Virus record (IMG/VR): IMGVR_UViG_3300037193_000639
Location: 1-64,000 of that record
Direction: 5' to 3' (one strand)
DNA: 64,000 nucleotides
Origin: a virus
Part shown: piece after piece, positions 1-64,000 of the stretch
Layout: each line of letters starts with the position of its first letter
Numbering within the stretch: the first letter of the stretch is position 1
Translations under genes and position numbers: made by a program
Notes under the pieces: model-generated
What the model was told of the DNA's origin: nothing
Database searches by the model: none
Seen by the model: only the letters and a program-made list of their open reading frames with translations

Positions 1-61
1 ATATTATCCTTGTGTTATTACTAATGCTATGTGGTGAGGGAATATACTATTCCACAAGTAT

Positions 62-90
62 ATTATAAGGTATGTCTTGCTGTCTGTCTA
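62..90 (-). promoter_or_regulatory. sigma70-like promoter firing leftwards out of the window
   Basis: Minus strand reads TAGACA-17 nt-TATAAT. An SD-like AAGGA followed by TAATAT lies at the window edge, so a gene probably starts just outside. Confidence 0.6.
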
Positions 91-481
91 CTTGACATTT
101 TGTGTTTAAGATTAGATGTCAAGGTTTATTGAATAACCCCTCTTTAAGCGCTTTATACAGCGGTCTGTTTCGCTACCCTTATCCCCCTACTAGACTACCT
201 CATTACGTGCTGCTATGGGGCTGTATGCACGTCTATATGGCTTTCTTGTTGTGGGGCTGTAGGGTCGTTATCGAGCAGTGTTATTATAGTTGCTTTTGTG
301 CAATGATTGTTGTGTTGCTATCGCTTGGCTGTTACAGGCGGGTTGTCGTTTGCTTATTAGTTTCATTGCGCCGCTGTCTGTTGGTTATTGTCTTGTTGTC
401 ATTGTCTAAGCGTCAATTGGTTTCCATTGTCATTCGGTCTACTGGTTTAGCAGTCCATCCGATAATGACTCTGACCCCATT

Positions 482-497
482 TGTTTCACATGAAACA
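482..497. promoter_or_regulatory. parS: parS-like site
   Basis: TGTTTCACATGAAACA is a 15/16 match to the canonical chromosomal parS TGTTTCACGTGAAACA and lies in non-coding DNA. Confidence 0.6.
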
Positions 498-746
498 TAG
501 CCGAACCTATTCCAAAAGCAACTATATTGCACTAAAGCAACACAACTGGATAGGTGTACAGTAGCGGGAGGGTGTATTGTTGCAAATGTGTTAAGAGGGT
601 GGGCGTACAGGGAACCTAGAGGTTAGACAGAGGGGGTGGTAGAGGGTTCTGTGCTGCCTAACTCATTGACCCACAAAGGTATTTATAAACTCTCTTTGTT
701 GGGCGAGGACTTATACTGTGCACTGGCATGGTGCAAACAGGTCGTC

Positions 747-782
747 TGTTGATAACCTACCTGTCCGGCCTAGTTATCCACA
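747..782. promoter_or_regulatory. inverted pair of DnaA-box-like sequences
   Basis: TGTTGATAAC (747-756, 1 mismatch) and GTTATCCACA (773-782, containing a perfect TTATCCACA). Confidence 0.4.
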
Positions 783-1029
783 ATTCAAGATGGAAGCGAT
801 TAGAGTCGTTTAGAGCGATTCTTTGTTTGGGGCGTATGCAGGTATAGGTACTGCTTAGAAGTCGCGTCCTAGAGATATTTTAAGGGCTTAGAACGTATGT
901 TTTTGGGCGGGTTTGGGCTGTTAAGCACCACTTCCGATTCAGTAGATATTTATCGCCTACCTGAAAATCACTTATCAGGAACAAGACACTTTCTGTAAAA
1001 ATTTTCTATAAAATCCAATAGAATCTACC

Positions 1030-1058
1030 TTGACACACCCTTCGATATTTTATACAAT
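1030..1058 (+). promoter_or_regulatory. sigma70 promoter of resolvase gene
   Basis: TTGACA-17 nt-TACAAT, then a GGGAGA SD before ATG 1088. Confidence 0.75.
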
Positions 1059-1087
1059 CTTCTCGTCAAATCTTTCGGGAGAACGTC

Positions 1088-1750
1088 ATGGCAAATTTAA
1101 TTTTTTACAAACGTGTGTCTACTTCAGAACAAGGTGACAGCCGTCTCGGATTGGATGCCCAACAAGCGGATCTTGAAAGATTTGCAAGAAACGGTGGACA
1201 CACAATTATCGATAGTATGGAAGAAGTTGTCAGCGGGAAATACGACCTTGATAGGCGTCCTGTACTGAAGAAAGCCCTGCAGAGGGCTGCAAAAGATGGC
1301 TGCATTGTAGTTGTGTCCAAGCTTGATCGCCTATCCCGTAAAGCATCTTTCATCTTGTCCTTGATGGACACGAAAGCCCCGTTTGCCTCTGCTGAAGATG
1401 GATTGGAATGCCCTCCCCTGCAGCTCCACGTAAGGGCTATTATTGCAGAGGATGAGCGTAGAAGGATTGGTGAGCGTACAAAAGCTGCATTAGCTCAAGT
1501 GAAAGCTCGTGGGATTAAGCTGGGAGGGATTGTTAAGAACCATGATGTCGGTATCCAAAAAGGCGCAGCCACAAATAAAGCTGAAGCTGACGCCTTTGCA
1601 GAGTTTTTGAAACCTGTTCTGAAACGTATGAGGGATGTTGGTATGAGCGTGAATCAGATTGCTCAGGAGTTGAATGAGCAAGGAACCAAAACAGCCCGTG
1701 GCGGGAAGTGGTATCCTACTACTGTGTTGAATGTGATGAGGCGGTGGTAG
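1088..1750 (+). CDS. small serine recombinase (resolvase/invertase family)
   Basis: YKRVST catalytic Ser motif, SG...RPVL, VVSKLDRLSR, ERRRIGERTKAAL helix, C-terminal IAQELN..T.RGGKW DNA-binding segment. Confidence 0.92.
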   Translation: MANLIFYKRVSTSEQGDSRLGLDAQQADLERFARNGGHTIIDSMEEVVSGKYDLDRRPVLKKALQRAAKDGCIVVVSKLDRLSRKASFILSLMDTKAPFASAEDGLECPPLQLHVRAIIAEDERRRIGERTKAALAQVKARGIKLGGIVKNHDVGIQKGAATNKAEADAFAEFLKPVLKRMRDVGMSVNQIAQELNEQGTKTARGGKWYPTTVLNVMRRW

Positions 1751-1767
1751 TTTTAATCTTCTATACC

Positions 1768-2007
1768 CTAAGCCCACCTATCATTGTCAAAATCCTCTTT
1801 AGAGAAAGGATACCTGCTGTCCCAATCTGAGAGCACACGATAGTTATGCCTTTCTTCTGGAGGAATTGAGCCTAAAGAGAGCAGAAGCTGTTTCATTCCT
1901 TCTACCTCTGCCCAATTCTCCCAACCGTCTTGCAGGAGTCTTTGTATCATGTACTTCGTTGTTTGACGGTATGCACGTACTTTATTCACTTCACCAATCC
2001 CCTCCAA
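1768..2007 (-). CDS. hypothetical phage protein
   Basis: ORF in a tightly packed minus-strand operon. Confidence 0.5.
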   Translation of the reverse strand: MEGIGEVNKVRAYRQTTKYMIQRLLQDGWENWAEVEGMKQLLLSLGSIPPEERHNYRVLSDWDSRYPFSKEDFDNDRWA

Positions 2008-2324
2008 GGAAGGTCTTGATAGCTGCTGTCTAAATCAAATTCAAATGTCTTGAAAAACAAAGCATCATCAGGGTTACTTCCAGAGCATTTCCATGTTCCC
2101 CCACACCAATAGGAATATTTAAGCTGATTATCTTCGTCGTGTACAGATGACATATCCCGCTCATACACGCCTTCATGGACGGGAGGCTCCGCAGGAGAAA
2201 ACCACTGTGTTACATGTTGCATATTCCTAGCCCTTTCAAACAATCTATTTATTCTGTCAAATGCTACTCCATCACCGGGAAGAGGGTCGCGTCCCACAAG
2301 CTTATCAAGTTTGTAATCTTTCAT
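1986..2324 (-). CDS. hypothetical phage protein
   Basis: WF...PPVHEGVYER...YSYW...WRGL pattern is common in small phage proteins; ATGA overlap with the upstream gene. Confidence 0.65.
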   Translation of the reverse strand: MKDYKLDKLVGRDPLPGDGVAFDRINRLFERARNMQHVTQWFSPAEPPVHEGVYERDMSSVHDEDNQLKYSYWCGGTWKCSGSNPDDALFFKTFEFDLDSSYQDLPWRGLVK

Positions 2325-2938
2325 AGCTTTAACCCCTCTACACCAATCCGTACCTGTTCCACAATCTCTTCCCTCGTATGCTCTACATCAAGTCCATCTT
2401 CATGGCGTTGCTTAAACCCTCTCGGAAGAGTCATCTCAACAGGAATACCTAAGGCAATTCCTGCTACACCTCCTGCAAGGTCTGCTCCTGTTTGACCGCC
2501 TGAGACGATCTTGGAGATATTTAGATGCGGAGTGGCCTGCTTCAGCACATCATAGATGTGTTGGTTCACTTGTTCTTGATTTACGTCTTGCAGGTTGAGA
2601 GTATAAATCCCATTCCCCGCAATATTTAACACAGATGGATTTATTTTGTTGCAAACACACCAAACCAATCTTGCTGCGCTGATCGTAGGGAGTTGCAACG
2701 CAATAGGTGCATACTTTTCTCCAGCAGCCTTCTTCGTCAGCCTTTCCCCTGCTGTTGTGAAGTCCACAGCAAAAGCAATTGTCAAATCTGCAACAGAAGC
2801 ATTATGGTACGTCCTTGGAGCGTAGCTGCTTGACTTATGTTCTGTAATAGTCAGTAGATCAGTAAACATAGTCATCCCTAAACTCAGACAAGTGAATTTC
2901 ATTAACAAACGCACAACACTCCCTTGCACCCTGCTCAT
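2321..2938 (-). CDS. circularly permuted YpsA-like SLOG protein (true start probably ~2875/2869)
   Basis: YAPRT..N...ADLT and LNIAGN precede IVSGGQTGADLAG, the reverse of the usual order. Confidence 0.7.
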   Translation of the reverse strand: MSRVQGSVVRLLMKFTCLSLGMTMFTDLLTITEHKSSSYAPRTYHNASVADLTIAFAVDFTTAGERLTKKAAGEKYAPIALQLPTISAARLVWCVCNKINPSVLNIAGNGIYTLNLQDVNQEQVNQHIYDVLKQATPHLNISKIVSGGQTGADLAGGVAGIALGIPVEMTLPRGFKQRHEDGLDVEHTREEIVEQVRIGVEGLKL

Positions 2939-2983
2939 TGCAGACGGCTGTCAGGACCCACCAAGGGATGATGTTATTCCAGC

Positions 2984-3259
2984 TCACTGTTTTTCCTCTG
3001 TTCGTTTACATTCAGATTGTAACATTGCTTCACGAAAATTTTCTAGCTCTTTAATCAACGTGTCAATCTTATTTAAGCGTTCTTGAAGTTTTGTTGGCAC
3101 GTATCCAAATTCTAGTGAAATCTTCCTGCTGCAGTCAGAGATAGAAAAACAAGCATCAACCCAATCACCAGCGTATTGGTAAATGTAAGCTTCAAATGCA
3201 GCCAAGCCTTCCTGATCATTCAGAAAACCACGTTTATAGTATACTTCAGTCTCATTCAT
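2984..3259 (-). CDS. hypothetical phage protein
   Basis: Operon packing; RGFLN...ISDCSRKISLEF. Confidence 0.6.
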   Translation of the reverse strand: MNETEVYYKRGFLNDQEGLAAFEAYIYQYAGDWVDACFSISDCSRKISLEFGYVPTKLQERLNKIDTLIKELENFREAMLQSECKRTEEKQ

Positions 3260-3449
3260 CTGTTTTCTCCCAATTAGTTGAATTCTTTTTCACAACCCCA
3301 CTATACGAAGATTCATCTGAGGATGGGGAGCCGTTCCGGCTCCATTTATCATAAACTTTACACAGCAACCAGAAGGCAAGAAGCAAGATACCTCCTGCAA
3401 CCCACCCTCCAAGCCCTAGTGCAAGAGCTGTTAATTGTGCGGAAGACAT
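3252..3449 (-). CDS. small membrane protein
   Basis: N-terminal hydrophobic helix; GAGGA SD. Confidence 0.5.
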   Translation of the reverse strand: MSSAQLTALALGLGGWVAGGILLLAFWLLCKVYDKWSRNGSPSSDESSYSGVVKKNSTNWEKTDE

Positions 3450-3650
3450 TTATTCCTCTCCTAAGTACAGAATGCCTTGTGAATCGTAGTAATACCAAGT
3501 ACCTGAGTTTTGCTCTAAGTCAAGCTCCTTCCACCTAACAGATGGGTCCCAAGATCGAGCGTAATACTCTAGCACTTCTACTTTAGTATCGTCTGGGAAT
3601 TGTTGCAAGAACTCGATTAATTCTTTTGTTGTGCACATTATAATTTCCAA
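3450..3650 (-). CDS. hypothetical phage protein
   Basis: TKELIEFLQQFPDD..V pattern typical of small phage proteins. Confidence 0.6.
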   Translation of the reverse strand: MEIIMCTTKELIEFLQQFPDDTKVEVLEYYARSWDPSVRWKELDLEQNSGTWYYYDSQGILYLGEE

Positions 3651-3844
3651 TTATATTTAGGGTCTGGAACAAAACAAATAGCAATTTTGCAATCATACCC
3701 CATCCACCCTCTTCCCTCTGGTTTTGGATAACCGATACCTTCATAAGCTTTCACGAGCCACCCACCTTCAATTTTTGCCCTGAAAACATGGTCGTCAACC
3801 TTTTCCCACTTCAATTCCACTGCTTTATCCACAACCACTTTCAT
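3638..3844 (-). CDS. hypothetical phage protein
   Basis: RAKIEGGWLV...FVPDP..W pattern. Confidence 0.6.
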   Translation of the reverse strand: MKVVVDKAVELKWEKVDDHVFRAKIEGGWLVKAYEGIGYPKPEGRGWMGYDCKIAICFVPDPKYNWKL

Positions 3845-3890
3845 CCACTTCTGTTTAAATACTAATTACAAACCACTGTTACAGTTTCTT

Positions 3891-4085
3891 TTATGTTATC
3901 TCTATGTAATGCTCTTGTATTTCTTGATGTATAGGGTTATAACACCTAACTCTTTTCACTCTTTCCAACCAAACCCACCTATCCGTGTTCCAGCAGAACA
4001 CCGGAAGGAATGCAAAGATTGTTTCGATCCCTTCTCTAGATCTTTCCCGCTCTTCACGTTCAATTTGTGTTCTGCCAAGTTTCAT
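3891..4085 (-). CDS. hypothetical phage protein
   Basis: FAFLPV...WVWLERV pattern. Confidence 0.55.
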   Translation of the reverse strand: MKLGRTQIEREERERSREGIETIFAFLPVFCWNTDRWVWLERVKRVRCYNPIHQEIQEHYIEIT

Positions 4086-4294
4086 TCCGTTTCCTTTTCC
4101 GGCTCAGGCAACTTACTCACCATAATTGCAAAGTCTGTCAAAGTTTTCTTCGCATCATCAAACTGGCGCATGGCTTCAGTCATTTTCCGACATGCTTCTG
4201 TGATGCTTGAGCGGAAGTTATAACCTGCTCCAAGGTTTATTTCATCACCTACTTACAACTCTTAATTTTCCGAATTTACTGCCAATTTCAATCA

Positions 4295-5599
4295 TTAAGC
4301 AGCGTCCTCTGTGTCTACACTTTCAGCCAAGCCTTCCATGCACCTGAAGTGAAATGCTTTACTTTTTAGGAAGTATGGCTGCATATTACCTGTTTCGATC
4401 CGAAGAATGATGCCCTCTCCGGGATGGCTTGGATCAATGTAATCTGCACTCATACCGGGATAATTCTCTGTCAGGTGTTCAACTTCAGACATCAGTGCTT
4501 CAAGGTTTCCATTGTAGATCATTGGAGGACGTACTTCAAACGTAGGATTGATCCCACGCTCCTTGCACCATTGTTCCAACTGCGGTTGTGTAAAGTCCAC
4601 ATTCTCACCTTCTTCTGTCAGGTAGGTGATACGGTATACGTGGAAGCGGTACTCATGCTCTGCACAGCCGTACTTGTAGACAATTTGTTTGCCATACTTC
4701 TTCACAAAGTCTTTGTTCTTTGTTGCGTCACCTGAATGCACAGCCATAATCGGCTTACCGTTTGCATACCCTGCAATCTCACCGTAGATTGTCATGCCCT
4801 TCTTCATGTGCGGCTTTAGCATTTCAGCCACTTCGAAACGGAAAGCCTCAGAGCCGTGGAAACCTTCTTTCTCAGGGGTCGTCAATACCACATTACGAGT
4901 GCCTACAACATGATCCCATACGTACTCCGGGAAGACAGGTACTACCTTGTTTACAAGCTGCTTCCACTTCGGAAGTTCTTTGAATACCTTTGTGTAGCTG
5001 TTCCGATGAGATGTACCATGCACCTTCGCGTGGAAGTAGATCAGAGCACCGACAGGGATCATTGCAGCGTTGTGTTTGAACTGTGCACTGTCTTGATGCT
5101 TTTCGAAGTAGGGTGTTTCAGCTCTCTTCTTTTGTTTCGGACGATTTTGTTTTGCGATTGCGTCCCGTGTGGCTTGGGAAACATACTTGCAGCAGATCAC
5201 ATTTCCTTCAATGTTGTCAAACTCTGTCCCTAGTTGTACATATTTTGCACGAGACATTTCATCGTGTGTGTACACTAGGTAGGACAAACTCTCAAGTGGC
5301 ATGAAAAGACCCTCGCTGCGCACCTTAAGGAACGGCTGTGCACGTACGCGCCGATTCTCTTCGAAGAAGCCTGTCTTCTCAGGATTCTTGTTCAGGTGTG
5401 CTTTGCGGAACAGATTATTCTCATGGCAATATTCTTCTGACAGTTGAACATCTACTGGGAAGAATACACCCACAGACCCTTCTACCACATCTTTGCTTAC
5501 GATGACACGTTCACCGAGAACGATTGCAATGTGAATCTTGTCAGCACCGAGAATGGGAATTGTTTGTGTTACTTTTGCGATGATTGCTTTATGACTCAT
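4295..5599 (-). CDS. ATP-dependent RNA ligase (Rnl2/DRB0094-like, N-terminal OB-type domain)
   Basis: Ligase motifs KVHGT, YGEIAG, FHVY, GEGIILR, LKSK; N-terminal IPILGADKI...RVRAQ..SEGL. Confidence 0.8.
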   Translation of the reverse strand: MSHKAIIAKVTQTIPILGADKIHIAIVLGERVIVSKDVVEGSVGVFFPVDVQLSEEYCHENNLFRKAHLNKNPEKTGFFEENRRVRAQPFLKVRSEGLFMPLESLSYLVYTHDEMSRAKYVQLGTEFDNIEGNVICCKYVSQATRDAIAKQNRPKQKKRAETPYFEKHQDSAQFKHNAAMIPVGALIYFHAKVHGTSHRNSYTKVFKELPKWKQLVNKVVPVFPEYVWDHVVGTRNVVLTTPEKEGFHGSEAFRFEVAEMLKPHMKKGMTIYGEIAGYANGKPIMAVHSGDATKNKDFVKKYGKQIVYKYGCAEHEYRFHVYRITYLTEEGENVDFTQPQLEQWCKERGINPTFEVRPPMIYNGNLEALMSEVEHLTENYPGMSADYIDPSHPGEGIILRIETGNMQPYFLKSKAFHFRCMEGLAESVDTEDAA

Positions 5600-6141
5600 T
5601 GCTGCTCCTTAAATTTCTTTCTAGCTTCTTCAAACGAAATTGGCGTGTAGTTGATTTGTTCGACGCTGACACAGAGGTATCGTGGGTCGTATGTATCACC
5701 ATACTCCCTGTGCCAATCAATGTATTCTACCCTACTACTATGCAAATGCCCGTGAATATTTCCACCACACCATCTAGCCAAGCTTTTAGGGTGAATTGGA
5801 ATATGCGTCAAGATATAGTTATCAAGCTTATGGCTTCCACGGACATCTTTGAAATACGGTGTGTACTCCTCAAGCCGGAAGATATCGTGGTTCCCACGAA
5901 TGAGAACTTTTTCACCGTTCAGCCTGCCACAAATTTGCAGAGCTTTCCGATTAATCACAACATCCCCGAGATGATACACCTTATCCTTTGGCCCTACCAC
6001 TTTGTTCCAGTTTGCTACAAGAGCCTCATCCATCTCTTCCACATTACCCCAAGGACGGAGTTTTGAGCCGTCATTGTTGAGGAATTGTGTGACGCCTTTG
6101 TGTCCGAAATGTGTATCGGAAATCAGGAAAACGTTCGACAT
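5596..6141 (-). CDS. calcineurin-like metallophosphoesterase
   Basis: SDTHFGH, HLGD, GNHD, THIP, HGHLH. Confidence 0.9.
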   Translation of the reverse strand: MSNVFLISDTHFGHKGVTQFLNNDGSKLRPWGNVEEMDEALVANWNKVVGPKDKVYHLGDVVINRKALQICGRLNGEKVLIRGNHDIFRLEEYTPYFKDVRGSHKLDNYILTHIPIHPKSLARWCGGNIHGHLHSSRVEYIDWHREYGDTYDPRYLCVSVEQINYTPISFEEARKKFKEQQ

Positions 6142-6377
6142 TAGTGAATCTTTCTAGAGTTTTGTTTACAAACGAACCTAATCATCTTCCAAGCAAGGAA
6201 GAAAAGCAACACGAAAATATTTATGATCGGTATGATCGCATAGAAGCATACTAGATAAAAATCTTTCCAATAGTGTACCTCCACAAACTCACTCATGCGC
6301 TTGCTGTAGATTGCAGAGATTGCCAAACCAATTAAAATGCAACCCGAAATGAAAGAGATGCCTAAAAGTAATTCCAT
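6141..6377 (-). CDS. small membrane protein
   Basis: Two hydrophobic segments. Confidence 0.55.
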   Translation of the reverse strand: MELLLGISFISGCILIGLAISAIYSKRMSEFVEVHYWKDFYLVCFYAIIPIINIFVLLFFLAWKMIRFVCKQNSRKIH

Positions 6378-6387
6378 ATCTAACTCA

Positions 6388-6585
6388 TTAACTTACTACT
6401 TGACGTTTTACCTCATATCCACCGATACCTACCACGGATACTACAGTATCAAGCATTTCGATAGTAGCTGCGTCTTTGACGGCAGTAATGTTGGCGTTGT
6501 AGTCCTTTGCAGCAGCTACAGCCAAGCTCATCATAGAGCCGTCATGGCCGTTCACGAAACCTACATAGTTTTTCATTTGTTGCAT
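6388..6585 (-). CDS. hypothetical protein
   Basis: AGGAG SD; operon context. Confidence 0.55.
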   Translation of the reverse strand: MQQMKNYVGFVNGHDGSMMSLAVAAAKDYNANITAVKDAATIEMLDTVVSVVGIGGYEVKRQVVS

Positions 6586-6697
6586 TTGTTTCTCCTAGAG
6601 AATGGATTGTTTAATACTTCTCATTAGTGAGAAGTTTACTGCTTTAAGTTGATACCAGAATTCTATAGCAAGCATTTGCACATTGCAAGTAATTTCT

Positions 6698-6738
6698 GTA
6701 AAAGAAAAGCCCTGTCGCATCTCTGCAAACAGGGCTTG
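6698..6738 (-). terminator. rho-independent terminator
   Basis: AAGCCCTGT...ACAGGGCTT stem with an A-run on the left, downstream of the ClpP-like gene. Confidence 0.65.
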
Positions 6739-6749
6739 TAAGGCATACT

Positions 6750-7421
6750 TTACACAATTGCTTGAACTTCTACTGCCGTAGCTTTCTTAACGCGAGGTTT
6801 ACGAACAGGCTTCATTGCAGCCTCTTCTTTAGCTTTGAAGTATTCGTTGCGTTTGTTGTAGCGATCCAAGAATTGAGCCGGGTCAAGCCACAAATCAACA
6901 CCTTTAAGCAAGTCTTCCATTTCAGCATCAGTTAGGAATCCGGTGTAAGTGTTTCGCAACACTTTTTCCATATGCTTCAAAGTATACGCGGATTCAGCTT
7001 TGAAATCAGAGTATTTCCCGCCAGAACCGCACCCACCGTTGTGGATCAGGAAGTTTGAGTTTTCAGAAAGTACAAACTCATCGGCATTTAGCAAAATGAT
7101 TGTTCCAGCAGAGTGCACACCGCCTGAAGCCTTTACAATTACCCGCCCGTCACATTGGTGCATTGCTTGCAGGAGCGTGTCTGTTGCATCAATAGATCCG
7201 CCATTGGTTTGTAGGTTGATGACGACAACATCGTTCTCTGTTGCTGCTGAGAGCACTTCCACAGCCCCCACAAATTGTTGAGGTGATTCAATAGTACCAT
7301 ACAGATAAATATTGTAGATACCTGCACGGACTGGGGAATAGGTGATAGGGAACTCATCAAACTCTGTGAATGGGTATCCTGCTCGTTTTGTGTTCAGTGT
7401 ATTTAGTTTTACTTCATTCAT
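6750..7421 (-). CDS. ClpP-like protease
   Basis: IYLYGTI, LQTNGGS, VHSAGTII (Ser), FLIHN (His), GVDLWL. Confidence 0.8.
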   Translation of the reverse strand: MNEVKLNTLNTKRAGYPFTEFDEFPITYSPVRAGIYNIYLYGTIESPQQFVGAVEVLSAATENDVVVINLQTNGGSIDATDTLLQAMHQCDGRVIVKASGGVHSAGTIILLNADEFVLSENSNFLIHNGGCGSGGKYSDFKAESAYTLKHMEKVLRNTYTGFLTDAEMEDLLKGVDLWLDPAQFLDRYNKRNEYFKAKEEAAMKPVRKPRVKKATAVEVQAIV

Positions 7422-7430
7422 ATGATCTCC

Positions 7431-8159
7431 TCATTTACCATGTTTGGCAGAGTACTCTTCACCCTGTTCATTGAGTTTTTGAATCATCTTTTCTCGATAC
7501 GCACATGCCATTGCGAAAGCTGGAAGTAACCCAAACCTTGTTACCGAGAAACATTTCGTGCACTGCCTTTGCTCTATTCCTTCTTGCCATCGCGCCACGG
7601 CATACAAGGTCTTACCAGACTTGGTGGTGCTCCACACCACGCCCGTAAATCCGCTGGAGTTGGTGACTTTCTTTCCTTTGTTATGGGCCTGTTTGTGGTA
7701 TGTCTCCCATCTTATATTTCCTTTTACATACCCTACATCGTTATCTATTCGTCCTACGCTATAACGTTTTCCGTCTGCAGGTTTCGGGCCGAGGTGTTCA
7801 TAAAAAGCATCCATACTCTCCACAAATTCTTGATCGATTGTCAACCCTCTTCCTCCATACTCAGGATAAAGCTTGCAAGTTGGATCAAGGATTCTCCGTT
7901 TGATGAGGTTCCACACTGAGTAATCTTTTGTGTTAGCATAGCCGTGTTTTAAACTTTGTTTTCCTGCGACATCTCTTGCATAGCAGCCACAAGATTTTGT
8001 TTGCCCACTCGTGATAGCATACGCCTCTCGCTCAATGGTGTTCCCACACTCACATTGAAACAGCCACAACAAGCTGTTTTTGTAATTTTTGTTTCCAGTT
8101 TTATGGAGGGCAGTAAGTCTGTTAAACTTTTGTCCAGCGATTTCAACTATCTTGCTCAT
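7431..8159 (-). CDS. free-standing HNH/AP2-type homing endonuclease
   Basis: GQKFNRLT, CECG, SCGC, YGGRG, RIDNDVGY..GNIRW, NSSGFTGV. Confidence 0.85.
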   Translation of the reverse strand: MSKIVEIAGQKFNRLTALHKTGNKNYKNSLLWLFQCECGNTIEREAYAITSGQTKSCGCYARDVAGKQSLKHGYANTKDYSVWNLIKRRILDPTCKLYPEYGGRGLTIDQEFVESMDAFYEHLGPKPADGKRYSVGRIDNDVGYVKGNIRWETYHKQAHNKGKKVTNSSGFTGVVWSTTKSGKTLYAVARWQEGIEQRQCTKCFSVTRFGLLPAFAMACAYREKMIQKLNEQGEEYSAKHGK

Positions 8160-8935
8160 GCGTTATCAAAAACCTTAATCCAAAACTTTGTAAGACCAGA
8201 CCGAACACAGTCATCGTTTGTGAAGACAACTGTGCCGATGTTTGTAAAAGCTTGATTCATATCTTCCGTGTCAAGGTAGTTTGGGCGTGAACGTTTAACA
8301 TCATCTAGTAGGCTGTACATCCACTTCAAACCACTCTCCCCTTTCAAGTCAACCTGCTTCCAATCTCCACAAAAAATGAGTTGAGAATCTTCTTCAGCAC
8401 GGGTAAGTAGTGCTTTCATGCTTGATACGTCTAGGTTCTGGCTTTCGTCAACAATTACAACGGATCGTTTATAGGAGCGTCCACGACAATCTTCTGCGCT
8501 CTCTAGAATGAGTTTTTCATTCTCAAGCATATAATTAATCTCGCCGCGCCCTAGTACAAGTGTTAGGTCATCCAACATAGTTTGCATCAAAGGCTTCAAC
8601 TTTTCGAACTGAGAACCTTTTTTAAAACCCACAGTTTTCCCAAGAGGTTCCGCAGGCCGGATTAGAACAATCTGGTCAACATTTCCCTTCAGATATTCGT
8701 TTGCGGCATGTGTACATGCAAGGTACGTCTTTCCTACCCCTGCAGCGCCCCCTAGTACAACCATTTGCTTTGTTCTAAGGTGGTCTAAGGCTAAGGATTG
8801 GTTTTGATTCTTTGCTTCAATGTGGAGTGCTTTCCTCACTCGGGATTCTTGGAATTTTATTGGTTTTACAGGAGCATCAGCAACCTCTTTTATAATTTTG
8901 CGCTGATTACGAGCGGCATTCTTACTCATTGTCAC
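8156..8935 (-). CDS. phoH: PhoH-family ATPase
   Basis: GAAGVGKT, RGRS, IVDESQN, LTR, GDWKQVD. Confidence 0.92.
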   Translation of the reverse strand: MTMSKNAARNQRKIIKEVADAPVKPIKFQESRVRKALHIEAKNQNQSLALDHLRTKQMVVLGGAAGVGKTYLACTHAANEYLKGNVDQIVLIRPAEPLGKTVGFKKGSQFEKLKPLMQTMLDDLTLVLGRGEINYMLENEKLILESAEDCRGRSYKRSVVIVDESQNLDVSSMKALLTRAEEDSQLIFCGDWKQVDLKGESGLKWMYSLLDDVKRSRPNYLDTEDMNQAFTNIGTVVFTNDDCVRSGLTKFWIKVFDNA

Positions 8936-9155
8936 CTCTTTCTTATTTATTACTTAAACAACGTCCTTTTGCAGCAGTGCTGCCGTCTTCCTTTTTTCTT
9001 CTAGACGCTTCCTCCCCCACGATGCTAAAATCATTTGTTCAAAAGATGCCTTATCGGGAATATCCCCTGTCCAGAAACATTCTAGGCAGGCTTCCAAGTA
9101 AGCAACACGAGCTTCAGCTTCAAGCACTCGTGTCTTTAATTCTGCAACATGAGAC

Positions 9156-9413
9156 TTAGACATTTTCTTGTTCAGCCTTTTGACGAGCCTTTTCTGCCCT
9201 TGCTTTACGTGCAATTGCCATAATCTCTGAGCGAGTAAGCTTTGGAGTTTCATTCTCATCTACTTCACGGACAAGATGACACTCATACTGGAAGCCAGCA
9301 ACAGGCATTCGTTCTTCGTCAAACTCCCAACCAACTGAAAGGGCTTCTGCCAACTCAAGGTTGTATACGATGAAAGACGGGGTGACGATCCATTTATACT
9401 GTTTCATATTCAA
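9156..9413 (-). CDS. hypothetical protein
   Basis: ORF with a basic C-terminus in the operon. Confidence 0.5.
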   Translation of the reverse strand: MNMKQYKWIVTPSFIVYNLELAEALSVGWEFDEERMPVAGFQYECHLVREVDENETPKLTRSEIMAIARKARAEKARQKAEQENV

Positions 9414-9812
9414 GCTCCTCTGTATGCTCGGGGTTAAAATATAGGGAATAGTGCGGGTCTTTGGCAGCTTCTTCTGATTCCAGCTCTAGAAGCCATTTAT
9501 CAAGGTCGAATTTTTCGCTCACAATTTTGTACCTCCTTGGATTACTCCGAGAAGAGGTTCAAGGAAGCGTTCTCCCTCTTTGTGCATGAATTCTAGAACG
9601 CTTTGTCGTGCTTCTTTGAAATCGTTGGCACCAGCTACAGCAATGCTTCGAAGTTTTCTGTTGGTGTCTCGGTAGTAGAAATTTACGTTCATTTAGTATC
9701 CCCTAGCTTACGTACAACGTTTCCGCTGATGGCATAAGAAGACCCCAGAAAACTGACGACAGTCTTATTTGTGATCAGTCCAATCATGATAATAAAGTAA
9801 TATTTTATCCAT

Positions 9813-10097
9813 CTAGTCATTGACAAAACCCTCTTCCCAATAAAATCCAAGATAGTATTGAAGTACAGTTTTAAACGCAGCAATGTAACGCAGATTTGCC
9901 TCCAAATCTTCTTGTTGATGCTCTTTGAGATGTTTCTTCTTAGATAAGTTTTCGGTTTCTTTTCGCAAAGTCTTGTAATGATATATCAGGGACTCCCGCG
10001 CAATATCATCTAGCACGTCTGCAGGTAGTGTAACGGGCATAATTTCCTCAGGTTGTTTGTGTATATGCAGTTTGATGTATGGAAAACTGTCTGTCAA
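9813..10097 (-). CDS. hypothetical protein
   Basis: ORF in the operon. Confidence 0.5.
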   Translation of the reverse strand: MTDSFPYIKLHIHKQPEEIMPVTLPADVLDDIARESLIYHYKTLRKETENLSKKKHLKEHQQEDLEANLRYIAAFKTVLQYYLGFYWEEGFVND

Positions 10098-10300
10098 GGA
10101 ATTTTTGAAATTTCACACTTCTCATTGTTGAGAAGTTTTCGTACTTGCTTCAGGAGAGCTTTTGCTTTGTTGATTTTCTGCAATGTTTCTGAATCGTTCC
10201 TTGCTGAGTATCTTTTTACTATTTGGGAAATCCTTTGTCGGCTGATTGTTTGAAAGCGCTCTGCAATTTCTTCTATAGTCATTTCGTGAATTCGTTTCAT
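10094..10300 (-). CDS. small HTH protein, sigma70 region-4-like
   Basis: MTIEEIAERF..ISRQRISQI resembles TLEEIG..F.VSRERIRQI; GGAGG SD; first gene behind a consensus promoter. Confidence 0.7.
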   Translation of the reverse strand: MKRIHEMTIEEIAERFQTISRQRISQIVKRYSARNDSETLQKINKAKALLKQVRKLLNNEKCEISKIP

Positions 10301-10320
10301 TTATTTCCTCCATACTTATA

Positions 10321-10412
10321 AGTATAAGCCACTTGTTGCATTTTGTCAAGACTTGACATTTTCATTTGGATGTGGAAATAAATATTGACAAATGACAAAG
10401 TTGGTATATACT
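10321..10412. promoter_or_regulatory. divergent sigma70 promoters
   Basis: Minus: TTGACA(10349-10344)-17-TATACT. Plus: TTGACA(10385-10390)-16-TATACT. Palindrome TGTCAAG-A-CTTGACA at 10344-10358. Confidence 0.75.
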
Positions 10413-10447
10413 GTAAATATGAAGAGCAAATTTCGAAAAGGAACTAA

Positions 10448-10819
10448 ATGAGTAATCTTGTCGTAGTTACACAAGAGGAAAATCCAAGTTTCCTGAAAGA
10501 CAAGATACAACTCCAGAAACTCCTGAAAGATCTTAACAAGGCCAGCAAGGAAGCGCTTGAGATTCTTGTTAATATCATGGAAACAACAAAGGATGAGAAG
10601 CTGAAGGCGCAATGTGCTAAAGACATTCTTCAGTTTACAATTGCAACGAACAAAGAAGTGAATGCCGATCAGATGCAACGTCTGATTGCTGAAATCAAGC
10701 TCAATCGAGCACCACAAGGTAAGCTAATCCCTTTGAATGACCCTGAAGATGTTTCCAGTGGGAAGGGGGTTGGGGATAGGCCGGTGGTCGATTTCTCAAC
10801 CGTGAGAAGTCTTGAATAA
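10448..10819 (+). CDS. hypothetical protein, possible terminase small subunit
   Basis: First gene of the virion arm, upstream of terL; helical; called by position only. Confidence 0.45.
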   Translation: MSNLVVVTQEENPSFLKDKIQLQKLLKDLNKASKEALEILVNIMETTKDEKLKAQCAKDILQFTIATNKEVNADQMQRLIAEIKLNRAPQGKLIPLNDPEDVSSGKGVGDRPVVDFSTVRSLE

Positions 10820-10835
10820 AGTTTAATAAGGTTAT

Positions 10836-10919
10836 GGTGATGTAGCCCGTCATGGGGTAGCTACGGTAGGTTAATCCTGCTCGCCGTGAGGCGTTCTGGT
10901 TCGAGTCCAGAGATCACCA
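10836..10919 (+). tRNA. atypical or degenerate tRNA-Leu(TAA)-like gene
   Basis: GGTGAT/ATCACC acceptor, TCTGG-TTCGAGT-CCAGA T arm, CGCC-GTGA-GGCG variable arm, loop GT-TAA-TC. D arm is abnormal and no CCA is encoded. Confidence 0.5.
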
Positions 10920-10926
10920 AATTTAT

Positions 10927-11016
10927 AGAGGATTGGCTGAGTGGCTGATAGCAGCGGATTGCTAATCCGCAGGGTCTGTAAAGGCTCCATAGGTTCGAAT
11001 CCTATATCCTCTGCCA
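10927..11016 (+). tRNA. tRNA-Ser(GCT)
   Basis: AGAGGAT/ATCCTCT acceptor, GCGGA-TTGCTAA-TCCGC anticodon arm, long variable arm, ATAGG-TTCGAAT-CCTAT, G-CCA end. Confidence 0.95.
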
Positions 11017-11018
11017 AG

Positions 11019-11157
11019 ACACTTGATGGTAGACTTAGGGCCATAAGGAATACAGTGGAAGGTTGTTTGGTGATGCGGGTTCGAGCCCCGTCTTAGAGCA
11101 GGATAGCCACCATAGATACTAGTTACTAGAAGCTGTATTTGCTGCCATCAAATGTGT
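11019..11157 (+). ncRNA. putative structured ncRNA with internal T-arm
   Basis: Closing stems TTGATGGTAG/CTGCCATCAA and AATACAGT/GCTGTATT; GCGGG-TTCGAGC-CCCGT; lies between two tRNAs. Confidence 0.6.
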
Positions 11158-11172
11158 TGGTTTAATTTATGT

Positions 11173-11270
11173 GGAAGCGCCATCCGATTGGCGACGGAGC
11201 CGGTCTTGAAAACCGTGTGAGTTATGCTAACGCATAGCCTTGGGAGTTCGACTCTACCCCGCTTCCTCCA
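11173..11270 (+). tRNA. tRNA-Ser(TGA), atypical
   Basis: GGAAGCG/CGCTTCC acceptor, CGGT-CTTGAAA-ACCG, long variable arm, bulged T stem, T-CCA end. Confidence 0.85.
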
Positions 11271-11347
11271 AAGATTTTGTGGAGAGGACTTCCGGTTTGG
11301 GAGGTCAAAGTGCATTTGCAAGGTAGCGTGGCAGTGTACAAGCATTT

Positions 11348-11382
11348 AGAACCCTTCTTGGTGAGAGCCTTGAAGGGTTTTT
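11348..11382 (+). terminator. terminator-like hairpin after tRNA cluster
   Basis: GAACCCTTC...GAAGGGTTT followed by Ts. Confidence 0.55.
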
Positions 11383-11394
11383 GTGTTGGAGTGG

Positions 11395-11487
11395 TTTTAA
11401 AGAGGCGTCCTTGGTAGGCATCAACCCTCCAAAATACTGAGGCCGACCTCTTTAAAATTATTTCAACAACAACCTTGGAGGGTTGAT
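11395..11487 (+). promoter_or_regulatory. RBS-sequestering RNA pseudoknot
   Basis: Stems TTTTAAAGAGG/CCTCTTTAAAA and CCTTGGTA/TACTGAGG. Loop ATCAACCCTCCAA is the exact complement of TTGGAGGGTTGAT (the SD). Confidence 0.65.
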
Positions 11488-11523
11488 ATTATGCAACAAC
11501 TGAATCTGTTTTAGAGGCAAAAA

Positions 11524-12096
11524 GTGTGTGATGTTGGTATAAGTCCGGTTAGGCACAAAATTTATGAGGACGGGAAGAGAACACGAGGCTACTCTGTGTG
11601 GCACAGTATGTTAAATAGGGCCTATAACTTGAAACGGACTGCGGGTAAGAAGGCTTATGAAGGCGTCGCCGTTTGCGATGAGTGGTTGTCAGGGGATGTG
11701 TTTATTGATTGGTGTGAGAAACAAGTTGGATTTTCTGACCCATTGTTTCAACTTGACAAAGATATCTTAGTGAAATGGAATAAGATTTACTCACCAAAGA
11801 CATGCGTGTTTGTACCTCGTGAGATTAACTTAGCAATTACTAGAAGTGACTCTAGCAGGGGTGAATTTCCTATAGGTGTTTCTTGGAGTCATAAATCGGA
11901 AAAGTTTGGGGCCTATTTAAGTGAGTTTGGTAAACTTAGATACCTCGGAATGTTTCCAACACCAGAGGAAGCTTTCTACACATATAAGTCAGCTAAAGAG
12001 AAGTATTTAAAAGTTCTTGCTGACAAATATAAAGATGTCATAGACCGCAGATGTTATGAAGCTCTTTGTGCGTATCAGGTGGAGATAACGGATTAA
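11524..12096 (+). CDS. free-standing HNH(DKD-type)/AP2 homing endonuclease
   Basis: YSVWHSMLNR, VCDEW, LDKDIL...YSPKTCVFVPREIN, PIGVS, YLGMF.TPEEAF. The in-frame ATG at 11491 is separated from it by TAG 11512. Confidence 0.8.
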   Translation: MCDVGISPVRHKIYEDGKRTRGYSVWHSMLNRAYNLKRTAGKKAYEGVAVCDEWLSGDVFIDWCEKQVGFSDPLFQLDKDILVKWNKIYSPKTCVFVPREINLAITRSDSSRGEFPIGVSWSHKSEKFGAYLSEFGKLRYLGMFPTPEEAFYTYKSAKEKYLKVLADKYKDVIDRRCYEALCAYQVEITD

Positions 12097-12098
12097 AT

Positions 12099-13842
12099 AT
12101 GAGCAAACGAATTTACGGCCCCTGTAGTGAACGTCAACGTCTATTTCTAATGGACACAACAACAGACGTAATTTTGCTTGGTGGTAAACAATCTGCCTCC
12201 AAGGGTAAAAAACAACTCTCTAATTGCTGGAAAATCTCGATGAGACAATCAGCAGCGAAGGTTCTCAATGATGAGAACAACGTTCAACGACTAGCCGAAA
12301 GGCGTACACCTAAGCGGGTGGAAACGGGAGTCTCCTTGACAGGATGAAGATATAGTCTGAACTGCATGGCGACATGCAGCAGCTTTGCAAAAGCGGGGTA
12401 GTAGTAGCGATACTACCTGAACATATTTGGGCGCTGGAGGAGGCAAATCATTCACCTGTCTTACAAAAAACCTAGACGGCTTAGACGATCCATATTTCCG
12501 CTGCACTATCTTTCGTCGCACATACCCAGAGCTTAAACGTCAGGGTGGTTTGATTGACGAAAGCAAGCAAGTATACAGAGATTTTGGTGGTGTCTACAAA
12601 TCACAGGCAATGAAGTGGATTTTCCCAAGTGGCGCAGAAGTTTCGTTTTCTGCTATCTCTTGTGACGATGATCTAGGCTCTTGGCAAGGCTCACAGTTGG
12701 TTCGTGCACTAGTGGACGAAGCTGCAGATAAGTGGACAGAGAAGCAGGTTTTGTTTCTGTTGTCTCGTTTGCGGTCAGCACATTCTAAAATTCATCCTCA
12801 ACTAATTTTGACATGTAACCCAGACATTAATTCGTTCTTGAAGTCTTGGGTGGATTTCTGTTTAGATCCAGACACAGGGGTTCCTGTCGAGGGGACAGAA
12901 AATCGGGTTAGGTGGTTCATTGTTATTGACAATAAGGCACACTGGGCTGATTCCCCTGAAGAGGTGTTTGAGAAGTATGGTAAGCCGCGCAACATGATTT
13001 ATGCACACGGGCTTACTGAGGAAGAAATGAATAGTTACTCTCCTCAAGAACGCCTCCGCTTGTGCATGCCTAAGTCTTTCCGGTTTCTGCCTACCGGAGT
13101 GTTTGACAATCCTTACCTGCTCCCGCCAAGGAACAATAGCTATCTGCCAAACTTGCTGGCACAGCCGTATGTCAACCAGCTTAAGTACCTCCATGGATCA
13201 TGGACGGCTAAGGAAGCTGCAGGAGGCTACTTCAAACGTGAATGGACTCCTATCGTAGATTATCCTCCTGAGAATCCTATCTCCCGTGTTCGCTCTTGGG
13301 ACTTTGCAGCCTCTGAAGAAAGCGTTGCCAATCCCAACCCTGACTGGACTGCAGGGGTGAAGATGTCACGGGATAAGTATGGAATCTATTACATTGAACA
13401 CGTCGAACGCTTCCGTGCAAGAACTGACAAGGTATTGAAAGAGGTTATTGACGTAGCTAAGTCGGATGGTTTGGACGAATGTGGTGTGACCATCCCTAAA
13501 GACCCCGGTGCAGCAGGAGCTACAGCAAATGCCTTCTATATTAGGACGCTTGCAGAAGCAGGGGTAGCAGCTAAATCATGTACGATTTCTGGGCACAGTG
13601 GCAAGGTAACACGTTTCAAGCCATTTGCTGCATTAGCAGAGAGCGGTTCTGTTAGGGTGGTTAGAGGTGATTGGAATGATGCTTTCTTTAATGAGCTAGA
13701 AGAATTCGATGGCTCAAGGGGTAAGAAGGACGACCAGGTGGATGCTGTGTCGGATGCTTTTGCTACTTTGGCAAGACAGTTGCAGATGCCGACGATTGTG
13801 ATCCCTTCTCTGGAACAACCCTCCCCAATTCCAACAGTTTAA
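12099..13842 (+). CDS. terL: terminase large subunit, join(12099..12185,12430..13842), ~499 aa
   Basis: Splicing rebuilds Walker A LLGG|GAGGGKS; Walker B LVDEA, LTCNP, WDFA, KDDQVDA nuclease motif. Confidence 0.93.
12186..12429 (+). mobile_element. ORF-less group I intron (IA2-like), 244 nt
   Basis: P1 CTTGGTGGT/GCCTCCAAG with U.G at the splice site; P AATTGCTGGAAA, Q AATCAGCAGC, R GTTCAACGACTAG, S AAGATATAGTCT; P7.1/P7.2 and P9 hairpins; ends in G; removal restores the frame. Confidence 0.93.
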
Positions 13843-13845
13843 AAA

Positions 13846-13905
13846 TTGTCAAGACTTGACATTTTGAAATAACCTATTGACAAATTACCTTCAGGAATGT
13901 ATAAT
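13846..13905 (+). promoter_or_regulatory. consensus sigma70 promoter preceded by TGTCAAGACTTGACA palindrome
   Basis: TTGACA(13877)-17-TATAAT(13900); near-copy of the 10343-10393 cassette. Confidence 0.8.
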
Positions 13906-13933
13906 AGTATTAAACATAAGGAGTAAATTCAAT

Positions 13934-15442
13934 ATGCCTGATGCGCAGAACACGCCGACAGGCGTAGAATCTGCTCTGCAGCCAGACAAAGACTCTGTAA
14001 TCCCCCGAATCTCCCTCGGTGAGCAAGGAATAATTGGCCTTCGAATCCGCGCAAAGCAGATCGTAGAAGAAACCAACGCAGCCTTCCGCTATCCAAATTT
14101 CATCCGTACTGTAAACGAAATGCGCCACAACACCACTGTTGGCTCGGCTATGAACGTCTACAGAATGATGATGGGCAGGGTGAAGTGGGACGTAGAGCCT
14201 CCTGTCGGTGCAACAGAACAAGATAAAGCACGTACTGCTGCTGTCCGTACAATGATGGATGACATGGAGCACTCGTGGGCCTCGTTCATCGAAAGTGTTA
14301 TACCCTCCCTCGAATATGGTTTTGCAATCAACGAGAAAGTATTTCGTAGACGTTTGAAGCGAAACGGCTCTAAATACAATGACGGTATCGTTGGTTTGCG
14401 TAAACTTCCAACTCGAAACCAAGATACGATTTGTGGGTGGGGGTTTTCAGAAGATGGTTCAGATCTCCTCCATGTGGAGCAGTCTCTACAAAACCTAGAA
14501 AATTCTTATAGGTTCCAAAACCGCACGAACGTCAACGGTAAGATAGAAATCCCACGAAGCAAGTTTCTTCTATTTTCTGCTTCCGCCAATAAAGGCAATC
14601 CAGAAGGTAACTCGATATACAAGAACGTATATCTCGCTTACAAAAGGCTTGAGCTTCTACAAGACCAAGAACTCCTTGGAATTGCGAAGGACGTACAAGG
14701 GATTTTGAAAATCGAAATCCCTGTCAAGTATCTTGACCCTAACGCATCAGCAGAAGATCAAGCTGTTAAGGAAGCGTTTCAAAAGATCATCGATAACTAC
14801 AATGCCGGAACCCAGAGAGGTTTGCTGCTGCCGAGAATTCTAGATGAAAAGGGTATTTCGTTATTTGATTACTCTCTCATGGAAAGCAAGGGCGGTGCCA
14901 AATACGATACCGAATCAGTTATCCGCAGACTCCAACAAGACATCCTCTCAGCACTAAACGTTGACATCTTGAAAATGGGTGCAGAGGGCACTGGCAGTTT
15001 CTCTCTCGCTCAGACCAAAACATCTGTTTTAGCTCTCGCTATTGATTATCGTCTGCGAGAAATCCAAGAAGTTCTCAACTCCGATTTGATGCGCTCAATC
15101 TTTGAGTTGAATGGTTGGGGTTGTGAAAACCTTCCTAAATTCGTTTACGCAGATGTTGAAGAGATCGATTTGGAAACATTTAGTAAGGCTTGCCAGCGCC
15201 TGTTCTCCACAAGTGCAATTGAAGTGGATCGTAAAGTCATGAATAGGATTCGTGAAGCTATTGGCGTTGACGCGAAGCCTGATGATGAAGAGGTGGATGT
15301 AGATAACCTCCCCGGAAATCTAGTAGGAATGTCTTCTCGATCTGGCGATGGGATGGAAGTCGGTACGACTGGGAACGGTACATCTAAGGGTGGGGGTTCT
15401 GGTCAAAACTCTTCAGACAATAATTCAGATAATGCAGCATAA
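13934..15442 (+). CDS. portal protein
   Basis: Follows terL; AAGGAG SD before ATG 13934; YGFAINEKV, GNPEG, GSFSLA portal-type motifs. Confidence 0.85.
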   Translation: MPDAQNTPTGVESALQPDKDSVIPRISLGEQGIIGLRIRAKQIVEETNAAFRYPNFIRTVNEMRHNTTVGSAMNVYRMMMGRVKWDVEPPVGATEQDKARTAAVRTMMDDMEHSWASFIESVIPSLEYGFAINEKVFRRRLKRNGSKYNDGIVGLRKLPTRNQDTICGWGFSEDGSDLLHVEQSLQNLENSYRFQNRTNVNGKIEIPRSKFLLFSASANKGNPEGNSIYKNVYLAYKRLELLQDQELLGIAKDVQGILKIEIPVKYLDPNASAEDQAVKEAFQKIIDNYNAGTQRGLLLPRILDEKGISLFDYSLMESKGGAKYDTESVIRRLQQDILSALNVDILKMGAEGTGSFSLAQTKTSVLALAIDYRLREIQEVLNSDLMRSIFELNGWGCENLPKFVYADVEEIDLETFSKACQRLFSTSAIEVDRKVMNRIREAIGVDAKPDDEEVDVDNLPGNLVGMSSRSGDGMEVGTTGNGTSKGGGSGQNSSDNNSDNAA

Positions 15443-15457
15443 ATAAGGAGGCTGAAC

Positions 15458-16321
15458 ATGCCAAAATCGCACAGTCTCTTTAGGCTGTATTCAAAAATTC
15501 ACAATGTCCCCCATCTTATCACACCAGAAGCTTTCACCGTAATTCTAGACTATCTTGATAGCAGAAATCAAGCTGGAATCATCAAAGCAGATATCTACGA
15601 AGAAGACTATGAATCTCTGGAAGAAGACCAACCGAAAATGTACAAGGATGGTCTTGGTGTTCTTCGTGTTGATGGCTCTTTGACCTACAAGCCAGTGATG
15701 ACAATGTGTGGCTCTGTCGGAACAAGCTACACACAACTCGTAGAGCAAGTTGAAGAGATGGCTGAAGCAGGTGTTCGGACAATTGTCATGGAAGTAACTT
15801 CCGGTGGTGGTGAAGCATCTCACGTTTTCCAAGCTTGTGAAGACATCCGTGCAATCTGTGATGAACATAACATCAAAATGATTGGCTACGCAGATACCGT
15901 TGCAGCTAGTGCGGCTTATGCGTTGATTTGCGTCTGCGATGAAGTGATTGCAAATCCGTCAGCTTCGCTAGGCTCTATTGGCTGTGTTGTAGCCCTTCTA
16001 GATGCTTCGGAAGCAATGAAGAAAGAAGGATACAGACGAATCTTCGTAACTTCAGGCGAGAACAAAGTGCCCTTCAATGAAGACGGATTCTCCTTCAAAA
16101 AAGAATTTCTAGAAGAGATTCAAGAAGACGTTGACAAGCTTAATGTGGAATTCTCAGAGCATGTAAGCCGTTATACCGGTCTTTCCGCAGACACGATCAT
16201 GGGTTTTGAAGCTAAGTGCTTCAATGCAGACGAGGCGTTAGAACGTGGCCTGTGCAACAAGATTATGACTAACCGAGAGTTTGCTGCTTATGTGGCTGAC
16301 TTGCATAAGAGGAGCATTTAA
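15458..16321 (+). CDS. S49-family prohead protease
   Basis: SGGGEA, AASAAYAL, GSIG, SGENK, A.EALERGL. Confidence 0.88.
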   Translation: MPKSHSLFRLYSKIHNVPHLITPEAFTVILDYLDSRNQAGIIKADIYEEDYESLEEDQPKMYKDGLGVLRVDGSLTYKPVMTMCGSVGTSYTQLVEQVEEMAEAGVRTIVMEVTSGGGEASHVFQACEDIRAICDEHNIKMIGYADTVAASAAYALICVCDEVIANPSASLGSIGCVVALLDASEAMKKEGYRRIFVTSGENKVPFNEDGFSFKKEFLEEIQEDVDKLNVEFSEHVSRYTGLSADTIMGFEAKCFNADEALERGLCNKIMTNREFAAYVADLHKRSI

Positions 16322-16890
16322 TGCTTAAGGAAAACCAAATGTTGAGGAGCATTACAAAGCTCTTCACTGGTGAGAAAGAAAGTGAAGAAATGAAAAAAGA
16401 TGAGGCGCAAGCTTCTGAAACTAGTCTGACAATCACTGGCCAAGTGGTTGCAGATCTCACAGCAGGGATGGAAAAACTGCAAGCGGACTTTGAGGCATTT
16501 AAGACAGAAGCTAACGCATTGATTGCTCAAGCAGATGCGGAAAAAGCTGAACTGAAAAAACAGGTTGAAACACTCGTTGTAGAAAAAGCCGCAATGATTG
16601 CCGATGCTGCTGCTAAAAAACTTGCAACTCGCAAAGCGAAAGTTGAGGCAGCAATTGGCGAGAATGAACGTGCAGCAAAACTGCTTACTGCTACTGAACA
16701 AATGGAAGACGCAGCGTTTGAAGCCATTGTAGCTGCTCTTGAAACTTCAATTGATGCTGAAGCCAAATCGCAAATGTTTACTGAAGCCGGTGTCGCTGCT
16801 TCTGCCGATGTGACGAAAGTTGCTGAAGGTTCTGGCACCAAAAAACTGCAGGCTCTTATTGAGGCTGAACTTGGAATTACTGCGCAATAA
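16321..16890 (+). CDS. putative scaffolding protein
   Basis: Ala/Glu/Lys-rich coiled coil between the protease and capsid genes. Confidence 0.65.
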   Translation: MLKENQMLRSITKLFTGEKESEEMKKDEAQASETSLTITGQVVADLTAGMEKLQADFEAFKTEANALIAQADAEKAELKKQVETLVVEKAAMIADAAAKKLATRKAKVEAAIGENERAAKLLTATEQMEDAAFEAIVAALETSIDAEAKSQMFTEAGVAASADVTKVAEGSGTKKLQALIEAELGITAQ

Positions 16891-16927
16891 GTAGCGCACA
16901 TTCAATTAATATTTTAAAGGAAATCAA

Positions 16928-17629
16928 ATGACTGTTGTTGCTACAGATACCCGCCGGTATTCGAACCTAGTCAAGCGCGAAATGTGGGCCGAATGGGGCT
17001 ACTGCAAGAAGCTTGTCACCGTATATCAAGGTGCTGCTACTCTCGCTATTGGTGCCGTTCTCGGCAAATTTATTGCTTCTCCTACTGGCACTGCTTCCGC
17101 TGCTGCTGGTAACACTGGTAATGGAGCTATGGGTGCTGTTACCGTCACTTCTAACAAAAATCTTCAACTCGGCACTTACAAAGTAACGATTGTTAAGGCT
17201 GCTGCAAACGCTGGTGACTTCGTTGTTACTGATCCTGCTGGTGATGTTGCAGGTTTTGGTACGGTTGCCGTCGCGTACAGCCAAGGCGGTATTGCTTTCA
17301 CCCTTGCTGACGGTGCTACTGACTTTGTGGTTGGTGACTCTTTCAATATCGTTGTAGCTGGCACTGAGAAATACAAGCTTGTCGAAGCTACTGCAACTGA
17401 TGGGACTGAGGTAGCTAGTGTTGTGGTGGTTGGTAATGCAACCGGCAACGCTGTATCTACTGCTGTCACTGCAAACACTGATACGTCGTTCCTCGTGCTA
17501 TATCGCGGCCCTTGCGCTGTTGCTGATACCGCTCTCTCGTACGGCACTTCTGTCAACACCGATGACGAGAAAACTGCACTGTACAACCAGCTTCGTGCTG
17601 TTGGTATTGACGTACTGACTCAGATCTAA
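16928..17629 (+). CDS. head decoration protein
   Basis: Precedes the MCP; GNTGNG, ADGATDF.VGD.F insert, RGP motif. Confidence 0.75.
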   Translation: MTVVATDTRRYSNLVKREMWAEWGYCKKLVTVYQGAATLAIGAVLGKFIASPTGTASAAAGNTGNGAMGAVTVTSNKNLQLGTYKVTIVKAAANAGDFVVTDPAGDVAGFGTVAVAYSQGGIAFTLADGATDFVVGDSFNIVVAGTEKYKLVEATATDGTEVASVVVVGNATGNAVSTAVTANTDTSFLVLYRGPCAVADTALSYGTSVNTDDEKTALYNQLRAVGIDVLTQI

Positions 17630-17647
17630 TTTTAAAGGAAACAAATA

Positions 17648-18679
17648 ATGCTAGTTCGTAGCCCAACTAATAATTTTGAACTTGTCGATCTGACAGATGC
17701 AGTACGCAACCTGCCGATTCAGTATGGTACGTTCAACCAACTTGGCATCTTCACTGAAGAGGGTGTTGCAAGCGATGCAGTGATGTTTGAAGAGCTGACT
17801 CAAGATGGTGCACTGATTGTTGACCGCGTTCGTGGTGAAAAGAATCTGGTGTCGAAAGATGGTACTCGCAAATTGCATACCTTTGCAGTTCCGCATTTCC
17901 CGCTGGATGACTATATCTCTCCGAAGGATCTGCAGAACGTCTCTGCTTACGAGAAGCTTGACGAAGCAGAGAAACTCGAACTTGTCCGTGCACGGAAGAT
18001 TGCACGCCTGCGTCAGAACCATGACTGGACTCTGAACAAGGCTCGTGCTCAGGCCCTGTTCTCTGGTACGGCTTATGCCCCTAACGGCACTGTGACCCAA
18101 GACTGGAATACCGAGTTTAGCGTAACTCGTACTGAAGTGGACTTCCTGTTTGGTACTTCCACCACTGAAGTTCTGTCGAAGATTGAACTGGTTATTCAGG
18201 CAGTGCATGACGGCATGGCTGGCGAAGCTGGCTTCACTGGTATCGTTGCCCCGGTATCTACTGGCTTCTTCAACAAGCTGATCACTCACGCTTCTGTGCA
18301 GAACGCCTACAAGTATTTCACCTCGATCCAGTCGCAAGATCCGATGCGTACTCGCCTTGCAGGTAACAATTCCCCGATGCCTAACGGTCGTGAGTTCTTC
18401 TTCGGTGGTATCACCTTCCGTGAAATTCGGGACTCTTATAGCGGCACCAGCATTGTAACTGCAAACGAAGGTATTGCAGTTCCGACTGGCTCTGATAAGT
18501 TTAAAACGTTCTTCAGCCCATGCGAAAGGTTCGGATTGGTAAACACGCTTGGAGAAAAAATGTATTTGTTCGAGCAAGCTGCATCTAATGGGACGAAGAT
18601 CGAATTGGAGTCCGAATCTAACCATATCTCGGCTTTGCTCCGTCCTCAAGCTGTGATTCGGTTGTACACAAGCAACTAA
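17648..18679 (+). CDS. major capsid protein (lambda gpE-like family)
   Basis: DLT.A..NLP, PHFPLDD.I.P.D.Q, F.FGGITF, ESN....LRPQA; strong codon bias. Confidence 0.9.
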   Translation: MLVRSPTNNFELVDLTDAVRNLPIQYGTFNQLGIFTEEGVASDAVMFEELTQDGALIVDRVRGEKNLVSKDGTRKLHTFAVPHFPLDDYISPKDLQNVSAYEKLDEAEKLELVRARKIARLRQNHDWTLNKARAQALFSGTAYAPNGTVTQDWNTEFSVTRTEVDFLFGTSTTEVLSKIELVIQAVHDGMAGEAGFTGIVAPVSTGFFNKLITHASVQNAYKYFTSIQSQDPMRTRLAGNNSPMPNGREFFFGGITFREIRDSYSGTSIVTANEGIAVPTGSDKFKTFFSPCERFGLVNTLGEKMYLFEQAASNGTKIELESESNHISALLRPQAVIRLYTSN

Positions 18680-18771
18680 TTAGAAATTTTGTCAGATAAT
18701 TACTGACCAATTTCTTGATCAAAAGCAACTGTCTATGTTATAATGCGCAGTTGCTTTGAATGAGGGAATTG

Positions 18772-19728
18772 ATGACTAAAAAATTAACATTAGAAGAGTT
18801 TAAAGAAAAGAGTGTTGCTGTACATGGCGAAGTATATGATTACTCAAACGTAGTCTACCACAATAATGCAGTTAAGGTCGAAATTTTCTGCTTGCGCCAC
18901 AATAAATTTTTCTCACAGTCTCCTAAGAAACACCTTGCAGGGCAAGGTTGTCCAATATGTCGGTATGAAAAGTCCTCCTCAAAACTCACTAAAACCACGG
19001 AAAAGTTCATAGAGGGTGCTGTGGAAGTGCATGGGGATAAATATACCTACGACAAGGTTGTTTACACAGGAAGCCACACTTGCGTAGAGATATTCTGCAA
19101 TAGTCATGGGGAGTATTTTAAACAAGTTCCAACTGACCATTTGTGCGGAAAAGGTTGCCCCAAGTGTGGCCTTGAAAAAGTGAAAGAGTACGTAAACAGC
19201 TTAACATCTAATACACAAGAATTTGTGGAGAAAGCTAGAAAAGTTCACGGTGACTTGTATTCGTACCACGCAGTGGATTACAAAAGAAGCTCAGAAAAGG
19301 TCAAGATCTGGTGCAACAGGCATGGAGGATACTTTGAGCAGACTCCTAACAGTCATTTAGCTGGTATTGGTTGTGCCTCTTGCGCAAAGACAGGTTATAG
19401 CACAGAGAAGCCCGGAAAACTTTATGTGCTTCGTTGTGACAACATAACTAAAGTCGGAATCACAAATTTTCTACCTGAAGACAGGGCGAAGGCAGTTTCT
19501 AAGAGTTCTAAGCTGAAATTCTCTGTAGTCAAAGTTTATAGCTTTGCAGACGGCGCTGAGGCAGACAAAGTTGAAACAAACGTTCTGCGCACACTAAGAC
19601 AAATTTACAACCGACCAAGTAAGAGGTTTGAAGGAAGTTCAGAATGCTTTATTGACGTTAGTTACGAACACCTTCTTTCAATAATTGACAGAGAACTAGA
19701 GAATTTAATGGAGAAGGAAGATGGCTAA
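18772..19728 (+). CDS. homing endonuclease with DUF723-like Zn repeats and C-terminal GIY-YIG-like domain
   Basis: Three repeats (VHG..Y.Y..V.Y....KV.I.C..H..F.Q.P..HL.G.GCP.C), then LYVL...KVGITN...F.GS.ECF. Confidence 0.8.
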   Translation: MTKKLTLEEFKEKSVAVHGEVYDYSNVVYHNNAVKVEIFCLRHNKFFSQSPKKHLAGQGCPICRYEKSSSKLTKTTEKFIEGAVEVHGDKYTYDKVVYTGSHTCVEIFCNSHGEYFKQVPTDHLCGKGCPKCGLEKVKEYVNSLTSNTQEFVEKARKVHGDLYSYHAVDYKRSSEKVKIWCNRHGGYFEQTPNSHLAGIGCASCAKTGYSTEKPGKLYVLRCDNITKVGITNFLPEDRAKAVSKSSKLKFSVVKVYSFADGAEADKVETNVLRTLRQIYNRPSKRFEGSSECFIDVSYEHLLSIIDRELENLMEKEDG

Positions 19729-20203
19729 CGTAATCGATCCGACTACAAACGTAGGTAAACTGAGATTGAGGGTGGGTGACGTGTCCGATATTCCCTTCTT
19801 TCCTGATAGTGTGTACGAAGCTACTTTGACTGATGAAGATGACAATCTTCCTCGTGCAGCACGGAGGATGGCTCAATACATTCTAGGAACACTATCTGCA
19901 AAGACCCATCGTAAGCTTGCACAGTTAGAAGTCTGGGGGCAGGAGTACTTTGACAACTATGTGAAGTTCATCAAGCTCACAATTCTGAATCCGATGTTTA
20001 TGGATATCAGCCCAGTACCTTATGGCAGTGGCTCTGAAGAACAAGTTCATCCACTGATTCAGTTTCAGCAAGATTGGAACAAGAATTACGCCATTACACA
20101 ATCGAATCAGATGGCTCTCGACGCTGACAACAGCCCTAACGATGGCTCACGTCTCGGCGCACTAGGCACCACAGGTCTAACTTCTGGGTGGCAATTGGTA
20201 TGA
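19721..20203 (+). CDS. head-tail adaptor
   Basis: DPTTNVGKLRLRVGD motif; position after the MCP. Confidence 0.7.
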   Translation: MANVIDPTTNVGKLRLRVGDVSDIPFFPDSVYEATLTDEDDNLPRAARRMAQYILGTLSAKTHRKLAQLEVWGQEYFDNYVKFIKLTILNPMFMDISPVPYGSGSEEQVHPLIQFQQDWNKNYAITQSNQMALDADNSPNDGSRLGALGTTGLTSGWQLV

Positions 20204-20598
20204 CGGCTTTTGCAGATTTTGATGGCGCGATTGGTGAGTTCTTTGATGATTTTGGCTTTGAAGCTACGCTTCTGAAAATTAACAGCGTCACCCACAATAC
20301 AACAACTAGAGGAAGTACACCAGTTGTTGTAGAAATTCCTGTGGAGGCAATCCTAATGGACTTGACGCTGCAGAGTAATGGTTTGAGCGTTAAGTTCGGA
20401 ACGTTGGTGCAAGCGGGTGATAAAGAGCTTTACGTAAGACCGCCCAACAAGGTTGATCCGGTATTATTGCCCTTAACGATTACTCCACAGAAAGATAGAG
20501 TGAGAGTGAATGGGGTTGAATACAGTGTTGTAACTATGAAAGAAGTAAACACAACTGGTTCGGAAGCTTTGCTATACGATTTGTATATAAGGCGTTGA
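20188..20598 (+). CDS. head closure protein
   Basis: Synteny; GTLVQAGDK motif. Confidence 0.6.
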   Translation: MAIGMTAFADFDGAIGEFFDDFGFEATLLKINSVTHNTTTRGSTPVVVEIPVEAILMDLTLQSNGLSVKFGTLVQAGDKELYVRPPNKVDPVLLPLTITPQKDRVRVNGVEYSVVTMKEVNTTGSEALLYDLYIRR

Positions 20599-20599
20599 T

Positions 20600-21010
20600 A
20601 TGGGCAGTTTTGCAGATTCTGTTAAAGTGAATTGCCAAAGGGTTCTAGAGCACGTAAACAAAAAGTGTTATTCAATCACTTGGCAGTTATTCACTTCAGT
20701 AGTGTACAAGACCCCTATACTGAAAGGTGAGTTGATCAATTCTTGGTATCCAAAAGTAGGCCCAGATTTTTCATCTGAGAAGACTACTGTGTACAACAAA
20801 AGTGGAGCTGGAAGCTTGTCACGCATTAACGCCATTATGAATGGGAATGTATTCTTAGGTAAAGATGGCGTGATTACGATGGCTAATAATGAAGATTATA
20901 GCGTCAGAGCTGAGTATTTAGGATGGCCCTCACCACAATGGTCTGGACGAGTTGGCCCTTATAGAATGGTTGCACTGAGTATTCAGAAGGTGGCCGCCGA
21001 CAATAAGTGA
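20600..21010 (+). CDS. neck protein (HK97 gp10-like)
   Basis: TPILKGELINSW, NNEDYSVRAEYLG, PYRMV. Confidence 0.7.
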   Translation: MGSFADSVKVNCQRVLEHVNKKCYSITWQLFTSVVYKTPILKGELINSWYPKVGPDFSSEKTTVYNKSGAGSLSRINAIMNGNVFLGKDGVITMANNEDYSVRAEYLGWPSPQWSGRVGPYRMVALSIQKVAADNK

Positions 21011-21019
21011 TGAGGTTAA

Positions 21020-21421
21020 ATGAGTACATCTACAATCGGAGCGTTTTTTGAGAGTGCTCTTAAAAATTGGGCTGATTCCCAATCTCCTGTAATACCAATC
21101 GCATTTGAAAACGAACACTTTGAAAAGCCCTCTACGGGCAATTTTATAGAGTGCTTCTTACTCCCTAACGAAACTATTAATCCCACGGTGAACGGGCTTA
21201 GGAAGCGTGAAATAGGTATCTTCCAAGTAAATGTCTGGACTAGGCAAGGTTATGGTACGCAAGCTGCAATGAGTATCGCACAAGGAATCATCGATCTTTT
21301 CCCACTAGTGCCTAAAGGCGCTGTTTCAATCGAAAAAACACCATCTATTGAGAAGGGTTTGAACGACCCGTCAGGGTGGTATGTACTGCCTGTAACTATC
21401 TACTACAGGCTCGAATCATAA
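21020..21421 (+). CDS. tail terminator (DUF4128-like)
   Basis: IAFEN..F, GIFQVNV....GYG, PVTIYYR. Confidence 0.7.
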   Translation: MSTSTIGAFFESALKNWADSQSPVIPIAFENEHFEKPSTGNFIECFLLPNETINPTVNGLRKREIGIFQVNVWTRQGYGTQAAMSIAQGIIDLFPLVPKGAVSIEKTPSIEKGLNDPSGWYVLPVTIYYRLES

Positions 21422-21439
21422 TCATGAAGGAATAATTTA

Positions 21440-21787
21440 ATGGCAGCTATCACGCAAACTACTGTGTCAGGTGTTAATGGCCCAGTTAATGTAACTCGCA
21501 CAACTTTGGGCGCAAGCGATACACTCACTTACTCCAGCGGTACACGTCAAATGCTTGATCTGGTGAACACTACTGGCTCTCCTGTTGTAGTGACTATTAC
21601 CGGTTCTACTGCAACCACGATCTCTCCGACTGGGTATGGGGGTACGGTATCAGTGGCGAGTGGCAAAGCAATTACAGTACCGGCGAATGGGCAGACGATA
21701 ATCTCGCTAGATACTATTTCAGCATACCTAGCCGGGAGTATCACTGTAACAGGTGGCACAGGTGTTATTGCTGCGCTGTACGTCTAA
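21440..21787 (+). CDS. small beta-rich virion protein
   Basis: Thr/Gly/Val-rich; strong SD; lies before the tail tube gene. Confidence 0.65.
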   Translation: MAAITQTTVSGVNGPVNVTRTTLGASDTLTYSSGTRQMLDLVNTTGSPVVVTITGSTATTISPTGYGGTVSVASGKAITVPANGQTIISLDTISAYLAGSITVTGGTGVIAALYV

Positions 21788-21812
21788 TTAATACAATTTT
21801 AAAGGAATAAAC

Positions 21813-22247
21813 ATGGCTGTTCAAACATCCGCCGGATCGACTATTGCAATGGGTAGTGCACCAGCAACTTACGACGCCGCTGGCTATGGTGCAGTATCGT
21901 ACACCACTATTGGTGAAGTAACTGATATCGGAGAATTTGGTGCTGCGTACAATCTGGTAACGCACAACCCTGTAGGAAATCGTCAAACCAAAAAGTTCAA
22001 AGGGTCTTATAACAACGGCTCTATTCAGCTTCAAATGGCATTTGATAAAGCTGATGCTGGTCAAGACGCTCTTGCATCTGCTCGTGATTCTGATGCTTCG
22101 AAAGCATTCAAAGTAACTTTGCAGGATGGCACGATTCTCTACTTCGCAGGTAAGGTGATGAGCTTCATTATCCAAGTCGGCTCTGTGGATCAAATCCTCT
22201 CTGCGACTGCAACGATAGAATTGGACCAGAACGTGATTGAAGTGTGA
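21813..22247 (+). CDS. major tail tube protein (siphovirus type)
   Basis: IGEVTDIGEFG, KFKGSYNNG, DAGQ, DGT..YF.GKV. Confidence 0.85.
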   Translation: MAVQTSAGSTIAMGSAPATYDAAGYGAVSYTTIGEVTDIGEFGAAYNLVTHNPVGNRQTKKFKGSYNNGSIQLQMAFDKADAGQDALASARDSDASKAFKVTLQDGTILYFAGKVMSFIIQVGSVDQILSATATIELDQNVIEV

Positions 22248-22253
22248 AATAGT

Positions 22254-22268
22254 TGAGAATCATTCTCA
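22254..22268. promoter_or_regulatory. Fur-box-like 7-1-7 palindrome
   Basis: TGAGAATCATTCTCA, intergenic. Confidence 0.4.
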
Positions 22269-22281
22269 TCTATAGTTGATT

Positions 22282-22307
22282 AATAGGGTGTACGTACACC
22301 CTATTTT
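22282..22307 (+). terminator. perfect 24-bp palindrome, possible terminator
   Basis: AATAGGGTGTAC|GTACACCCTATT followed by Ts. Confidence 0.5.
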
Positions 22308-22320
22308 AAAATAAAGTAAG

Positions 22321-23265
22321 ATGGCAAGAAAACGAACCAAAGAAGATTTTTTGATTGAAGCAAGAGAAATTCATGGCGATAAGTATAATTACGACAACGT
22401 GGATTTCACATTTAGTAATACAAAAGTAGAGATAGTTTGTAACAAGGGGCATGGCAGTTTCTGGCAAACCCCATCGAATCATATAATTTGTAAGGCTGGT
22501 TGTCCCGCTTGTGGAGGCTGTGAACGTCCAACAACTGAAAAATTTATCCGGCAAGCCAAAGAAAAGCATGGTGATAAATACGACTACAGCAAATCAGTGT
22601 ACGTTAAGGCGCACCAAAAATTGCTAGTGACTTGTCCAAAAGAAGGACATGGAGATTGGGAAGTAACCCCAGACGCGCACAAGCGCGGAAATGGTTGCCC
22701 GAAATGTGGCGATGAAAGAACTGCGGCATCCCACAGATTAACACAGGAAGAGTTCATTCAAAAAGCTACAGATGTCCATGGCACAAAGTATGACTACAGT
22801 AAAGTAGAATACAAGTGCGACACAGTGAAAGTTTTAATTGGATGCCCAGAACACGGGGACTTTCCATGTACTCCATCTAACCATAAGAAAGGTCGGGGTT
22901 GCCCTAAGTGTGCCAAGAACGGATACAAACGAAGCCAACCCGGAACCTTCTACATCTTAACCTGTGGCAATCTCACAAAGATTGGTATCACAAACCGTAA
23001 AGTACAAGACCGCATTAGGTCTATCAACAAAAGCTCTGGCAAGAAATTTAAAGAGCGTTTTAGCATCTTTCTAACAGACGGCGAAGTTCCATACCAAATG
23101 GAGCAAATTCTTCTACAAGAACTTCGAAGCAAGTACAAACCTGTTGATGAAATATTCGATGGCTCAACTGAATGTTTTCAGGATGTTGATAACGCCTTAC
23201 TTATCGTCAAAGCTGTAACACTCTTCGGAGATCAAAAACTTCTCAGTAATGAGAACAAGCCGTAA
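22321..23265 (+). CDS. homing endonuclease, paralogue of 18772..19728
   Basis: Three HG.KY.Y...C...HG.F..TP..H...GCP.C repeats; FYIL..KIGITN; FDGSTECF. Confidence 0.8.
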   Translation: MARKRTKEDFLIEAREIHGDKYNYDNVDFTFSNTKVEIVCNKGHGSFWQTPSNHIICKAGCPACGGCERPTTEKFIRQAKEKHGDKYDYSKSVYVKAHQKLLVTCPKEGHGDWEVTPDAHKRGNGCPKCGDERTAASHRLTQEEFIQKATDVHGTKYDYSKVEYKCDTVKVLIGCPEHGDFPCTPSNHKKGRGCPKCAKNGYKRSQPGTFYILTCGNLTKIGITNRKVQDRIRSINKSSGKKFKERFSIFLTDGEVPYQMEQILLQELRSKYKPVDEIFDGSTECFQDVDNALLIVKAVTLFGDQKLLSNENKP

Positions 23266-23334
23266 ATGCTGCAAAGACAGCATCCAAATAATATCAAATA
23301 TTTCTGTCAAAACAAATAGCTAAAAGGATTTAAT

Positions 23335-24167
23335 ATGTCTTTCAATCTCAACTCTCTTGCATTGCGCGATACGACTGCACTCAAACTCCGTCACCCTGTG
23401 ACTGATGAAGTTCTCGCAGACGATGAAGGTAATGAAGTTATTGTACACCTGTATGGCCCAGCAAGCAAGCAATATCGCAACACTATTGCAGCTATGCAGA
23501 ATCGTGCCATCAAACGTGGTGGTAAAAAAGCTACTGCACAGGAGCTGCGTGACGAAGCAATCAATCTGCTTGTCGCATGCTCTGACCGCATCGACAACCT
23601 TGAGTACAACGGTAAGCCTGTAGATACAGAAGCTGCTTTCCGTACTCTCTACAGTGACCCCTCCATGGAATGGATTAAAGGTCAGGTAGATGCAGCTCTC
23701 GGGGATGTCGCAGCTTTTTTGGAACAATAACTGAGAGGCTTACCCTCCATGTAAAACACCTTGCGTGGCTCCATGCAGTCCCGCAAGGCTCCAAAAAATC
23801 TCGTCTAGCAAAATACAAAGAGCTAGACGAAGAGTCTAATTTCCTAAAGCTGCCCGAGTGTGAGGGAGCAGAGTACCTTGTGAATCTGCTCCATGAAGCT
23901 GGCCTAGTTTCTCAAACAGGCATGGGTGTAGCTCCTTTAGAGTGGAAAGAAATCTGTGCTTGGCTAGATGCCACAGAACTCTCACTCTCTGTCTGGGAAA
24001 AATTAACTATTAAAACTTTGTCTGAAGCTTACGCTGCTGAATACAACCAAGCGTCAGATCCTAACAGAGCAGCACCGTTCGTCTATGTTGACGAAGACAT
24101 TCAAGCAAAACGTGACGTTGTTGCTTCGAAGATTGGAAGTATTTTGCGTGCACGAAAGAAGTCATAA
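23335..24167 (+). CDS. tail assembly chaperone G (23335..23730) and G-T fusion by -1 frameshift
   Basis: Slippery T TTT TTG at 23715-23721; the -1 frame is open from there (FGTITERLTLHVKHLAWLHAVP...) through 24167; precedes the tape measure gene. Confidence 0.85.
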
Positions 24168-24178
24168 AGGATTTGTAG

Positions 24179-27100
24179 ATGAGTGTTGATATTAGCAGAC
24201 TTGGAATCGAAGTTAAATCGACTGGTATCAAGGAAGCCTCTCAAGGGCTTTCTGGTCTAGGCACGTCTGCTGCAAACGCAGAGCGTAGGGTACAGAAGCT
24301 TACTGACACAATTGATAAGCTGATTGGTTCGATGACTAATCTAGCTAAGTTGCAAGGCACTGCTACGCAAGCTGCTGCAGCTCATATTCAGATGATTCAA
24401 GGTGGTACTGCAGCTATGCAGGGTATGCAATCGTCTGCACACGCTACAACAAAGACATTGCAGCAACTACAGCAGCAAGCAACGCAGACAGGCAACGCTT
24501 TTGGTCACGCACATCACAAAGGAAACATCCTTAACAACACCTTGAAAAGCATGATGGTGGCAATGTCTGCATATGTGGGCATCAACTTCATTAAAGGTAT
24601 TGTTGAAGCCGGTGATGCTTGGCAAATGATGACTGCAAAGTTGAATATTTCGACAGGCAGTATGTCAAATGCAGTAATTATGCAAGAGCGTCTGTTCAAG
24701 CTTGCCCAAGAGATTCGTGTACCACTTGAGGAAGTCGGTAAGCTGTATAACCGTATGGCTGTTCCAATGGCAGAGCTGGGCAAGACTAGTGGTGAAACCA
24801 TTGAGATGGTTAAAGGGGTGGCTCTTGCGCTTCAACTGGGCGGATCTACTGCGGCTGAAGCATCTTCAGCTATTTTACAATTCTCTCAGGCGATTAACGC
24901 AGGTCGCTTGAACGGTGCCGAGTTTAATGCGGTATCTGAAGCCGCACCCCTCTTGATTCGTGCCATCAGGGATGAATTGGAGAAGACTGAGAAAAAGGCC
25001 CTTACTCTTGGTGCGGTAAAGAAGTTAGGTTCAGACGGGAAAATCTCTGTTGAGATTATGCAGCGTGCAATCTCTAAAGCTGTTCCTGAGTGGGAGAAGC
25101 TATTCAACGATTTACCTGTCACAGTTGGTAGTGCTGTAACTCGTGTGAAAAACGCTTGGCTCAAAGCGATGGGAGAGATGAGTCAGCAATCAGGCTTGAA
25201 CAAAGGCTTGGTTGAAGCACTTGGCACTATTGAAAGCATTATTCCGGCAATCCGTGATGAGATGGTTGGAGCAGTTGTTGGTGTAGGTAAATGGATTAAA
25301 GAAAACCGTGATGCCTTAGCAGACTCTTGGACTCAAGTTAAAGGTCTTGTAGGAGATATGGTAGATCTGGCATCAAAACTTTCTTATGCAGCCGGTGCTG
25401 CTGCAGGGATGGGAAATGAGCTCAGTGCATTTGGTTTTACTCTTTATTCTGTACGCTTGTTTGTAGCTGGTATTCAAGATGGCTTTGTTGCAATTGGTAG
25501 CGTAGTTCTAAAGCTTGGTCAACTCATTAGTAACGTCCTGATTGGACCGATTAACCTTCTTATCACTACAATGCTTGGTGTGCTGTCTGAGCATATTGGC
25601 TTCATTATGAGAGGGATTGGAAAAAGCTTTTCTGCCATTGGATTAGATACGCTAGGTACAAATATCAAAAATGCTGGCGACTCCATGAAGCAGCTTTCCC
25701 TCACTTTCCAAGAAGCCAAGGGGGCAGGTTTTGATCTGGCAGCAGTGATGGGATCAGTGGCAGATAACTCCTTCAATATGCTCGCCAACGGTGAAGGGGC
25801 AGTGCAAAGAGTCCTGAAAGGTGAACAGCAAATCTCCGCAGAGATGGTCAAGCAAGGAAAGTACCAAGAAGGTTTGACCAAAACTCGCAAAGCTAGTGCA
25901 GAGTTGGATGAGAAGGCTGCTAAAGCTCTTGAGAAAATTGTAAAAGCTGCCAACTCCGAATTGGATAAATCAATTGATGCATACAGAGAGCAAGCAGTTT
26001 CATTGGAAGCTTTGCGAAAGTTTGGCCTTGATGGCGATAAAAGGACAAAAGCACAGAAAGAGCAGATCACTTTAGAGCGAGCTTTAGCTGAAGCAACAAA
26101 TTCAAAAGTTAAGGCAATCTTACAAGATGCTATTGCAACCAATCGTGCAACTCAAGAAATGGAAAAGCATGAGAAGGTTATAAAAGACGCTCTGACTCGC
26201 CAGAAGGAAAACGAGGAGCAAGTTCAGAAGTCGATTGAAAGTGCTATTGATGAAGCCCAGAAGAACGAAGACTTAGTTCGCACGTTTGGAATGGCAAAAG
26301 GCGCACTTGAGGAGTTAGAGCTAGCCAGAGTTTCTGAACAACTTGCTCGTGCCAAATCCCTTGCTGACAATGATCATGAAATAGAGCAATTACAAAAGTT
26401 GTACGATGCTCTTCAACGTAATACGACAGCAAGAAAGCAGCTCGGCGTACTGGAAGAACAACAGAAGACCTTTGAAGCAGCTCAACGTGAGTGGGAAAAA
26501 ACTGTCGAAAAAATCGATGATGTTTTCCGTGAAGGTTTCGCGGACATGCTAAATCATGGAGTATCTTCTTGGAAAAGCTTCACTAAATCTCTTGCCACCA
26601 CGTTTAAAACAATTGTTGCTGATGCTATCTACAAGACTTTTATCCGCAAGTATGTTGTTAATATTGTTGGCAATTTCGTAGGTAAGATGGGCGGAGGAAT
26701 AGGGGTGATGGGAGGCTCCCCTGATCTGATGGGGTTGTTTAATACAGGGAGCACCCTCTGGAACGCTGGTTCAACTGTAGCCGGATGGTTAGGCTTGGGC
26801 GGCGCTACATCTATGGGTGTTGCCGGTGCAACTGGAATTACTGCAAGCGCAGCCTCTACTGGTTTAGGATTTACTGCAGGAGGTGGGATGGGCCTTTCTG
26901 CAGGAGCTGGCGGAGCCACTGGGATTACAGCAGGAAGTGCGGGAGCTTCATCTATTGGTAGTGGACTAGTAAGCGCTGGGCAGTCAGGTGCGGCAGCCGG
27001 GAGTAGTATTGGCTCTGCCTTATCTGCAGCAGGTCCATACTTGGCTGCTGCTGCCATTGGATATGCAGTCTGGAAATCGTTAGACGACAGTGGAACGATT

Positions 27101-29254
27101 CATTCTGGTGGAGCTGCAAGAGCCAATGCTCTAGGTTCACAAACAATGGACGCCCGTTCACTTGGTTTTATGAAGATCAACACTACCAAGGAAGCTGAAA
27201 CTGCCGCATCTAGTATTGCTTCAGGTATTGTAAACATTCTAAACAGTACAGCAACAACTTTTGGGAAAGAGGCTGGGTATTCTGCTGCTACTGCGTTTGC
27301 CGATGATACATCTAAAGATGGTGCATGGGGTGCTTTGGTCATTGAGAATATGGGCAAGGTGCTTGTTGACTGGGATGCCAACAGGCAAAGCCGTTGGGCA
27401 CCAAGAGAGTTCAACGATGGTGAAGCAGGGCGTAATGAATACCTTGCAGAGCTGAGTAAGTCTGTTCGCAGTGCATTGGATACGATTGGTCTTCCGTCTT
27501 GGGCGCAGCAGATGTTGGACAGTCTTGGTGAAGCCCCTTCGATTCAGGAGCTTGGTTCGGTTGTTGAAAAAATCAATGCTGCCCAAAATGCCTTGGTTGC
27601 AATTGGTAGTACGATTAAGAATTTTGCACAATTGACTGACGCAGCAACTTCAGCAATCATCAATGCATCTGGTGGTATTGATGCTTTCACGGCAAACATT
27701 AACGCATTTTATGACGGGTACTATTCTGAATCTGAAAAGATTGAGAACGTATCTAAACAGGTATCTTCAGCTCTGGTAGCAGTTGGTCTTGAGATGCCAA
27801 CCACTCGGAAGGAATTCCGTCAACTTGTAGAGGCTCAGCTTGCTCTTGGTGAATCAGGTGCAACTGCTGTAGCTACGTTGTTGAAGGTTTCCGGTGCGTT
27901 TGGACAGGTTGCCGACTACACAGCCAGTAGTGCAGAGGAAGTCATCTCCAAAGCTAGAGAATTATCGCGTCAGCGAAGTGACCTAGAGATAGAAATTATG
28001 GAGTTGACGGGAGACACGGCCAAGGCTTTGGCAGCTCGACGTGCAATTGAGCTAGCTGGAATGGAGGAGTCGTTAAGGCCATTGCAAGAGCGTATTTATC
28101 TCTTGCAAGATGAAGCTCAAGTTGCAGAGGCTAAAAGGCAAAAAGATGCACAAGTTGCAGAGGATAGAAAGAAGATAGAGCTAGAGGTTGCTGAAGCTAT
28201 AAATCAGGCTCGTTCGAAATTATCTGAGGCTTACGAAAGAGAGTCATCTGCCTTGCAGGCCACCATTGATAAATTCAAAGATTTCAGCAAGTCTTTGAGG
28301 ACTTTCCGGGACTCTTTACTGGTTGGAAATTTGTCTAACCTCTCTCCTGAGGCAAAGTATCTTGAGCTTAGAAATAGGTTTGAGAAAACAGCGTCTCTTG
28401 CAGCATCAGGGAATGAAGAGGCACTGACATCATTGCAAAGCATTTCTGAGCAGTTCTTAGAAGCTTCTAAAGGCTACTTTGCAAGTTCAATGGGTTATAC
28501 GCAGGATTTCGAGCGTGTACGTGCGGCGTTAGAACAAGCTTCGCTTGCATCTGATGTACAGGTAGATATAGGTACGCAGCAACTAAGCGCACTTCAAGCA
28601 TCCGTGCAAGAGCTTATCGACATCAATCAGTCAGTTCTCTCCGTTAAAGATGCAATCCTCGCTCTGAAATCACTAACACCTGAAAAGGTTATTACTGGTG
28701 GTCCGGGAGCTGGAAAAGTTGTAAATGGAGTTTACACAGATGCGCTAGGCAACACTGCTCTTTCAAAAAATCTTCCTACTAACCGTGACTTAGTGAAAAT
28801 GTGGTATTCGAGTCATCCATATATCACAGAGTCTCCTACTGAAGATGCAATTGATTACTGGACTAACCAACTCAGTAGGCGTGATGTTAGCCAGTACGAT
28901 GTTAAGAAAACGTTCGCAGACAGTGCTGCATATGTGACAGGAACTAATCCTGTAGACATTAAAGCATTTGCTAACGGTGGTAATGCGGAAGGTTGGTCTT
29001 GGGTTGGCGAACAAGGTAAGGAGCTTGCTTATTTTGGAGATAAAGCACACATCTACACAGCAAGGGAGTCTCAGCAGATTGTAGGGGGTTCTGATGAGGA
29101 ATCTAAGCAGTTGTTGAGAGATGTGCTTGTGGAGCTGCAAGCAGCAAATGCTCAACGTGGAGCCGCAACAGAGGCTCAGCTAATTTCGCAAAGAACATTA
29201 GCTGAAAAGTTGGACGCACAGCGAAGGGTTATGGCTGCTGCCAGTGCCGAATGA
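24179..29254 (+). CDS. tape measure protein
   Basis: 1691 aa; ILQFSQAINAGRLNGAEFNAV tape-measure domain; helical; FANGG..WVGEQGKEL C-terminus. Confidence 0.92.
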   Translation: MSVDISRLGIEVKSTGIKEASQGLSGLGTSAANAERRVQKLTDTIDKLIGSMTNLAKLQGTATQAAAAHIQMIQGGTAAMQGMQSSAHATTKTLQQLQQQATQTGNAFGHAHHKGNILNNTLKSMMVAMSAYVGINFIKGIVEAGDAWQMMTAKLNISTGSMSNAVIMQERLFKLAQEIRVPLEEVGKLYNRMAVPMAELGKTSGETIEMVKGVALALQLGGSTAAEASSAILQFSQAINAGRLNGAEFNAVSEAAPLLIRAIRDELEKTEKKALTLGAVKKLGSDGKISVEIMQRAISKAVPEWEKLFNDLPVTVGSAVTRVKNAWLKAMGEMSQQSGLNKGLVEALGTIESIIPAIRDEMVGAVVGVGKWIKENRDALADSWTQVKGLVGDMVDLASKLSYAAGAAAGMGNELSAFGFTLYSVRLFVAGIQDGFVAIGSVVLKLGQLISNVLIGPINLLITTMLGVLSEHIGFIMRGIGKSFSAIGLDTLGTNIKNAGDSMKQLSLTFQEAKGAGFDLAAVMGSVADNSFNMLANGEGAVQRVLKGEQQISAEMVKQGKYQEGLTKTRKASAELDEKAAKALEKIVKAANSELDKSIDAYREQAVSLEALRKFGLDGDKRTKAQKEQITLERALAEATNSKVKAILQDAIATNRATQEMEKHEKVIKDALTRQKENEEQVQKSIESAIDEAQKNEDLVRTFGMAKGALEELELARVSEQLARAKSLADNDHEIEQLQKLYDALQRNTTARKQLGVLEEQQKTFEAAQREWEKTVEKIDDVFREGFADMLNHGVSSWKSFTKSLATTFKTIVADAIYKTFIRKYVVNIVGNFVGKMGGGIGVMGGSPDLMGLFNTGSTLWNAGSTVAGWLGLGGATSMGVAGATGITASAASTGLGFTAGGGMGLSAGAGGATGITAGSAGASSIGSGLVSAGQSGAAAGSSIGSALSAAGPYLAAAAIGYAVWKSLDDSGTIHSGGAARANALGSQTMDARSLGFMKINTTKEAETAASSIASGIVNILNSTATTFGKEAGYSAATAFADDTSKDGAWGALVIENMGKVLVDWDANRQSRWAPREFNDGEAGRNEYLAELSKSVRSALDTIGLPSWAQQMLDSLGEAPSIQELGSVVEKINAAQNALVAIGSTIKNFAQLTDAATSAIINASGGIDAFTANINAFYDGYYSESEKIENVSKQVSSALVAVGLEMPTTRKEFRQLVEAQLALGESGATAVATLLKVSGAFGQVADYTASSAEEVISKARELSRQRSDLEIEIMELTGDTAKALAARRAIELAGMEESLRPLQERIYLLQDEAQVAEAKRQKDAQVAEDRKKIELEVAEAINQARSKLSEAYERESSALQATIDKFKDFSKSLRTFRDSLLVGNLSNLSPEAKYLELRNRFEKTASLAASGNEEALTSLQSISEQFLEASKGYFASSMGYTQDFERVRAALEQASLASDVQVDIGTQQLSALQASVQELIDINQSVLSVKDAILALKSLTPEKVITGGPGAGKVVNGVYTDALGNTALSKNLPTNRDLVKMWYSSHPYITESPTEDAIDYWTNQLSRRDVSQYDVKKTFADSAAYVTGTNPVDIKAFANGGNAEGWSWVGEQGKELAYFGDKAHIYTARESQQIVGGSDEESKQLLRDVLVELQAANAQRGAATEAQLISQRTLAEKLDAQRRVMAAASAE

Positions 29255-29275
29255 TAAAGAAAGGAGAGAGCAGTA

Positions 29276-30802
29276 GTGTTGCTCATTACATTGACGGCAG
29301 CAATCGACTCTGCCGGAACACAGCAAAATTTTTATGTTTCGACGGATCGATTCGTAACGTCACCTAGTGACACACCAGCAAACACTGCTTTCGATCCTCG
29401 TGTCATTCAGCCGGGTTCTATCGGCTTTCATGTTTACTCCGATGGCCGGACAGGTGGGCAGTCGAAACTAGAGCTTGGTGAAATCATACTTGCCAACGCA
29501 GATGGTGAGCTAGATGCATGGGCCAATTATAGTTTCGACGGTAGGGCTGTAGTGATTCGTGGCGGAGAGACAGGGGTGTACCCATCTGCTTTTCCTGCAG
29601 TTCTTACTGCGACAGTTGAAAGTATTGATCTGACGTGGGATCGTGCAATCATTCGACTCCGTGATAAACAATGGATGCTACGCCTTCCAGCGCTAACAAC
29701 GACTTATGCTGGCAACAACAGCATGCCAAACGGTTTAGAAGGCACTCCAGACGATTTAAAAGGGAAGGTGAAGCCGAAGGTATACGGTAAGGTATTAAAC
29801 GTCTCCCCGCCTTGTGTAAACACGTCCAAACTCACTTATCAAGTGAATAGCGGTGCTGTAGCCTCAATTGACGCTGTTTACGATAACGGTGTAGCTCTGA
29901 CTCCCGGCACTAACCATGCAAACTCAGCAGCTTTACAAGCAGCTGCAGTTACTGCAAGCACGTTTGATACATGTATTGCAGAAGGCTACTTCAGACTTGG
30001 TACAAGTCCTGTGGGAGAAATCACAGTAGATGTTACACAAGGGGCTGCAGCAAGTAATCGCACAGTGGCCCAGATCATAAAACAGCTTGCATTGGATGCA
30101 GGGGTTGCAAGCGGGGACATTAGCAGTACAGATGTCACTAATCTTGACACAGATAATAGCAGTGTGGTGGGTATTTGGATAAATGATGGCTCCACGACAT
30201 TCTCTGCTGCAATGGATATGGTTGCTTCAAGTATTGGAGCATGGTATGGCTTTGACGCTGCGGGGAGTTTGAGGATGGGTAGACTTACTTCCCCTTCAGG
30301 TTCTCCTGTGGCTACTCTCTATGACTACGATATTTACGACAACATAGAGAGACGTGCTGCAAGAGACTCTGGTGTACCAATCTGGAAGGTGACAGTAAAT
30401 CATTCGAAGATTTGGACAACACAAGCGAGTGGTATTGCTGCGTCAGTTACAGCAGCACGAAGAGCATATCTTGCTGAGGAGTATAGAGGGTCCACCAGCA
30501 CAGACGCTACGGTGAAAACGCAATGGCTACTTGCAGGGACGTTGGAGGTGGATGGGTTACTTACATCTACAGCGAATGCAGATACAGAGTCTTCTCGACT
30601 GCTTACGTTGTTTAAAGTAAGGCGAGATATTTTCGATGTGACAGTGAACCTTGACGTGGTGACGAGTAATAGCCTGAAGATGATGGATGTCGTGAGGGTA
30701 GAGCTTGATAGGTTTGGTATGGGGTCTGGTAAAGACTTTCGAATTATTGGTATGGCGTATGACTTGGAAAGAAGCTCTGTGCGCTTAAGTTTGTGGGGGT
30801 AA
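29276..30802 (+). CDS. tail tip protein
   Basis: Synteny; LKGKVKPKVYGKV.NV.P motif; C-terminal L.LWG. Confidence 0.7.
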   Translation: MLLITLTAAIDSAGTQQNFYVSTDRFVTSPSDTPANTAFDPRVIQPGSIGFHVYSDGRTGGQSKLELGEIILANADGELDAWANYSFDGRAVVIRGGETGVYPSAFPAVLTATVESIDLTWDRAIIRLRDKQWMLRLPALTTTYAGNNSMPNGLEGTPDDLKGKVKPKVYGKVLNVSPPCVNTSKLTYQVNSGAVASIDAVYDNGVALTPGTNHANSAALQAAAVTASTFDTCIAEGYFRLGTSPVGEITVDVTQGAAASNRTVAQIIKQLALDAGVASGDISSTDVTNLDTDNSSVVGIWINDGSTTFSAAMDMVASSIGAWYGFDAAGSLRMGRLTSPSGSPVATLYDYDIYDNIERRAARDSGVPIWKVTVNHSKIWTTQASGIAASVTAARRAYLAEEYRGSTSTDATVKTQWLLAGTLEVDGLLTSTANADTESSRLLTLFKVRRDIFDVTVNLDVVTSNSLKMMDVVRVELDRFGMGSGKDFRIIGMAYDLERSSVRLSLWG

Positions 30803-30808
30803 CTAGTT

Positions 30809-31669
30809 GTGTCAAATATGCTTTTAGGCTACCCGAATAGAGCGGATGGCTGCACATTAAGTAGCGGGTCATGGGAAGCAACACTCCCCTTGAATAATTT
30901 GAAAAATCGTACGTTGGGCAAAGTAGCTAGAACAACAAACGATTCGTTGTCTAGTACGAAGTTTGATATTGACATGACTTCTGCAAAATTAGTGAACGTT
31001 CTAGCACTCGTAAACCACAACCTCTCATTGGATGCTCAGTTTCGAATTAGAGGGTCTACAGCCAGTGACTTCTCTGTAAACAGTTATGACTCAGGCTGGC
31101 TAGAGGTATGGCCTAGTGTGTATCCGGTAGAAAGCCTTGATTGGCTAGATCCTCGTTTCTGGGATGGGAAATATTCTGAAGAAGAAATCTCTGGTTACAC
31201 TACGGCACTAATCCATGTCCTACCTTCTACAAAAGTCTTAAGGTATTGGCGTGTCGAATTTGATGATACTGCGAATGCTGCAGGGTATGTGCAAGTTGGA
31301 CGACTTTTTATCGGCCCGACTTGGGAGCCAGAAGAAAATGCAGCCACAGGTGCTGCAAGTATTGGGTGGGAGACTAAGACGGATATACAGGAAGCTTTAG
31401 GTGGTTCTGAATTTTTCCAACGCAGAGCACCTTTCCGTGTATCACGTTTCACGCTAGATATTCTAAGTGAGTCAGAAGCATTTTCTAATGTATTTGAAAT
31501 TCAACGTCAAGCAGGCGTCGATCAAGAGGTGCTGTGGATTCACAATTCAGATGACGACATACACCAACTGAGGAGACGATTTCTTGGCCGACTCAGGCAA
31601 CTTAGTGCAATCGAATATCCATATGGAAATTTGAACAAAACAGCTTTTGAAGTGAAAGAACTTTTATGA
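30809..31669 (+). CDS. minor tail protein
   Basis: LPLNNL, NHNL, RYWRVEF.D..N..GYVQVGRLFIG. Confidence 0.7.
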   Translation: MSNMLLGYPNRADGCTLSSGSWEATLPLNNLKNRTLGKVARTTNDSLSSTKFDIDMTSAKLVNVLALVNHNLSLDAQFRIRGSTASDFSVNSYDSGWLEVWPSVYPVESLDWLDPRFWDGKYSEEEISGYTTALIHVLPSTKVLRYWRVEFDDTANAAGYVQVGRLFIGPTWEPEENAATGAASIGWETKTDIQEALGGSEFFQRRAPFRVSRFTLDILSESEAFSNVFEIQRQAGVDQEVLWIHNSDDDIHQLRRRFLGRLRQLSAIEYPYGNLNKTAFEVKELL

Positions 31670-33930
31670 CGCAAGTAACGGTAAACGGTAATACTTACTC
31701 TGATGACGGCAGTGCAGCAAGGGATATGCTTGACGGGGGACATCGCGATTGGTTTTTCCCCCTCATCTCTGATACCATGACGGATACAGCGTCTAAAGTC
31801 ACATCTGCAGCAAACTCTGCTTCTGCAGCCGCATCTAGCGCATCTGCTGCTGCGACAAGTGCATCTACGGCAGCAAGTGCACCCGGCACAAGTGCAACAT
31901 CTACTACGTCTTTGACAATTGGCACAGGAAGTAAATCCCTCACAATTCAGACTGGTAAAAGCATTGTCGTAGGGATGACAGTTAAGATAGCTTACACAAC
32001 AAGCCCGACTAATTGGATGGTAGGAGATGTAACTGCGTATAACAGTTCTACTGGTGTACTCGATGTGAATGTTACGCACACAAATGGCAGTGGTACTCAG
32101 GCTGCTTGGACAGTTAGTCTGTCTGGTGTACCGGGGACAAATGCTGCTAGCGTTAGTGTCTCAGGATCGACAATTACTGACAACTTCACTATTACAGGAT
32201 CTACCAAAACATATTTTCCCGTTGTAACTACAGCTATAGGGAAAAGTTTAACAGCCCCTGATGCAACAACATTAGAGGAAGGTCTGATGTATGTCATTGA
32301 CAATCGAGATGGAGGTTATCCTGTAGGCTTCCGTGACTCTACTGGGGTATTAGTTGGAGCCTGCGTTGCCGCTGGTGGTATTGCTGAAGTATGGCTGAAG
32401 GATAATTCTACAGCCGCAGGATCATGGGAAGTTTCAGGTAATAACCTCGAACCCGGCCTGATCACCATCGACAACACGTTCAGCAGCACATATAGCGCGA
32501 CGGTTCACAAGCCATTTGTTGCGCTGGATGATAACAAGTCAATCCACTTTCTGACGATTGCTTCTAACGGTTTTGCCGCTGTTGCAGTGGATAAGACGAC
32601 TGGGGCTGTCGGTACGCCACTAACTATTACAACCACTGCAAGCTCAGTACCAAAAGCAGCTTTCAGAGTCACTGCAACAACAGCAGTTGTTTTCTTTGGG
32701 GAGAGCAACAACGTTTTGCGTGCTGCCGTTATTACTCTGTCAGGGGCAACTACTTTAGCTGTCGGAACATCACTAGATTCAACAGGGACTAACAGAGCTG
32801 TAGAAGATTGGAGCGGTCCTCCTAAAATAGCCCAGCTTGATAGCACACATTACTTAGTATCCGCTGCATCAGCCACAGGGGCAGGGGTTACAGAAGTATT
32901 CGCTATGGAGATTACAGCAGGCACAACTATTAATTGGGGGTCGGCTGTAAATATCATTGCAGCTAATAACGTAGTCAATAGCACCACAACCTACGCTCTG
33001 ACGGCGACGACAGGGCTGGTGCTATTTGCAGAAGGAACGAATCAGCCTCGCGCAGTAGTTGTTAGTGTTAGCGGCACTACTTGTACAGTTGGAGCTAAAG
33101 CAAGCTCTCCAATAGCAGGCGGGAACGCAGCAGGCCCAGCCTTAAGTTGCTTACTAAGCTCTACAAAATGCTTAATTGTGCAGAGTAACAATAGTGATCA
33201 CCCAAACGCCGTGGTGTTCACTATAAGTGGTACTTCTGTAACAGCAGGGGCGCAATTACTCATTGAAAGTATCGACCCCGGAGCACCGTATTGGACTTAT
33301 ACGTTACAGTCTGCTACTCGACACAATCCGCATCTATGGCGTATTGACAATAACACCGCTGGCCTGTGGTATCTGGACAGCAGCAACGTGTCTCGTGCGT
33401 TAGTTCTATCTGAAAGCGGCGGCACGGTAACTGCTGGTACAAAGCTACACAACAGCATTAGCGCAGCAGCAGCAAACAATGTGAAAGGGGGCCTGCCCCT
33501 CCCTCAAGGCACCGGCAGTTTCTTGTCAGTGCGAAAAGCAAACGTGTCAGCAAGTGGGCATGCTGGAAGTATAAGCCTAGTACCGCACAAGATCAGCGGG
33601 ACAACAATTACAGCAGGGCCAGCGAAGATTGCCGCTGCGCTTGGAACCCCAACAAGTTCTGCGTTTGTAGTCGCCGCACTGCTTTCATCAGGGGATTATT
33701 GCATCATGCCTCCCGGCTACGGCGGTGAAATGATGGTGGTAAGGACTAATGGTGATGCTATCAACATCAAAGGTAGCCTTCCCATTCCCATTGCCGACGC
33801 TGACCCTGCGTATCCAGTGCAGGCCGTAAGTAGTAACAGAATTGTCTTCCTTTTGAAGACGACAGACTCGACAATTAACGCGAATAGTACCTTCCAGCTT
33901 CGTCTTCTCTCTGTGGAGATCGCACAATGA
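31666..33930 (+). CDS. tail fibre / receptor-binding protein
   Basis: Ser/Ala low-complexity N-terminal stretch, TSLTIGTGSK..WM.G.VT.Y domain, repeated beta-rich units. Confidence 0.75.
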   Translation: MTQVTVNGNTYSDDGSAARDMLDGGHRDWFFPLISDTMTDTASKVTSAANSASAAASSASAAATSASTAASAPGTSATSTTSLTIGTGSKSLTIQTGKSIVVGMTVKIAYTTSPTNWMVGDVTAYNSSTGVLDVNVTHTNGSGTQAAWTVSLSGVPGTNAASVSVSGSTITDNFTITGSTKTYFPVVTTAIGKSLTAPDATTLEEGLMYVIDNRDGGYPVGFRDSTGVLVGACVAAGGIAEVWLKDNSTAAGSWEVSGNNLEPGLITIDNTFSSTYSATVHKPFVALDDNKSIHFLTIASNGFAAVAVDKTTGAVGTPLTITTTASSVPKAAFRVTATTAVVFFGESNNVLRAAVITLSGATTLAVGTSLDSTGTNRAVEDWSGPPKIAQLDSTHYLVSAASATGAGVTEVFAMEITAGTTINWGSAVNIIAANNVVNSTTTYALTATTGLVLFAEGTNQPRAVVVSVSGTTCTVGAKASSPIAGGNAAGPALSCLLSSTKCLIVQSNNSDHPNAVVFTISGTSVTAGAQLLIESIDPGAPYWTYTLQSATRHNPHLWRIDNNTAGLWYLDSSNVSRALVLSESGGTVTAGTKLHNSISAAAANNVKGGLPLPQGTGSFLSVRKANVSASGHAGSISLVPHKISGTTITAGPAKIAAALGTPTSSAFVVAALLSSGDYCIMPPGYGGEMMVVRTNGDAINIKGSLPIPIADADPAYPVQAVSSNRIVFLLKTTDSTINANSTFQLRLLSVEIAQ

Positions 33931-34394
33931 CCAAACTCTTAGTACAGGGCGAGGTAATTCTCGCTAAAGATGTGATTGATGTTGGGGATGAGATTCACTC
34001 CGCTGACGCAATCTGCCCGAAACACGTTATCGAAGGCTGGCAGATCGTGGATGCCGAAGTGCCAAATAGCTTCACGCCTGCTGAATATACGTGGGATGGA
34101 TCTTCTGTAGTTAAAAAGCCTACCACTCCTTCAGAAAAAACAAGAGAACAGTTGAAGGAAGAACGTGCTGCTGCAGTGGCCGCTATTAAAGTGACTGTAA
34201 ACGGCAAAGTATTTGATGGAGACGAAACTTCTCAAGAACGAATGCAACGTGCTTTGAAAGTTGCAGAAATCACTGGGCTCAATACAACAACGTGGATACT
34301 TGCTGACAATACAGTGTCAGAAGTAACTATCGCAGAGATTTCTGAAGCTCTTGCCAAAGCCGCTCTTGCGCAATCGGAATTGTGGATAATTTAA
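33927..34394 (+). CDS. tail fibre assembly-type protein (DUF4376-like)
   Basis: I.V...GKVFDGDE.SQ.RM, WILADN. Confidence 0.7.
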   Translation: MTKLLVQGEVILAKDVIDVGDEIHSADAICPKHVIEGWQIVDAEVPNSFTPAEYTWDGSSVVKKPTTPSEKTREQLKEERAAAVAAIKVTVNGKVFDGDETSQERMQRALKVAEITGLNTTTWILADNTVSEVTIAEISEALAKAALAQSELWII

Positions 34395-34395
34395 A

Positions 34396-35694
34396 ATGAT
34401 TTACCTTTCAAACTTAAAGCCATCTCCGTATGACTCAAGAGACTATCTCTACCCAGAAGCATTTGCTACTGCCACACTTCCTCCTAGAGTAGATTTGAGG
34501 GCATATGCAGGGGAGATTGAAGATCAAGGAGTAATTGGAAGTTGTACTGCCAACAGCACAGTATCCGCTCTTGAACTAATACTTAAGCGAGCAGGTAAAT
34601 ATGAAAACTTGTCTCGCTTGTTTCTCTACTACACCACTCGTGAGTATGAGAACCGTATTGGACAAGATGGAGCTGTTCTTCGAGATGCCTTGAAAATGGC
34701 AAACAAGAGGGGACTACCACTTGAATCATCGTACCAGTATAACATCAGTGCTGTAGACAAGAAACCGTCTCCCTTTGTGTACAAAGAGGCTAAACAGCGT
34801 CTTGTAAGCTCGTATGAGGCTGTAAGAGTTGTTCGTGGCGAAAGGGCATCTACGATTAACAACATTAAGGCTGCACTTGCCGCAGGACATCCTGTGGTTA
34901 TAGCTTTGAGAGTGTTCAACTACATATTCTCTATTAAAGGCCCACTAGAAACCCACGGCAGGATCGACACAACTAAGCCGGGAAATCTCGACTACGTTGG
35001 GAATCATGCCGCCACCATCGTTGGCTACGACACTGCTGTATTTGGGGGTATGTTCATCGTAGAAAACTCATGGGGAGCCTCTTGGGGAGACAATGGCTAC
35101 TGGGGAATGCCCTTTACAGGTGTTGACAACATCTATGAGGCTTGGGTAATTAAAGGCTTCAATGAAATTGGTGAAGACTACTCGCCTGCAAAGGTACGTG
35201 TGAATCAGTTGTACGCTGCTTTATTCGGGCGTGGTGCAGAAAAAGGAGGACTAGATTATTGGGTAAACCAACTTTCATCCATGTCTGCACCAGAAGTAGC
35301 ACAGATAATGTACGGGGTTGAGCCAGCCAGAGTGTACTACCCGACAGGAATCACTAACCAACAATTGATCGAAAAATTTTACATCAATGTTCTTGGCAGA
35401 TATCCAGATGACGGGGGACTTGCTTTCTGGGCTAATCGACTTGACAGTGGGCAATCAGTGGGGCAAGTCGTTGTAGATATTGTCGATGTCCTTGCAACAT
35501 ACACAGGAGATAATCCTTTATCCAAAGCATCACAAGACTTGTTTAACAACAAGGTGAGAATGGGTCTATACACAAGCGTATCTCTTGCCTCCGACAACAT
35601 TGATGTCGCTTCTGTTGCTTTCAACGGGCTAACACGGGATGAGCAATCAGTATATACAGCCAAGTCAAACGTCATAGACGTTATTGGATACTGA
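34396..35694 (+). CDS. papain-like C1 cysteine peptidase fused to DUF4214-like domain
   Basis: DQGVIGSCTAN, GNHA..IVGY, ENSWG..WG..GY; C-terminal QLYAALFGR.AE..GLDYW and FY.NVLGR.PD.GGL.FW. Confidence 0.85.
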   Translation: MIYLSNLKPSPYDSRDYLYPEAFATATLPPRVDLRAYAGEIEDQGVIGSCTANSTVSALELILKRAGKYENLSRLFLYYTTREYENRIGQDGAVLRDALKMANKRGLPLESSYQYNISAVDKKPSPFVYKEAKQRLVSSYEAVRVVRGERASTINNIKAALAAGHPVVIALRVFNYIFSIKGPLETHGRIDTTKPGNLDYVGNHAATIVGYDTAVFGGMFIVENSWGASWGDNGYWGMPFTGVDNIYEAWVIKGFNEIGEDYSPAKVRVNQLYAALFGRGAEKGGLDYWVNQLSSMSAPEVAQIMYGVEPARVYYPTGITNQQLIEKFYINVLGRYPDDGGLAFWANRLDSGQSVGQVVVDIVDVLATYTGDNPLSKASQDLFNNKVRMGLYTSVSLASDNIDVASVAFNGLTRDEQSVYTAKSNVIDVIGY

Positions 35695-35736
35695 TTGCCA
35701 TATTATCTACGAATTCCAATAATACGAAAGAAAAAC

Positions 35737-36024
35737 ATGGGTTGGGAACTAGGAATTACTATAGCGATGACTATTATCGGTGGACTGGCTGGATGGGTGT
35801 ACAACTCCCTTAAAGGGGAAATTAAAGCCCTTCGTGAAGAAAAGAATGCATTAGCAGAGAAGGTTCAAGAGCATGAGATTCGTGTAGCTCGCGATTATGC
35901 TCTGCGAGATGATCTGGAAAAGCTTGCCAAGGCTTACAAGGAAGATTTGGACAAATTGATGACAGCAATGTTTGCAAAGCTTGACAGGATTGAGAGCAAG
36001 CTAGACAACAAGGTGGATAAATGA
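35737..36024 (+). CDS. putative holin-like membrane protein
   Basis: Single N-terminal TM plus coiled coil ending LDRIESKLD; directly before the endolysin. Confidence 0.55.
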   Translation: MGWELGITIAMTIIGGLAGWVYNSLKGEIKALREEKNALAEKVQEHEIRVARDYALRDDLEKLAKAYKEDLDKLMTAMFAKLDRIESKLDNKVDK

Positions 36025-36590
36025 GTAAAGAAGAGATTGTGTTAGATGAGATGGCTGTGAAAGTAGCCATCAAAATTATCAAGATGTTTGAAGGCTGTGA
36101 ACTTCGTGCATACCCAGACCCTGCATCAGACTTGTATAAGGTGATGGCTGCACAGGGGATCTTGAAGAAATATCTGAAAGGTTTGTGCGACATCCCCAAA
36201 GAAATGCTGAAGGATTTTGATGGCAAGCCTTGGACGGCAATGTGGGGTGAGACAGAAGGTATCAAGTGCGGGGATGTGTTCACACAAGAGCAAGCTGATG
36301 AGCGTCTTGAGAAGCGTGTGCGCGAGTTTATGAAGGGTGTGCTGAAGGCATGTCCACAGCTTAAGAAAGAGCCATATACTCGTGCAGCTGCTTGTACATC
36401 ATTTGCTTACAATATCGGACTCGGAAATTTTGCTAAGTCCACTGTCTGTAAGAAAACGATGGAAAAGGAATACTTGACAGCAGCGCAATCTTTCCATATG
36501 TGGAACAAAGCCAAGGGTGCGGTCTTAGATGGCCTCGTAAAACGAAGGAAGCTTGAAGCTGACCTGTACATGTCGGAGATTCACAAATGA
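36021..36590 (+). CDS. endolysin (GH24 lysozyme)
   Basis: FEGCELRAYPD, PWT..WG.T, SFAYNIG, WNKA.G.VL.GLV.RR..E. Confidence 0.9.
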   Translation: MSKEEIVLDEMAVKVAIKIIKMFEGCELRAYPDPASDLYKVMAAQGILKKYLKGLCDIPKEMLKDFDGKPWTAMWGETEGIKCGDVFTQEQADERLEKRVREFMKGVLKACPQLKKEPYTRAAACTSFAYNIGLGNFAKSTVCKKTMEKEYLTAAQSFHMWNKAKGAVLDGLVKRRKLEADLYMSEIHK

Positions 36591-36721
36591 AGAAGACTGT
36601 TGCAGCAATTCTTTTATGTCTTGCTCTTACTGGCTGTGCCAACCTGAAATTCCAATTCAGCATGAGCTATGCCACCGACAATCTTCTTGAAGACCTGAAG
36701 AAGACGGAGCAAACAAAATGA
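36587..36721 (+). CDS. small lipoprotein (44 aa, not in ORF track)
   Basis: MKKTVAAILLCLALTGC lipobox; ATGA overlaps at both ends. Confidence 0.75.
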   Translation: MKKTVAAILLCLALTGCANLKFQFSMSYATDNLLEDLKKTEQTK

Positions 36722-37128
36722 GCGATTTCTTAAGTACACTAGACATCAGGTACGTTGGAAAGAATGACGAAGAGAAGTGGGAACTGCTTCAACCTTTTGT
36801 GTACCAGTCTGATGTTGCTGGCATCACTATTACAGTCCCCGCAGGTTATATCACCGACCTTGCCAGTGTTCCTCGATTTCCTCTTGCATATTGGTTGACA
36901 GGAGGGAAAGCAAAGCTTGCATCTGTTCCTCATGACTTCCTTTGTGAAACCAAACTTGTAAGCCGAGAAATGGCTGATAAGGTGTTCCTAGAGGCTGCTG
37001 AATTGGCAGGAGTACCGGGATGGCGTAGGAGTGTGATGTGGACGGCTGTGAGGGCCTATGGAGCACTGTCCGGTAAGGATACTCCAGAACAAAAGCCCAT
37101 CAAACCTGAAGACTTTTACATCGGCTGA
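36718..37128 (+). CDS. DUF1353-family protein
   Basis: VPAGYITDLASVP, HDFL, ADKVF..A...GV...R..M..AVR..G. Confidence 0.8.
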   Translation: MSDFLSTLDIRYVGKNDEEKWELLQPFVYQSDVAGITITVPAGYITDLASVPRFPLAYWLTGGKAKLASVPHDFLCETKLVSREMADKVFLEAAELAGVPGWRRSVMWTAVRAYGALSGKDTPEQKPIKPEDFYIG

Positions 37129-37181
37129 TGGGCAGTAATTTTACAGAATAATTTCTAGCTCGTTATGACAGAGAGCTTTCT

Positions 37182-37216
37182 AGGGCGCTGCTTCGGAAGG
37201 GGCAGCGTCCTTTTTC
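37182..37216 (+). terminator. rho-independent terminator ending the virion arm
   Basis: AGGGCGCTGCTTC-GGAA-GGGGCAGCGTCCT followed by a T-run, at the convergence of the two arms. Confidence 0.85.
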
Positions 37217-37219
37217 GTT

Positions 37220-37516
37220 TTAGGCACCCACAATCTCATCAAACGCCCCAAACAGCTCTGCCATCTCTTGAGCTTCTTTAGTGGCTTCCTTATAGCTTGC
37301 CTTGAAGTATTTGGTAAGAATCTTCTTCAACACCTTTCCTTCAACCGTAGTGCTCTCCACGCCAGCTACAGCAGCTTCTACTTCATCTTTGAAGTCTTGC
37401 TTCGCAATTGTTTCATCGTCCAATGCTGCAAAAGCTCGCTTGCGATACTCCTTCAGCATGTCTGCGTCGATAGTGATGTTACCTTCTTTGGTTTGGATAG
37501 TGATTTTGTTGCTCAT
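37220..37516 (-). CDS. T4 DsbA/GapR-like dsDNA-binding protein
   Basis: VEGKVLKKILTKYFK...EAQEMAELF resembles the T4 DsbA C-terminal half as recalled. Confidence 0.45.
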   Translation of the reverse strand: MSNKITIQTKEGNITIDADMLKEYRKRAFAALDDETIAKQDFKDEVEAAVAGVESTTVEGKVLKKILTKYFKASYKEATKEAQEMAELFGAFDEIVGA

Positions 37517-37939
37517 TAAATTTCCTCTGGCTATTTAAATAGAATGTTGTATGTTGCTCGTGTAAGCAGTAATGCAAGAAACAGCATCAGTAGCACATTA
37601 CAAACAGTGATGGTGACTGCTGCAACAAGAATGCCAAGCGGCAGTCCAAGAGCAACGAACAGCATGCGTAGTAGAATGTCATATAATTTATTCATGGTTG
37701 AAAATGGAGGCTTGGTAGTGAATCAGAGTGAACTTTCTGCTCTAAGTAGTAATACAATTCATTGCCATCGACTTTGAACATATTGTCAATCTTATCCGAT
37801 GTTGCAGCCACTAGAGCATACAAATAGTTTGCTTCTTCTTGTGTCTCTACGGTAATTTTGAAAGGCTTGAAACCATGTTCTGCGTTTTCTTCAAATCTCA
37901 TATTGTCTCCTTTTGGCGGGAGAAATCCCGCCGTGTTGT

Positions 37940-39664
37940 TTACATGCAAGCAGTGCATTCACCTTTGGAAGCTGTCACTCCTGCCTTGCTGTAACAGTAA
38001 TACAAGCCAAGAATCAAGGGGTTCTTAAACGCTTCCGTGTGCACCTCGGCAATATACTCTTCGTCTTCTTCAGCACTAAAGAAAAGGTTTAAGCTTTGTC
38101 CTTGGCACAGATAACGTTGCCTTCCTGCGGCAAGTCGCAGGATAGCTTTCTGATCAATTTCAAAAGCGGTTTTAAATACCTTCTTTTCATCCTCAGTTAA
38201 CCAGCTAACATTTTGTACGCTACCTTGCGCATCAGTTAACTCCTGCATGTGCTTTTTATCATACACACCACGGTCTTTCATCAACTCAAGAAGAACTGGG
38301 TTTGCACGATCCACTTCTCCTGCTGGCGTTAACTGTGTGAACGTCATAGCAGGGTCAGGATTAATTCCTTCACTCACCCCCGCCATCAGCAAAGCGCTGC
38401 TCTTAGTCGGAGCAACAGCAGTCCTGTGAGTATTCCTTACACCAAAACCCTTGCACCACTCCGGTTCACCAAACTCCTTTGCAAGCCATTGAGAAGCTTC
38501 TAGCGTCTGGTCGTGTATGTGCTTAAACAGCTCATTGTTCCACATGTGAGCTTCGAAACTTTCAAAAGGAATTCTCTTCTTTTGTAAGTATGTATGGAAC
38601 CCACACACACCTAACCCAAGCGGTCTTCCAAGTTCAGTAAACTGTACAGCTTTCTCTAGTCCCGGAACACCTCCAGCATTCTTAATGAAGTCTTCAGCTA
38701 CGCAGTCCAAGAACACATGAGCTATGAATACCGCTTTCGTAGTCTTCCACTCATCCCATCTCGCAGCGTTCATGCTGGAGAGGACACAAGTGTATGTCAG
38801 ATTTTCGTTGCTGTGCAGATGAATTTCGTTGCACAATTGCGCCGCAATGATTTTCAACCCAAGTTTCTTATACATCTCAGGGGAACGCTCATTCACCTTG
38901 TCTTGGAAGAAGAAGTAACCCTTCCCTGTCTTCATTTTTACAACAAGAGCAGTCTGGAATCTGTTGTTAGCATCTTCGTCTCCGTTCTCAAGTCGCTTCA
39001 CGAAATCATCAGAAATGTTCCAACCAATATTCAAGCCATCTGGAGCTTCTTCTAAGTAGCTTGACACTTCATAGAAGTCTCCGTGCTCGATTGGAAGATA
39101 GCCAGCCCAAGCTCCACGCCTATTGCTGCCCTGAGCAACATACTGCATATCCTCCACAAAACCTTTAATAACTGGCAGCACACCTGTACTTACAACACCT
39201 TTGCTTGTAACACTCCCGCGAGGTTGGATGCCTCCAAGGTAGGATGCCGTCCCAAAGGCATTCTTAGTAAGTACAGCCACTTCGTGCTTTGCTTTGTAGA
39301 TGCCATCAATACTGTTCGGGACTACGTTGCCAGAGCATGACACACTGTATCCACGATTTGTCCCAGTATTGCCAATAACAGGTGTAGAGCCAGAAAGATT
39401 CCCAACCCACATCTGATCAAAGAAAGCATCTTTCCAAGTATACTCTGATCCAAACTCATTCTCCCACCAATCAGGGTAATACCCTTCCACGTATTGTGCG
39501 AGAGTGTTTGCAATTCGCTGGTACTGCTCTTTTGGTGTTGAGGCATCATACATATATTTGGCTTTGAACAGTTGCCATGCACCTGTACTCCACCAATCTT
39601 GCATCTCCTCTTTTGCTTGCAATTCTTTACGTTCTTTACTTAGCTTCTCGTACAAACTATCCAT
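37940..39664 (-). CDS. nrdA: class I ribonucleotide reductase alpha subunit
   Basis: SC, QGSNRRGA, QLCNEI, TCVL, APTKSS, QGQSLNLF, YY, C-terminal CTAC. Confidence 0.93.
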   Translation of the reverse strand: MDSLYEKLSKERKELQAKEEMQDWWSTGAWQLFKAKYMYDASTPKEQYQRIANTLAQYVEGYYPDWWENEFGSEYTWKDAFFDQMWVGNLSGSTPVIGNTGTNRGYSVSCSGNVVPNSIDGIYKAKHEVAVLTKNAFGTASYLGGIQPRGSVTSKGVVSTGVLPVIKGFVEDMQYVAQGSNRRGAWAGYLPIEHGDFYEVSSYLEEAPDGLNIGWNISDDFVKRLENGDEDANNRFQTALVVKMKTGKGYFFFQDKVNERSPEMYKKLGLKIIAAQLCNEIHLHSNENLTYTCVLSSMNAARWDEWKTTKAVFIAHVFLDCVAEDFIKNAGGVPGLEKAVQFTELGRPLGLGVCGFHTYLQKKRIPFESFEAHMWNNELFKHIHDQTLEASQWLAKEFGEPEWCKGFGVRNTHRTAVAPTKSSALLMAGVSEGINPDPAMTFTQLTPAGEVDRANPVLLELMKDRGVYDKKHMQELTDAQGSVQNVSWLTEDEKKVFKTAFEIDQKAILRLAAGRQRYLCQGQSLNLFFSAEEDEEYIAEVHTEAFKNPLILGLYYCYSKAGVTASKGECTACM

Positions 39665-40645
39665 TCAATCCTTTTTCCACACAAAACGGTTTTTAACCCA
39701 ATCTCTTTGATATTCTCGGCCTACACCTTGAAAGAAGTCGTTCATTTGGTAGTCATTGATGCCTTTATAGAACCAATCTGAAATGGGGTTGTACTCAACA
39801 ATGTAGTTTCGGTCTACACCCAGATAGTCCAAACACAGGTTAATACGGCTTTGCACAAAACGTTTTAGCTGCAAATCTGTGACGCCTTCGATTTTACCGT
39901 GCTCAAAAATCTTATCAATAATTTGACATTCATGCAGATAAATCTGATCAGCAGCTTCTTTTACAGCCTGTGAAAACTCTTTCAACTCTTGGTCGGTACG
40001 TTCTTGTTCTTTCAAGGCAACACGTACAATTCCGCTCCCTCCGATTGCATGAAGATTCTCGTCCCGTGCGCTCATGTTGATGCCACGATTGATGTTTTGA
40101 ACCTTGTTTTTCCCTTGACTTTGGAAATGCTTAAGGAATGCAAAAGCGCTGTACAATACAGCCCCCTCTACAATACTAAACACCGCAGTAGAAAGCTCAT
40201 CATCCTTACTTTCAATCACTTCTTCAATGAACTTCATTCGAGAAGACAGGGTAGGGTCATCTAGATATGACGTGTAAAACTCATAATTTGCCAGACCAAG
40301 CTCTTTATTAATTTCATTGTAAAAAGGTGCATGGCTATTTAGTTCAACATGTGCAAAAGCAGCAGACATCCGTTGGATACCCACATGTGGGTAGGCTTTG
40401 GCAATTCTACTCCCCCAATGTTCACTCCCGACAAACAGCTCGTACTTAGTGAACAGCTTCAACGTAGAGATTGTGCCGTGCTTCTCTGCCTCAGTCATAC
40501 CAACCAAAAGGTCTTGCTTATCTTTTGCTACATTAATTTCGTTCCAAGGCCAGAAGATTTTGATTTGGTCATCTGCAAGCTTTGAAAATTCAGGGTACAT
40601 GTCTACATACCCATCCTTCCATATCTTAATACTGGCTTCCTTCAT
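39665..40645 (-). CDS. nrdB: class I ribonucleotide reductase beta subunit
   Basis: FW, E..H..FY, EGA.LYS.F, RDE.LH, DFF...Y. Confidence 0.92.
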   Translation of the reverse strand: MKEASIKIWKDGYVDMYPEFSKLADDQIKIFWPWNEINVAKDKQDLLVGMTEAEKHGTISTLKLFTKYELFVGSEHWGSRIAKAYPHVGIQRMSAAFAHVELNSHAPFYNEINKELGLANYEFYTSYLDDPTLSSRMKFIEEVIESKDDELSTAVFSIVEGAVLYSAFAFLKHFQSQGKNKVQNINRGINMSARDENLHAIGGSGIVRVALKEQERTDQELKEFSQAVKEAADQIYLHECQIIDKIFEHGKIEGVTDLQLKRFVQSRINLCLDYLGVDRNYIVEYNPISDWFYKGINDYQMNDFFQGVGREYQRDWVKNRFVWKKD

Positions 40646-40679
40646 TAAACCCTTTCTTGTAATTATAGCCTACCAATTC

Positions 40680-41165
40680 TCAAGAATGAGAATTGCCATT
40701 ACCACGAATCATATCATGCACTGCCTGCAACTGCATAATCTGCTGCACAGTCCATTCATAATCTTCTTCAACAGGTTCTTCGTTATTTTCGTCCTCTACA
40801 ACACCCTCAGCCTCCAGCAAGGCTTTGTAGTTGATTGTATTGCCCATCATGCTTGCAAGCTCTCTTGTGAGAGATGGATCTGTGTATGCTGCTGCACACA
40901 TTCGATCAGTAATGTCTGACACGCAGGAGTTAAGGAGCTTCCTGCTTGTACATACGCTGCCGATAGCCTGAAACCCAATTGCAACCTTACCTTGCATGTC
41001 CCTATGTTTTGATGGGACATACTCGATTTCTTTAGCAGGGTCAAATCCGCATTGCCACAACACTTCATGCATCAGTGCGTCATTTTCGGGAAACAGCATC
41101 TCCACTTCATTCAGATGTTTTAGCTCATCCGCAAGCTTTAGATCACGGAAGGAGATAACCTTCAT
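40680..41165 (-). CDS. hypothetical protein
   Basis: GGAGG SD; operon context. Confidence 0.6.
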   Translation of the reverse strand: MKVISFRDLKLADELKHLNEVEMLFPENDALMHEVLWQCGFDPAKEIEYVPSKHRDMQGKVAIGFQAIGSVCTSRKLLNSCVSDITDRMCAAAYTDPSLTRELASMMGNTINYKALLEAEGVVEDENNEEPVEEDYEWTVQQIMQLQAVHDMIRGNGNSHS

Positions 41166-41467
41166 TCGAAGCCTCCTTTGGCTTTCTTGTTTAATTGATT
41201 CACCACTTCCTTCATCTCCTCCAACCGCACCTCATAGCACACTGGATTACTGCAAATAGGGAAGGATGTCTTATACCGAGTTGCAGGTTCTCCGCATACA
41301 AGGCACTGGTCCTCTTCATTTTCTTCAATCATTTGTAGATTTGCTTCAGTAATGCTTTTAACAATTGCCAACATGTCTTCCTCAGAAGTTGCTATATATC
41401 GGACAGACTTCCCTTTGACAGTGCCTGATACGATATAGCCGTTCAATACTTTCTCTATGTTTATCAA
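41162..41467 (-). CDS. hypothetical protein with CxxC...CxxxxC
   Basis: IEKVLNGYIV; CLVC, CSNPVC. Confidence 0.55.
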   Translation of the reverse strand: MINIEKVLNGYIVSGTVKGKSVRYIATSEEDMLAIVKSITEANLQMIEENEEDQCLVCGEPATRYKTSFPICSNPVCYEVRLEEMKEVVNQLNKKAKGGFE

Positions 41468-41476
41468 TTTGTCTCC

Positions 41477-41767
41477 TTACACAATCTGTGGCAGCACCAT
41501 ACCTTGTCGCTCCAACCATTCCAACATCTCTGGGATTTCCTTGTACTCATATGCATGATTGTAGTCATACTCTTCGTCACCAATCTTGAATCCGTCCATA
41601 TCAAAGATTGCACAAATGGTGTGTTTTCCATCTTTCTCTGACAAGTCAATGATGGTTGCGAACTGACGGGTTTTGATAAATACTACAGCTCCACGCTGTC
41701 CATCAGTCAGGAGGACAAGACTGATTGGGAGGGTTTCTCCGATAGCTGTTTGAAGTTGGTATGGCAT
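41477..41767 (-). CDS. hypothetical protein
   Basis: Operon packing. Confidence 0.5.
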   Translation of the reverse strand: MPYQLQTAIGETLPISLVLLTDGQRGAVVFIKTRQFATIIDLSEKDGKHTICAIFDMDGFKIGDEEYDYNHAYEYKEIPEMLEWLERQGMVLPQIV

Positions 41768-41769
41768 AA

Positions 41770-42351
41770 TTAATTCGCTCTTTCTGAACCGTGTAGTTCT
41801 GTATAGCCAGCACCTTGGCTGTTTAACTTCTTAATCATGAGTTCTCTAAACTCTATAGCAAGATATTTAGCTTTTTCTTCCCCGTACTTTAAAACGGAGA
41901 ATTGCTTTATACCATTTTCATCACTGTTTAGAGGACTCCACCTTACTACCCAATAAGCGTAAACCCTGCCACATGATTCTTTTTCAGCTCTAAATACTCC
42001 GACCACCCCTGAACTGTTTCTTTTGGATTTCTTCATATTTCTGCGGTTAATTTCTTTAGAAACACACCGGAGGTTTTGTATCTTATTGTCTTTCGTGTTT
42101 TGATTAATGTGGTCGATTACCATTCCATCCGGTATTGGGCCGTTATGTATTTCCCAGATGATCCTGTGACATCTGTACCGAACTTTACAGACATCTACTA
42201 GGAAGTAATTCAACGTACTATTAAATCTTCCAGCAACATCCCCTTTACAGATAACTTTTACATTTCTGTAACAGCCATTAAATCTATCTGTATTCCATCT
42301 AAGGCACGATGGTGAAGTCTCGTCGTAATAAAACAAACTGCTCCATTCCAC
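41770..42351 (-). CDS. HNH homing endonuclease
   Basis: YDETSPSCLRW, HRIIW, IDHIN....DN.I.NLR, NSSGVVGV. Confidence 0.88.
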   Translation of the reverse strand: MEWSSLFYYDETSPSCLRWNTDRFNGCYRNVKVICKGDVAGRFNSTLNYFLVDVCKVRYRCHRIIWEIHNGPIPDGMVIDHINQNTKDNKIQNLRCVSKEINRRNMKKSKRNSSGVVGVFRAEKESCGRVYAYWVVRWSPLNSDENGIKQFSVLKYGEEKAKYLAIEFRELMIKKLNSQGAGYTELHGSERAN

Positions 42352-42525
42352 ACCTAATTCACCTCATGCAAGAGTTGGACGAAGTATTCTGCAGACACTC
42401 GGGCAGCTTCTTCATCGTATGCAGCGTCCGGCCTGAACTCTTCAGGCGTTTCCAAATAGCGTCGATTCCATTCTGCGAAAACTTTCTGAATCTGCTCTTT
42501 GGTTGTGATGATCGTATTATTCATA

Positions 42526-43575
42526 CTATTTCCCTGTATTAGTCAAAAGGTTCTCCCGCCTCACTTCAGCCTTCCTTGTTCGATTCGTTTTACCACAGTC
42601 ATTGCAAACAAGTACATTGTACTCAGACACGGTTGTAAAGTATGACTTATCAGAGGGAGTTAGATTATCACTCCCACAGCAAACACAACGCGCCTTGTCA
42701 TCCGGTTGGTGCAGTGCTACGTTAGGGTGTGTTTTGCTCCATGCGCGAAGACGAAGGTAAAGCTGCTCAAGAATGATAACGTCTTGGATGTTGTAGTCAA
42801 GCATTTCTTCAAAAGCTTTGTCGTCCATTCCCATGCAACGAATCCATAAATCGAATCCGCTGTGTTGCTTCTTCCGTTCAAGTCCAAGGTAAGCTGCAAT
42901 ACTGTCAAGACTGTTGCTAGGAAACCTGAACTCAGCTTTTGCAATCCGTAAAGTATCGACAATCTTGGACGGCAAGAGCGGATCAAGCCCAAGAGCAAGC
43001 ATTCGTGTTTTAATCAACGGAATATCGAACTTATGAGCATTATGCGCCACGATAAGATCTGCACGGTTCATAAGCTCTGCAAGCTCGATTACAAGCTGAT
43101 CATCATTCTCCTTCTCAAGAATCCGATTGGAGATGATTGTAGGCTCCCCTAGCCACTTTGCAGAGTAGGTCAGAAGATAGCCTTCCTTCACTACTTGGTT
43201 CTGCGATACATTCTGATCAAAACGCCCCCACACATAGGCAGTTGTGGGAGCTGTCTCAACGTCAAGCAAAAGAATCTTGATATTCTTTGGAATCGAATAT
43301 TCTGTTGGTTCAACTCCCTGATTAAGTGTTTTGTAATATTTGCGAAGACAATCACTTACAGTGCTGCGGGGTACTCCTATAGTTTTCGCAATCCCTCTCC
43401 AACTCATTACTCTACTGTTAGCTAGACGGATTGCATCTAGCCTCCAGTCATAGTTGTTATTATTCTCCAACAATGTTCTCCTATACTTTCTCAGCCTCAA
43501 CCTGCAGCTTGGCGTACTCGTCTTGCAAGGCTTTGATTTGATCACCCACAGCTTCCAACTGCTTTTGCATCTCAC
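42526..43575 (-). CDS. DnaQ/RNase H-like exonuclease with N-terminal HTH (true start probably ~43470)
   Basis: LDVET, AHN..KFD, DTL, YNIQDV; C-terminal Zn ribbon. Confidence 0.8.
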   Translation of the reverse strand: MRCKSSWKLWVIKSKPCKTSTPSCRLRLRKYRRTLLENNNNYDWRLDAIRLANSRVMSWRGIAKTIGVPRSTVSDCLRKYYKTLNQGVEPTEYSIPKNIKILLLDVETAPTTAYVWGRFDQNVSQNQVVKEGYLLTYSAKWLGEPTIISNRILEKENDDQLVIELAELMNRADLIVAHNAHKFDIPLIKTRMLALGLDPLLPSKIVDTLRIAKAEFRFPSNSLDSIAAYLGLERKKQHSGFDLWIRCMGMDDKAFEEMLDYNIQDVIILEQLYLRLRAWSKTHPNVALHQPDDKARCVCCGSDNLTPSDKSYFTTVSEYNVLVCNDCGKTNRTRKAEVRRENLLTNTGK

Positions 43576-44266
43576 TCTTTTGTATTTGCTTTGCTGGTTC
43601 TACGTAGCGCCAGATAAGTTTGCCTTTGCTGTTCGGGTCCATCAGACTTTGATTTAGTTCAGGAGCTTCGTAGACTTCCTTGATGCTATATTTGTCTCGA
43701 TTATTAAAGTAAAGTTGCAACCAACAACCAGCACGTACACCGATAAAATCTCCGATAGCCGTCTCGCTCAAGTATTTATTTGAGGCAGGTGCAACAATGT
43801 AGGTGCATCCACTCTCTGTAGCCACCCTCATAAACGGCTTGAGCATGTCTTTCGTGAAATGAAACGGCTTTCCTTCTGCATCTACGCCATTTGCTTCGTA
43901 AGGCACCATGCCGTACCATCTCCAAATGTCCAAGTATTCTGCTTCATAGCTGTACACTTGACCTTTATACTCTGTATCATATAGGCCAGTTGCTTTATTG
44001 AATACAAATTCGTAATCAATCCCACCTGTGGTGGACTTCATCGTAAAACGTTCTGGGTATTCTCGCACTGTCAGATCCTCCTTGATTTTAAAAATACTAC
44101 TGGAAAGCCATTCCTGTACTACTGACTTTCTATATGGGGGATGTTTTACCCCAACAGATACGCCCTTGGTTACAACACATGAATACATTCCATCTGCCTG
44201 TATCTCCATTAGCCACTCGTTCTTAGTTGCCTCACAGAGCATAATAAACTTGTCAGGAATACTCAT
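43481..44266 (-). CDS. hypothetical protein
   Basis: 261-aa ORF in the operon. Confidence 0.6.
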   Translation of the reverse strand: MSIPDKFIMLCEATKNEWLMEIQADGMYSCVVTKGVSVGVKHPPYRKSVVQEWLSSSIFKIKEDLTVREYPERFTMKSTTGGIDYEFVFNKATGLYDTEYKGQVYSYEAEYLDIWRWYGMVPYEANGVDAEGKPFHFTKDMLKPFMRVATESGCTYIVAPASNKYLSETAIGDFIGVRAGCWLQLYFNNRDKYSIKEVYEAPELNQSLMDPNSKGKLIWRYVEPAKQIQKSEMQKQLEAVGDQIKALQDEYAKLQVEAEKV

Positions 44267-44527
44267 TAAATTTTCTCCAATGCGCTAAGAGGGTATGCAT
44301 ACCATGTGATAGGTGAGTGCTCGGGTTCTGCAAAATGTACGCCTTGTTCATCAATATCATCTATTTCGAATACCAGCCCTACGGCTCTGTCCATTTCACT
44401 GGGCCAAGAGTTATGCCATATAGTACCTTCCCCCATCCCATTGGGAGCCTCATCTTCTTCAATTCGTACTACACGAACTTTGTCACCGGGGCGGAAGAGT
44501 GTTCCGTAGTAGTTCCATACGTTACCA

Positions 44528-45094
44528 TCATTTTGCATTAGAGGAGTCCTTTCTGATAATTTCTTCAACTGCTGCTCTGCGTTTATTAGCATTCGTCAGC
44601 GTAGAAACATTGTAGTCATTTTCCTCACAGTAAGCAAGGATTTCCTGCTTAGGTTTTTTCATTAGTTCGATCACCCTTTTCTGAATCAAAGCCTCCTCGA
44701 AAGAGATTCCCTTACGTTCTGCAAGGGACTTGCACTTATGACACGGTTTACAGGCCAATACCCAGTTATCATTACAGTCAAGAAGCTTATACATAAACTC
44801 CGAAGCTGTCTCCCAAGAGTTGCACTGTCCGGCCATATCTACGTGGTCAACTTCTAGTTTACTTGCAGGGAACATCTCAGAGCAGTAGTGACACTGTCCA
44901 AGCTTCTTTGCACGTCCTGTATAGCCCTTTGGAGGCTCTACAAGCTGTTTTTTCTTCCACTCAATTTTTGGTGGATAAAAGTTCCATATCTTCCTTATAG
45001 CACCTCGTAGGTACGTGAAAAAGGCTGTTTTGTTCTTCCAGATGGTTGGGTAGAGTTCCCAAGGCGTTTTCAATTCTTTCTTTTGCAATTTCAA
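44528..45094 (-). CDS. HNH-fold endonuclease (conserved phage type)
   Basis: CHYC, EVDH, CKPCH; YLRGAIR..W. Confidence 0.75.
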   Translation of the reverse strand: MKLQKKELKTPWELYPTIWKNKTAFFTYLRGAIRKIWNFYPPKIEWKKKQLVEPPKGYTGRAKKLGQCHYCSEMFPASKLEVDHVDMAGQCNSWETASEFMYKLLDCNDNWVLACKPCHKCKSLAERKGISFEEALIQKRVIELMKKPKQEILAYCEENDYNVSTLTNANKRRAAVEEIIRKDSSNAK

Positions 45095-45926
45095 AATACT
45101 TTTTGTCTTTCTCTATTCCGATAAAGTTTCTCCCCTTGTTAATACAAGCTACTCCTGTAGTTCCACTACCCATGAATGGGTCAAGCACAGTTTGTCCGTC
45201 TAGGGTAAAGCATCTAACTAATGTTTCCATCAACATCAAAGGTTTTTGTGTGTCATGTACCTTCTCTTCCCTAAGTCTTCCACTAACACTCACAATGTTT
45301 GATTTAATAACTTGTGAATCAAACAAGCCAACACCGTCTGCCAAAAATGCATCAGTAATTGTTGTACCAACTTTATAAGGTTTGAAACACCACACTATTG
45401 GCTCAAATTGCGGCGCAAACGAGCCAAGCCTAAGTGACGAAGAAACCGATTCAAGATTCCTCTTCTCTAGTACCTTATTGACACTTTGAGCACGAAACGG
45501 GGCATGTTGTTTATCCCAAGCAACTGTGTCTTTGTACACAAGACCTGCATTTTCAGCAGCAATCGTGAATCTGTGTTGCATTTGCCGACCTGTTAGACAA
45601 ACAATACTTCCTGCTGGTTTTAAAACTCTAAGGCCCTCTGCCAACCATTTTTCACAGAAGTCTTGAAACTGCTTAGGGCGTTGTCTATCTGCTTCACTCC
45701 AACCGTTTTTCGGCTTACCCCTTGTCTTGAAAAGGGATGATTTTTGTTGTGCTGGGGAACTCCCTAGTAGAGCTTTATTGGAGTTGTTGTGGATAACATC
45801 CCATTCAGCAAAATCAATACCGTAGGGTATATCGCTTATGATGCAATGAACGGAATTGTCAGGAAGATCCTTCATTCTGTCTATACAATCACCTTGCATC
45901 AAGTGACTTGAGTTGAAAAGTTTCAA
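44961..45926 (-). CDS. beta-class amino-DNA methyltransferase, M.HindIII-like
   Basis: ISDIPYGID, WD..H.N.N.AL.G.S.AQ, LFK.RGKP.NGWSEADR, QKP, DPFMGSGTT. Confidence 0.85.
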   Translation of the reverse strand: MKLFNSSHLMQGDCIDRMKDLPDNSVHCIISDIPYGIDFAEWDVIHNNSNKALLGSSPAQQKSSLFKTRGKPKNGWSEADRQRPKQFQDFCEKWLAEGLRVLKPAGSIVCLTGRQMQHRFTIAAENAGLVYKDTVAWDKQHAPFRAQSVNKVLEKRNLESVSSSLRLGSFAPQFEPIVWCFKPYKVGTTITDAFLADGVGLFDSQVIKSNIVSVSGRLREEKVHDTQKPLMLMETLVRCFTLDGQTVLDPFMGSGTTGVACINKGRNFIGIEKDKKYFEIAKERIENALGTLPNHLEEQNSLFHVPTRCYKEDMELLSTKN

Positions 45927-46996
45927 TACTCCACTCCCAACTTATCCAACACATATCTCACATCCGTCAACTTTTCATCCTGTGTACGCATCATCTTAGC
46001 AAGATTGAAATTCTCATTAAGCACATACAGCCAATCAATTTCGATTTCGAAGTCTTTGTGATTCGGCAGTAGAATACCTTTTTTAAAGTCTTCATAACCT
46101 CTCCAACCGATTATTTTCTTCTTGGAGGGGTAGAGTGTCTTATACCCTTTTACAAGGGCTTCAAACGCCTCCTTGTCGTTCTGGCAGTCCTTTAAGAGAT
46201 TGTAAGACTTCTTCTCACCCCATTTCATGTCCGTAGCAGAGTTTGCAGCGTAGTTGTCTGAATCGTCAGAACTAAGGACTTGATGATAGAGCCACACCCT
46301 TCCACGACCTTTTACTTCACCCTTCTCGTTCTCTTTCAGCCAGCCAAACCCATCATAAGTACAGATCGGTGCACAAGTGTTGGTGTTGAAGATGTGTCCT
46401 GCACATTGATAATAATCTTTGTCTACTACGGCGAGAACTAGCTTATCTTTATCGGACTTGGTTTTAGACCACCTTTTATACGCAGTATGGCTGTCAATAG
46501 AGACTTGGTCATCAGCTTCGATGCCTTCTACGACTTCACATGCATGGTGTTTCACAAGGTACTCTTTTAACTCTTCCAAATGAATTGGACGCATCATGCC
46601 AACCCGATTACCTTTATAGCGTAGGATTGTTGAAACATCCTCACGGAAGACTTTCCCTTTACCGCTGTAGCCATAATACGTAGACACACCCACTGCCTCA
46701 CATGTTGACTTAATCATTGTCTTAACAATCTGCAGGCAATTTTCTAATGGCTCAGGTGTTTGAATGTCGGTGATGTCAAACTCTTCAGGAAGTCTTGGTG
46801 TTTCTCGATCCTTGTTATACTCGGCAAGCCATCCAGCTTTCTTGGTCTTCCAGTGGCCCCAGAACTGGGTTCGTGTGTCAAACTCGTACTCATCCCCTGA
46901 TTCTCGGTGTACTACTTTAATTGTTCGTTTCTCTCCTACACTTCCTGCTGCATACAAAATTGGATCATAATCGAATAATAGAGTTGTCAATCTCAC
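45923..46996 (-). CDS. 5'-3' exonuclease (T7 gp6-like)
   Basis: YKGNR, EADD, DKD, D.SDNY. Confidence 0.85.
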   Translation of the reverse strand: MRLTTLLFDYDPILYAAGSVGEKRTIKVVHRESGDEYEFDTRTQFWGHWKTKKAGWLAEYNKDRETPRLPEEFDITDIQTPEPLENCLQIVKTMIKSTCEAVGVSTYYGYSGKGKVFREDVSTILRYKGNRVGMMRPIHLEELKEYLVKHHACEVVEGIEADDQVSIDSHTAYKRWSKTKSDKDKLVLAVVDKDYYQCAGHIFNTNTCAPICTYDGFGWLKENEKGEVKGRGRVWLYHQVLSSDDSDNYAANSATDMKWGEKKSYNLLKDCQNDKEAFEALVKGYKTLYPSKKKIIGWRGYEDFKKGILLPNHKDFEIEIDWLYVLNENFNLAKMMRTQDEKLTDVRYVLDKLGVEY

Positions 46997-46999
46997 TCC

Positions 47000-47770
47000 T
47001 TACCACTCAAGATCTTCTTCTGTTCGGTTATGCTCTACACCAATCTTTGCAAGCAGATCATAAGCGTTCCCCGGCATTTCTTCAGATTGATTACTAACTA
47101 TGAATTCAGATTCTTTAAATAAATCAACAGCAGCAGCCATAGAGAAAGGTACGTCAGTCTCAATTTTTGCTTTTTCACCGTATTGCCCTCCGACAGCATT
47201 AGCCAAATCTTCCCAACTATTTAGAGGTACGTTTTGCAAACACAGACCGATACGAAGGAGATCGCCTTTCCCAATTGTATAGCCACGCTGTTGGTACTTC
47301 AAAACCCGCATCAACGAGCCATAGGGGTAACGAGTGCCACTGTGAAAACGAAGATAACGTTGTGCAGAGTGCTTCATAAAGTCATCATGGAAGACAAACT
47401 CTTTCTTATCCAAATCATACGCTGCCATGCACACGGTATAATCGAAGGCATCAAAGATTGCCTCTGCTGTTTCAAAGAAGTCGAAATGCATCAACTGAAT
47501 GATATTATCACCTTCTGCAAATGTGACAGCTCGATCTGTTGCTGCAACACACCACAGACGTTCAGAATAAGCTAGAGTTATTGCATCAATGAAATGATCT
47601 TTAGATTTAAAGTAAAAATCTACATCGTTAATTGTCTGGTTTGTGAAGGCACTTGTCAGAGCACCACCAGCAATGAAAGCACCTTCTGGACTGAAGTGCG
47701 AGGACGCTGCTTGAATTTTTTGCAGTTCTTTGTTGTGTTGTGTCATGTTTTCCAAAATTAAAAGCCCCAC
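47000..47770 (-). CDS. nucleotidyltransferase-fold protein (CCA/poly(A) polymerase head-like; start probably 47746)
   Basis: FIAGGA.......DVDFYF, FDYTVC, R..KY..RGY. Confidence 0.7.
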   Translation of the reverse strand: MGLLILENMTQHNKELQKIQAASSHFSPEGAFIAGGALTSAFTNQTINDVDFYFKSKDHFIDAITLAYSERLWCVAATDRAVTFAEGDNIIQLMHFDFFETAEAIFDAFDYTVCMAAYDLDKKEFVFHDDFMKHSAQRYLRFHSGTRYPYGSLMRVLKYQQRGYTIGKGDLLRIGLCLQNVPLNSWEDLANAVGGQYGEKAKIETDVPFSMAAAVDLFKESEFIVSNQSEEMPGNAYDLLAKIGVEHNRTEEDLEW

Positions 47771-47816
47771 ACCCTGTTAAGAGTGCAGGGGCTGAGTTAC
47801 TTAATGTTGCAACGCA

Positions 47817-48878
47817 TCAAAAAGGCACATCGTCGTCCATGTCGCTGAAGTCAACAGGAGGAGTCTCCTCTTGCTTCGGCTTAGTAGGCTTCGCAGCTTT
47901 TGGCTTCTCTTCCTTCTTCTCTGCAGGAGCATTACCATCACGCAGAGCAAGCTGTTCAAGAACTTCAGCATACTCCTTATCGTTGTCAATGATAGCTTTG
48001 GCAACCTCCTTAGCTTTCTTGATCAACTCACCTTCATCTTCACGCTGACGAACAGCTTCCTGAATCTTCGAGCCTTCATAATCTTCAGCAAGAACAATCT
48101 TGCGAAGATCAGCTTGACGCAGCAAATCCATCTTGCAAACACCACCAAGCTCATCCTTTTCTTCCAGAAGATCCTCATCATCAAAGTTGATGGAGATCGC
48201 AGGAATCAAAGCAGCTTCAGGTTTGATACCCTTCATCAATGGAACAGGAGACTTCAGTTTCGTGTTGACGTACGTGTTACCGTCTTTCTCAGTCTTCTTA
48301 ACCTCCACGTTCATCATGAAAGGCTTGCCAAGCAGTTCACCAATGTCGTTCAGTTTCGGGTTCTTGTAATTGGCTTCGAAGATGACATCAGAGACTTTCT
48401 TACCATCATCATACTTCGCAACTCCAGCAATTTTGTAGAGTGTGGAGTTCGAGGCAAGCAACCAAGGCTTACCTTTGATGTAATTGCCCTGCGGGTCACG
48501 AGGAGCCACAGTGGTGAGGTTCACTCCTTCACTCATGCCACGAGAAACAGGGTGCAAAGGAAGGCGGATGTTTTTCACTCCAATTTCTTCCCCATAGTCG
48601 TGCGTCTGGGAGAGCAAATCAACATACACTGCAACCTTCTGCTCAAGATCTTTGCCTTCTTGCGGAACGATGATTTTGTCTTGACCGTTCTCATCTTGTT
48701 CACGCTTACCTGCGGAGTCTTTTGCGAACTTCGGTAGCTTTTTATGAACACCAAGATTGACGAGCAAGCCAATCTGCACAGCTTCCAAACCCTCTTCAGG
48801 GACAATAGGTACAAAGTCTTTCTTATCGCCATTCTGGGAGTTGGCGTTTTGATTCAATTGTTTTGGTTTAAATCCCAC
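47817..48878 (-). CDS. putative single-stranded DNA-binding protein
   Basis: Acidic DDDVPF C-terminus; LVNLG, LLGKP; lies in the replication module. Confidence 0.65.
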   Translation of the reverse strand: MGFKPKQLNQNANSQNGDKKDFVPIVPEEGLEAVQIGLLVNLGVHKKLPKFAKDSAGKREQDENGQDKIIVPQEGKDLEQKVAVYVDLLSQTHDYGEEIGVKNIRLPLHPVSRGMSEGVNLTTVAPRDPQGNYIKGKPWLLASNSTLYKIAGVAKYDDGKKVSDVIFEANYKNPKLNDIGELLGKPFMMNVEVKKTEKDGNTYVNTKLKSPVPLMKGIKPEAALIPAISINFDDEDLLEEKDELGGVCKMDLLRQADLRKIVLAEDYEGSKIQEAVRQREDEGELIKKAKEVAKAIIDNDKEYAEVLEQLALRDGNAPAEKKEEKPKAAKPTKPKQEETPPVDFSDMDDDVPF

Positions 48879-48948
48879 TTCTTTTCCTTTTAAACAAATA
48901 AATTGTGCATTACATGCACGTTAAACTTCTCATTGCTGAGAATTACTG

Positions 48949-49092
48949 TTAGCCTTTATTGGCCTTATCTTTTGCTGTCTTTCCGGGACGTGCTTTCCCA
49001 GTCAGTTTAATACAATTCTGGTGTGTGCGAGGGAATTTACCCATCGCTTTCTTATCTGCTTCAGTCATGTAATCTGCACGTTGTTTGCTCAT
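48949..49092 (-). CDS. small basic protein (47 aa, not in ORF track)
   Basis: AAGGAG SD; MSKQRADYMTEADKK...KANKG; flanked on both sides by TTCTCA-N4-TGAGAA. Confidence 0.55.
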   Translation of the reverse strand: MSKQRADYMTEADKKAMGKFPRTHQNCIKLTGKARPGKTAKDKANKG

Positions 49093-50191
49093 CTTTTCTC
49101 CTTATTTGTTCTCATGGTTGAGAATTGTTTTAATCACTTCCCAAGAACACCAAACCTTCGTCTGGGTATTCTGTGTGATATGCATACAACCCCTCTGGTC
49201 CTTGCAGGTTAGGGTAGTTTTCACTTCTTACGAGCACGTAAGTATGTTCTTCTGGATTGTCTTCGCACTCAAAGCATTCTACAAGCTTTTTAGCTTGCTT
49301 AAATGTAATTACCATTTTACTCCTTTTAGTGGCACATGTCAACAACTTTGTTGCTAATCATCCACACGAACATAGCGGGTGCTCATTGTCTCAAAGTAGC
49401 CACCCTCTCCTACATACATGATACGCGAAACCAAGGCAGGCTCTCCATTAACAACCAATGAGGATGTATGATCAATAGGAACAACATACGTCCGTTGACC
49501 TACTACCAAATTTGTTACATAGTCAATGTGCTTGTATTGCACGATAGGTTTGTATTTGACTTCTTCAGTCATTGCACGGCTCCACATTCAGGGCACTTCC
49601 AAGCCCCGTTTTCGTAATCTTCGTCTCCGAACTGACCAGCTTCAAGTCCGTACTCTTCGCAATCTTCAGGGTCAAACCCCGGAATATCGTCGTCCGATTG
49701 TTCAAACCAAAACGTCATTGTAATAATCCTCCATCATCACTGCCAACAAATCACCTTCAATCTTCCTGTACTGGCTCTCAGACAGCTTATTCAACACACT
49801 TACACCTCCATGTGTAATATCGAGGATATCAACCTCTGGAGGTTCTGTAGGACTGTCCCAAACCATATAGCAGCGCCCCGGCCAGAAGAAAAAGAAAGCT
49901 TCAGCTTCTACAGCTTCATCTGTCTCAGGATGATTAATCGTTATCGGGAAGTTGTTGTGACGACTCATCTACAGATCACCGTAATCGTCACAGAACCACC
50001 AACCCTCATCCCAATCTTCGTTTTCTTGTGTGCCGACTGGGGAAGGGTTCTCGTCTTGAGAATAGCCCATCATTGCAGCTAGTTCACCTTCTGCCATTGC
50101 TTTGGATCTATTCACTTCTTTCCAAAACTTTTCTACAACTTTCTTATAGACTTCGTAGAGAATCGTCAATTGTGTTGGAAGCCATTGCATA

Positions 50192-50488
50192 TCACACCTT
50201 CTTCCAAACAGTTGTCTCCACAACTTTAGTAATACGCTTCACCTCATACACATCAGGCTCATTGTAATACCAGTCTGTGTGGTAACTTCCAGACCGGCTT
50301 TCAGATAGGCAGAAGAAGTGGTCTTTATACTTGAAATACGTATCCTTGTATTGGTACTTATGCTCTTGTGTCCAATCATCTTCCTCTACAATCTCAATAC
50401 CTTCAATGTCTTCAAGGTCGTTGTAGGAATCTCCATACTTGCTGATTTCTAGCAGTGCTACAATCTCTTCGATTAGTTCTTTGCTCAT
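50192..50488 (-). CDS. hypothetical acidic phage protein
   Basis: SRSGSYHTDWYY...EV pattern. Confidence 0.65.
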   Translation of the reverse strand: MSKELIEEIVALLEISKYGDSYNDLEDIEGIEIVEEDDWTQEHKYQYKDTYFKYKDHFFCLSESRSGSYHTDWYYNEPDVYEVKRITKVVETTVWKKV

Positions 50489-51195
50489 TTAGCTTCTCCT
50501 CCAAGTCCAACCAACCATTGCTTCGGACGGTCATCACCTTCCTTGTACGTGTGCGCATAAGTCCATAGCATTACGATATTGCAGATGAAATGTCCACGAT
50601 GTGGAAGACCAGATTCCTTATCATTCTCTTCATCTTGCATTACACCATACAGAATATGTCGTGCTGCACATGCAATCGGTACACTCCAAGGCATCCCTTT
50701 AGCCCAGTTCCACTCGGCATACTTGCGCTTCCCGTATTCAAACACTGCAGCACATTCATCCCACTGAGAACCGATTGCTTGGATAGCGTCAATCAGGTTA
50801 TCTACACCCCCACCTTCTTGAAATATTGCAAGTGCTTCCAAAGCATCAAGTTCTGCTTCACAGAGATTGCCAAGAGCCTTTCGACGTTCTTCCACGATCA
50901 ATCGCAGGGGAATCAGTTCTAGAGGGGTCTTGCCTGCGTTGTAACGTGCCCCTGCACCTTTAGCATTGCTTGTAACGTCTCCAATGCCGTTAGGAGGTTT
51001 TACAGAAGGTTCTGCTTGAGTATTTTCCTCACAGACACGGTAGGCAACAATGTCCCCAACACTGTTTAAATGAGTCCACCTAAGACATTCACCTCGATAA
51101 CAAAACAATGGTGTACTGTCTCGAAGTTCAACATCTACCCGCACACCGTCATCTACAGGGCACTCCCCACCTTCCCACTTAATCCATTTTGTCAT
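50485..51195 (-). CDS. DUF5664-type dATP/dGTP diphosphohydrolase with N-terminal W..W.GGECPV domain
   Basis: RYNAGK..LELIP, YG..KY..WNW.KG, AARH, D.ESGLPH..H..CN. Confidence 0.8.
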   Translation of the reverse strand: MTKWIKWEGGECPVDDGVRVDVELRDSTPLFCYRGECLRWTHLNSVGDIVAYRVCEENTQAEPSVKPPNGIGDVTSNAKGAGARYNAGKTPLELIPLRLIVEERRKALGNLCEAELDALEALAIFQEGGGVDNLIDAIQAIGSQWDECAAVFEYGKRKYAEWNWAKGMPWSVPIACAARHILYGVMQDEENDKESGLPHRGHFICNIVMLWTYAHTYKEGDDRPKQWLVGLGGEAK

Positions 51196-51449
51196 TTACT
51201 CAAATACCTCGAATGAAACCACGTCGCAGCCATTGAACCAAGGCCACCACCTGTGCCAATAAAAAATACGATCCAACTTACCCCGTTTGCTGCCATCTGT
51301 GAAATCAGGAACACCTCTACAAATGCCATCAAATAGCTCGTAGGAAGAATCCACTTATATTTCTTATGAACAACATTCAACTGTTGGGTTGATCGTAGTC
51401 CCACGAAGAGGAACGCAGCGGCAAAGGCTGCAAGATATGTAAGCAACAT
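51192..51449 (-). CDS. small membrane protein
   Basis: Three hydrophobic segments; QQLNV motif. Confidence 0.6.
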   Translation of the reverse strand: MLLTYLAAFAAAFLFVGLRSTQQLNVVHKKYKWILPTSYLMAFVEVFLISQMAANGVSWIVFFIGTGGGLGSMAATWFHSRYLSK

Positions 51450-52033
51450 TATTCGTCCTCTTCGGGGTCGTCATACTCCTTTGGAAGACGCTTTCCTGTC
51501 TGCTCTACAAATTCTTCTTTGATCCAATAATCTTCATCAGTTCCACCGTCAGCGTACCATTCAGCAGCCTTCTTTTGATAAAACCTTAAAAACTCCAACT
51601 CTGTGGCTCGTCTCATTCTTCCTCCAATTCGATATCGTAATTATACTCTTCCATAAGACTTCCGTCAAGCAATTCTTCCACCATATCCTGCCCAAGCCTG
51701 TTAAAAGCAATCATCACCTTCCTCCTGTACCAGTCAATCTCTGTAATAGGCATCTTAGCGTACCCATGCTTATACAACCACTCGTACAATTTTCTAGCAT
51801 TGATTCTATAGATGTTTGTCCTTCCCTCTTCTTCAATAAGGAATTTTGCAGGGAAGTCTTTTGGGAACTTCATTGTATATGGAAAAGCAGCAAGAATGCC
51901 ATCCTTCCAATAGTGGCTTTCAATCATGGCTGCAATACAGGCCCCTACAAGACGCTCCCAGTCAACCTTTTTAGGTTTCTTGAGAGTGGCTAGGTAGTCT
52001 TTTCTTGGTTGGCCTCTACGGGGGTTTCTGGGC

Positions 52034-52300
52034 TTATCCATACCAATTATGTGTCTCTGTCCATGCCTCACTCTTAGCACCACAACATTTACACTGATTC
52101 CAATATTCTGTATAGGCTTTGTCGTAATAACTTCCACTGAAGTAACAAGACTTCTTTTCGATTTCAAGATGAGGGCACATCTCATTACGTTTCTTGCGCA
52201 GCTCAGAAGCTTTCAATTTAGCTTCATCAGCCACTTTCATAGCATGCTCTAATTCTGCCTGTACCTGCTCAAACGGTGTAGCAAATAACTCTTGTTGCAT
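52034..52300 (-). CDS. hypothetical protein (coiled coil plus CPH...CxxC)
   Basis: Directly downstream of the polymerase; starts MQQELF. Confidence 0.6.
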   Translation of the reverse strand: MQQELFATPFEQVQAELEHAMKVADEAKLKASELRKKRNEMCPHLEIEKKSCYFSGSYYDKAYTEYWNQCKCCGAKSEAWTETHNWYG

Positions 52301-52309
52301 ATTAATCCC

Positions 52310-55300
52310 TTAGTGACATTCCGCCCAATTCCTGCCAAGAATATAATCCGCAGCTAACGTGACATTCAATTTGTAATACTCGCTCGTCTCACGTACAGCT
52401 TCTTGAATCAACTCTCCGGCTTTGCACCAACCAACGTAATACCCTTTATCAGAATGACCTACTTCAGACCACGTAGGATGTTCTGCCTTGAATGCTTTAG
52501 CTTCCTCTTCAGTTTCAAACAACTTCCACTTGATCAGAGATTTGTGCACTTCCATTTGTGCTTCATCATGGTAGGCAATGAGTTGCTGTACAAAAGCTTT
52601 GCTTTTCCAGTGATCCTTCCAAAAATCCACAGTAAGTCCAGCTTCACGTAATTTCTGGTCATGAAGTACCATTGCTCGCTTTGCGCAAATAACTCCCGTA
52701 GATTGGAACAAGCTGTTAATCAGAGCACTCTTGGAACGTGTCATAATCTTACGACCATCAATGCCAAGAATAAACTTTTTCCCGCCTGTAGTCTCCCAGT
52801 AATTGGTCAACTTTTCTGCAAGTAATGCCAGAGGTTTAGCAGCATCCCAGTAGGCACCATGAATCTTTGCACCGTCTTCTACACTGCAGCCTACAGTCTT
52901 TGCTACACGCTTAGGTTGACCACCATATGCACAGCAATTACCTGTGATCGTAATCACATCACCTTGGCGCATCACCCAAGAGCCAAGTTCAGTAGTAATA
53001 CACCAGACAGGCTGTTCGCCTAGTGAAACCATCTTACTTGTCTGAAGACCTCTATGGGGCTTCTTAGTAAGGCGTACATGCTTCATCGGACGACCCTTCC
53101 AGCCTTCCTTGTGCGTTACTTGAACAGCACCATCATGCACCAAATAGGATGCAAGCAAAGCAGCTTCTTGAATATCTCCAACGTTTTGCGCCCAGTTCCA
53201 AATGTTACCCGTGTGATGTCCATCAGCAACCATGAAGCCTTCTATAAAAGTGGTACGCTGCTCGTGACTCATATCTAAGACACGCCGAACCCAATCTGCC
53301 CCATACTTGACATCAGTAATATAACCTGTTGCACATTGAGGAAATACATCCTCATTTGAATCCCACGGGGCATTCATGATGATGCTACTTTCAGTGTTAA
53401 GCTCCGATGTTACACGAACTTCATCTACAGAATCCCGAATAGAAAAATTTGGCTTACCAGTAGAAAACTCTTTTCGCTGCTTTACAAACCACCTGTGTTC
53501 TGCTGTAGCTTGGAATTTAGTCCACGAATTACCAAACTCAAACACCTCCGCAGAATCAAAGGACACCTTGTCAGTAACCCTTGTCCACTTCTTTGTCTTT
53601 GTCACAGGGTCATAACCAAGTACCAACTCTCCGACCTCAAGCTCATCAAAGTGCTTCCAACCGCTACGAGTCAAAGCCGTCGTATGCATCGGTACACAGT
53701 ATTTCACATTTTTGGCAGGAGTACGCTTGAACTCTCGTCCTAATACTTCTGAAATTCTTGCAGCAGTTTTCGTGTGCACATCGTTCGGTTTTTCCATCGT
53801 CAACGAACGGCTGTAGGATTTCTCTGCATCATCATACTTCCAACAATAATGTGCTTCCACCATTGCTTCAAGACTTGCAAAGTCATACCCTAATTGATAG
53901 AAACCCTCTTCAACATCACTACCAAACAACTCCCGCATAAGTTCCCCATACAAAGAGGTGACACGGGGGACATTAGCTACAATACGATGCTTAAACCGAG
54001 TTGTTCCAGCTCCACACGTATCAGCAGGAGTAGGTATTCGTCCATCTTGTGCGATACGTCCATTACTCAGCCAACCTTTCTCAGCCTCTTCATCCTCGTC
54101 ATCAGGATCTACCCCACCACCGAGAATGCTGTTACGACGATGGCTGTACGTCAGGAAGTCAGAGATGTCTTTAGCATGTGCAAACTTATCTACAAGAGCT
54201 GCCAACGCAGGGTCAATTTCCTTCTCGACACCAACTGTCAGTGAGGGATTAGTCAACACTTTCAGCGGACGTTTTGTGTGACTATGCTTCAGTAGTTTAT
54301 TCCTGAACTCCTGCTCTGTATCCACCTCCAGATGCTCAAACCGATCCTCCTTGAACGGACTCTCCAACGTCTGCTCAATGTATCTCATACAAGTTTCGAA
54401 ATACTTCTCTGGGGTCAACTTGTGCTTCTTAAAGTCAACGGTCAAGTCTCGCTCCTTGTATGCTGTAGGCTTCCATCCAAGACCGACTAACCACTGTTTG
54501 ATGTGTGTTGTATCTTTGATTGTAGCTGGCATGTGCGTGATGATCGGCTCTTGCGGAATGGGCAATGTGAAGCGTTTATTCTCATACCCTTCCTCATTAA
54601 AACTCGCCGTCCAATCGCCACCTTCATGCTGCTTAAGGGCTCCTCTATGTTTTTCTACCCACTTCTGAATATTAGCACTAAGGCTTCCATCTTTCTTGAA
54701 CTGAATCTTCGGGGGAATATACTCCTTCGCAGCAGTCTTTGTAAGTGGTTTAGGAGGAATCAAAGGCTCCACAATCTCCTTCAACTTCGCCATCTTTTCA
54801 TCAAGATCCCGCACGCACTCTACAGCAAGCTTCTCATTGAACTTGAAACCACGATGCTCCTGACGAGTGATAATAAGACGCACACGTTTCTCTAGCTCAT
54901 ATGCTTCTCGCCAATCCCAGTCGCCCCACTCCTTCAACAGAAATTTCCACGTCTTGATGTTTGATACAACGTCCTGCTTGTTATACACCAACATCTCGTG
55001 ATGGTACACCTTAAACTCTGCCCCCGGAGGGTCATGTGGCCCGATGAGTCCAAGTTCAATTGCTTTGGCACGCCAATCAATCTTCGCTTCGCCATGCATC
55101 TTGCCGAAGTATTCAATACTGTGGCCTGTACGGTCAGGGTTCAAGGTTTTTGACAACACCAATGTGTCAGTAATCGTAATCGGCTTTCCGCAGATCGTGT
55201 CACAAAACGTGTTGTAGAATTTATCGTTACGCCTACCTTTCGAAACTCCAATGTCAAAGTCCAGACCAAACTTCGCCATCATCACCATATGATCGTACGA

Positions 55301-55522
55301 AATCGTGTTGTGCCCAATTAGCTCAGTAGCTGTATCGAGCACGAACTCTTTCACACGTTTGGTTTCATCCTGAACAAATACGAACTCTTCCCCAGAATCT
55401 ACGTCAATGAATACTGCACAGTGTACTTCAAAACTATCTTTTAATTTGTACGGAGAGGCAGTGTAATCTACTGTAGTGTCATCCAATAGCCCATTCGCCT
55501 CAATATCCCAACACAACCTCAT
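52310..55522 (-). CDS. family A DNA polymerase containing an intein
   Basis: DIE..GL and GHN...YD exonuclease motifs, GYDFASLE motif A, AKNVKY|CCAYG motif B, YHDE motif C. Confidence 0.93.
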   Translation of the reverse strand: MRLCWDIEANGLLDDTTVDYTASPYKLKDSFEVHCAVFIDVDSGEEFVFVQDETKRVKEFVLDTATELIGHNTISYDHMVMMAKFGLDFDIGVSKGRRNDKFYNTFCDTICGKPITITDTLVLSKTLNPDRTGHSIEYFGKMHGEAKIDWRAKAIELGLIGPHDPPGAEFKVYHHEMLVYNKQDVVSNIKTWKFLLKEWGDWDWREAYELEKRVRLIITRQEHRGFKFNEKLAVECVRDLDEKMAKLKEIVEPLIPPKPLTKTAAKEYIPPKIQFKKDGSLSANIQKWVEKHRGALKQHEGGDWTASFNEEGYENKRFTLPIPQEPIITHMPATIKDTTHIKQWLVGLGWKPTAYKERDLTVDFKKHKLTPEKYFETCMRYIEQTLESPFKEDRFEHLEVDTEQEFRNKLLKHSHTKRPLKVLTNPSLTVGVEKEIDPALAALVDKFAHAKDISDFLTYSHRRNSILGGGVDPDDEDEEAEKGWLSNGRIAQDGRIPTPADTCGAGTTRFKHRIVANVPRVTSLYGELMRELFGSDVEEGFYQLGYDFASLEAMVEAHYCWKYDDAEKSYSRSLTMEKPNDVHTKTAARISEVLGREFKRTPAKNVKYCVPMHTTALTRSGWKHFDELEVGELVLGYDPVTKTKKWTRVTDKVSFDSAEVFEFGNSWTKFQATAEHRWFVKQRKEFSTGKPNFSIRDSVDEVRVTSELNTESSIIMNAPWDSNEDVFPQCATGYITDVKYGADWVRRVLDMSHEQRTTFIEGFMVADGHHTGNIWNWAQNVGDIQEAALLASYLVHDGAVQVTHKEGWKGRPMKHVRLTKKPHRGLQTSKMVSLGEQPVWCITTELGSWVMRQGDVITITGNCCAYGGQPKRVAKTVGCSVEDGAKIHGAYWDAAKPLALLAEKLTNYWETTGGKKFILGIDGRKIMTRSKSALINSLFQSTGVICAKRAMVLHDQKLREAGLTVDFWKDHWKSKAFVQQLIAYHDEAQMEVHKSLIKWKLFETEEEAKAFKAEHPTWSEVGHSDKGYYVGWCKAGELIQEAVRETSEYYKLNVTLAADYILGRNWAECH
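52937..53698 (-). mobile_element. intein (254 aa) in polymerase motif B
   Basis: Starts CVPMHTTALTRSGW; block B TAEHRW; VWCITT..GSWV; ends ITGN followed by Cys+1; one LAGLIDADG-like motif FIEGFMVADG. Confidence 0.92.
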
Positions 55523-55534
55523 CCCATCTCCTAA

Positions 55535-56257
55535 TTAACTCTCAGCCAAATATTGCATCTGTTTAGAATACTTCATCACTCGCCTCATGTCCCGCCTGAC
55601 TAGACTCTCCTGCAAATTACAGAGCGTGTCGTGCATCTTTACCGTACGTGCAAGTTCGTTCTTCTTCACACGATCTATGTAAAATTCGTAAGGCTCTCCG
55701 TCTATTTTAGTCATAGCCTTCACAGCATTGACCACATTATCCTCAAACAATTGGCAAAGTGTTTCTTCTTTGCAGTCAGTATCTTCCAAAATTTCCTTCA
55801 TTCGGTCTTGGTTGCTAACAGACTTGGGACTTGGGACGTAGACCGACAGGTGGCTTCGTTGTGGTGAGACTTGGACCAATTTAAAACAACCTGCTGCATC
55901 TAAGTAGTACTCTGGCTCGAAAGCCTCTAAAAACACGCTATCATTATCTTTTGTGTGGCTACTGTTCCAACACATATACCCTTCGTCGTCAGTGTATATT
56001 GACAAAGCTCTACAATACAAATATTTAGCCTCCCCACAATACCATTTATAACCAAGATTGAACAAAGCGTCTTGAACCTGCCTACTGTGGGAAGGGCAGG
56101 TAATTCTAATCTTCATATCTTTAAATTCACTCATTCTTTCCTCCTCGTTCACTATTTTCAAATACCCATCGTAAGTCCCATCACAATCAGGCTCTACTAC
56201 ATATAGCATACCAGAAGCCTTTAAGCGTTCAAAATCTTCTTTAGAAAGAATTTTCAT
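55535..56257 (-). CDS. chimeric protein with truncated HD (RelA/SpoT hydrolase-like) C-terminus
   Basis: EDT...L...F...V..AV..MTK...Y..YI.RV..N.LA..VK..D...NL; the LHD motif is absent. Confidence 0.6.
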   Translation of the reverse strand: MKILSKEDFERLKASGMLYVVEPDCDGTYDGYLKIVNEEERMSEFKDMKIRITCPSHSRQVQDALFNLGYKWYCGEAKYLYCRALSIYTDDEGYMCWNSSHTKDNDSVFLEAFEPEYYLDAAGCFKLVQVSPQRSHLSVYVPSPKSVSNQDRMKEILEDTDCKEETLCQLFEDNVVNAVKAMTKIDGEPYEFYIDRVKKNELARTVKMHDTLCNLQESLVRRDMRRVMKYSKQMQYLAES

Positions 56258-56571
56258 GTTTGTTCTTAAGGTTGAGAACTTGTGCTGATGATTCCACTCG
56301 ATTGCTCCTTGAACTCCCGAATTTCTTTTTGGTATCGAATGTACTCCGCTGCTTCTTGCTCTGTCCGAAAAGCCTTGATTGGTGTTACAACATTCCGTGT
56401 GAATGTGTAGCCAGTGGCAGACACATCCGACATTTCTCCTGCATACCACACCTCAAATTTGTTCCAAATCTTTGTTGGGTTGTTGATTACAGCATAAGAG
56501 TCTTTATTCAATTGTTCTCTCCCTTGGTTGATCAATGCCTACATTTTAGTGCAGGTATTTCGGTGTGTCAA

Positions 56572-57216
56572 CTATTTTCCGTGCCGTTCAGAGTACCCTG
56601 CTCCTTGTTTATTAAGCTCTTCAATCATCTTGGCTCGATATTCACAAGCTAGTCGGAAAGCTTCTTCTTCGCCATACTTTCTAATTGGGAAATTCTTTCT
56701 GTCTTCTGATCCATCTAGATTCTGCCACTTAGCTCTGTAGTATAAATTGCCTCTTCCACCATCACAAAGATGAACACCTGTGACACCAGAGTTATTGTTG
56801 ACCCGTAATACTTGGTTATGCGTATTTACCGTTCTTTCCACCAACCTCAGATTAGTGATCGAGTTGTTTAATTTATTACCATCAACATGGTCTATATCCA
56901 TGCTCAAACCCGGCTGCACATCGTTGTAGAGATACCAAATAATGCGATGTACTTGAAAGCACTTACCATTTATTCTCACAGACCAATAACCCGTGTTTAA
57001 TAAATTACCAGCAACTTTACCTACAAAACGATTTACGAACTGTTTGTGCGCTCTACCACACGAGAAATACTTCTCGCCACGATCTCTCCAACGCAATACA
57101 CCTGCATTGAAGTCAACATCAAAATAATCCCTTAGCAGGGATATGCCTGGTAATTCCTTCGTTTTCAATGCCATTAAAAATCTGCCCCATCTTCTCCGTA
57201 CGTGATAACATCCCAA
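56572..57216 (-). CDS. HNH homing endonuclease
   Basis: HRIIW, IDHVDGNKLNN.I.NLR, NNSGVTGV. Confidence 0.88.
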   Translation of the reverse strand: MGCYHVRRRWGRFLMALKTKELPGISLLRDYFDVDFNAGVLRWRDRGEKYFSCGRAHKQFVNRFVGKVAGNLLNTGYWSVRINGKCFQVHRIIWYLYNDVQPGLSMDIDHVDGNKLNNSITNLRLVERTVNTHNQVLRVNNNSGVTGVHLCDGGRGNLYYRAKWQNLDGSEDRKNFPIRKYGEEEAFRLACEYRAKMIEELNKQGAGYSERHGK

Positions 57217-58820
57217 GTCTCGTTGTCCAAACTAAACACATCAGCAACTCCTAATGAAGACCATGTGCGATTTTTAAGCGTCACGATCCGGCAGCGACCA
57301 CGGGACCTGTCCGGCATGATTTCCGGCTCAAGTGCAAGAATATTCCAACTCAATGCTTCCAGCGAACTACTACCTCGTAAAGATTCCTTCGTAACACGTA
57401 CCCAGAAAGGTTGGTCCTCTTTACCCTTCGGCGGTTTAAATGCATCAGCGTTAGTGCGGTTAATGTGACTGATCAAAATCACACATATGTCGTTAGCTGC
57501 ACAAAACGCAGCAAGCGTAGTCATTGTGTTGTCCAGCTCACGGCGCTCATCTGCAACTTCTGGGCTAGTAAGGACTGTAACGTGGTCTACAATCAGGTAC
57601 TTACAACCTTCAACAAAGTGGGCGTGTTTTACCTTTGACATAAACTCAGACAGTGGCAACGATCCAAAGTGATCTAACATCACAACCCGGTTGTTATCCA
57701 CAATATCTCGGTAGACAGCCTCGATTTCCTCTTTTGTCGCAACAGACGTCGGATTATTTTTGAACTGCAAATAGTTCACCCTCAGTTGTGATGCAATCAT
57801 TCGCTGAATTGTCTCGACTGGCCGTTCTTCCAGATAGAACATCCCAACCCGCTCCCCAGCACTCATAAATGCATTTGCAAACAATGCAGAAATTGTAGAC
57901 TTGCCTACATTCGTGGGCGCACAAAGCAGTGTCAACTCTCTGGTTCGGAAGCCATTTATTTGAGACATTAGTTTAGGGAACTCTGGCACCACGATCCCTT
58001 TTGGACGCTCTGCAATAATCTCTTCAAATGTAACATCTGATGCTTTAAGGATCTTCTCTGCAACATAAGGCTTCGCACCAAATGCAGCAAGTTTTGCAAG
58101 TTCTTTGCTTTGCCCCGCTTGCATGTAGTCACTGGCGTCTTTTTTATCTGCAGCGTACGGAAGATAAAATAGCGGTAGCCCTAGAAGAGCATTAGCAAGT
58201 GATTCTCGTGCCTCTTTACCACGCATCATACCTTTTAGCCGCTCTGCCGGAGTACACTCGTCATTGTCCATGCATAAGATAACTGCATCAGTAAACGATG
58301 ATACAAAGTCTTTGTTGTGCAAAACGTGCTCTACAGCATTTTTAGTGCCAAGACCAATACTGACGACAAACGGTTTTAAGTCAGAGTATTTTGTACCAGC
58401 CACATCATCAACCAGTGCTTGGTACAAACTAGGAACCTCCCATTCACCCTCGCAAATATACAGCTTTGTTTTCTTACGCTGATTTTTCTCAGCAATCTGC
58501 TGACCAAAGAGCATATTACTAATTGACACTGACCCAATTGCGGAAAAATGGTGTTTGTCCTCCTTGCTAACTGTTAGATCGCGGCGCTTAAACCCGCATA
58601 ACTCCCCTTTTTGGTTGTAATATGGGAAGTAATTTGCAATTGGTGTAACACCATCCTCTTCACTGACAGCAGTTCGAATTTGGAACAACTCTGCTGTCTC
58701 AAGCCGAATCCCACGCTCAGGAATTGCTTTAATTGGGTATTGCAAGACTTCTTTTACTGTCTCCTTCGACTTATACTCACTCACCTCCGAATACTCCTTA
58801 AATTTCCTGTCATACGCCAT
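57174..58820 (-). CDS. primase-helicase (T7 gp4-like)
   Basis: TOPRIM CEGE, DND, KDASD; APTNVGKS; VDH; SH; LRGS; KNR. Confidence 0.9.
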   Translation of the reverse strand: MAYDRKFKEYSEVSEYKSKETVKEVLQYPIKAIPERGIRLETAELFQIRTAVSEEDGVTPIANYFPYYNQKGELCGFKRRDLTVSKEDKHHFSAIGSVSISNMLFGQQIAEKNQRKKTKLYICEGEWEVPSLYQALVDDVAGTKYSDLKPFVVSIGLGTKNAVEHVLHNKDFVSSFTDAVILCMDNDECTPAERLKGMMRGKEARESLANALLGLPLFYLPYAADKKDASDYMQAGQSKELAKLAAFGAKPYVAEKILKASDVTFEEIIAERPKGIVVPEFPKLMSQINGFRTRELTLLCAPTNVGKSTISALFANAFMSAGERVGMFYLEERPVETIQRMIASQLRVNYLQFKNNPTSVATKEEIEAVYRDIVDNNRVVMLDHFGSLPLSEFMSKVKHAHFVEGCKYLIVDHVTVLTSPEVADERRELDNTMTTLAAFCAANDICVILISHINRTNADAFKPPKGKEDQPFWVRVTKESLRGSSSLEALSWNILALEPEIMPDRSRGRCRIVTLKNRTWSSLGVADVFSLDNETWDVITYGEDGADF

Positions 58821-59159
58821 CTACACCCTTTCATACCAAAACTTCACCCTTGGAGGCTGCTTAAACACAGCGAGCCCAAGCTCTGTATCATACCTCCGCA
58901 TAGCCTTCCTCAATGTCCTTCCAGACAATTCAGCAGTGTCAATCACCAAAACAGGCTTCAAATCATCTGGTACGTTTTGTCCGTAAGGTATCCACGGGAT
59001 GCTTAGTTTATGTGAAGCGTACACGCTTGCAATTGCTCCACTCCTTCCCGGCCCTGTGACAGACTTAGCATCACCCCCTTGTAAAAACAAGGCAACCTCA
59101 AGCCGTTTGCTGAATTCTTGCTCAGAAACTACTTGCATGTTAACTCTCCACATACTCAA
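58821..59159 (-). CDS. phosphoribosyltransferase-like protein
   Basis: GPGRSGAI; VLVIDTAELSGRTL PRPP-loop variant. Confidence 0.6.
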   Translation of the reverse strand: MSMWRVNMQVVSEQEFSKRLEVALFLQGGDAKSVTGPGRSGAIASVYASHKLSIPWIPYGQNVPDDLKPVLVIDTAELSGRTLRKAMRRYDTELGLAVFKQPPRVKFWYERV

Positions 59160-59779
59160 ACTTGTAAGGCACGTCCTTCAAGATTGCTGCCCTGTTCAAT
59201 GCCATAACAATCTTGAATCCATCCTCATTCCACCGCTTCCAGTAACTCTCTGACATCACATCCGTCAGCTCCCATACATGGTGCCAATAGTTCAAAGCAA
59301 TGATAATCTCTCGTGGAACGAAATACGAGATAAAATCTTCGTCAACGCTGATAGTACGAAATCGCCACGGACAGTCAGGACACTCCTCGACAAGCCAAAG
59401 CCCACTACTCATGTAATCTGGAAATACTTTAATTGTTTGCATATTACCCTCAATAATTTAGATGAAGTTCAGTAGCATCTACAGAGATCAACCCGTGAAG
59501 TTTCACAAACATCTCTTCGTAGCTTCCACGCGAGTTGTGCCAATTCCAATATTCCTTATGCTTTTGATAGTAAAGGTCACTAGATGAGCCGTAAGCCTGA
59601 TGGGCAGTAATTATTTCCTTACGCTTACTCTCCCGAATTTCAGATTCTTTCTTACAAAACTCATGCCACTCTTCCTCAGTAACAGGTTTATTTGTCACAT
59701 ACAAACCACCTATACAATAATCTGAGGAGTATTGTCCCGCAGACATGTAGAAGAAGTACAAACCTTTTAGTTGTTCCAT

Positions 59780-60847
59780 TTATTTCACCCTATGTGCTGT
59801 AAGTTCAAGAGGGTTCACCTCCATAATAGGCAATCTTCCACAATACTTATCATAGAAGTAACCAACATACCCTTCAACCAGAACAGGATTCATCTTCACG
59901 ATATCCGTTTTGAAATGGCTTCCACCTTGCTCCCTCAGGTATCTCATAAATTCTCCAAGCTCCTTGCCATCAAGCTTCAACCACTCTCGTACAAGATCAC
60001 CGTTGAATCGCTTACGATATTCCATCTCGAATTCCCACTCTGCTTGCACTTCGTTGTATAGAGTTTCGAAGTGGGGTATCTTTCGAAATAGGTATGGAAG
60101 CCATGCACGTTTATCCTGACCTTTTCGCCACTCAATCCAGAAGTTCTGCGCATTTGTGTGTTGATGATTTTCAATCCACTTCAAAAACTCTGTGTAAGTT
60201 TTTCGTTTCCTATCTCGCACGCGAGATGTATGGTTACGGTTATGTAGCAGGTAGATGTCTTTGTTAAAGAATTCACTGCTGACAACAAACTCAAAAATAT
60301 CTTCAAGCCTATCAAAACCTTGCTGGTATCTCTCATACGAAAGCCCCAACACTGGCAGAATCTTTGCCCAGTCTGTTTCTACAACAATTGTCCTGAAGTG
60401 CTGTGTCTCTCCGATTCTCCAGTGGTACGCGAGGCCGTCATGTCCAAGCTTCATGCCCATCATGTGCGCAATCCTGCCAATGAGGTTGCCAAGGTCATTG
60501 TAGGCAAAGTAGTTAAGAGATGTCTGGTACTCAGATGAAGGTGTAATAATCAAATCGATCTGGAACTCTTTATACTCAAATGAAAAGCAATTCCCGTTCT
60601 TAAAACACTCTTTTGGCTGAAATGCTGTAATGACTTTTTCTTGCCAATCACTCGGAAGGTAGTCTGACTCAAGCAATAGGTCCATATCTCCGAAAGAATC
60701 TTTCGAATAATAAGCAGGGACATCAGTAACTTCACTGCAGCAGTTTAAAGCATAGATAAGTTTTGTTAGCACCTCACCTACAAGTTTTCTGTATTCGTCT
60801 GCATTGTACCGTCTCGTCTTGCAATTCTTAAGTGCATTCCCGCCCAC
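59780..60847 (-). CDS. Pol-beta-like nucleotidyltransferase
   Basis: MGGNAL, K.SFGDMDLL, FQIDLI, DLGNLIGR. Confidence 0.75.
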   Translation of the reverse strand: MGGNALKNCKTRRYNADEYRKLVGEVLTKLIYALNCCSEVTDVPAYYSKDSFGDMDLLLESDYLPSDWQEKVITAFQPKECFKNGNCFSFEYKEFQIDLIITPSSEYQTSLNYFAYNDLGNLIGRIAHMMGMKLGHDGLAYHWRIGETQHFRTIVVETDWAKILPVLGLSYERYQQGFDRLEDIFEFVVSSEFFNKDIYLLHNRNHTSRVRDRKRKTYTEFLKWIENHQHTNAQNFWIEWRKGQDKRAWLPYLFRKIPHFETLYNEVQAEWEFEMEYRKRFNGDLVREWLKLDGKELGEFMRYLREQGGSHFKTDIVKMNPVLVEGYVGYFYDKYCGRLPIMEVNPLELTAHRVK

Positions 60848-61755
60848 GATATTCTCCTCAAAACCAGTACGGGCAATATTTACCTGTTTTATTATCTTTC
60901 AACTCACACACTTTACCACAAGTAAATAGAGCTGCCAACCAAGCTGTAAATTTGAACCTGTAGTGTCTTGGATTCCCGTGCAAACCGGGAAACGAGTACA
61001 ATGTGTAACGCTTTGTCATATTCAGCACCTCAAAACTCAAAAAACATATCGCTACTCATTTTCTCAAGACGTTTAAGTTTAGCTTTCAATTGGCTACACT
61101 CGTCTTCAAGAGACTCATAGTCAGAGTATAGCACGTAATCTCCATAGTTGCTCGGCATCATTCCAGCAGTTTGTGAGTCAGTATTTTCACAACGAAATAA
61201 CTCAGGATCATATCTTTGTACCATCTTTACTCCTCCTCCACCCACATATCTTCCACAACAAATTTAAGACTAAGCCCTCCATCTTCACGGCTTGCCCAGA
61301 AGCCTCCAGAGGCTGCGTAGGAGTTTCCATTGAAGCACTCTTCAAGCAGCTTTCGTGCATGCTTCCTCATTTGTCCCACAGAAGGTATCTCGTAGACATT
61401 TCCTTTGTTATACCACTTCCAGTTCAGGGTGTTCATTACTCGCTGCACTTTGTAGAAGTCAAACTCATCTAGGATCTCTTCGATTTGTTCTTCTTTAGCC
61501 ATTCCAATACACCTTCGAAAGAATCTGCTTATCCAGCACTTGATGATGGCGAAGCTCCCACAACAGCTCGTTAATATCTGCCAACCAAGTCCAGTCTTGC
61601 ATATTCTTGGCAATCATCCTATCCATCTCAACGTTAGTAATGAGTGTGGAGCGTCTTGAGATGCGTGATTGAAGCCTACTTTGAATGCTTTTCATGTTAG
61701 TTTCCTTCCTACTGCATAGCAGCTATATTAATAAAATCGTCTTGCTGAATATCAA

Positions 61756-62406
61756 CTATCCATGTACAGGAAAAGCTTGATTTACTTGTTCTGCTATCAG
61801 TAATGCAAGTTGCACATGTTCGAGTTGTGTAACACCTTCCTCAGTTCGGACTTCAAAATAATGAATCCAACTACGAAGAGTCCCATTCACGTACAGGCGA
61901 CTCATCGTAAGACCTTCTGGCAAGACTACGCGAGCAACTTCTTTGGCGATGCCCTTCTTAAGAGACTCTTTGTACACCTCCTTTGCGCGTTGCAGAACAA
62001 GTTTTTGCTGATCTTCCCACCACAACTTCAGCTCCATGTCGTCTGTTTCTAGGCTGTTTTGGCGGTTTTTTATATCCTGCATGCGCAAATCACGAAGACA
62101 GAACGCTTGCTCAAGTTGAGACACGTCTGCATAACGTTGGCTAAACTCTTGAAAAGAAAAGCTTCTATGTCGCAAAAGCTGTCGTGCAATATCTCGCGGA
62201 GATTCCACTTCAACAACAGCATTTGCCATTTCAAACGGACTCCAATGCTTGTGTTTTTTCAGATACCCTAGTAACTTTTCTGCAGTGTCCATGTTATGTT
62301 GATTTGATGGATTGGATACCCGTGCGCAATACGCAATAAGCTCCCCAACATCTTCAACACCATCTATAACAGGTTGTGTGACTGCGATCAATTTTGCTTT
62401 AAACAT
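61756..62406 (-). CDS. thyX: flavin-dependent thymidylate synthase
   Basis: ARVS, HWSPFE, QLLRHRSFSFQEFSQRY, EVAR.VLP. Confidence 0.95.
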   Translation of the reverse strand: MFKAKLIAVTQPVIDGVEDVGELIAYCARVSNPSNQHNMDTAEKLLGYLKKHKHWSPFEMANAVVEVESPRDIARQLLRHRSFSFQEFSQRYADVSQLEQAFCLRDLRMQDIKNRQNSLETDDMELKLWWEDQQKLVLQRAKEVYKESLKKGIAKEVARVVLPEGLTMSRLYVNGTLRSWIHYFEVRTEEGVTQLEHVQLALLIAEQVNQAFPVHG

Positions 62407-62845
62407 TTAGAACGACCTCTTCATAGTATTTCATCTCTGCAGATTTTCTAGCACAGCATGCTTCAAAGAAATCACGAAATCTCCCAAGAGTGATTTGACT
62501 TCCTTTGACACGTATGTACGCCTTCCAAGAACTTGTTTGCTTTTCTTTGTAAACACCTGTTATACCTGACTTATTATCTCTACTAACACGTTGATTGAAA
62601 GATTGAATGGATTTTATTTCCCACTTACAATTTTCTTTACTATAACCCTTATTGTTATCTTTGCGCTCTAAGGATAAATCTTCGGACGGGCGTTCTCCCA
62701 TGTCTTCTAGGAAGAAGTTAAAACTTGTTAACCATCTATCACAAACGACTATTCCGCGCCCTCCATATCTTTCGTACTCTGGAGGCTCGGGATTCAAACA
62801 TCGTTGTTTCATATTGATCCAAGCATTATACTCTGGAGTTGCCAC
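62399..62845 (-). CDS. HNH/AP2 homing endonuclease
   Basis: W..MKQRC, YGGRGI, ERKDN.KGY..ENCKW, SGITGV. Confidence 0.85.
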   Translation of the reverse strand: MATPEYNAWINMKQRCLNPEPPEYERYGGRGIVVCDRWLTSFNFFLEDMGERPSEDLSLERKDNNKGYSKENCKWEIKSIQSFNQRVSRDNKSGITGVYKEKQTSSWKAYIRVKGSQITLGRFRDFFEACCARKSAEMKYYEEVVLNV

Positions 62846-63430
62846 ACTTACCTTCTACTGTAATCACTCCTCACCTCCAAACCGTTTATGCACTTTAATC
62901 TTGAACTCTTTCTGTTTCCCTTCCATCTTTTGCGCATAGTACGTGCATATTAGAGCCAACAATGGTACAGAAACAGGAGATGTCAGAAGCACCAATACCC
63001 CCACAGCAACATAAATGATTGCCCACAGGAATTCCTTGCCGTGTTCGTACAGCTCGCTCCAAAGATAGCAGTCACGCAGGTTCTTTAAAAGAAATATTTC
63101 AGTAGCGACCTCTTTTAAGTGTTTTATGTACAGATTCACTCTGCCACCTCTACAATCTCATAAATACCATCACCGCCAAAAGACGAAGCAGCAAAGTTCC
63201 GTTCACCAACATCATCTAGGAAATACTCTTCTCCGTCTTCATCAAGCCCCTCGATCACGTAAATCTTGCCGAGGGTTACATCTTCAAGTTGGAAGCGCTC
63301 CTTAGCACCTGTAAATCGTATTTTTGTGTCAATGTTCAGTGTCTCAATTCCCTCGATACTCATCTTGTCTCTCCTTGGTAAGCTGTACAGGTTAATTGGT
63401 GGCAGCTCTAGTGTGGGCCAATCGATCACT

Positions 63431-63847
63431 TTACGACCTCTCATAGCAAAACATGTGCTCCTCCAACCGCATGCAACTCATTTTCTTTGCCCACTTTGGC
63501 TTCACAATGACATGGTGGAACCATTTTACATTCTCATTCATGAGAACTACTCCAACACCCTCCATCCGCTTCAATAAATCTTTCATTTCGACATTATATT
63601 TCAAAATTGGCTTCTTGTCAAACCATGAAAACTGCCCCGGCTGTGCAATTACTTGACAGACACTCTTCCCTGTTGCTTTTACGCGATTCAATATGACATC
63701 CATCACAGCCCTCTTGCCTACGTCGCTTTGTGTGTTGGCTTCGTAGTAAATTGCAGACACCATGCAACGTTTTTCTGACAGAGCATCCTTTGCAACAGCT
63801 TGAAAGGGAATAATGGAGAGGGCTAGGATGAGAAGACGCTTTAACAT
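63431..63847 (-). CDS. cell-wall hydrolase (SleB/Hydrolase_2-like)
   Basis: Signal peptide, C...AIYYEA, V.LNRV, VC.VI.QP.QFSW, H.F. Confidence 0.85.
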   Translation of the reverse strand: MLKRLLILALSIIPFQAVAKDALSEKRCMVSAIYYEANTQSDVGKRAVMDVILNRVKATGKSVCQVIAQPGQFSWFDKKPILKYNVEMKDLLKRMEGVGVVLMNENVKWFHHVIVKPKWAKKMSCMRLEEHMFCYERS

Positions 63848-64000
63848 CGGGCTTCCTCGATCGGATAGTGCACTTCTTCGTAATCATATACGAGATTAAA
63901 CAAAGCACCGAAACGATTGAACTCAGGTGATCCTGTTTCTGGTGGGTTGTCGAAGTATACTGACAGGTCTTTCAATGCAACCTTGTACTCTTCCTCAGTA
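63841..64000 (-). CDS. partial ORF resembling HigA antitoxin N-terminal domain (5' end outside window)
   Basis: TEEEYKVALKDLSVYFDNPPETGSPEFNRFGALFNLVYDYEEVHYPIEEARC*. Confidence 0.7.
   Translation of the reverse strand, partial: TEEEYKVALKDLSVYFDNPPETGSPEFNRFGALFNLVYDYEEVHYPIEEARC

Follow-up and report, generated by a model that had tools for sequence, protein, structure and literature searches.

Cluster A stoperators are reportedly many short intergenic sites within operons, read by one phage protein (L5 gp71) that has been proposed to stop elongating RNA polymerase. They are 13-bp asymmetric sequences oriented with transcription, and are the sites of temperate immunity repressors. The KorB-OB network of RK2 and the CIRs of the phiC31 repressor each use one protein and about 12-18 dispersed palindromic operators for global control, with some operators at promoters and others far away. 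The Cluster O (Corndog) mycobacteriophages carry more than 30 copies of a 17-bp repeat, 5'-TGTTCGG-NNN-CCGAACA, for which a dimeric DNA-binding protein was predicted as the binder; that study identified no binder and assigned no function (PMC4351075, where Brown et al. 1997 is cited for stoperators). The SAS of Cluster K are asymmetric and tightly tied to translation starts (PMC3203893).

The stretch analysed here, the first 64,000 nucleotides of a 75,556-bp viral contig (the window), carries many copies of the interrupted palindrome TTCTCA-N4-TGAGAA. Like the Cluster O repeats, this is a dispersed short palindrome with invariant arms, a variable centre and fixed spacing, present far above chance in an apparently non-temperate siphovirus, with many copies in the short gaps between genes, some inside genes and a higher density in the non-structural arm. 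The two differ in sequence, geometry (6-4-6 here versus 7-3-7), host phylum, phage lineage and copy number (5-12 per genome here versus more than 30); furthermore, a co-occurring candidate protein family can be named here, and the pairing of motif and protein extends across phage groups that are unrelated. As with stoperators, copies occupy short gaps inside operons (37 of 76 copies in seven related genomes lie at co-directional gene junctions), but the present site is a perfect palindrome without orientation, showing only a weak spacer sense bias in two genomes, and the candidate protein, of about 290 residues, is unrelated to L5 gp71 as far as tested and has no Pfam HTH match. Neither an integrase nor a CI-type repressor was found among the contig genes examined, and the only recombinase seen on the contig is a serine resolvase that does not track the motif. 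The likeness to KorB-OB and the CIRs would lie in a set of palindromic operators scattered over a mobile genome; their sequences are unrelated to the present motif, and searches of the candidate protein found neither the ParB/KorB N-terminal domain nor a recognisable HTH. The motif shares with SAS its position just upstream of many start codons, but it is palindromic and coupled more tightly to the upstream stop codon, the start lying from 3 to more than 100 nt away. Our best reading is a DNA operator network of a dimeric protein, probably of one kind with the Cluster O repeats and stoperators.

Copy number and anatomy of the palindrome

The window contains nine perfect copies, starting at 6618, 10119, 10793, 12262, 23240, 40677, 48927, 49109 and 63531, and two copies with one mismatch, at 5891 (TTCCCA...) and 56263 (TTCTTA...). 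The chance level was determined with 100 dinucleotide-preserving shuffles, which gave a mean of 0.00 perfect copies and of 0.53 copies with at most one mismatch (largest value 3). The shuffled counts are therefore not similar to the real ones, and the copy positions and non-randomness put forward in an earlier note on this DNA are borne out. In the whole contig no other palindrome with 6-bp arms occurs more than twice. A search of its final 11.5 kb gave no additional perfect copy and one further one-mismatch copy, at contig position 70453, outside the window.

The arms are fixed and the spacers of the nine perfect copies are all different, in agreement with the earlier note; an extension of the arms to ACTTCTCA..TGAGAAGT, also claimed there, holds on both sides at 6618 and 10119 only. 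Among 49 copies from four genomes, pairing of the flanks beyond the arms did not exceed the chance level (20, against 15.1 expected, p 0.07), and the next position showed none. The first four genomes have 28 perfect copies spaced at N4, against one at N3 and one at N5, and the information content is about 2 bits per position in the arms and 0.1-0.4 bits in the spacer and flanks. This anatomy, with a fixed N4, invariant arms and an uninformative spacer and flanks, fits the dimeric-protein site that had been suggested. The copies do not resemble intrinsic terminators, given that two of the six stem pairs are G-C and that a T run follows none of the window copies, and a terminator scan of positions 1-20000 lists none of them.

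Copies at gene boundaries

The one-mismatch copy TTCCCA-CGAA-TGAGAA (5891..5906) lies within a phosphoesterase gene (5596-6141, minus strand), and the perfect copy at 6618..6633 occupies an intergenic gap, 32 nt upstream of the ATG at 6585 (minus) and about +20 to +35 downstream of a promoter-like TTGCAA-17-TAGAAT (6660-6688, minus). The copy at 10119..10134 is placed at the 3' end of the first leftward early gene (10094-10300, minus), which encodes a 68-aa HTH protein behind TTGACA-17-TATACT (10321-10349); 21 nt after the copy there is a conserved promoter-like TTGACA-17-CAAACT (10069-10097, minus). G001, G006 and G007 have a matching copy in the same position, with G007 using another reading frame. 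The first early gene read rightward (10448-10819, plus) holds the copy at 10793..10808 in its final codons, where G006 has the same DFSTVRS peptide without the motif and G007 has the motif 3 nt past the stop codon. Judging from these sequences, namely the frame change in G007 and the motif-free peptide in G006, selection on the 10119 and 10793 copies evidently acts at the nucleotide level.

The copy at 12262..12277 is a hairpin within an Rfam-matched group I intron (12135-12379, plus) that interrupts the large-terminase gene, and the introns of G007 and G013 have the same palindrome arms with a different loop. The next perfect copy (23240..23255) falls within the final 26 nt of a gene for an HNH endonuclease (22321-23265, plus), 79 nt from the following gene; in G001 and G007 the equivalent junction, which follows the major tail protein gene, also has a copy. 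Directly after that gene the window has an everted copy, TGAGAA-TCA-TTCTCA (22254..22268), followed by an intrinsic terminator (22285-22302) and a T run, and at this junction G001 and G007 have the canonical motif.

On the right side of the window, the copy at 40677..40692 provides with its TGA the stop codon of gene 40680-41165 (minus) and lies 31 nt upstream of the ATG at 40645 of the RNR small-subunit gene (39665-40645), with a TATAAT 9 nt further on. The copy at 48927..48942 is 6 nt past the stop of a small gene (48949-49092, minus), and a further hairpin (48905-48919) separates it from the start of gene 47817-48878. This junction is kept in G001 and G007, and motif-less relatives retain other hairpins, with compensatory changes, upstream of the same gene. 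The copy at 49109..49124 is located 16 nt upstream of the ATG at 49092 (minus) and abuts its ribosome-binding site, and the one-mismatch copy TTCTTA-AGGT-TGAGAA (56263..56278, read on the plus strand) is 5 nt upstream of the ATG at 56257 (gene 55535-56257, minus). The last copy (63531..63546) lies inside a cell-wall hydrolase gene (63431-63847, minus), about 47 nt downstream of a perfect promoter-like TTGACA-17-TATAAT (63593-63621, minus). With respect to the neighbours named earlier, the intron hairpin, the homing endonuclease gene end and the nrdB gene were recovered, whereas the supposed tRNA cluster beyond 10793 is a single tRNA-Ser 118 nt downstream, and the 'ssb' label of 47817-48878 was not confirmed, this gene matching a PHROG of unknown function.

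In the seven related genomes the upstream stop codon lies within -13 to +9 nt of the motif in 24 of the 37 junction copies, either adjoining it or being formed by the TGA of the motif. The following start codon is often 3-50 nt on, and in 14 of the 37 it is 3-26 nt away. At some copies (56263 and G006 11886) the right arm is the only Shine-Dalgarno-like element. Some copies are found just upstream of sigma-70-type -35 boxes, at distances of 3 to 21 nt that follow no single activator geometry, and most are not adjacent to a predicted promoter. Two copies, at G001 1886 and contig 70453, are upstream of both promoters of a divergent pair and apparently untranscribed. Copies occur in the early, the middle and the late regions and on both arms, with 2 of 11 in the 25-kb structural block and a high density among small early and middle genes. 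The siting at gene junctions on both arms that had been described thus holds for most copies, and since the motif is non-random, conserved and mainly junctional on both arms, a phage-wide site network is a fair description of it.

Distribution of the motif and of an orphan protein

The same motif was found in seven related IMG/VR phages with GC contents of 38-58% and mostly less than 70% DNA identity, at 5-10 perfect copies per genome and in total 50 perfect and 26 one-mismatch copies. These relatives align to the window in patches, at about 70% identity, and several motif-bearing junctions are conserved between genomes, so that the conservation asked of relatives is present. A search of 28 other relatives (about 1.9 Mb), of which 13 are at least 90% complete, gave zero perfect copies.

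Just outside the window, on the minus strand, the contig encodes an orphan protein of about 290 residues (67001-67909; L195:3001-3909) that is present in all six complete motif-bearing relatives and in none of the 28 motif-less ones. Seven further genomes were picked by this protein alone and all of them bear the motif, with 2-12 core copies, as predicted; nine complete motif-less relatives have one core copy altogether. Overall, the motif core is present in 13 of 13 genomes having the protein and in 0 of 28 without it. Five of the seven protein-picked genomes are approximately 50-kb, GC-60% phages with almost nothing else in common with the window. In these phages the conserved form is TCTCAA-NN-TTGAGA, whose 2-nt spacer makes a hairpin loop impossible and indicates a symmetric duplex site instead. 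The motif distribution in the first panel was matched by 2 of about 142 contig gene families, and in the second panel the orphan protein was the only family still tracking it. Module phylogenies of these phages are mosaic, which implies that the co-occurrence of protein and motif is not simple clonality. On the other hand, G011, an unrelated GC-64% phage, has 21 copies of the same motif without the protein, which means that motif and protein are not always linked or that this specificity has evolved more than once, and several other contigs with 2-4 copies lack the protein in the DNA available.

Among 5.8 billion proteins, the family of the orphan protein numbers only about 15. Comparison with Pfam, PHROG, NCBIfam and the sequences of PDB gave no match, nor was a recognisable DNA-binding domain or a ParB, nuclease or recombinase domain detected in these searches, and fold searches gave weak hits only, none of them significant. 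The protein is laid out as a helical domain joined by a charged, disordered linker to a small domain at the C-terminus, and its C-terminal 40 residues show a non-significant KorB-type structural echo (Z 4.1).

None of the three binders proposed in the earlier note tracks the motif. The HTH protein (10094-10300) has homologues in only four motif-bearing genomes, with G012, G013 and G015 lacking it, and motif-less G002, G003 and G010 do contain HTH-like genes; the family of the 'DsbA-like' protein (37220-37516) and the resolvase also occur in motif-less G010. A small 4-Cys zinc-finger protein (41162..41467, minus; conserved core CxxCG-x13-CxNxxC, about 60 aa) is present in all seven motif-bearing genomes of about 80-88 kb tested, including G038, and in 0 of 28 motif-less relatives, and was undetected in six motif-bearing genomes, the ~50-kb phages and G040. 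From its distribution, it is a possible accessory partner.

Possible roles of the sites

The position of the palindrome at gene boundaries and its shared distribution with the ~290-aa protein make it likely that the sites are the DNA-binding network of that protein. The fuller reading, in which the palindromes are double-stranded DNA operators of a dimeric phage protein, with the orphan as best candidate, and control the boundaries of transcription units, has in our view about an even chance of being right. Binding by a dimer is suggested by the symmetry of the site together with the co-occurrence. Each TTCTCA half-site would be read by one subunit of the orphan protein, the half-site centres being 10 bp apart, and the sites are squeezed into cistron boundaries in the order stop codon, motif, ribosome-binding site, some beside sigma-70-type promoters. 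The bound protein would then mark or control the ends of transcription units, as a roadblock, an insulator or a global regulator of early and middle genes. The missing recognisable DNA-binding domain and the 21 copies in G011 without the protein speak against such operators.

It is also possible, with a clearly lower probability, that the motif works as an RNA hairpin, UUCUCA-NNNN-UGAGAA, bound by the ~290-aa or the zinc-finger protein and acting in mRNA processing, 3'-end stability or control of next-cistron translation through the ribosome-binding site. A precedent is the small zinc-finger protein Com of phage Mu, which binds a hairpin in mRNA. The order of stop codon, motif and ribosome-binding site agrees with this role, as do the proximity to starts and the Shine-Dalgarno-like right arms described above, and for the many copies 3-25 nt before a start inside operons an RNA role is as natural as an operator. 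Every copy can form a predicted RNA hairpin (-4.7 to -8.4 kcal/mol, z about -4), in three genomes one copy serves as a working helix of the group I intron, and the motif-less relatives have compensated hairpins upstream of 47817-48878. However, covariation keeping the stem was not found among the 76 copies, the single compensated double variant against 50 canonical copies being the background rate of motif-less genomes. One-mismatch variants in the mRNA sense lean to G.U over A.C (12 versus 6), which is not significant (p 0.12), and 13 of 25 break the stem. The loop, usually what RNA-binding proteins read, is uninformative, with a sense bias in G013 and G015, where the spacer is mostly TAAA (9 versus 2). 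Foldability, the G.U lean, this bias and the variable -35 distances fit operators less well. Against an RNA role stand also the two sites upstream of both divergent promoters, the would-be loop bases conserved in TCTCAA-NN-TTGAGA and the zinc-finger protein undetected in six motif-bearing genomes. The generic RNA-hairpin version is disfavoured.

We consider it unlikely that the sites act on DNA outside transcription, being dispersed points that mark the genome or load proteins onto it for its organisation, replication, recombination or self-recognition; examples would be condensation, the loading of a primosome or a recombinase, and protection against a nuclease of the phage. Their spread over all regions and both arms, mostly away from predicted promoters, would suit this role, the authors of the Cluster O study, the nearest case described, inferred binding for something besides initiation control (PMC4351075), and the layout of the ~290-aa protein is ParB/KorB-like in the loosest sense only. 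Junction siting would then reflect only the tolerance of a 16-bp palindrome there. The scarcity of copies in the structural block argues against it, as do the tight coupling to stop codons and the recurrent siting before -35 boxes or terminator-like hairpins, which together suggest a link to gene expression, and the searches of the protein, in which ParB, nuclease and recombinase domains were not detected. Least probable of all is that the sites are read by a conserved factor of the host or by a different phage protein, for instance the small HTH, with the ~290-aa protein co-occurring indirectly through one mobile early-gene module: the motif copies without that protein in G011 and several contigs, and the copy kept at the HTH gene 3' end in four genomes, are consistent with it, but the motif spans phages of GC 38 to 61%, whose hosts are probably different, close relatives from the same sample series have none, the HTH is absent from three motif-bearing genomes, and the family comparisons of both panels favour the ~290-aa protein.

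Returning to the operator network, dispersed short palindromes were already noted in a few phage groups such as Cluster O, without a binder or function, and the present comparison names a concrete, rare candidate binder, that is, a testable protein-site pair. More tentatively, the ~290-aa protein may found a new family of sequence-specific nucleic-acid-binding proteins lacking any recognisable DNA-binding fold, which forms with its TTCTCA-N4-TGAGA(A) sites a module portable between unrelated phages (GC 38-61%), rewiring control at gene boundaries across the genome that receives it, by polymerase roadblock or cistron-specific RNA control. The protein-site pair, if confirmed, would represent a new DNA- or RNA-recognition fold and a compact, transferable means for lytic phages to punctuate their operons, relevant to the timing of phage gene expression and as an orthogonal operator/regulator part.

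Frequency and conservation of the palindrome

The nine perfect copies of the palindrome TTCTCA-N4-TGAGAA reported in the earlier note (starts at window 6618, 10119, 10793, 12262, 23240, 40677, 48927, 49109 and 63531) and its two one-mismatch copies (5891 and 56263) were all recovered. The claim that such a number greatly exceeds chance was also upheld, as dinucleotide-preserving shuffles gave expectations of 0.00 for perfect copies and 0.53 for copies with at most one mismatch, where nine perfect and two one-mismatch copies were observed. The remainder of the contig, from 64,000 to 75,556, holds one further one-mismatch copy, at 70453, and no further perfect copy. In a survey of every perfect palindrome with arms of 6 bp and a spacer of 3-6 nt, this motif was the only one with more than two copies. 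The spacer is indeed different in each of the nine perfect copies; the proposed extension to 8-bp arms (AC...GT), on the other hand, is complete at 6618 and 10119 only, and a stem longer than 6 bp was rejected, given that pairing of the flanks is no better than chance (49 copies, four genomes). Among the matches listed by an IMG/VR pattern scan with ACTTCTCA-N4-TGAGAA most were single chance ones, and motif strings searched in full-text literature returned primer noise or no match.

Thirteen relatives were gathered by means of the protein of the conserved leftward gene 47817-48878, and others by further searches; among those 13, the motif is present in the closest only. Perfect copies number 6 in G001 (81.8 kb, plus 7 one-mismatch copies), 5 in G006 (an 18.4-kb fragment, plus 4), 8 in G007 (82.0 kb, plus 7), 7 in G012 (87.5 kb, GC 58%), 10 in G013 (87.3 kb), 8 in the near-identical G014 and 5 in G015 (82.9 kb, GC 38%), and none was found in the ~1.9 Mb of a further 28 relatives, of which 13 have a completeness of 90% or more. 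Motif-bearing relatives align with the contig only in patches, at ~70% identity, and despite this several junctions keep a copy. All 4 genomes that have the small HTH gene 10094-10300 (-) keep one at its 3' end; copies are also kept where the first rightward early gene (10448-10819) ends, at the junction that precedes the 47817-48878 homologue, behind the major tail protein gene and, in the window, G007 and G013, as an intron hairpin. The copy at the HTH gene end falls in another reading frame in G007, and G006 encodes the same peptide as at window 10793 with the motif absent, which together imply selection on nucleotides. Judged from these sequence comparisons, the motif is genuine, is conserved and evolves under selection. 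G001 alone (IMGVR_UViG_3300045391_001467, L137-L141) has another dispersed palindrome, TTGCAA-N6-TTGCAA, in 5-6 copies.

DNA recognition and RNA structure

The likeliest reading, to which we give about even odds, is that the copies form a network of operator-type DNA sites. When spacings from N0 to N12 were scanned in the first four genomes, 30 perfect copies came up and 28 of these have N4; the arms are nearly invariant, with 0.1-0.4 bits carried by spacer and flanks. This fixed spacing, arm invariance and lack of information elsewhere favor recognition of duplex DNA by a symmetric protein. Compensated arm variants point the same way, since one against 50 canonical copies in 515 kb of motif-bearing genomes equals the background rate. 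Likewise, two syntenic copies, G001 1886 and contig 70453, occupy the gap that separates divergent promoters, upstream of each of them, where by position the DNA should be outside transcripts. Furthermore, the ~50-kb phages found through the p291 protein (see below) conserve TCTCAA-NN-TTGAGA, which counts for a DNA site because a 2-nt spacer is impossible as a hairpin loop.

The main rival is a role of the motif at the RNA level, which we regard as rather improbable when set against the invariant arms and the scarcity of compensated variants. Compatible with such a role are the intracistronic placement of copies, the stability of the predicted hairpins (-4.7 to -8.4 kcal/mol), the location of one copy within a ribozyme helix, and the retention, at one junction in common, of different hairpins in motif-less relatives, where the stems show compensatory changes. 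One-mismatch variants show a G.U excess (12 vs 6) that is non-significant (p 0.12), and the spacer in G013 and G015 is TAAA nearly always in the local transcription sense (9 vs 2), a bias that also speaks for RNA. The flanks of the copies in these two genomes (L308-L317) are alike too (..ataaTTCTCATAAATGAGAAattct..), and with the TAAA spacer this suggests either that a slightly longer unit was copied recently or that a strand-specific constraint is at work. Overall, we give recognition of the motif as DNA about twice the weight of its recognition as RNA.

The group I intron in the large-terminase gene (window 12135-12379 (+); L181 15939-16149 (-)) is shared with G007 at 82% identity and is also present in G013; it is absent from the five motif-less relatives searched, its homologues occurring in motif-bearing genomes only. 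A neighbouring intron hairpin carries a compensatory GCC/GGC swap, and the arms of the motif hairpin are unchanged. Two successive hairpins, with compensatory changes in their stems, precede gene 47817-48878 in every relative (window 48879-48945; loci L005-L017, ~140 nt upstream of each match), and the second of them (window 48905-48919; in relatives aaagccTGTGTGggctttCACACA then aatttaatt) resembles a conserved RNA element in the 5' UTR of this gene.

Genome layout and placement of the copies

Genes run leftward from 1 to 10300, rightward from 11500 to 37100 and leftward again from 37200 to ~70200. The rightward block harbors the large-terminase gene with its intron, portal, capsid, major tail protein, HNH endonuclease and a 1691-aa tape measure protein, and the leftward block from 37200 encodes ribonucleotide reductase, DNA polymerase, primase/helicase, exonuclease and DNA methyltransferase. 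Strong promoter-like sites of the TTGACA-17-TATAAT type, together with ribosome-binding sites of the form AGGAG, indicate that the host uses promoters of the sigma-70 type. The relatives suggest hosts among the Gram-negative bacteria of fresh water, and the cultured phages nearest by capsid (40-43% identity) infect Limnohabitans, Curvibacter and Pseudomonas. The RNA ligase, phosphoesterase and PhoH-like protein of the left arm (window 4295-5599 (-), 5596-6141 (-), 8156-8935 (-)) look like an RNA-repair gene set, which may be related to tRNA-targeting host defences; an RtcB-type RNA ligase is common to G012 and the unrelated phage G011.

Placement was assessed for 76 copies (50 perfect, 26 one-mismatch) pooled from seven related genomes. 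Co-directional gene junctions account for 37 of them, junctions of divergent or convergent genes for 16 and gene interiors for 23. Copies at the co-directional junctions are strikingly tied to the upstream stop codon: the TGA or TAA of the motif itself serves as this stop in nine cases, and ~14 further copies begin 0-3 nt past the upstream stop. The next start lies 3-26 nt away in 14 junction copies, the gap being made up of the motif and the ribosome-binding site and nothing else. Copies at window 10119 and 10793, G001 17563 and 79314, and G007 17240, 36461 and 41863 are found 3-21 nt upstream of a -35 hexamer, those at window 6618 and 63531 are 20-55 nt downstream of a promoter, and those at G001 27444, G012 48118 and window 48927 directly precede a terminator-like hairpin. 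A promoter element was rejected on the grounds that the 3-21-nt gaps to -35 boxes follow no fixed geometry, that some copies lie downstream of promoters and that many have no promoter nearby. An intrinsic terminator was discarded because the motif lacks a U tract.

Everted arms, TGAGAA-TCA-TTCTCA, are present at window 22254, where the major tail protein gene has just ended, and behind them comes a clear intrinsic terminator (AGGGTGTAC/GTACACCCT and a run of T; within window 22254-22302). The HNH endonuclease gene (22321-23265) is inserted between this everted copy and the canonical copy at 23240, and behind their major tail protein genes G001 and G007 carry the canonical form. The HTH gene is directly followed by a promoter-like sequence, TTGACA-17-CAAA(A/C)T, whose -10 is poor (window 10069-10097 (-)); it is kept in G001, G006 and G007 and may be a factor-dependent middle promoter.

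Candidate binding proteins and comparison with known systems

The HTH protein proposed in the earlier note as a binder (68 aa) is the product of the first leftward early gene, which has a motif copy in its 3' end and initially matched the motif in 4/4 of the first motif-bearing genomes. Its AF2 model consists of the HTH and a long helix; Foldseek against the PDB gave nothing significant, and a profile search of metagenome contigs gave no match. This candidate did not hold, as G012, G013 and G015 have the motif without an HTH homologue and a profile search finds HTH-like genes in motif-less G002, G003 and G010. G015 lacks the gene, yet has a motif copy where its 3' end would be. The other two proposed binders, 37220-37516 and the resolvase, differ from the motif in distribution, as do the TerS-like gene 10448-10819 and other clade genes.

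Profile searches with all candidate families left only two that fully match the motif across 6 complete motif-bearing and 28 motif-less relatives: a ~60-aa, four-cysteine zinc-finger protein (41162-41467 (-); alignment A4), with a perfect distribution in the first panel, and p291 (alignment A5), an orphan protein of ~290 aa encoded at contig 67001-67909 (-) (L195:3001-3909). By portal and capsid identity the motif-less genomes are interleaved with the motif-bearing ones, and module similarities are mosaic, which argues against simple clonal inheritance of the match. As a prediction test, IMG/VR was searched with the p291 profile alone, yielding seven new genomes, five of which are ~50-kb, GC-60% phages with almost nothing else in common with the window. 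The core TCTCA-N4-TGAGA is present in 7/7, with 12 copies in G038, 4 in G039, 2 in G040, 4 in G041, 4 in G042, 5 in G043 and 4 in G044, against 1 copy in total across nine complete motif-less relatives. Among these seven genomes the zinc-finger protein was found in G038 only and was not detected in G039-G044, which weakens it as a universal binder. The motif is thus present in 13/13 genomes with p291 and 0/28 without, a tally that leaves out the homologues P0003, P0004 and P0014 (88-94-kb contigs), and this tracking makes p291 the best candidate for the protein that binds the motif.

The p291 family is rare, with 15 members, all unnamed, in a collection of 5.8 billion proteins, and has no match in Pfam, PHROGs or NCBIfam or in a profile search of the PDB. 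Structural searches gave a best E of 0.7 (Foldseek) and a best Z of 5.6, within noise for helical proteins (VIA-align wide), and the ESM Atlas returned unnamed viral clusters only. In the AF2 model, residues 56-185 form a helical domain predicted with confidence, which contains an invariant AGY...DYKT-x-RR motif; a linker that is charged and disordered leads from it to a small alpha/beta domain at the C terminus.

The palindrome also occurs apart from p291. G011 (IMGVR_UViG_3300037071_003200, L323-L328), an unrelated 100.9-kb, GC-64% phage in which profile searches found neither p291 nor the zinc-finger protein, has 21 perfect copies with the consensus gCTTCTCA-ATAT-TGAGAAGc, 14 of them in its last 12 kb (88.8-100.2 kb), each preceding by ~10-20 nt the ribosome-binding site that serves a small gene. 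About 10 other contigs have 2-4 copies; therefore the motif specificity arose more than once or other regulators share it. Two pairs of copies on a GC-52% contig (IMGVR_UViG_3300020042_006239, L031 180-226 and 3819-3858) are 24-31 bp apart, as is typical when repressor operators stand in tandem.

Among described systems, the nearest is a 17-bp 7-3-7 palindrome found in Cluster O mycobacteriophages, phages not obviously temperate. It occurs >30 times, at many sites between genes, and its arms are invariant around a centre that varies; the authors predict a dimeric DNA-binding protein and a role other than initiation (PMC4351075). Cluster A stoperators resemble the motif in their intergenic, intra-operon placement, but each has an asymmetric sequence that faces along transcription, and they belong to an immunity repressor, so the motif does not group with them; a 'stoperator'-like system was one of the readings offered in the earlier note. 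KorB-OB of RK2 and the CIRs of the phiC31 repressor are functional analogies to the motif network. Dispersed palindromes of this kind are thus already known and still unexplained; what is new here is an orphan family, p291, travelling with the sites across otherwise unrelated phages and found through a comparative prediction that held.
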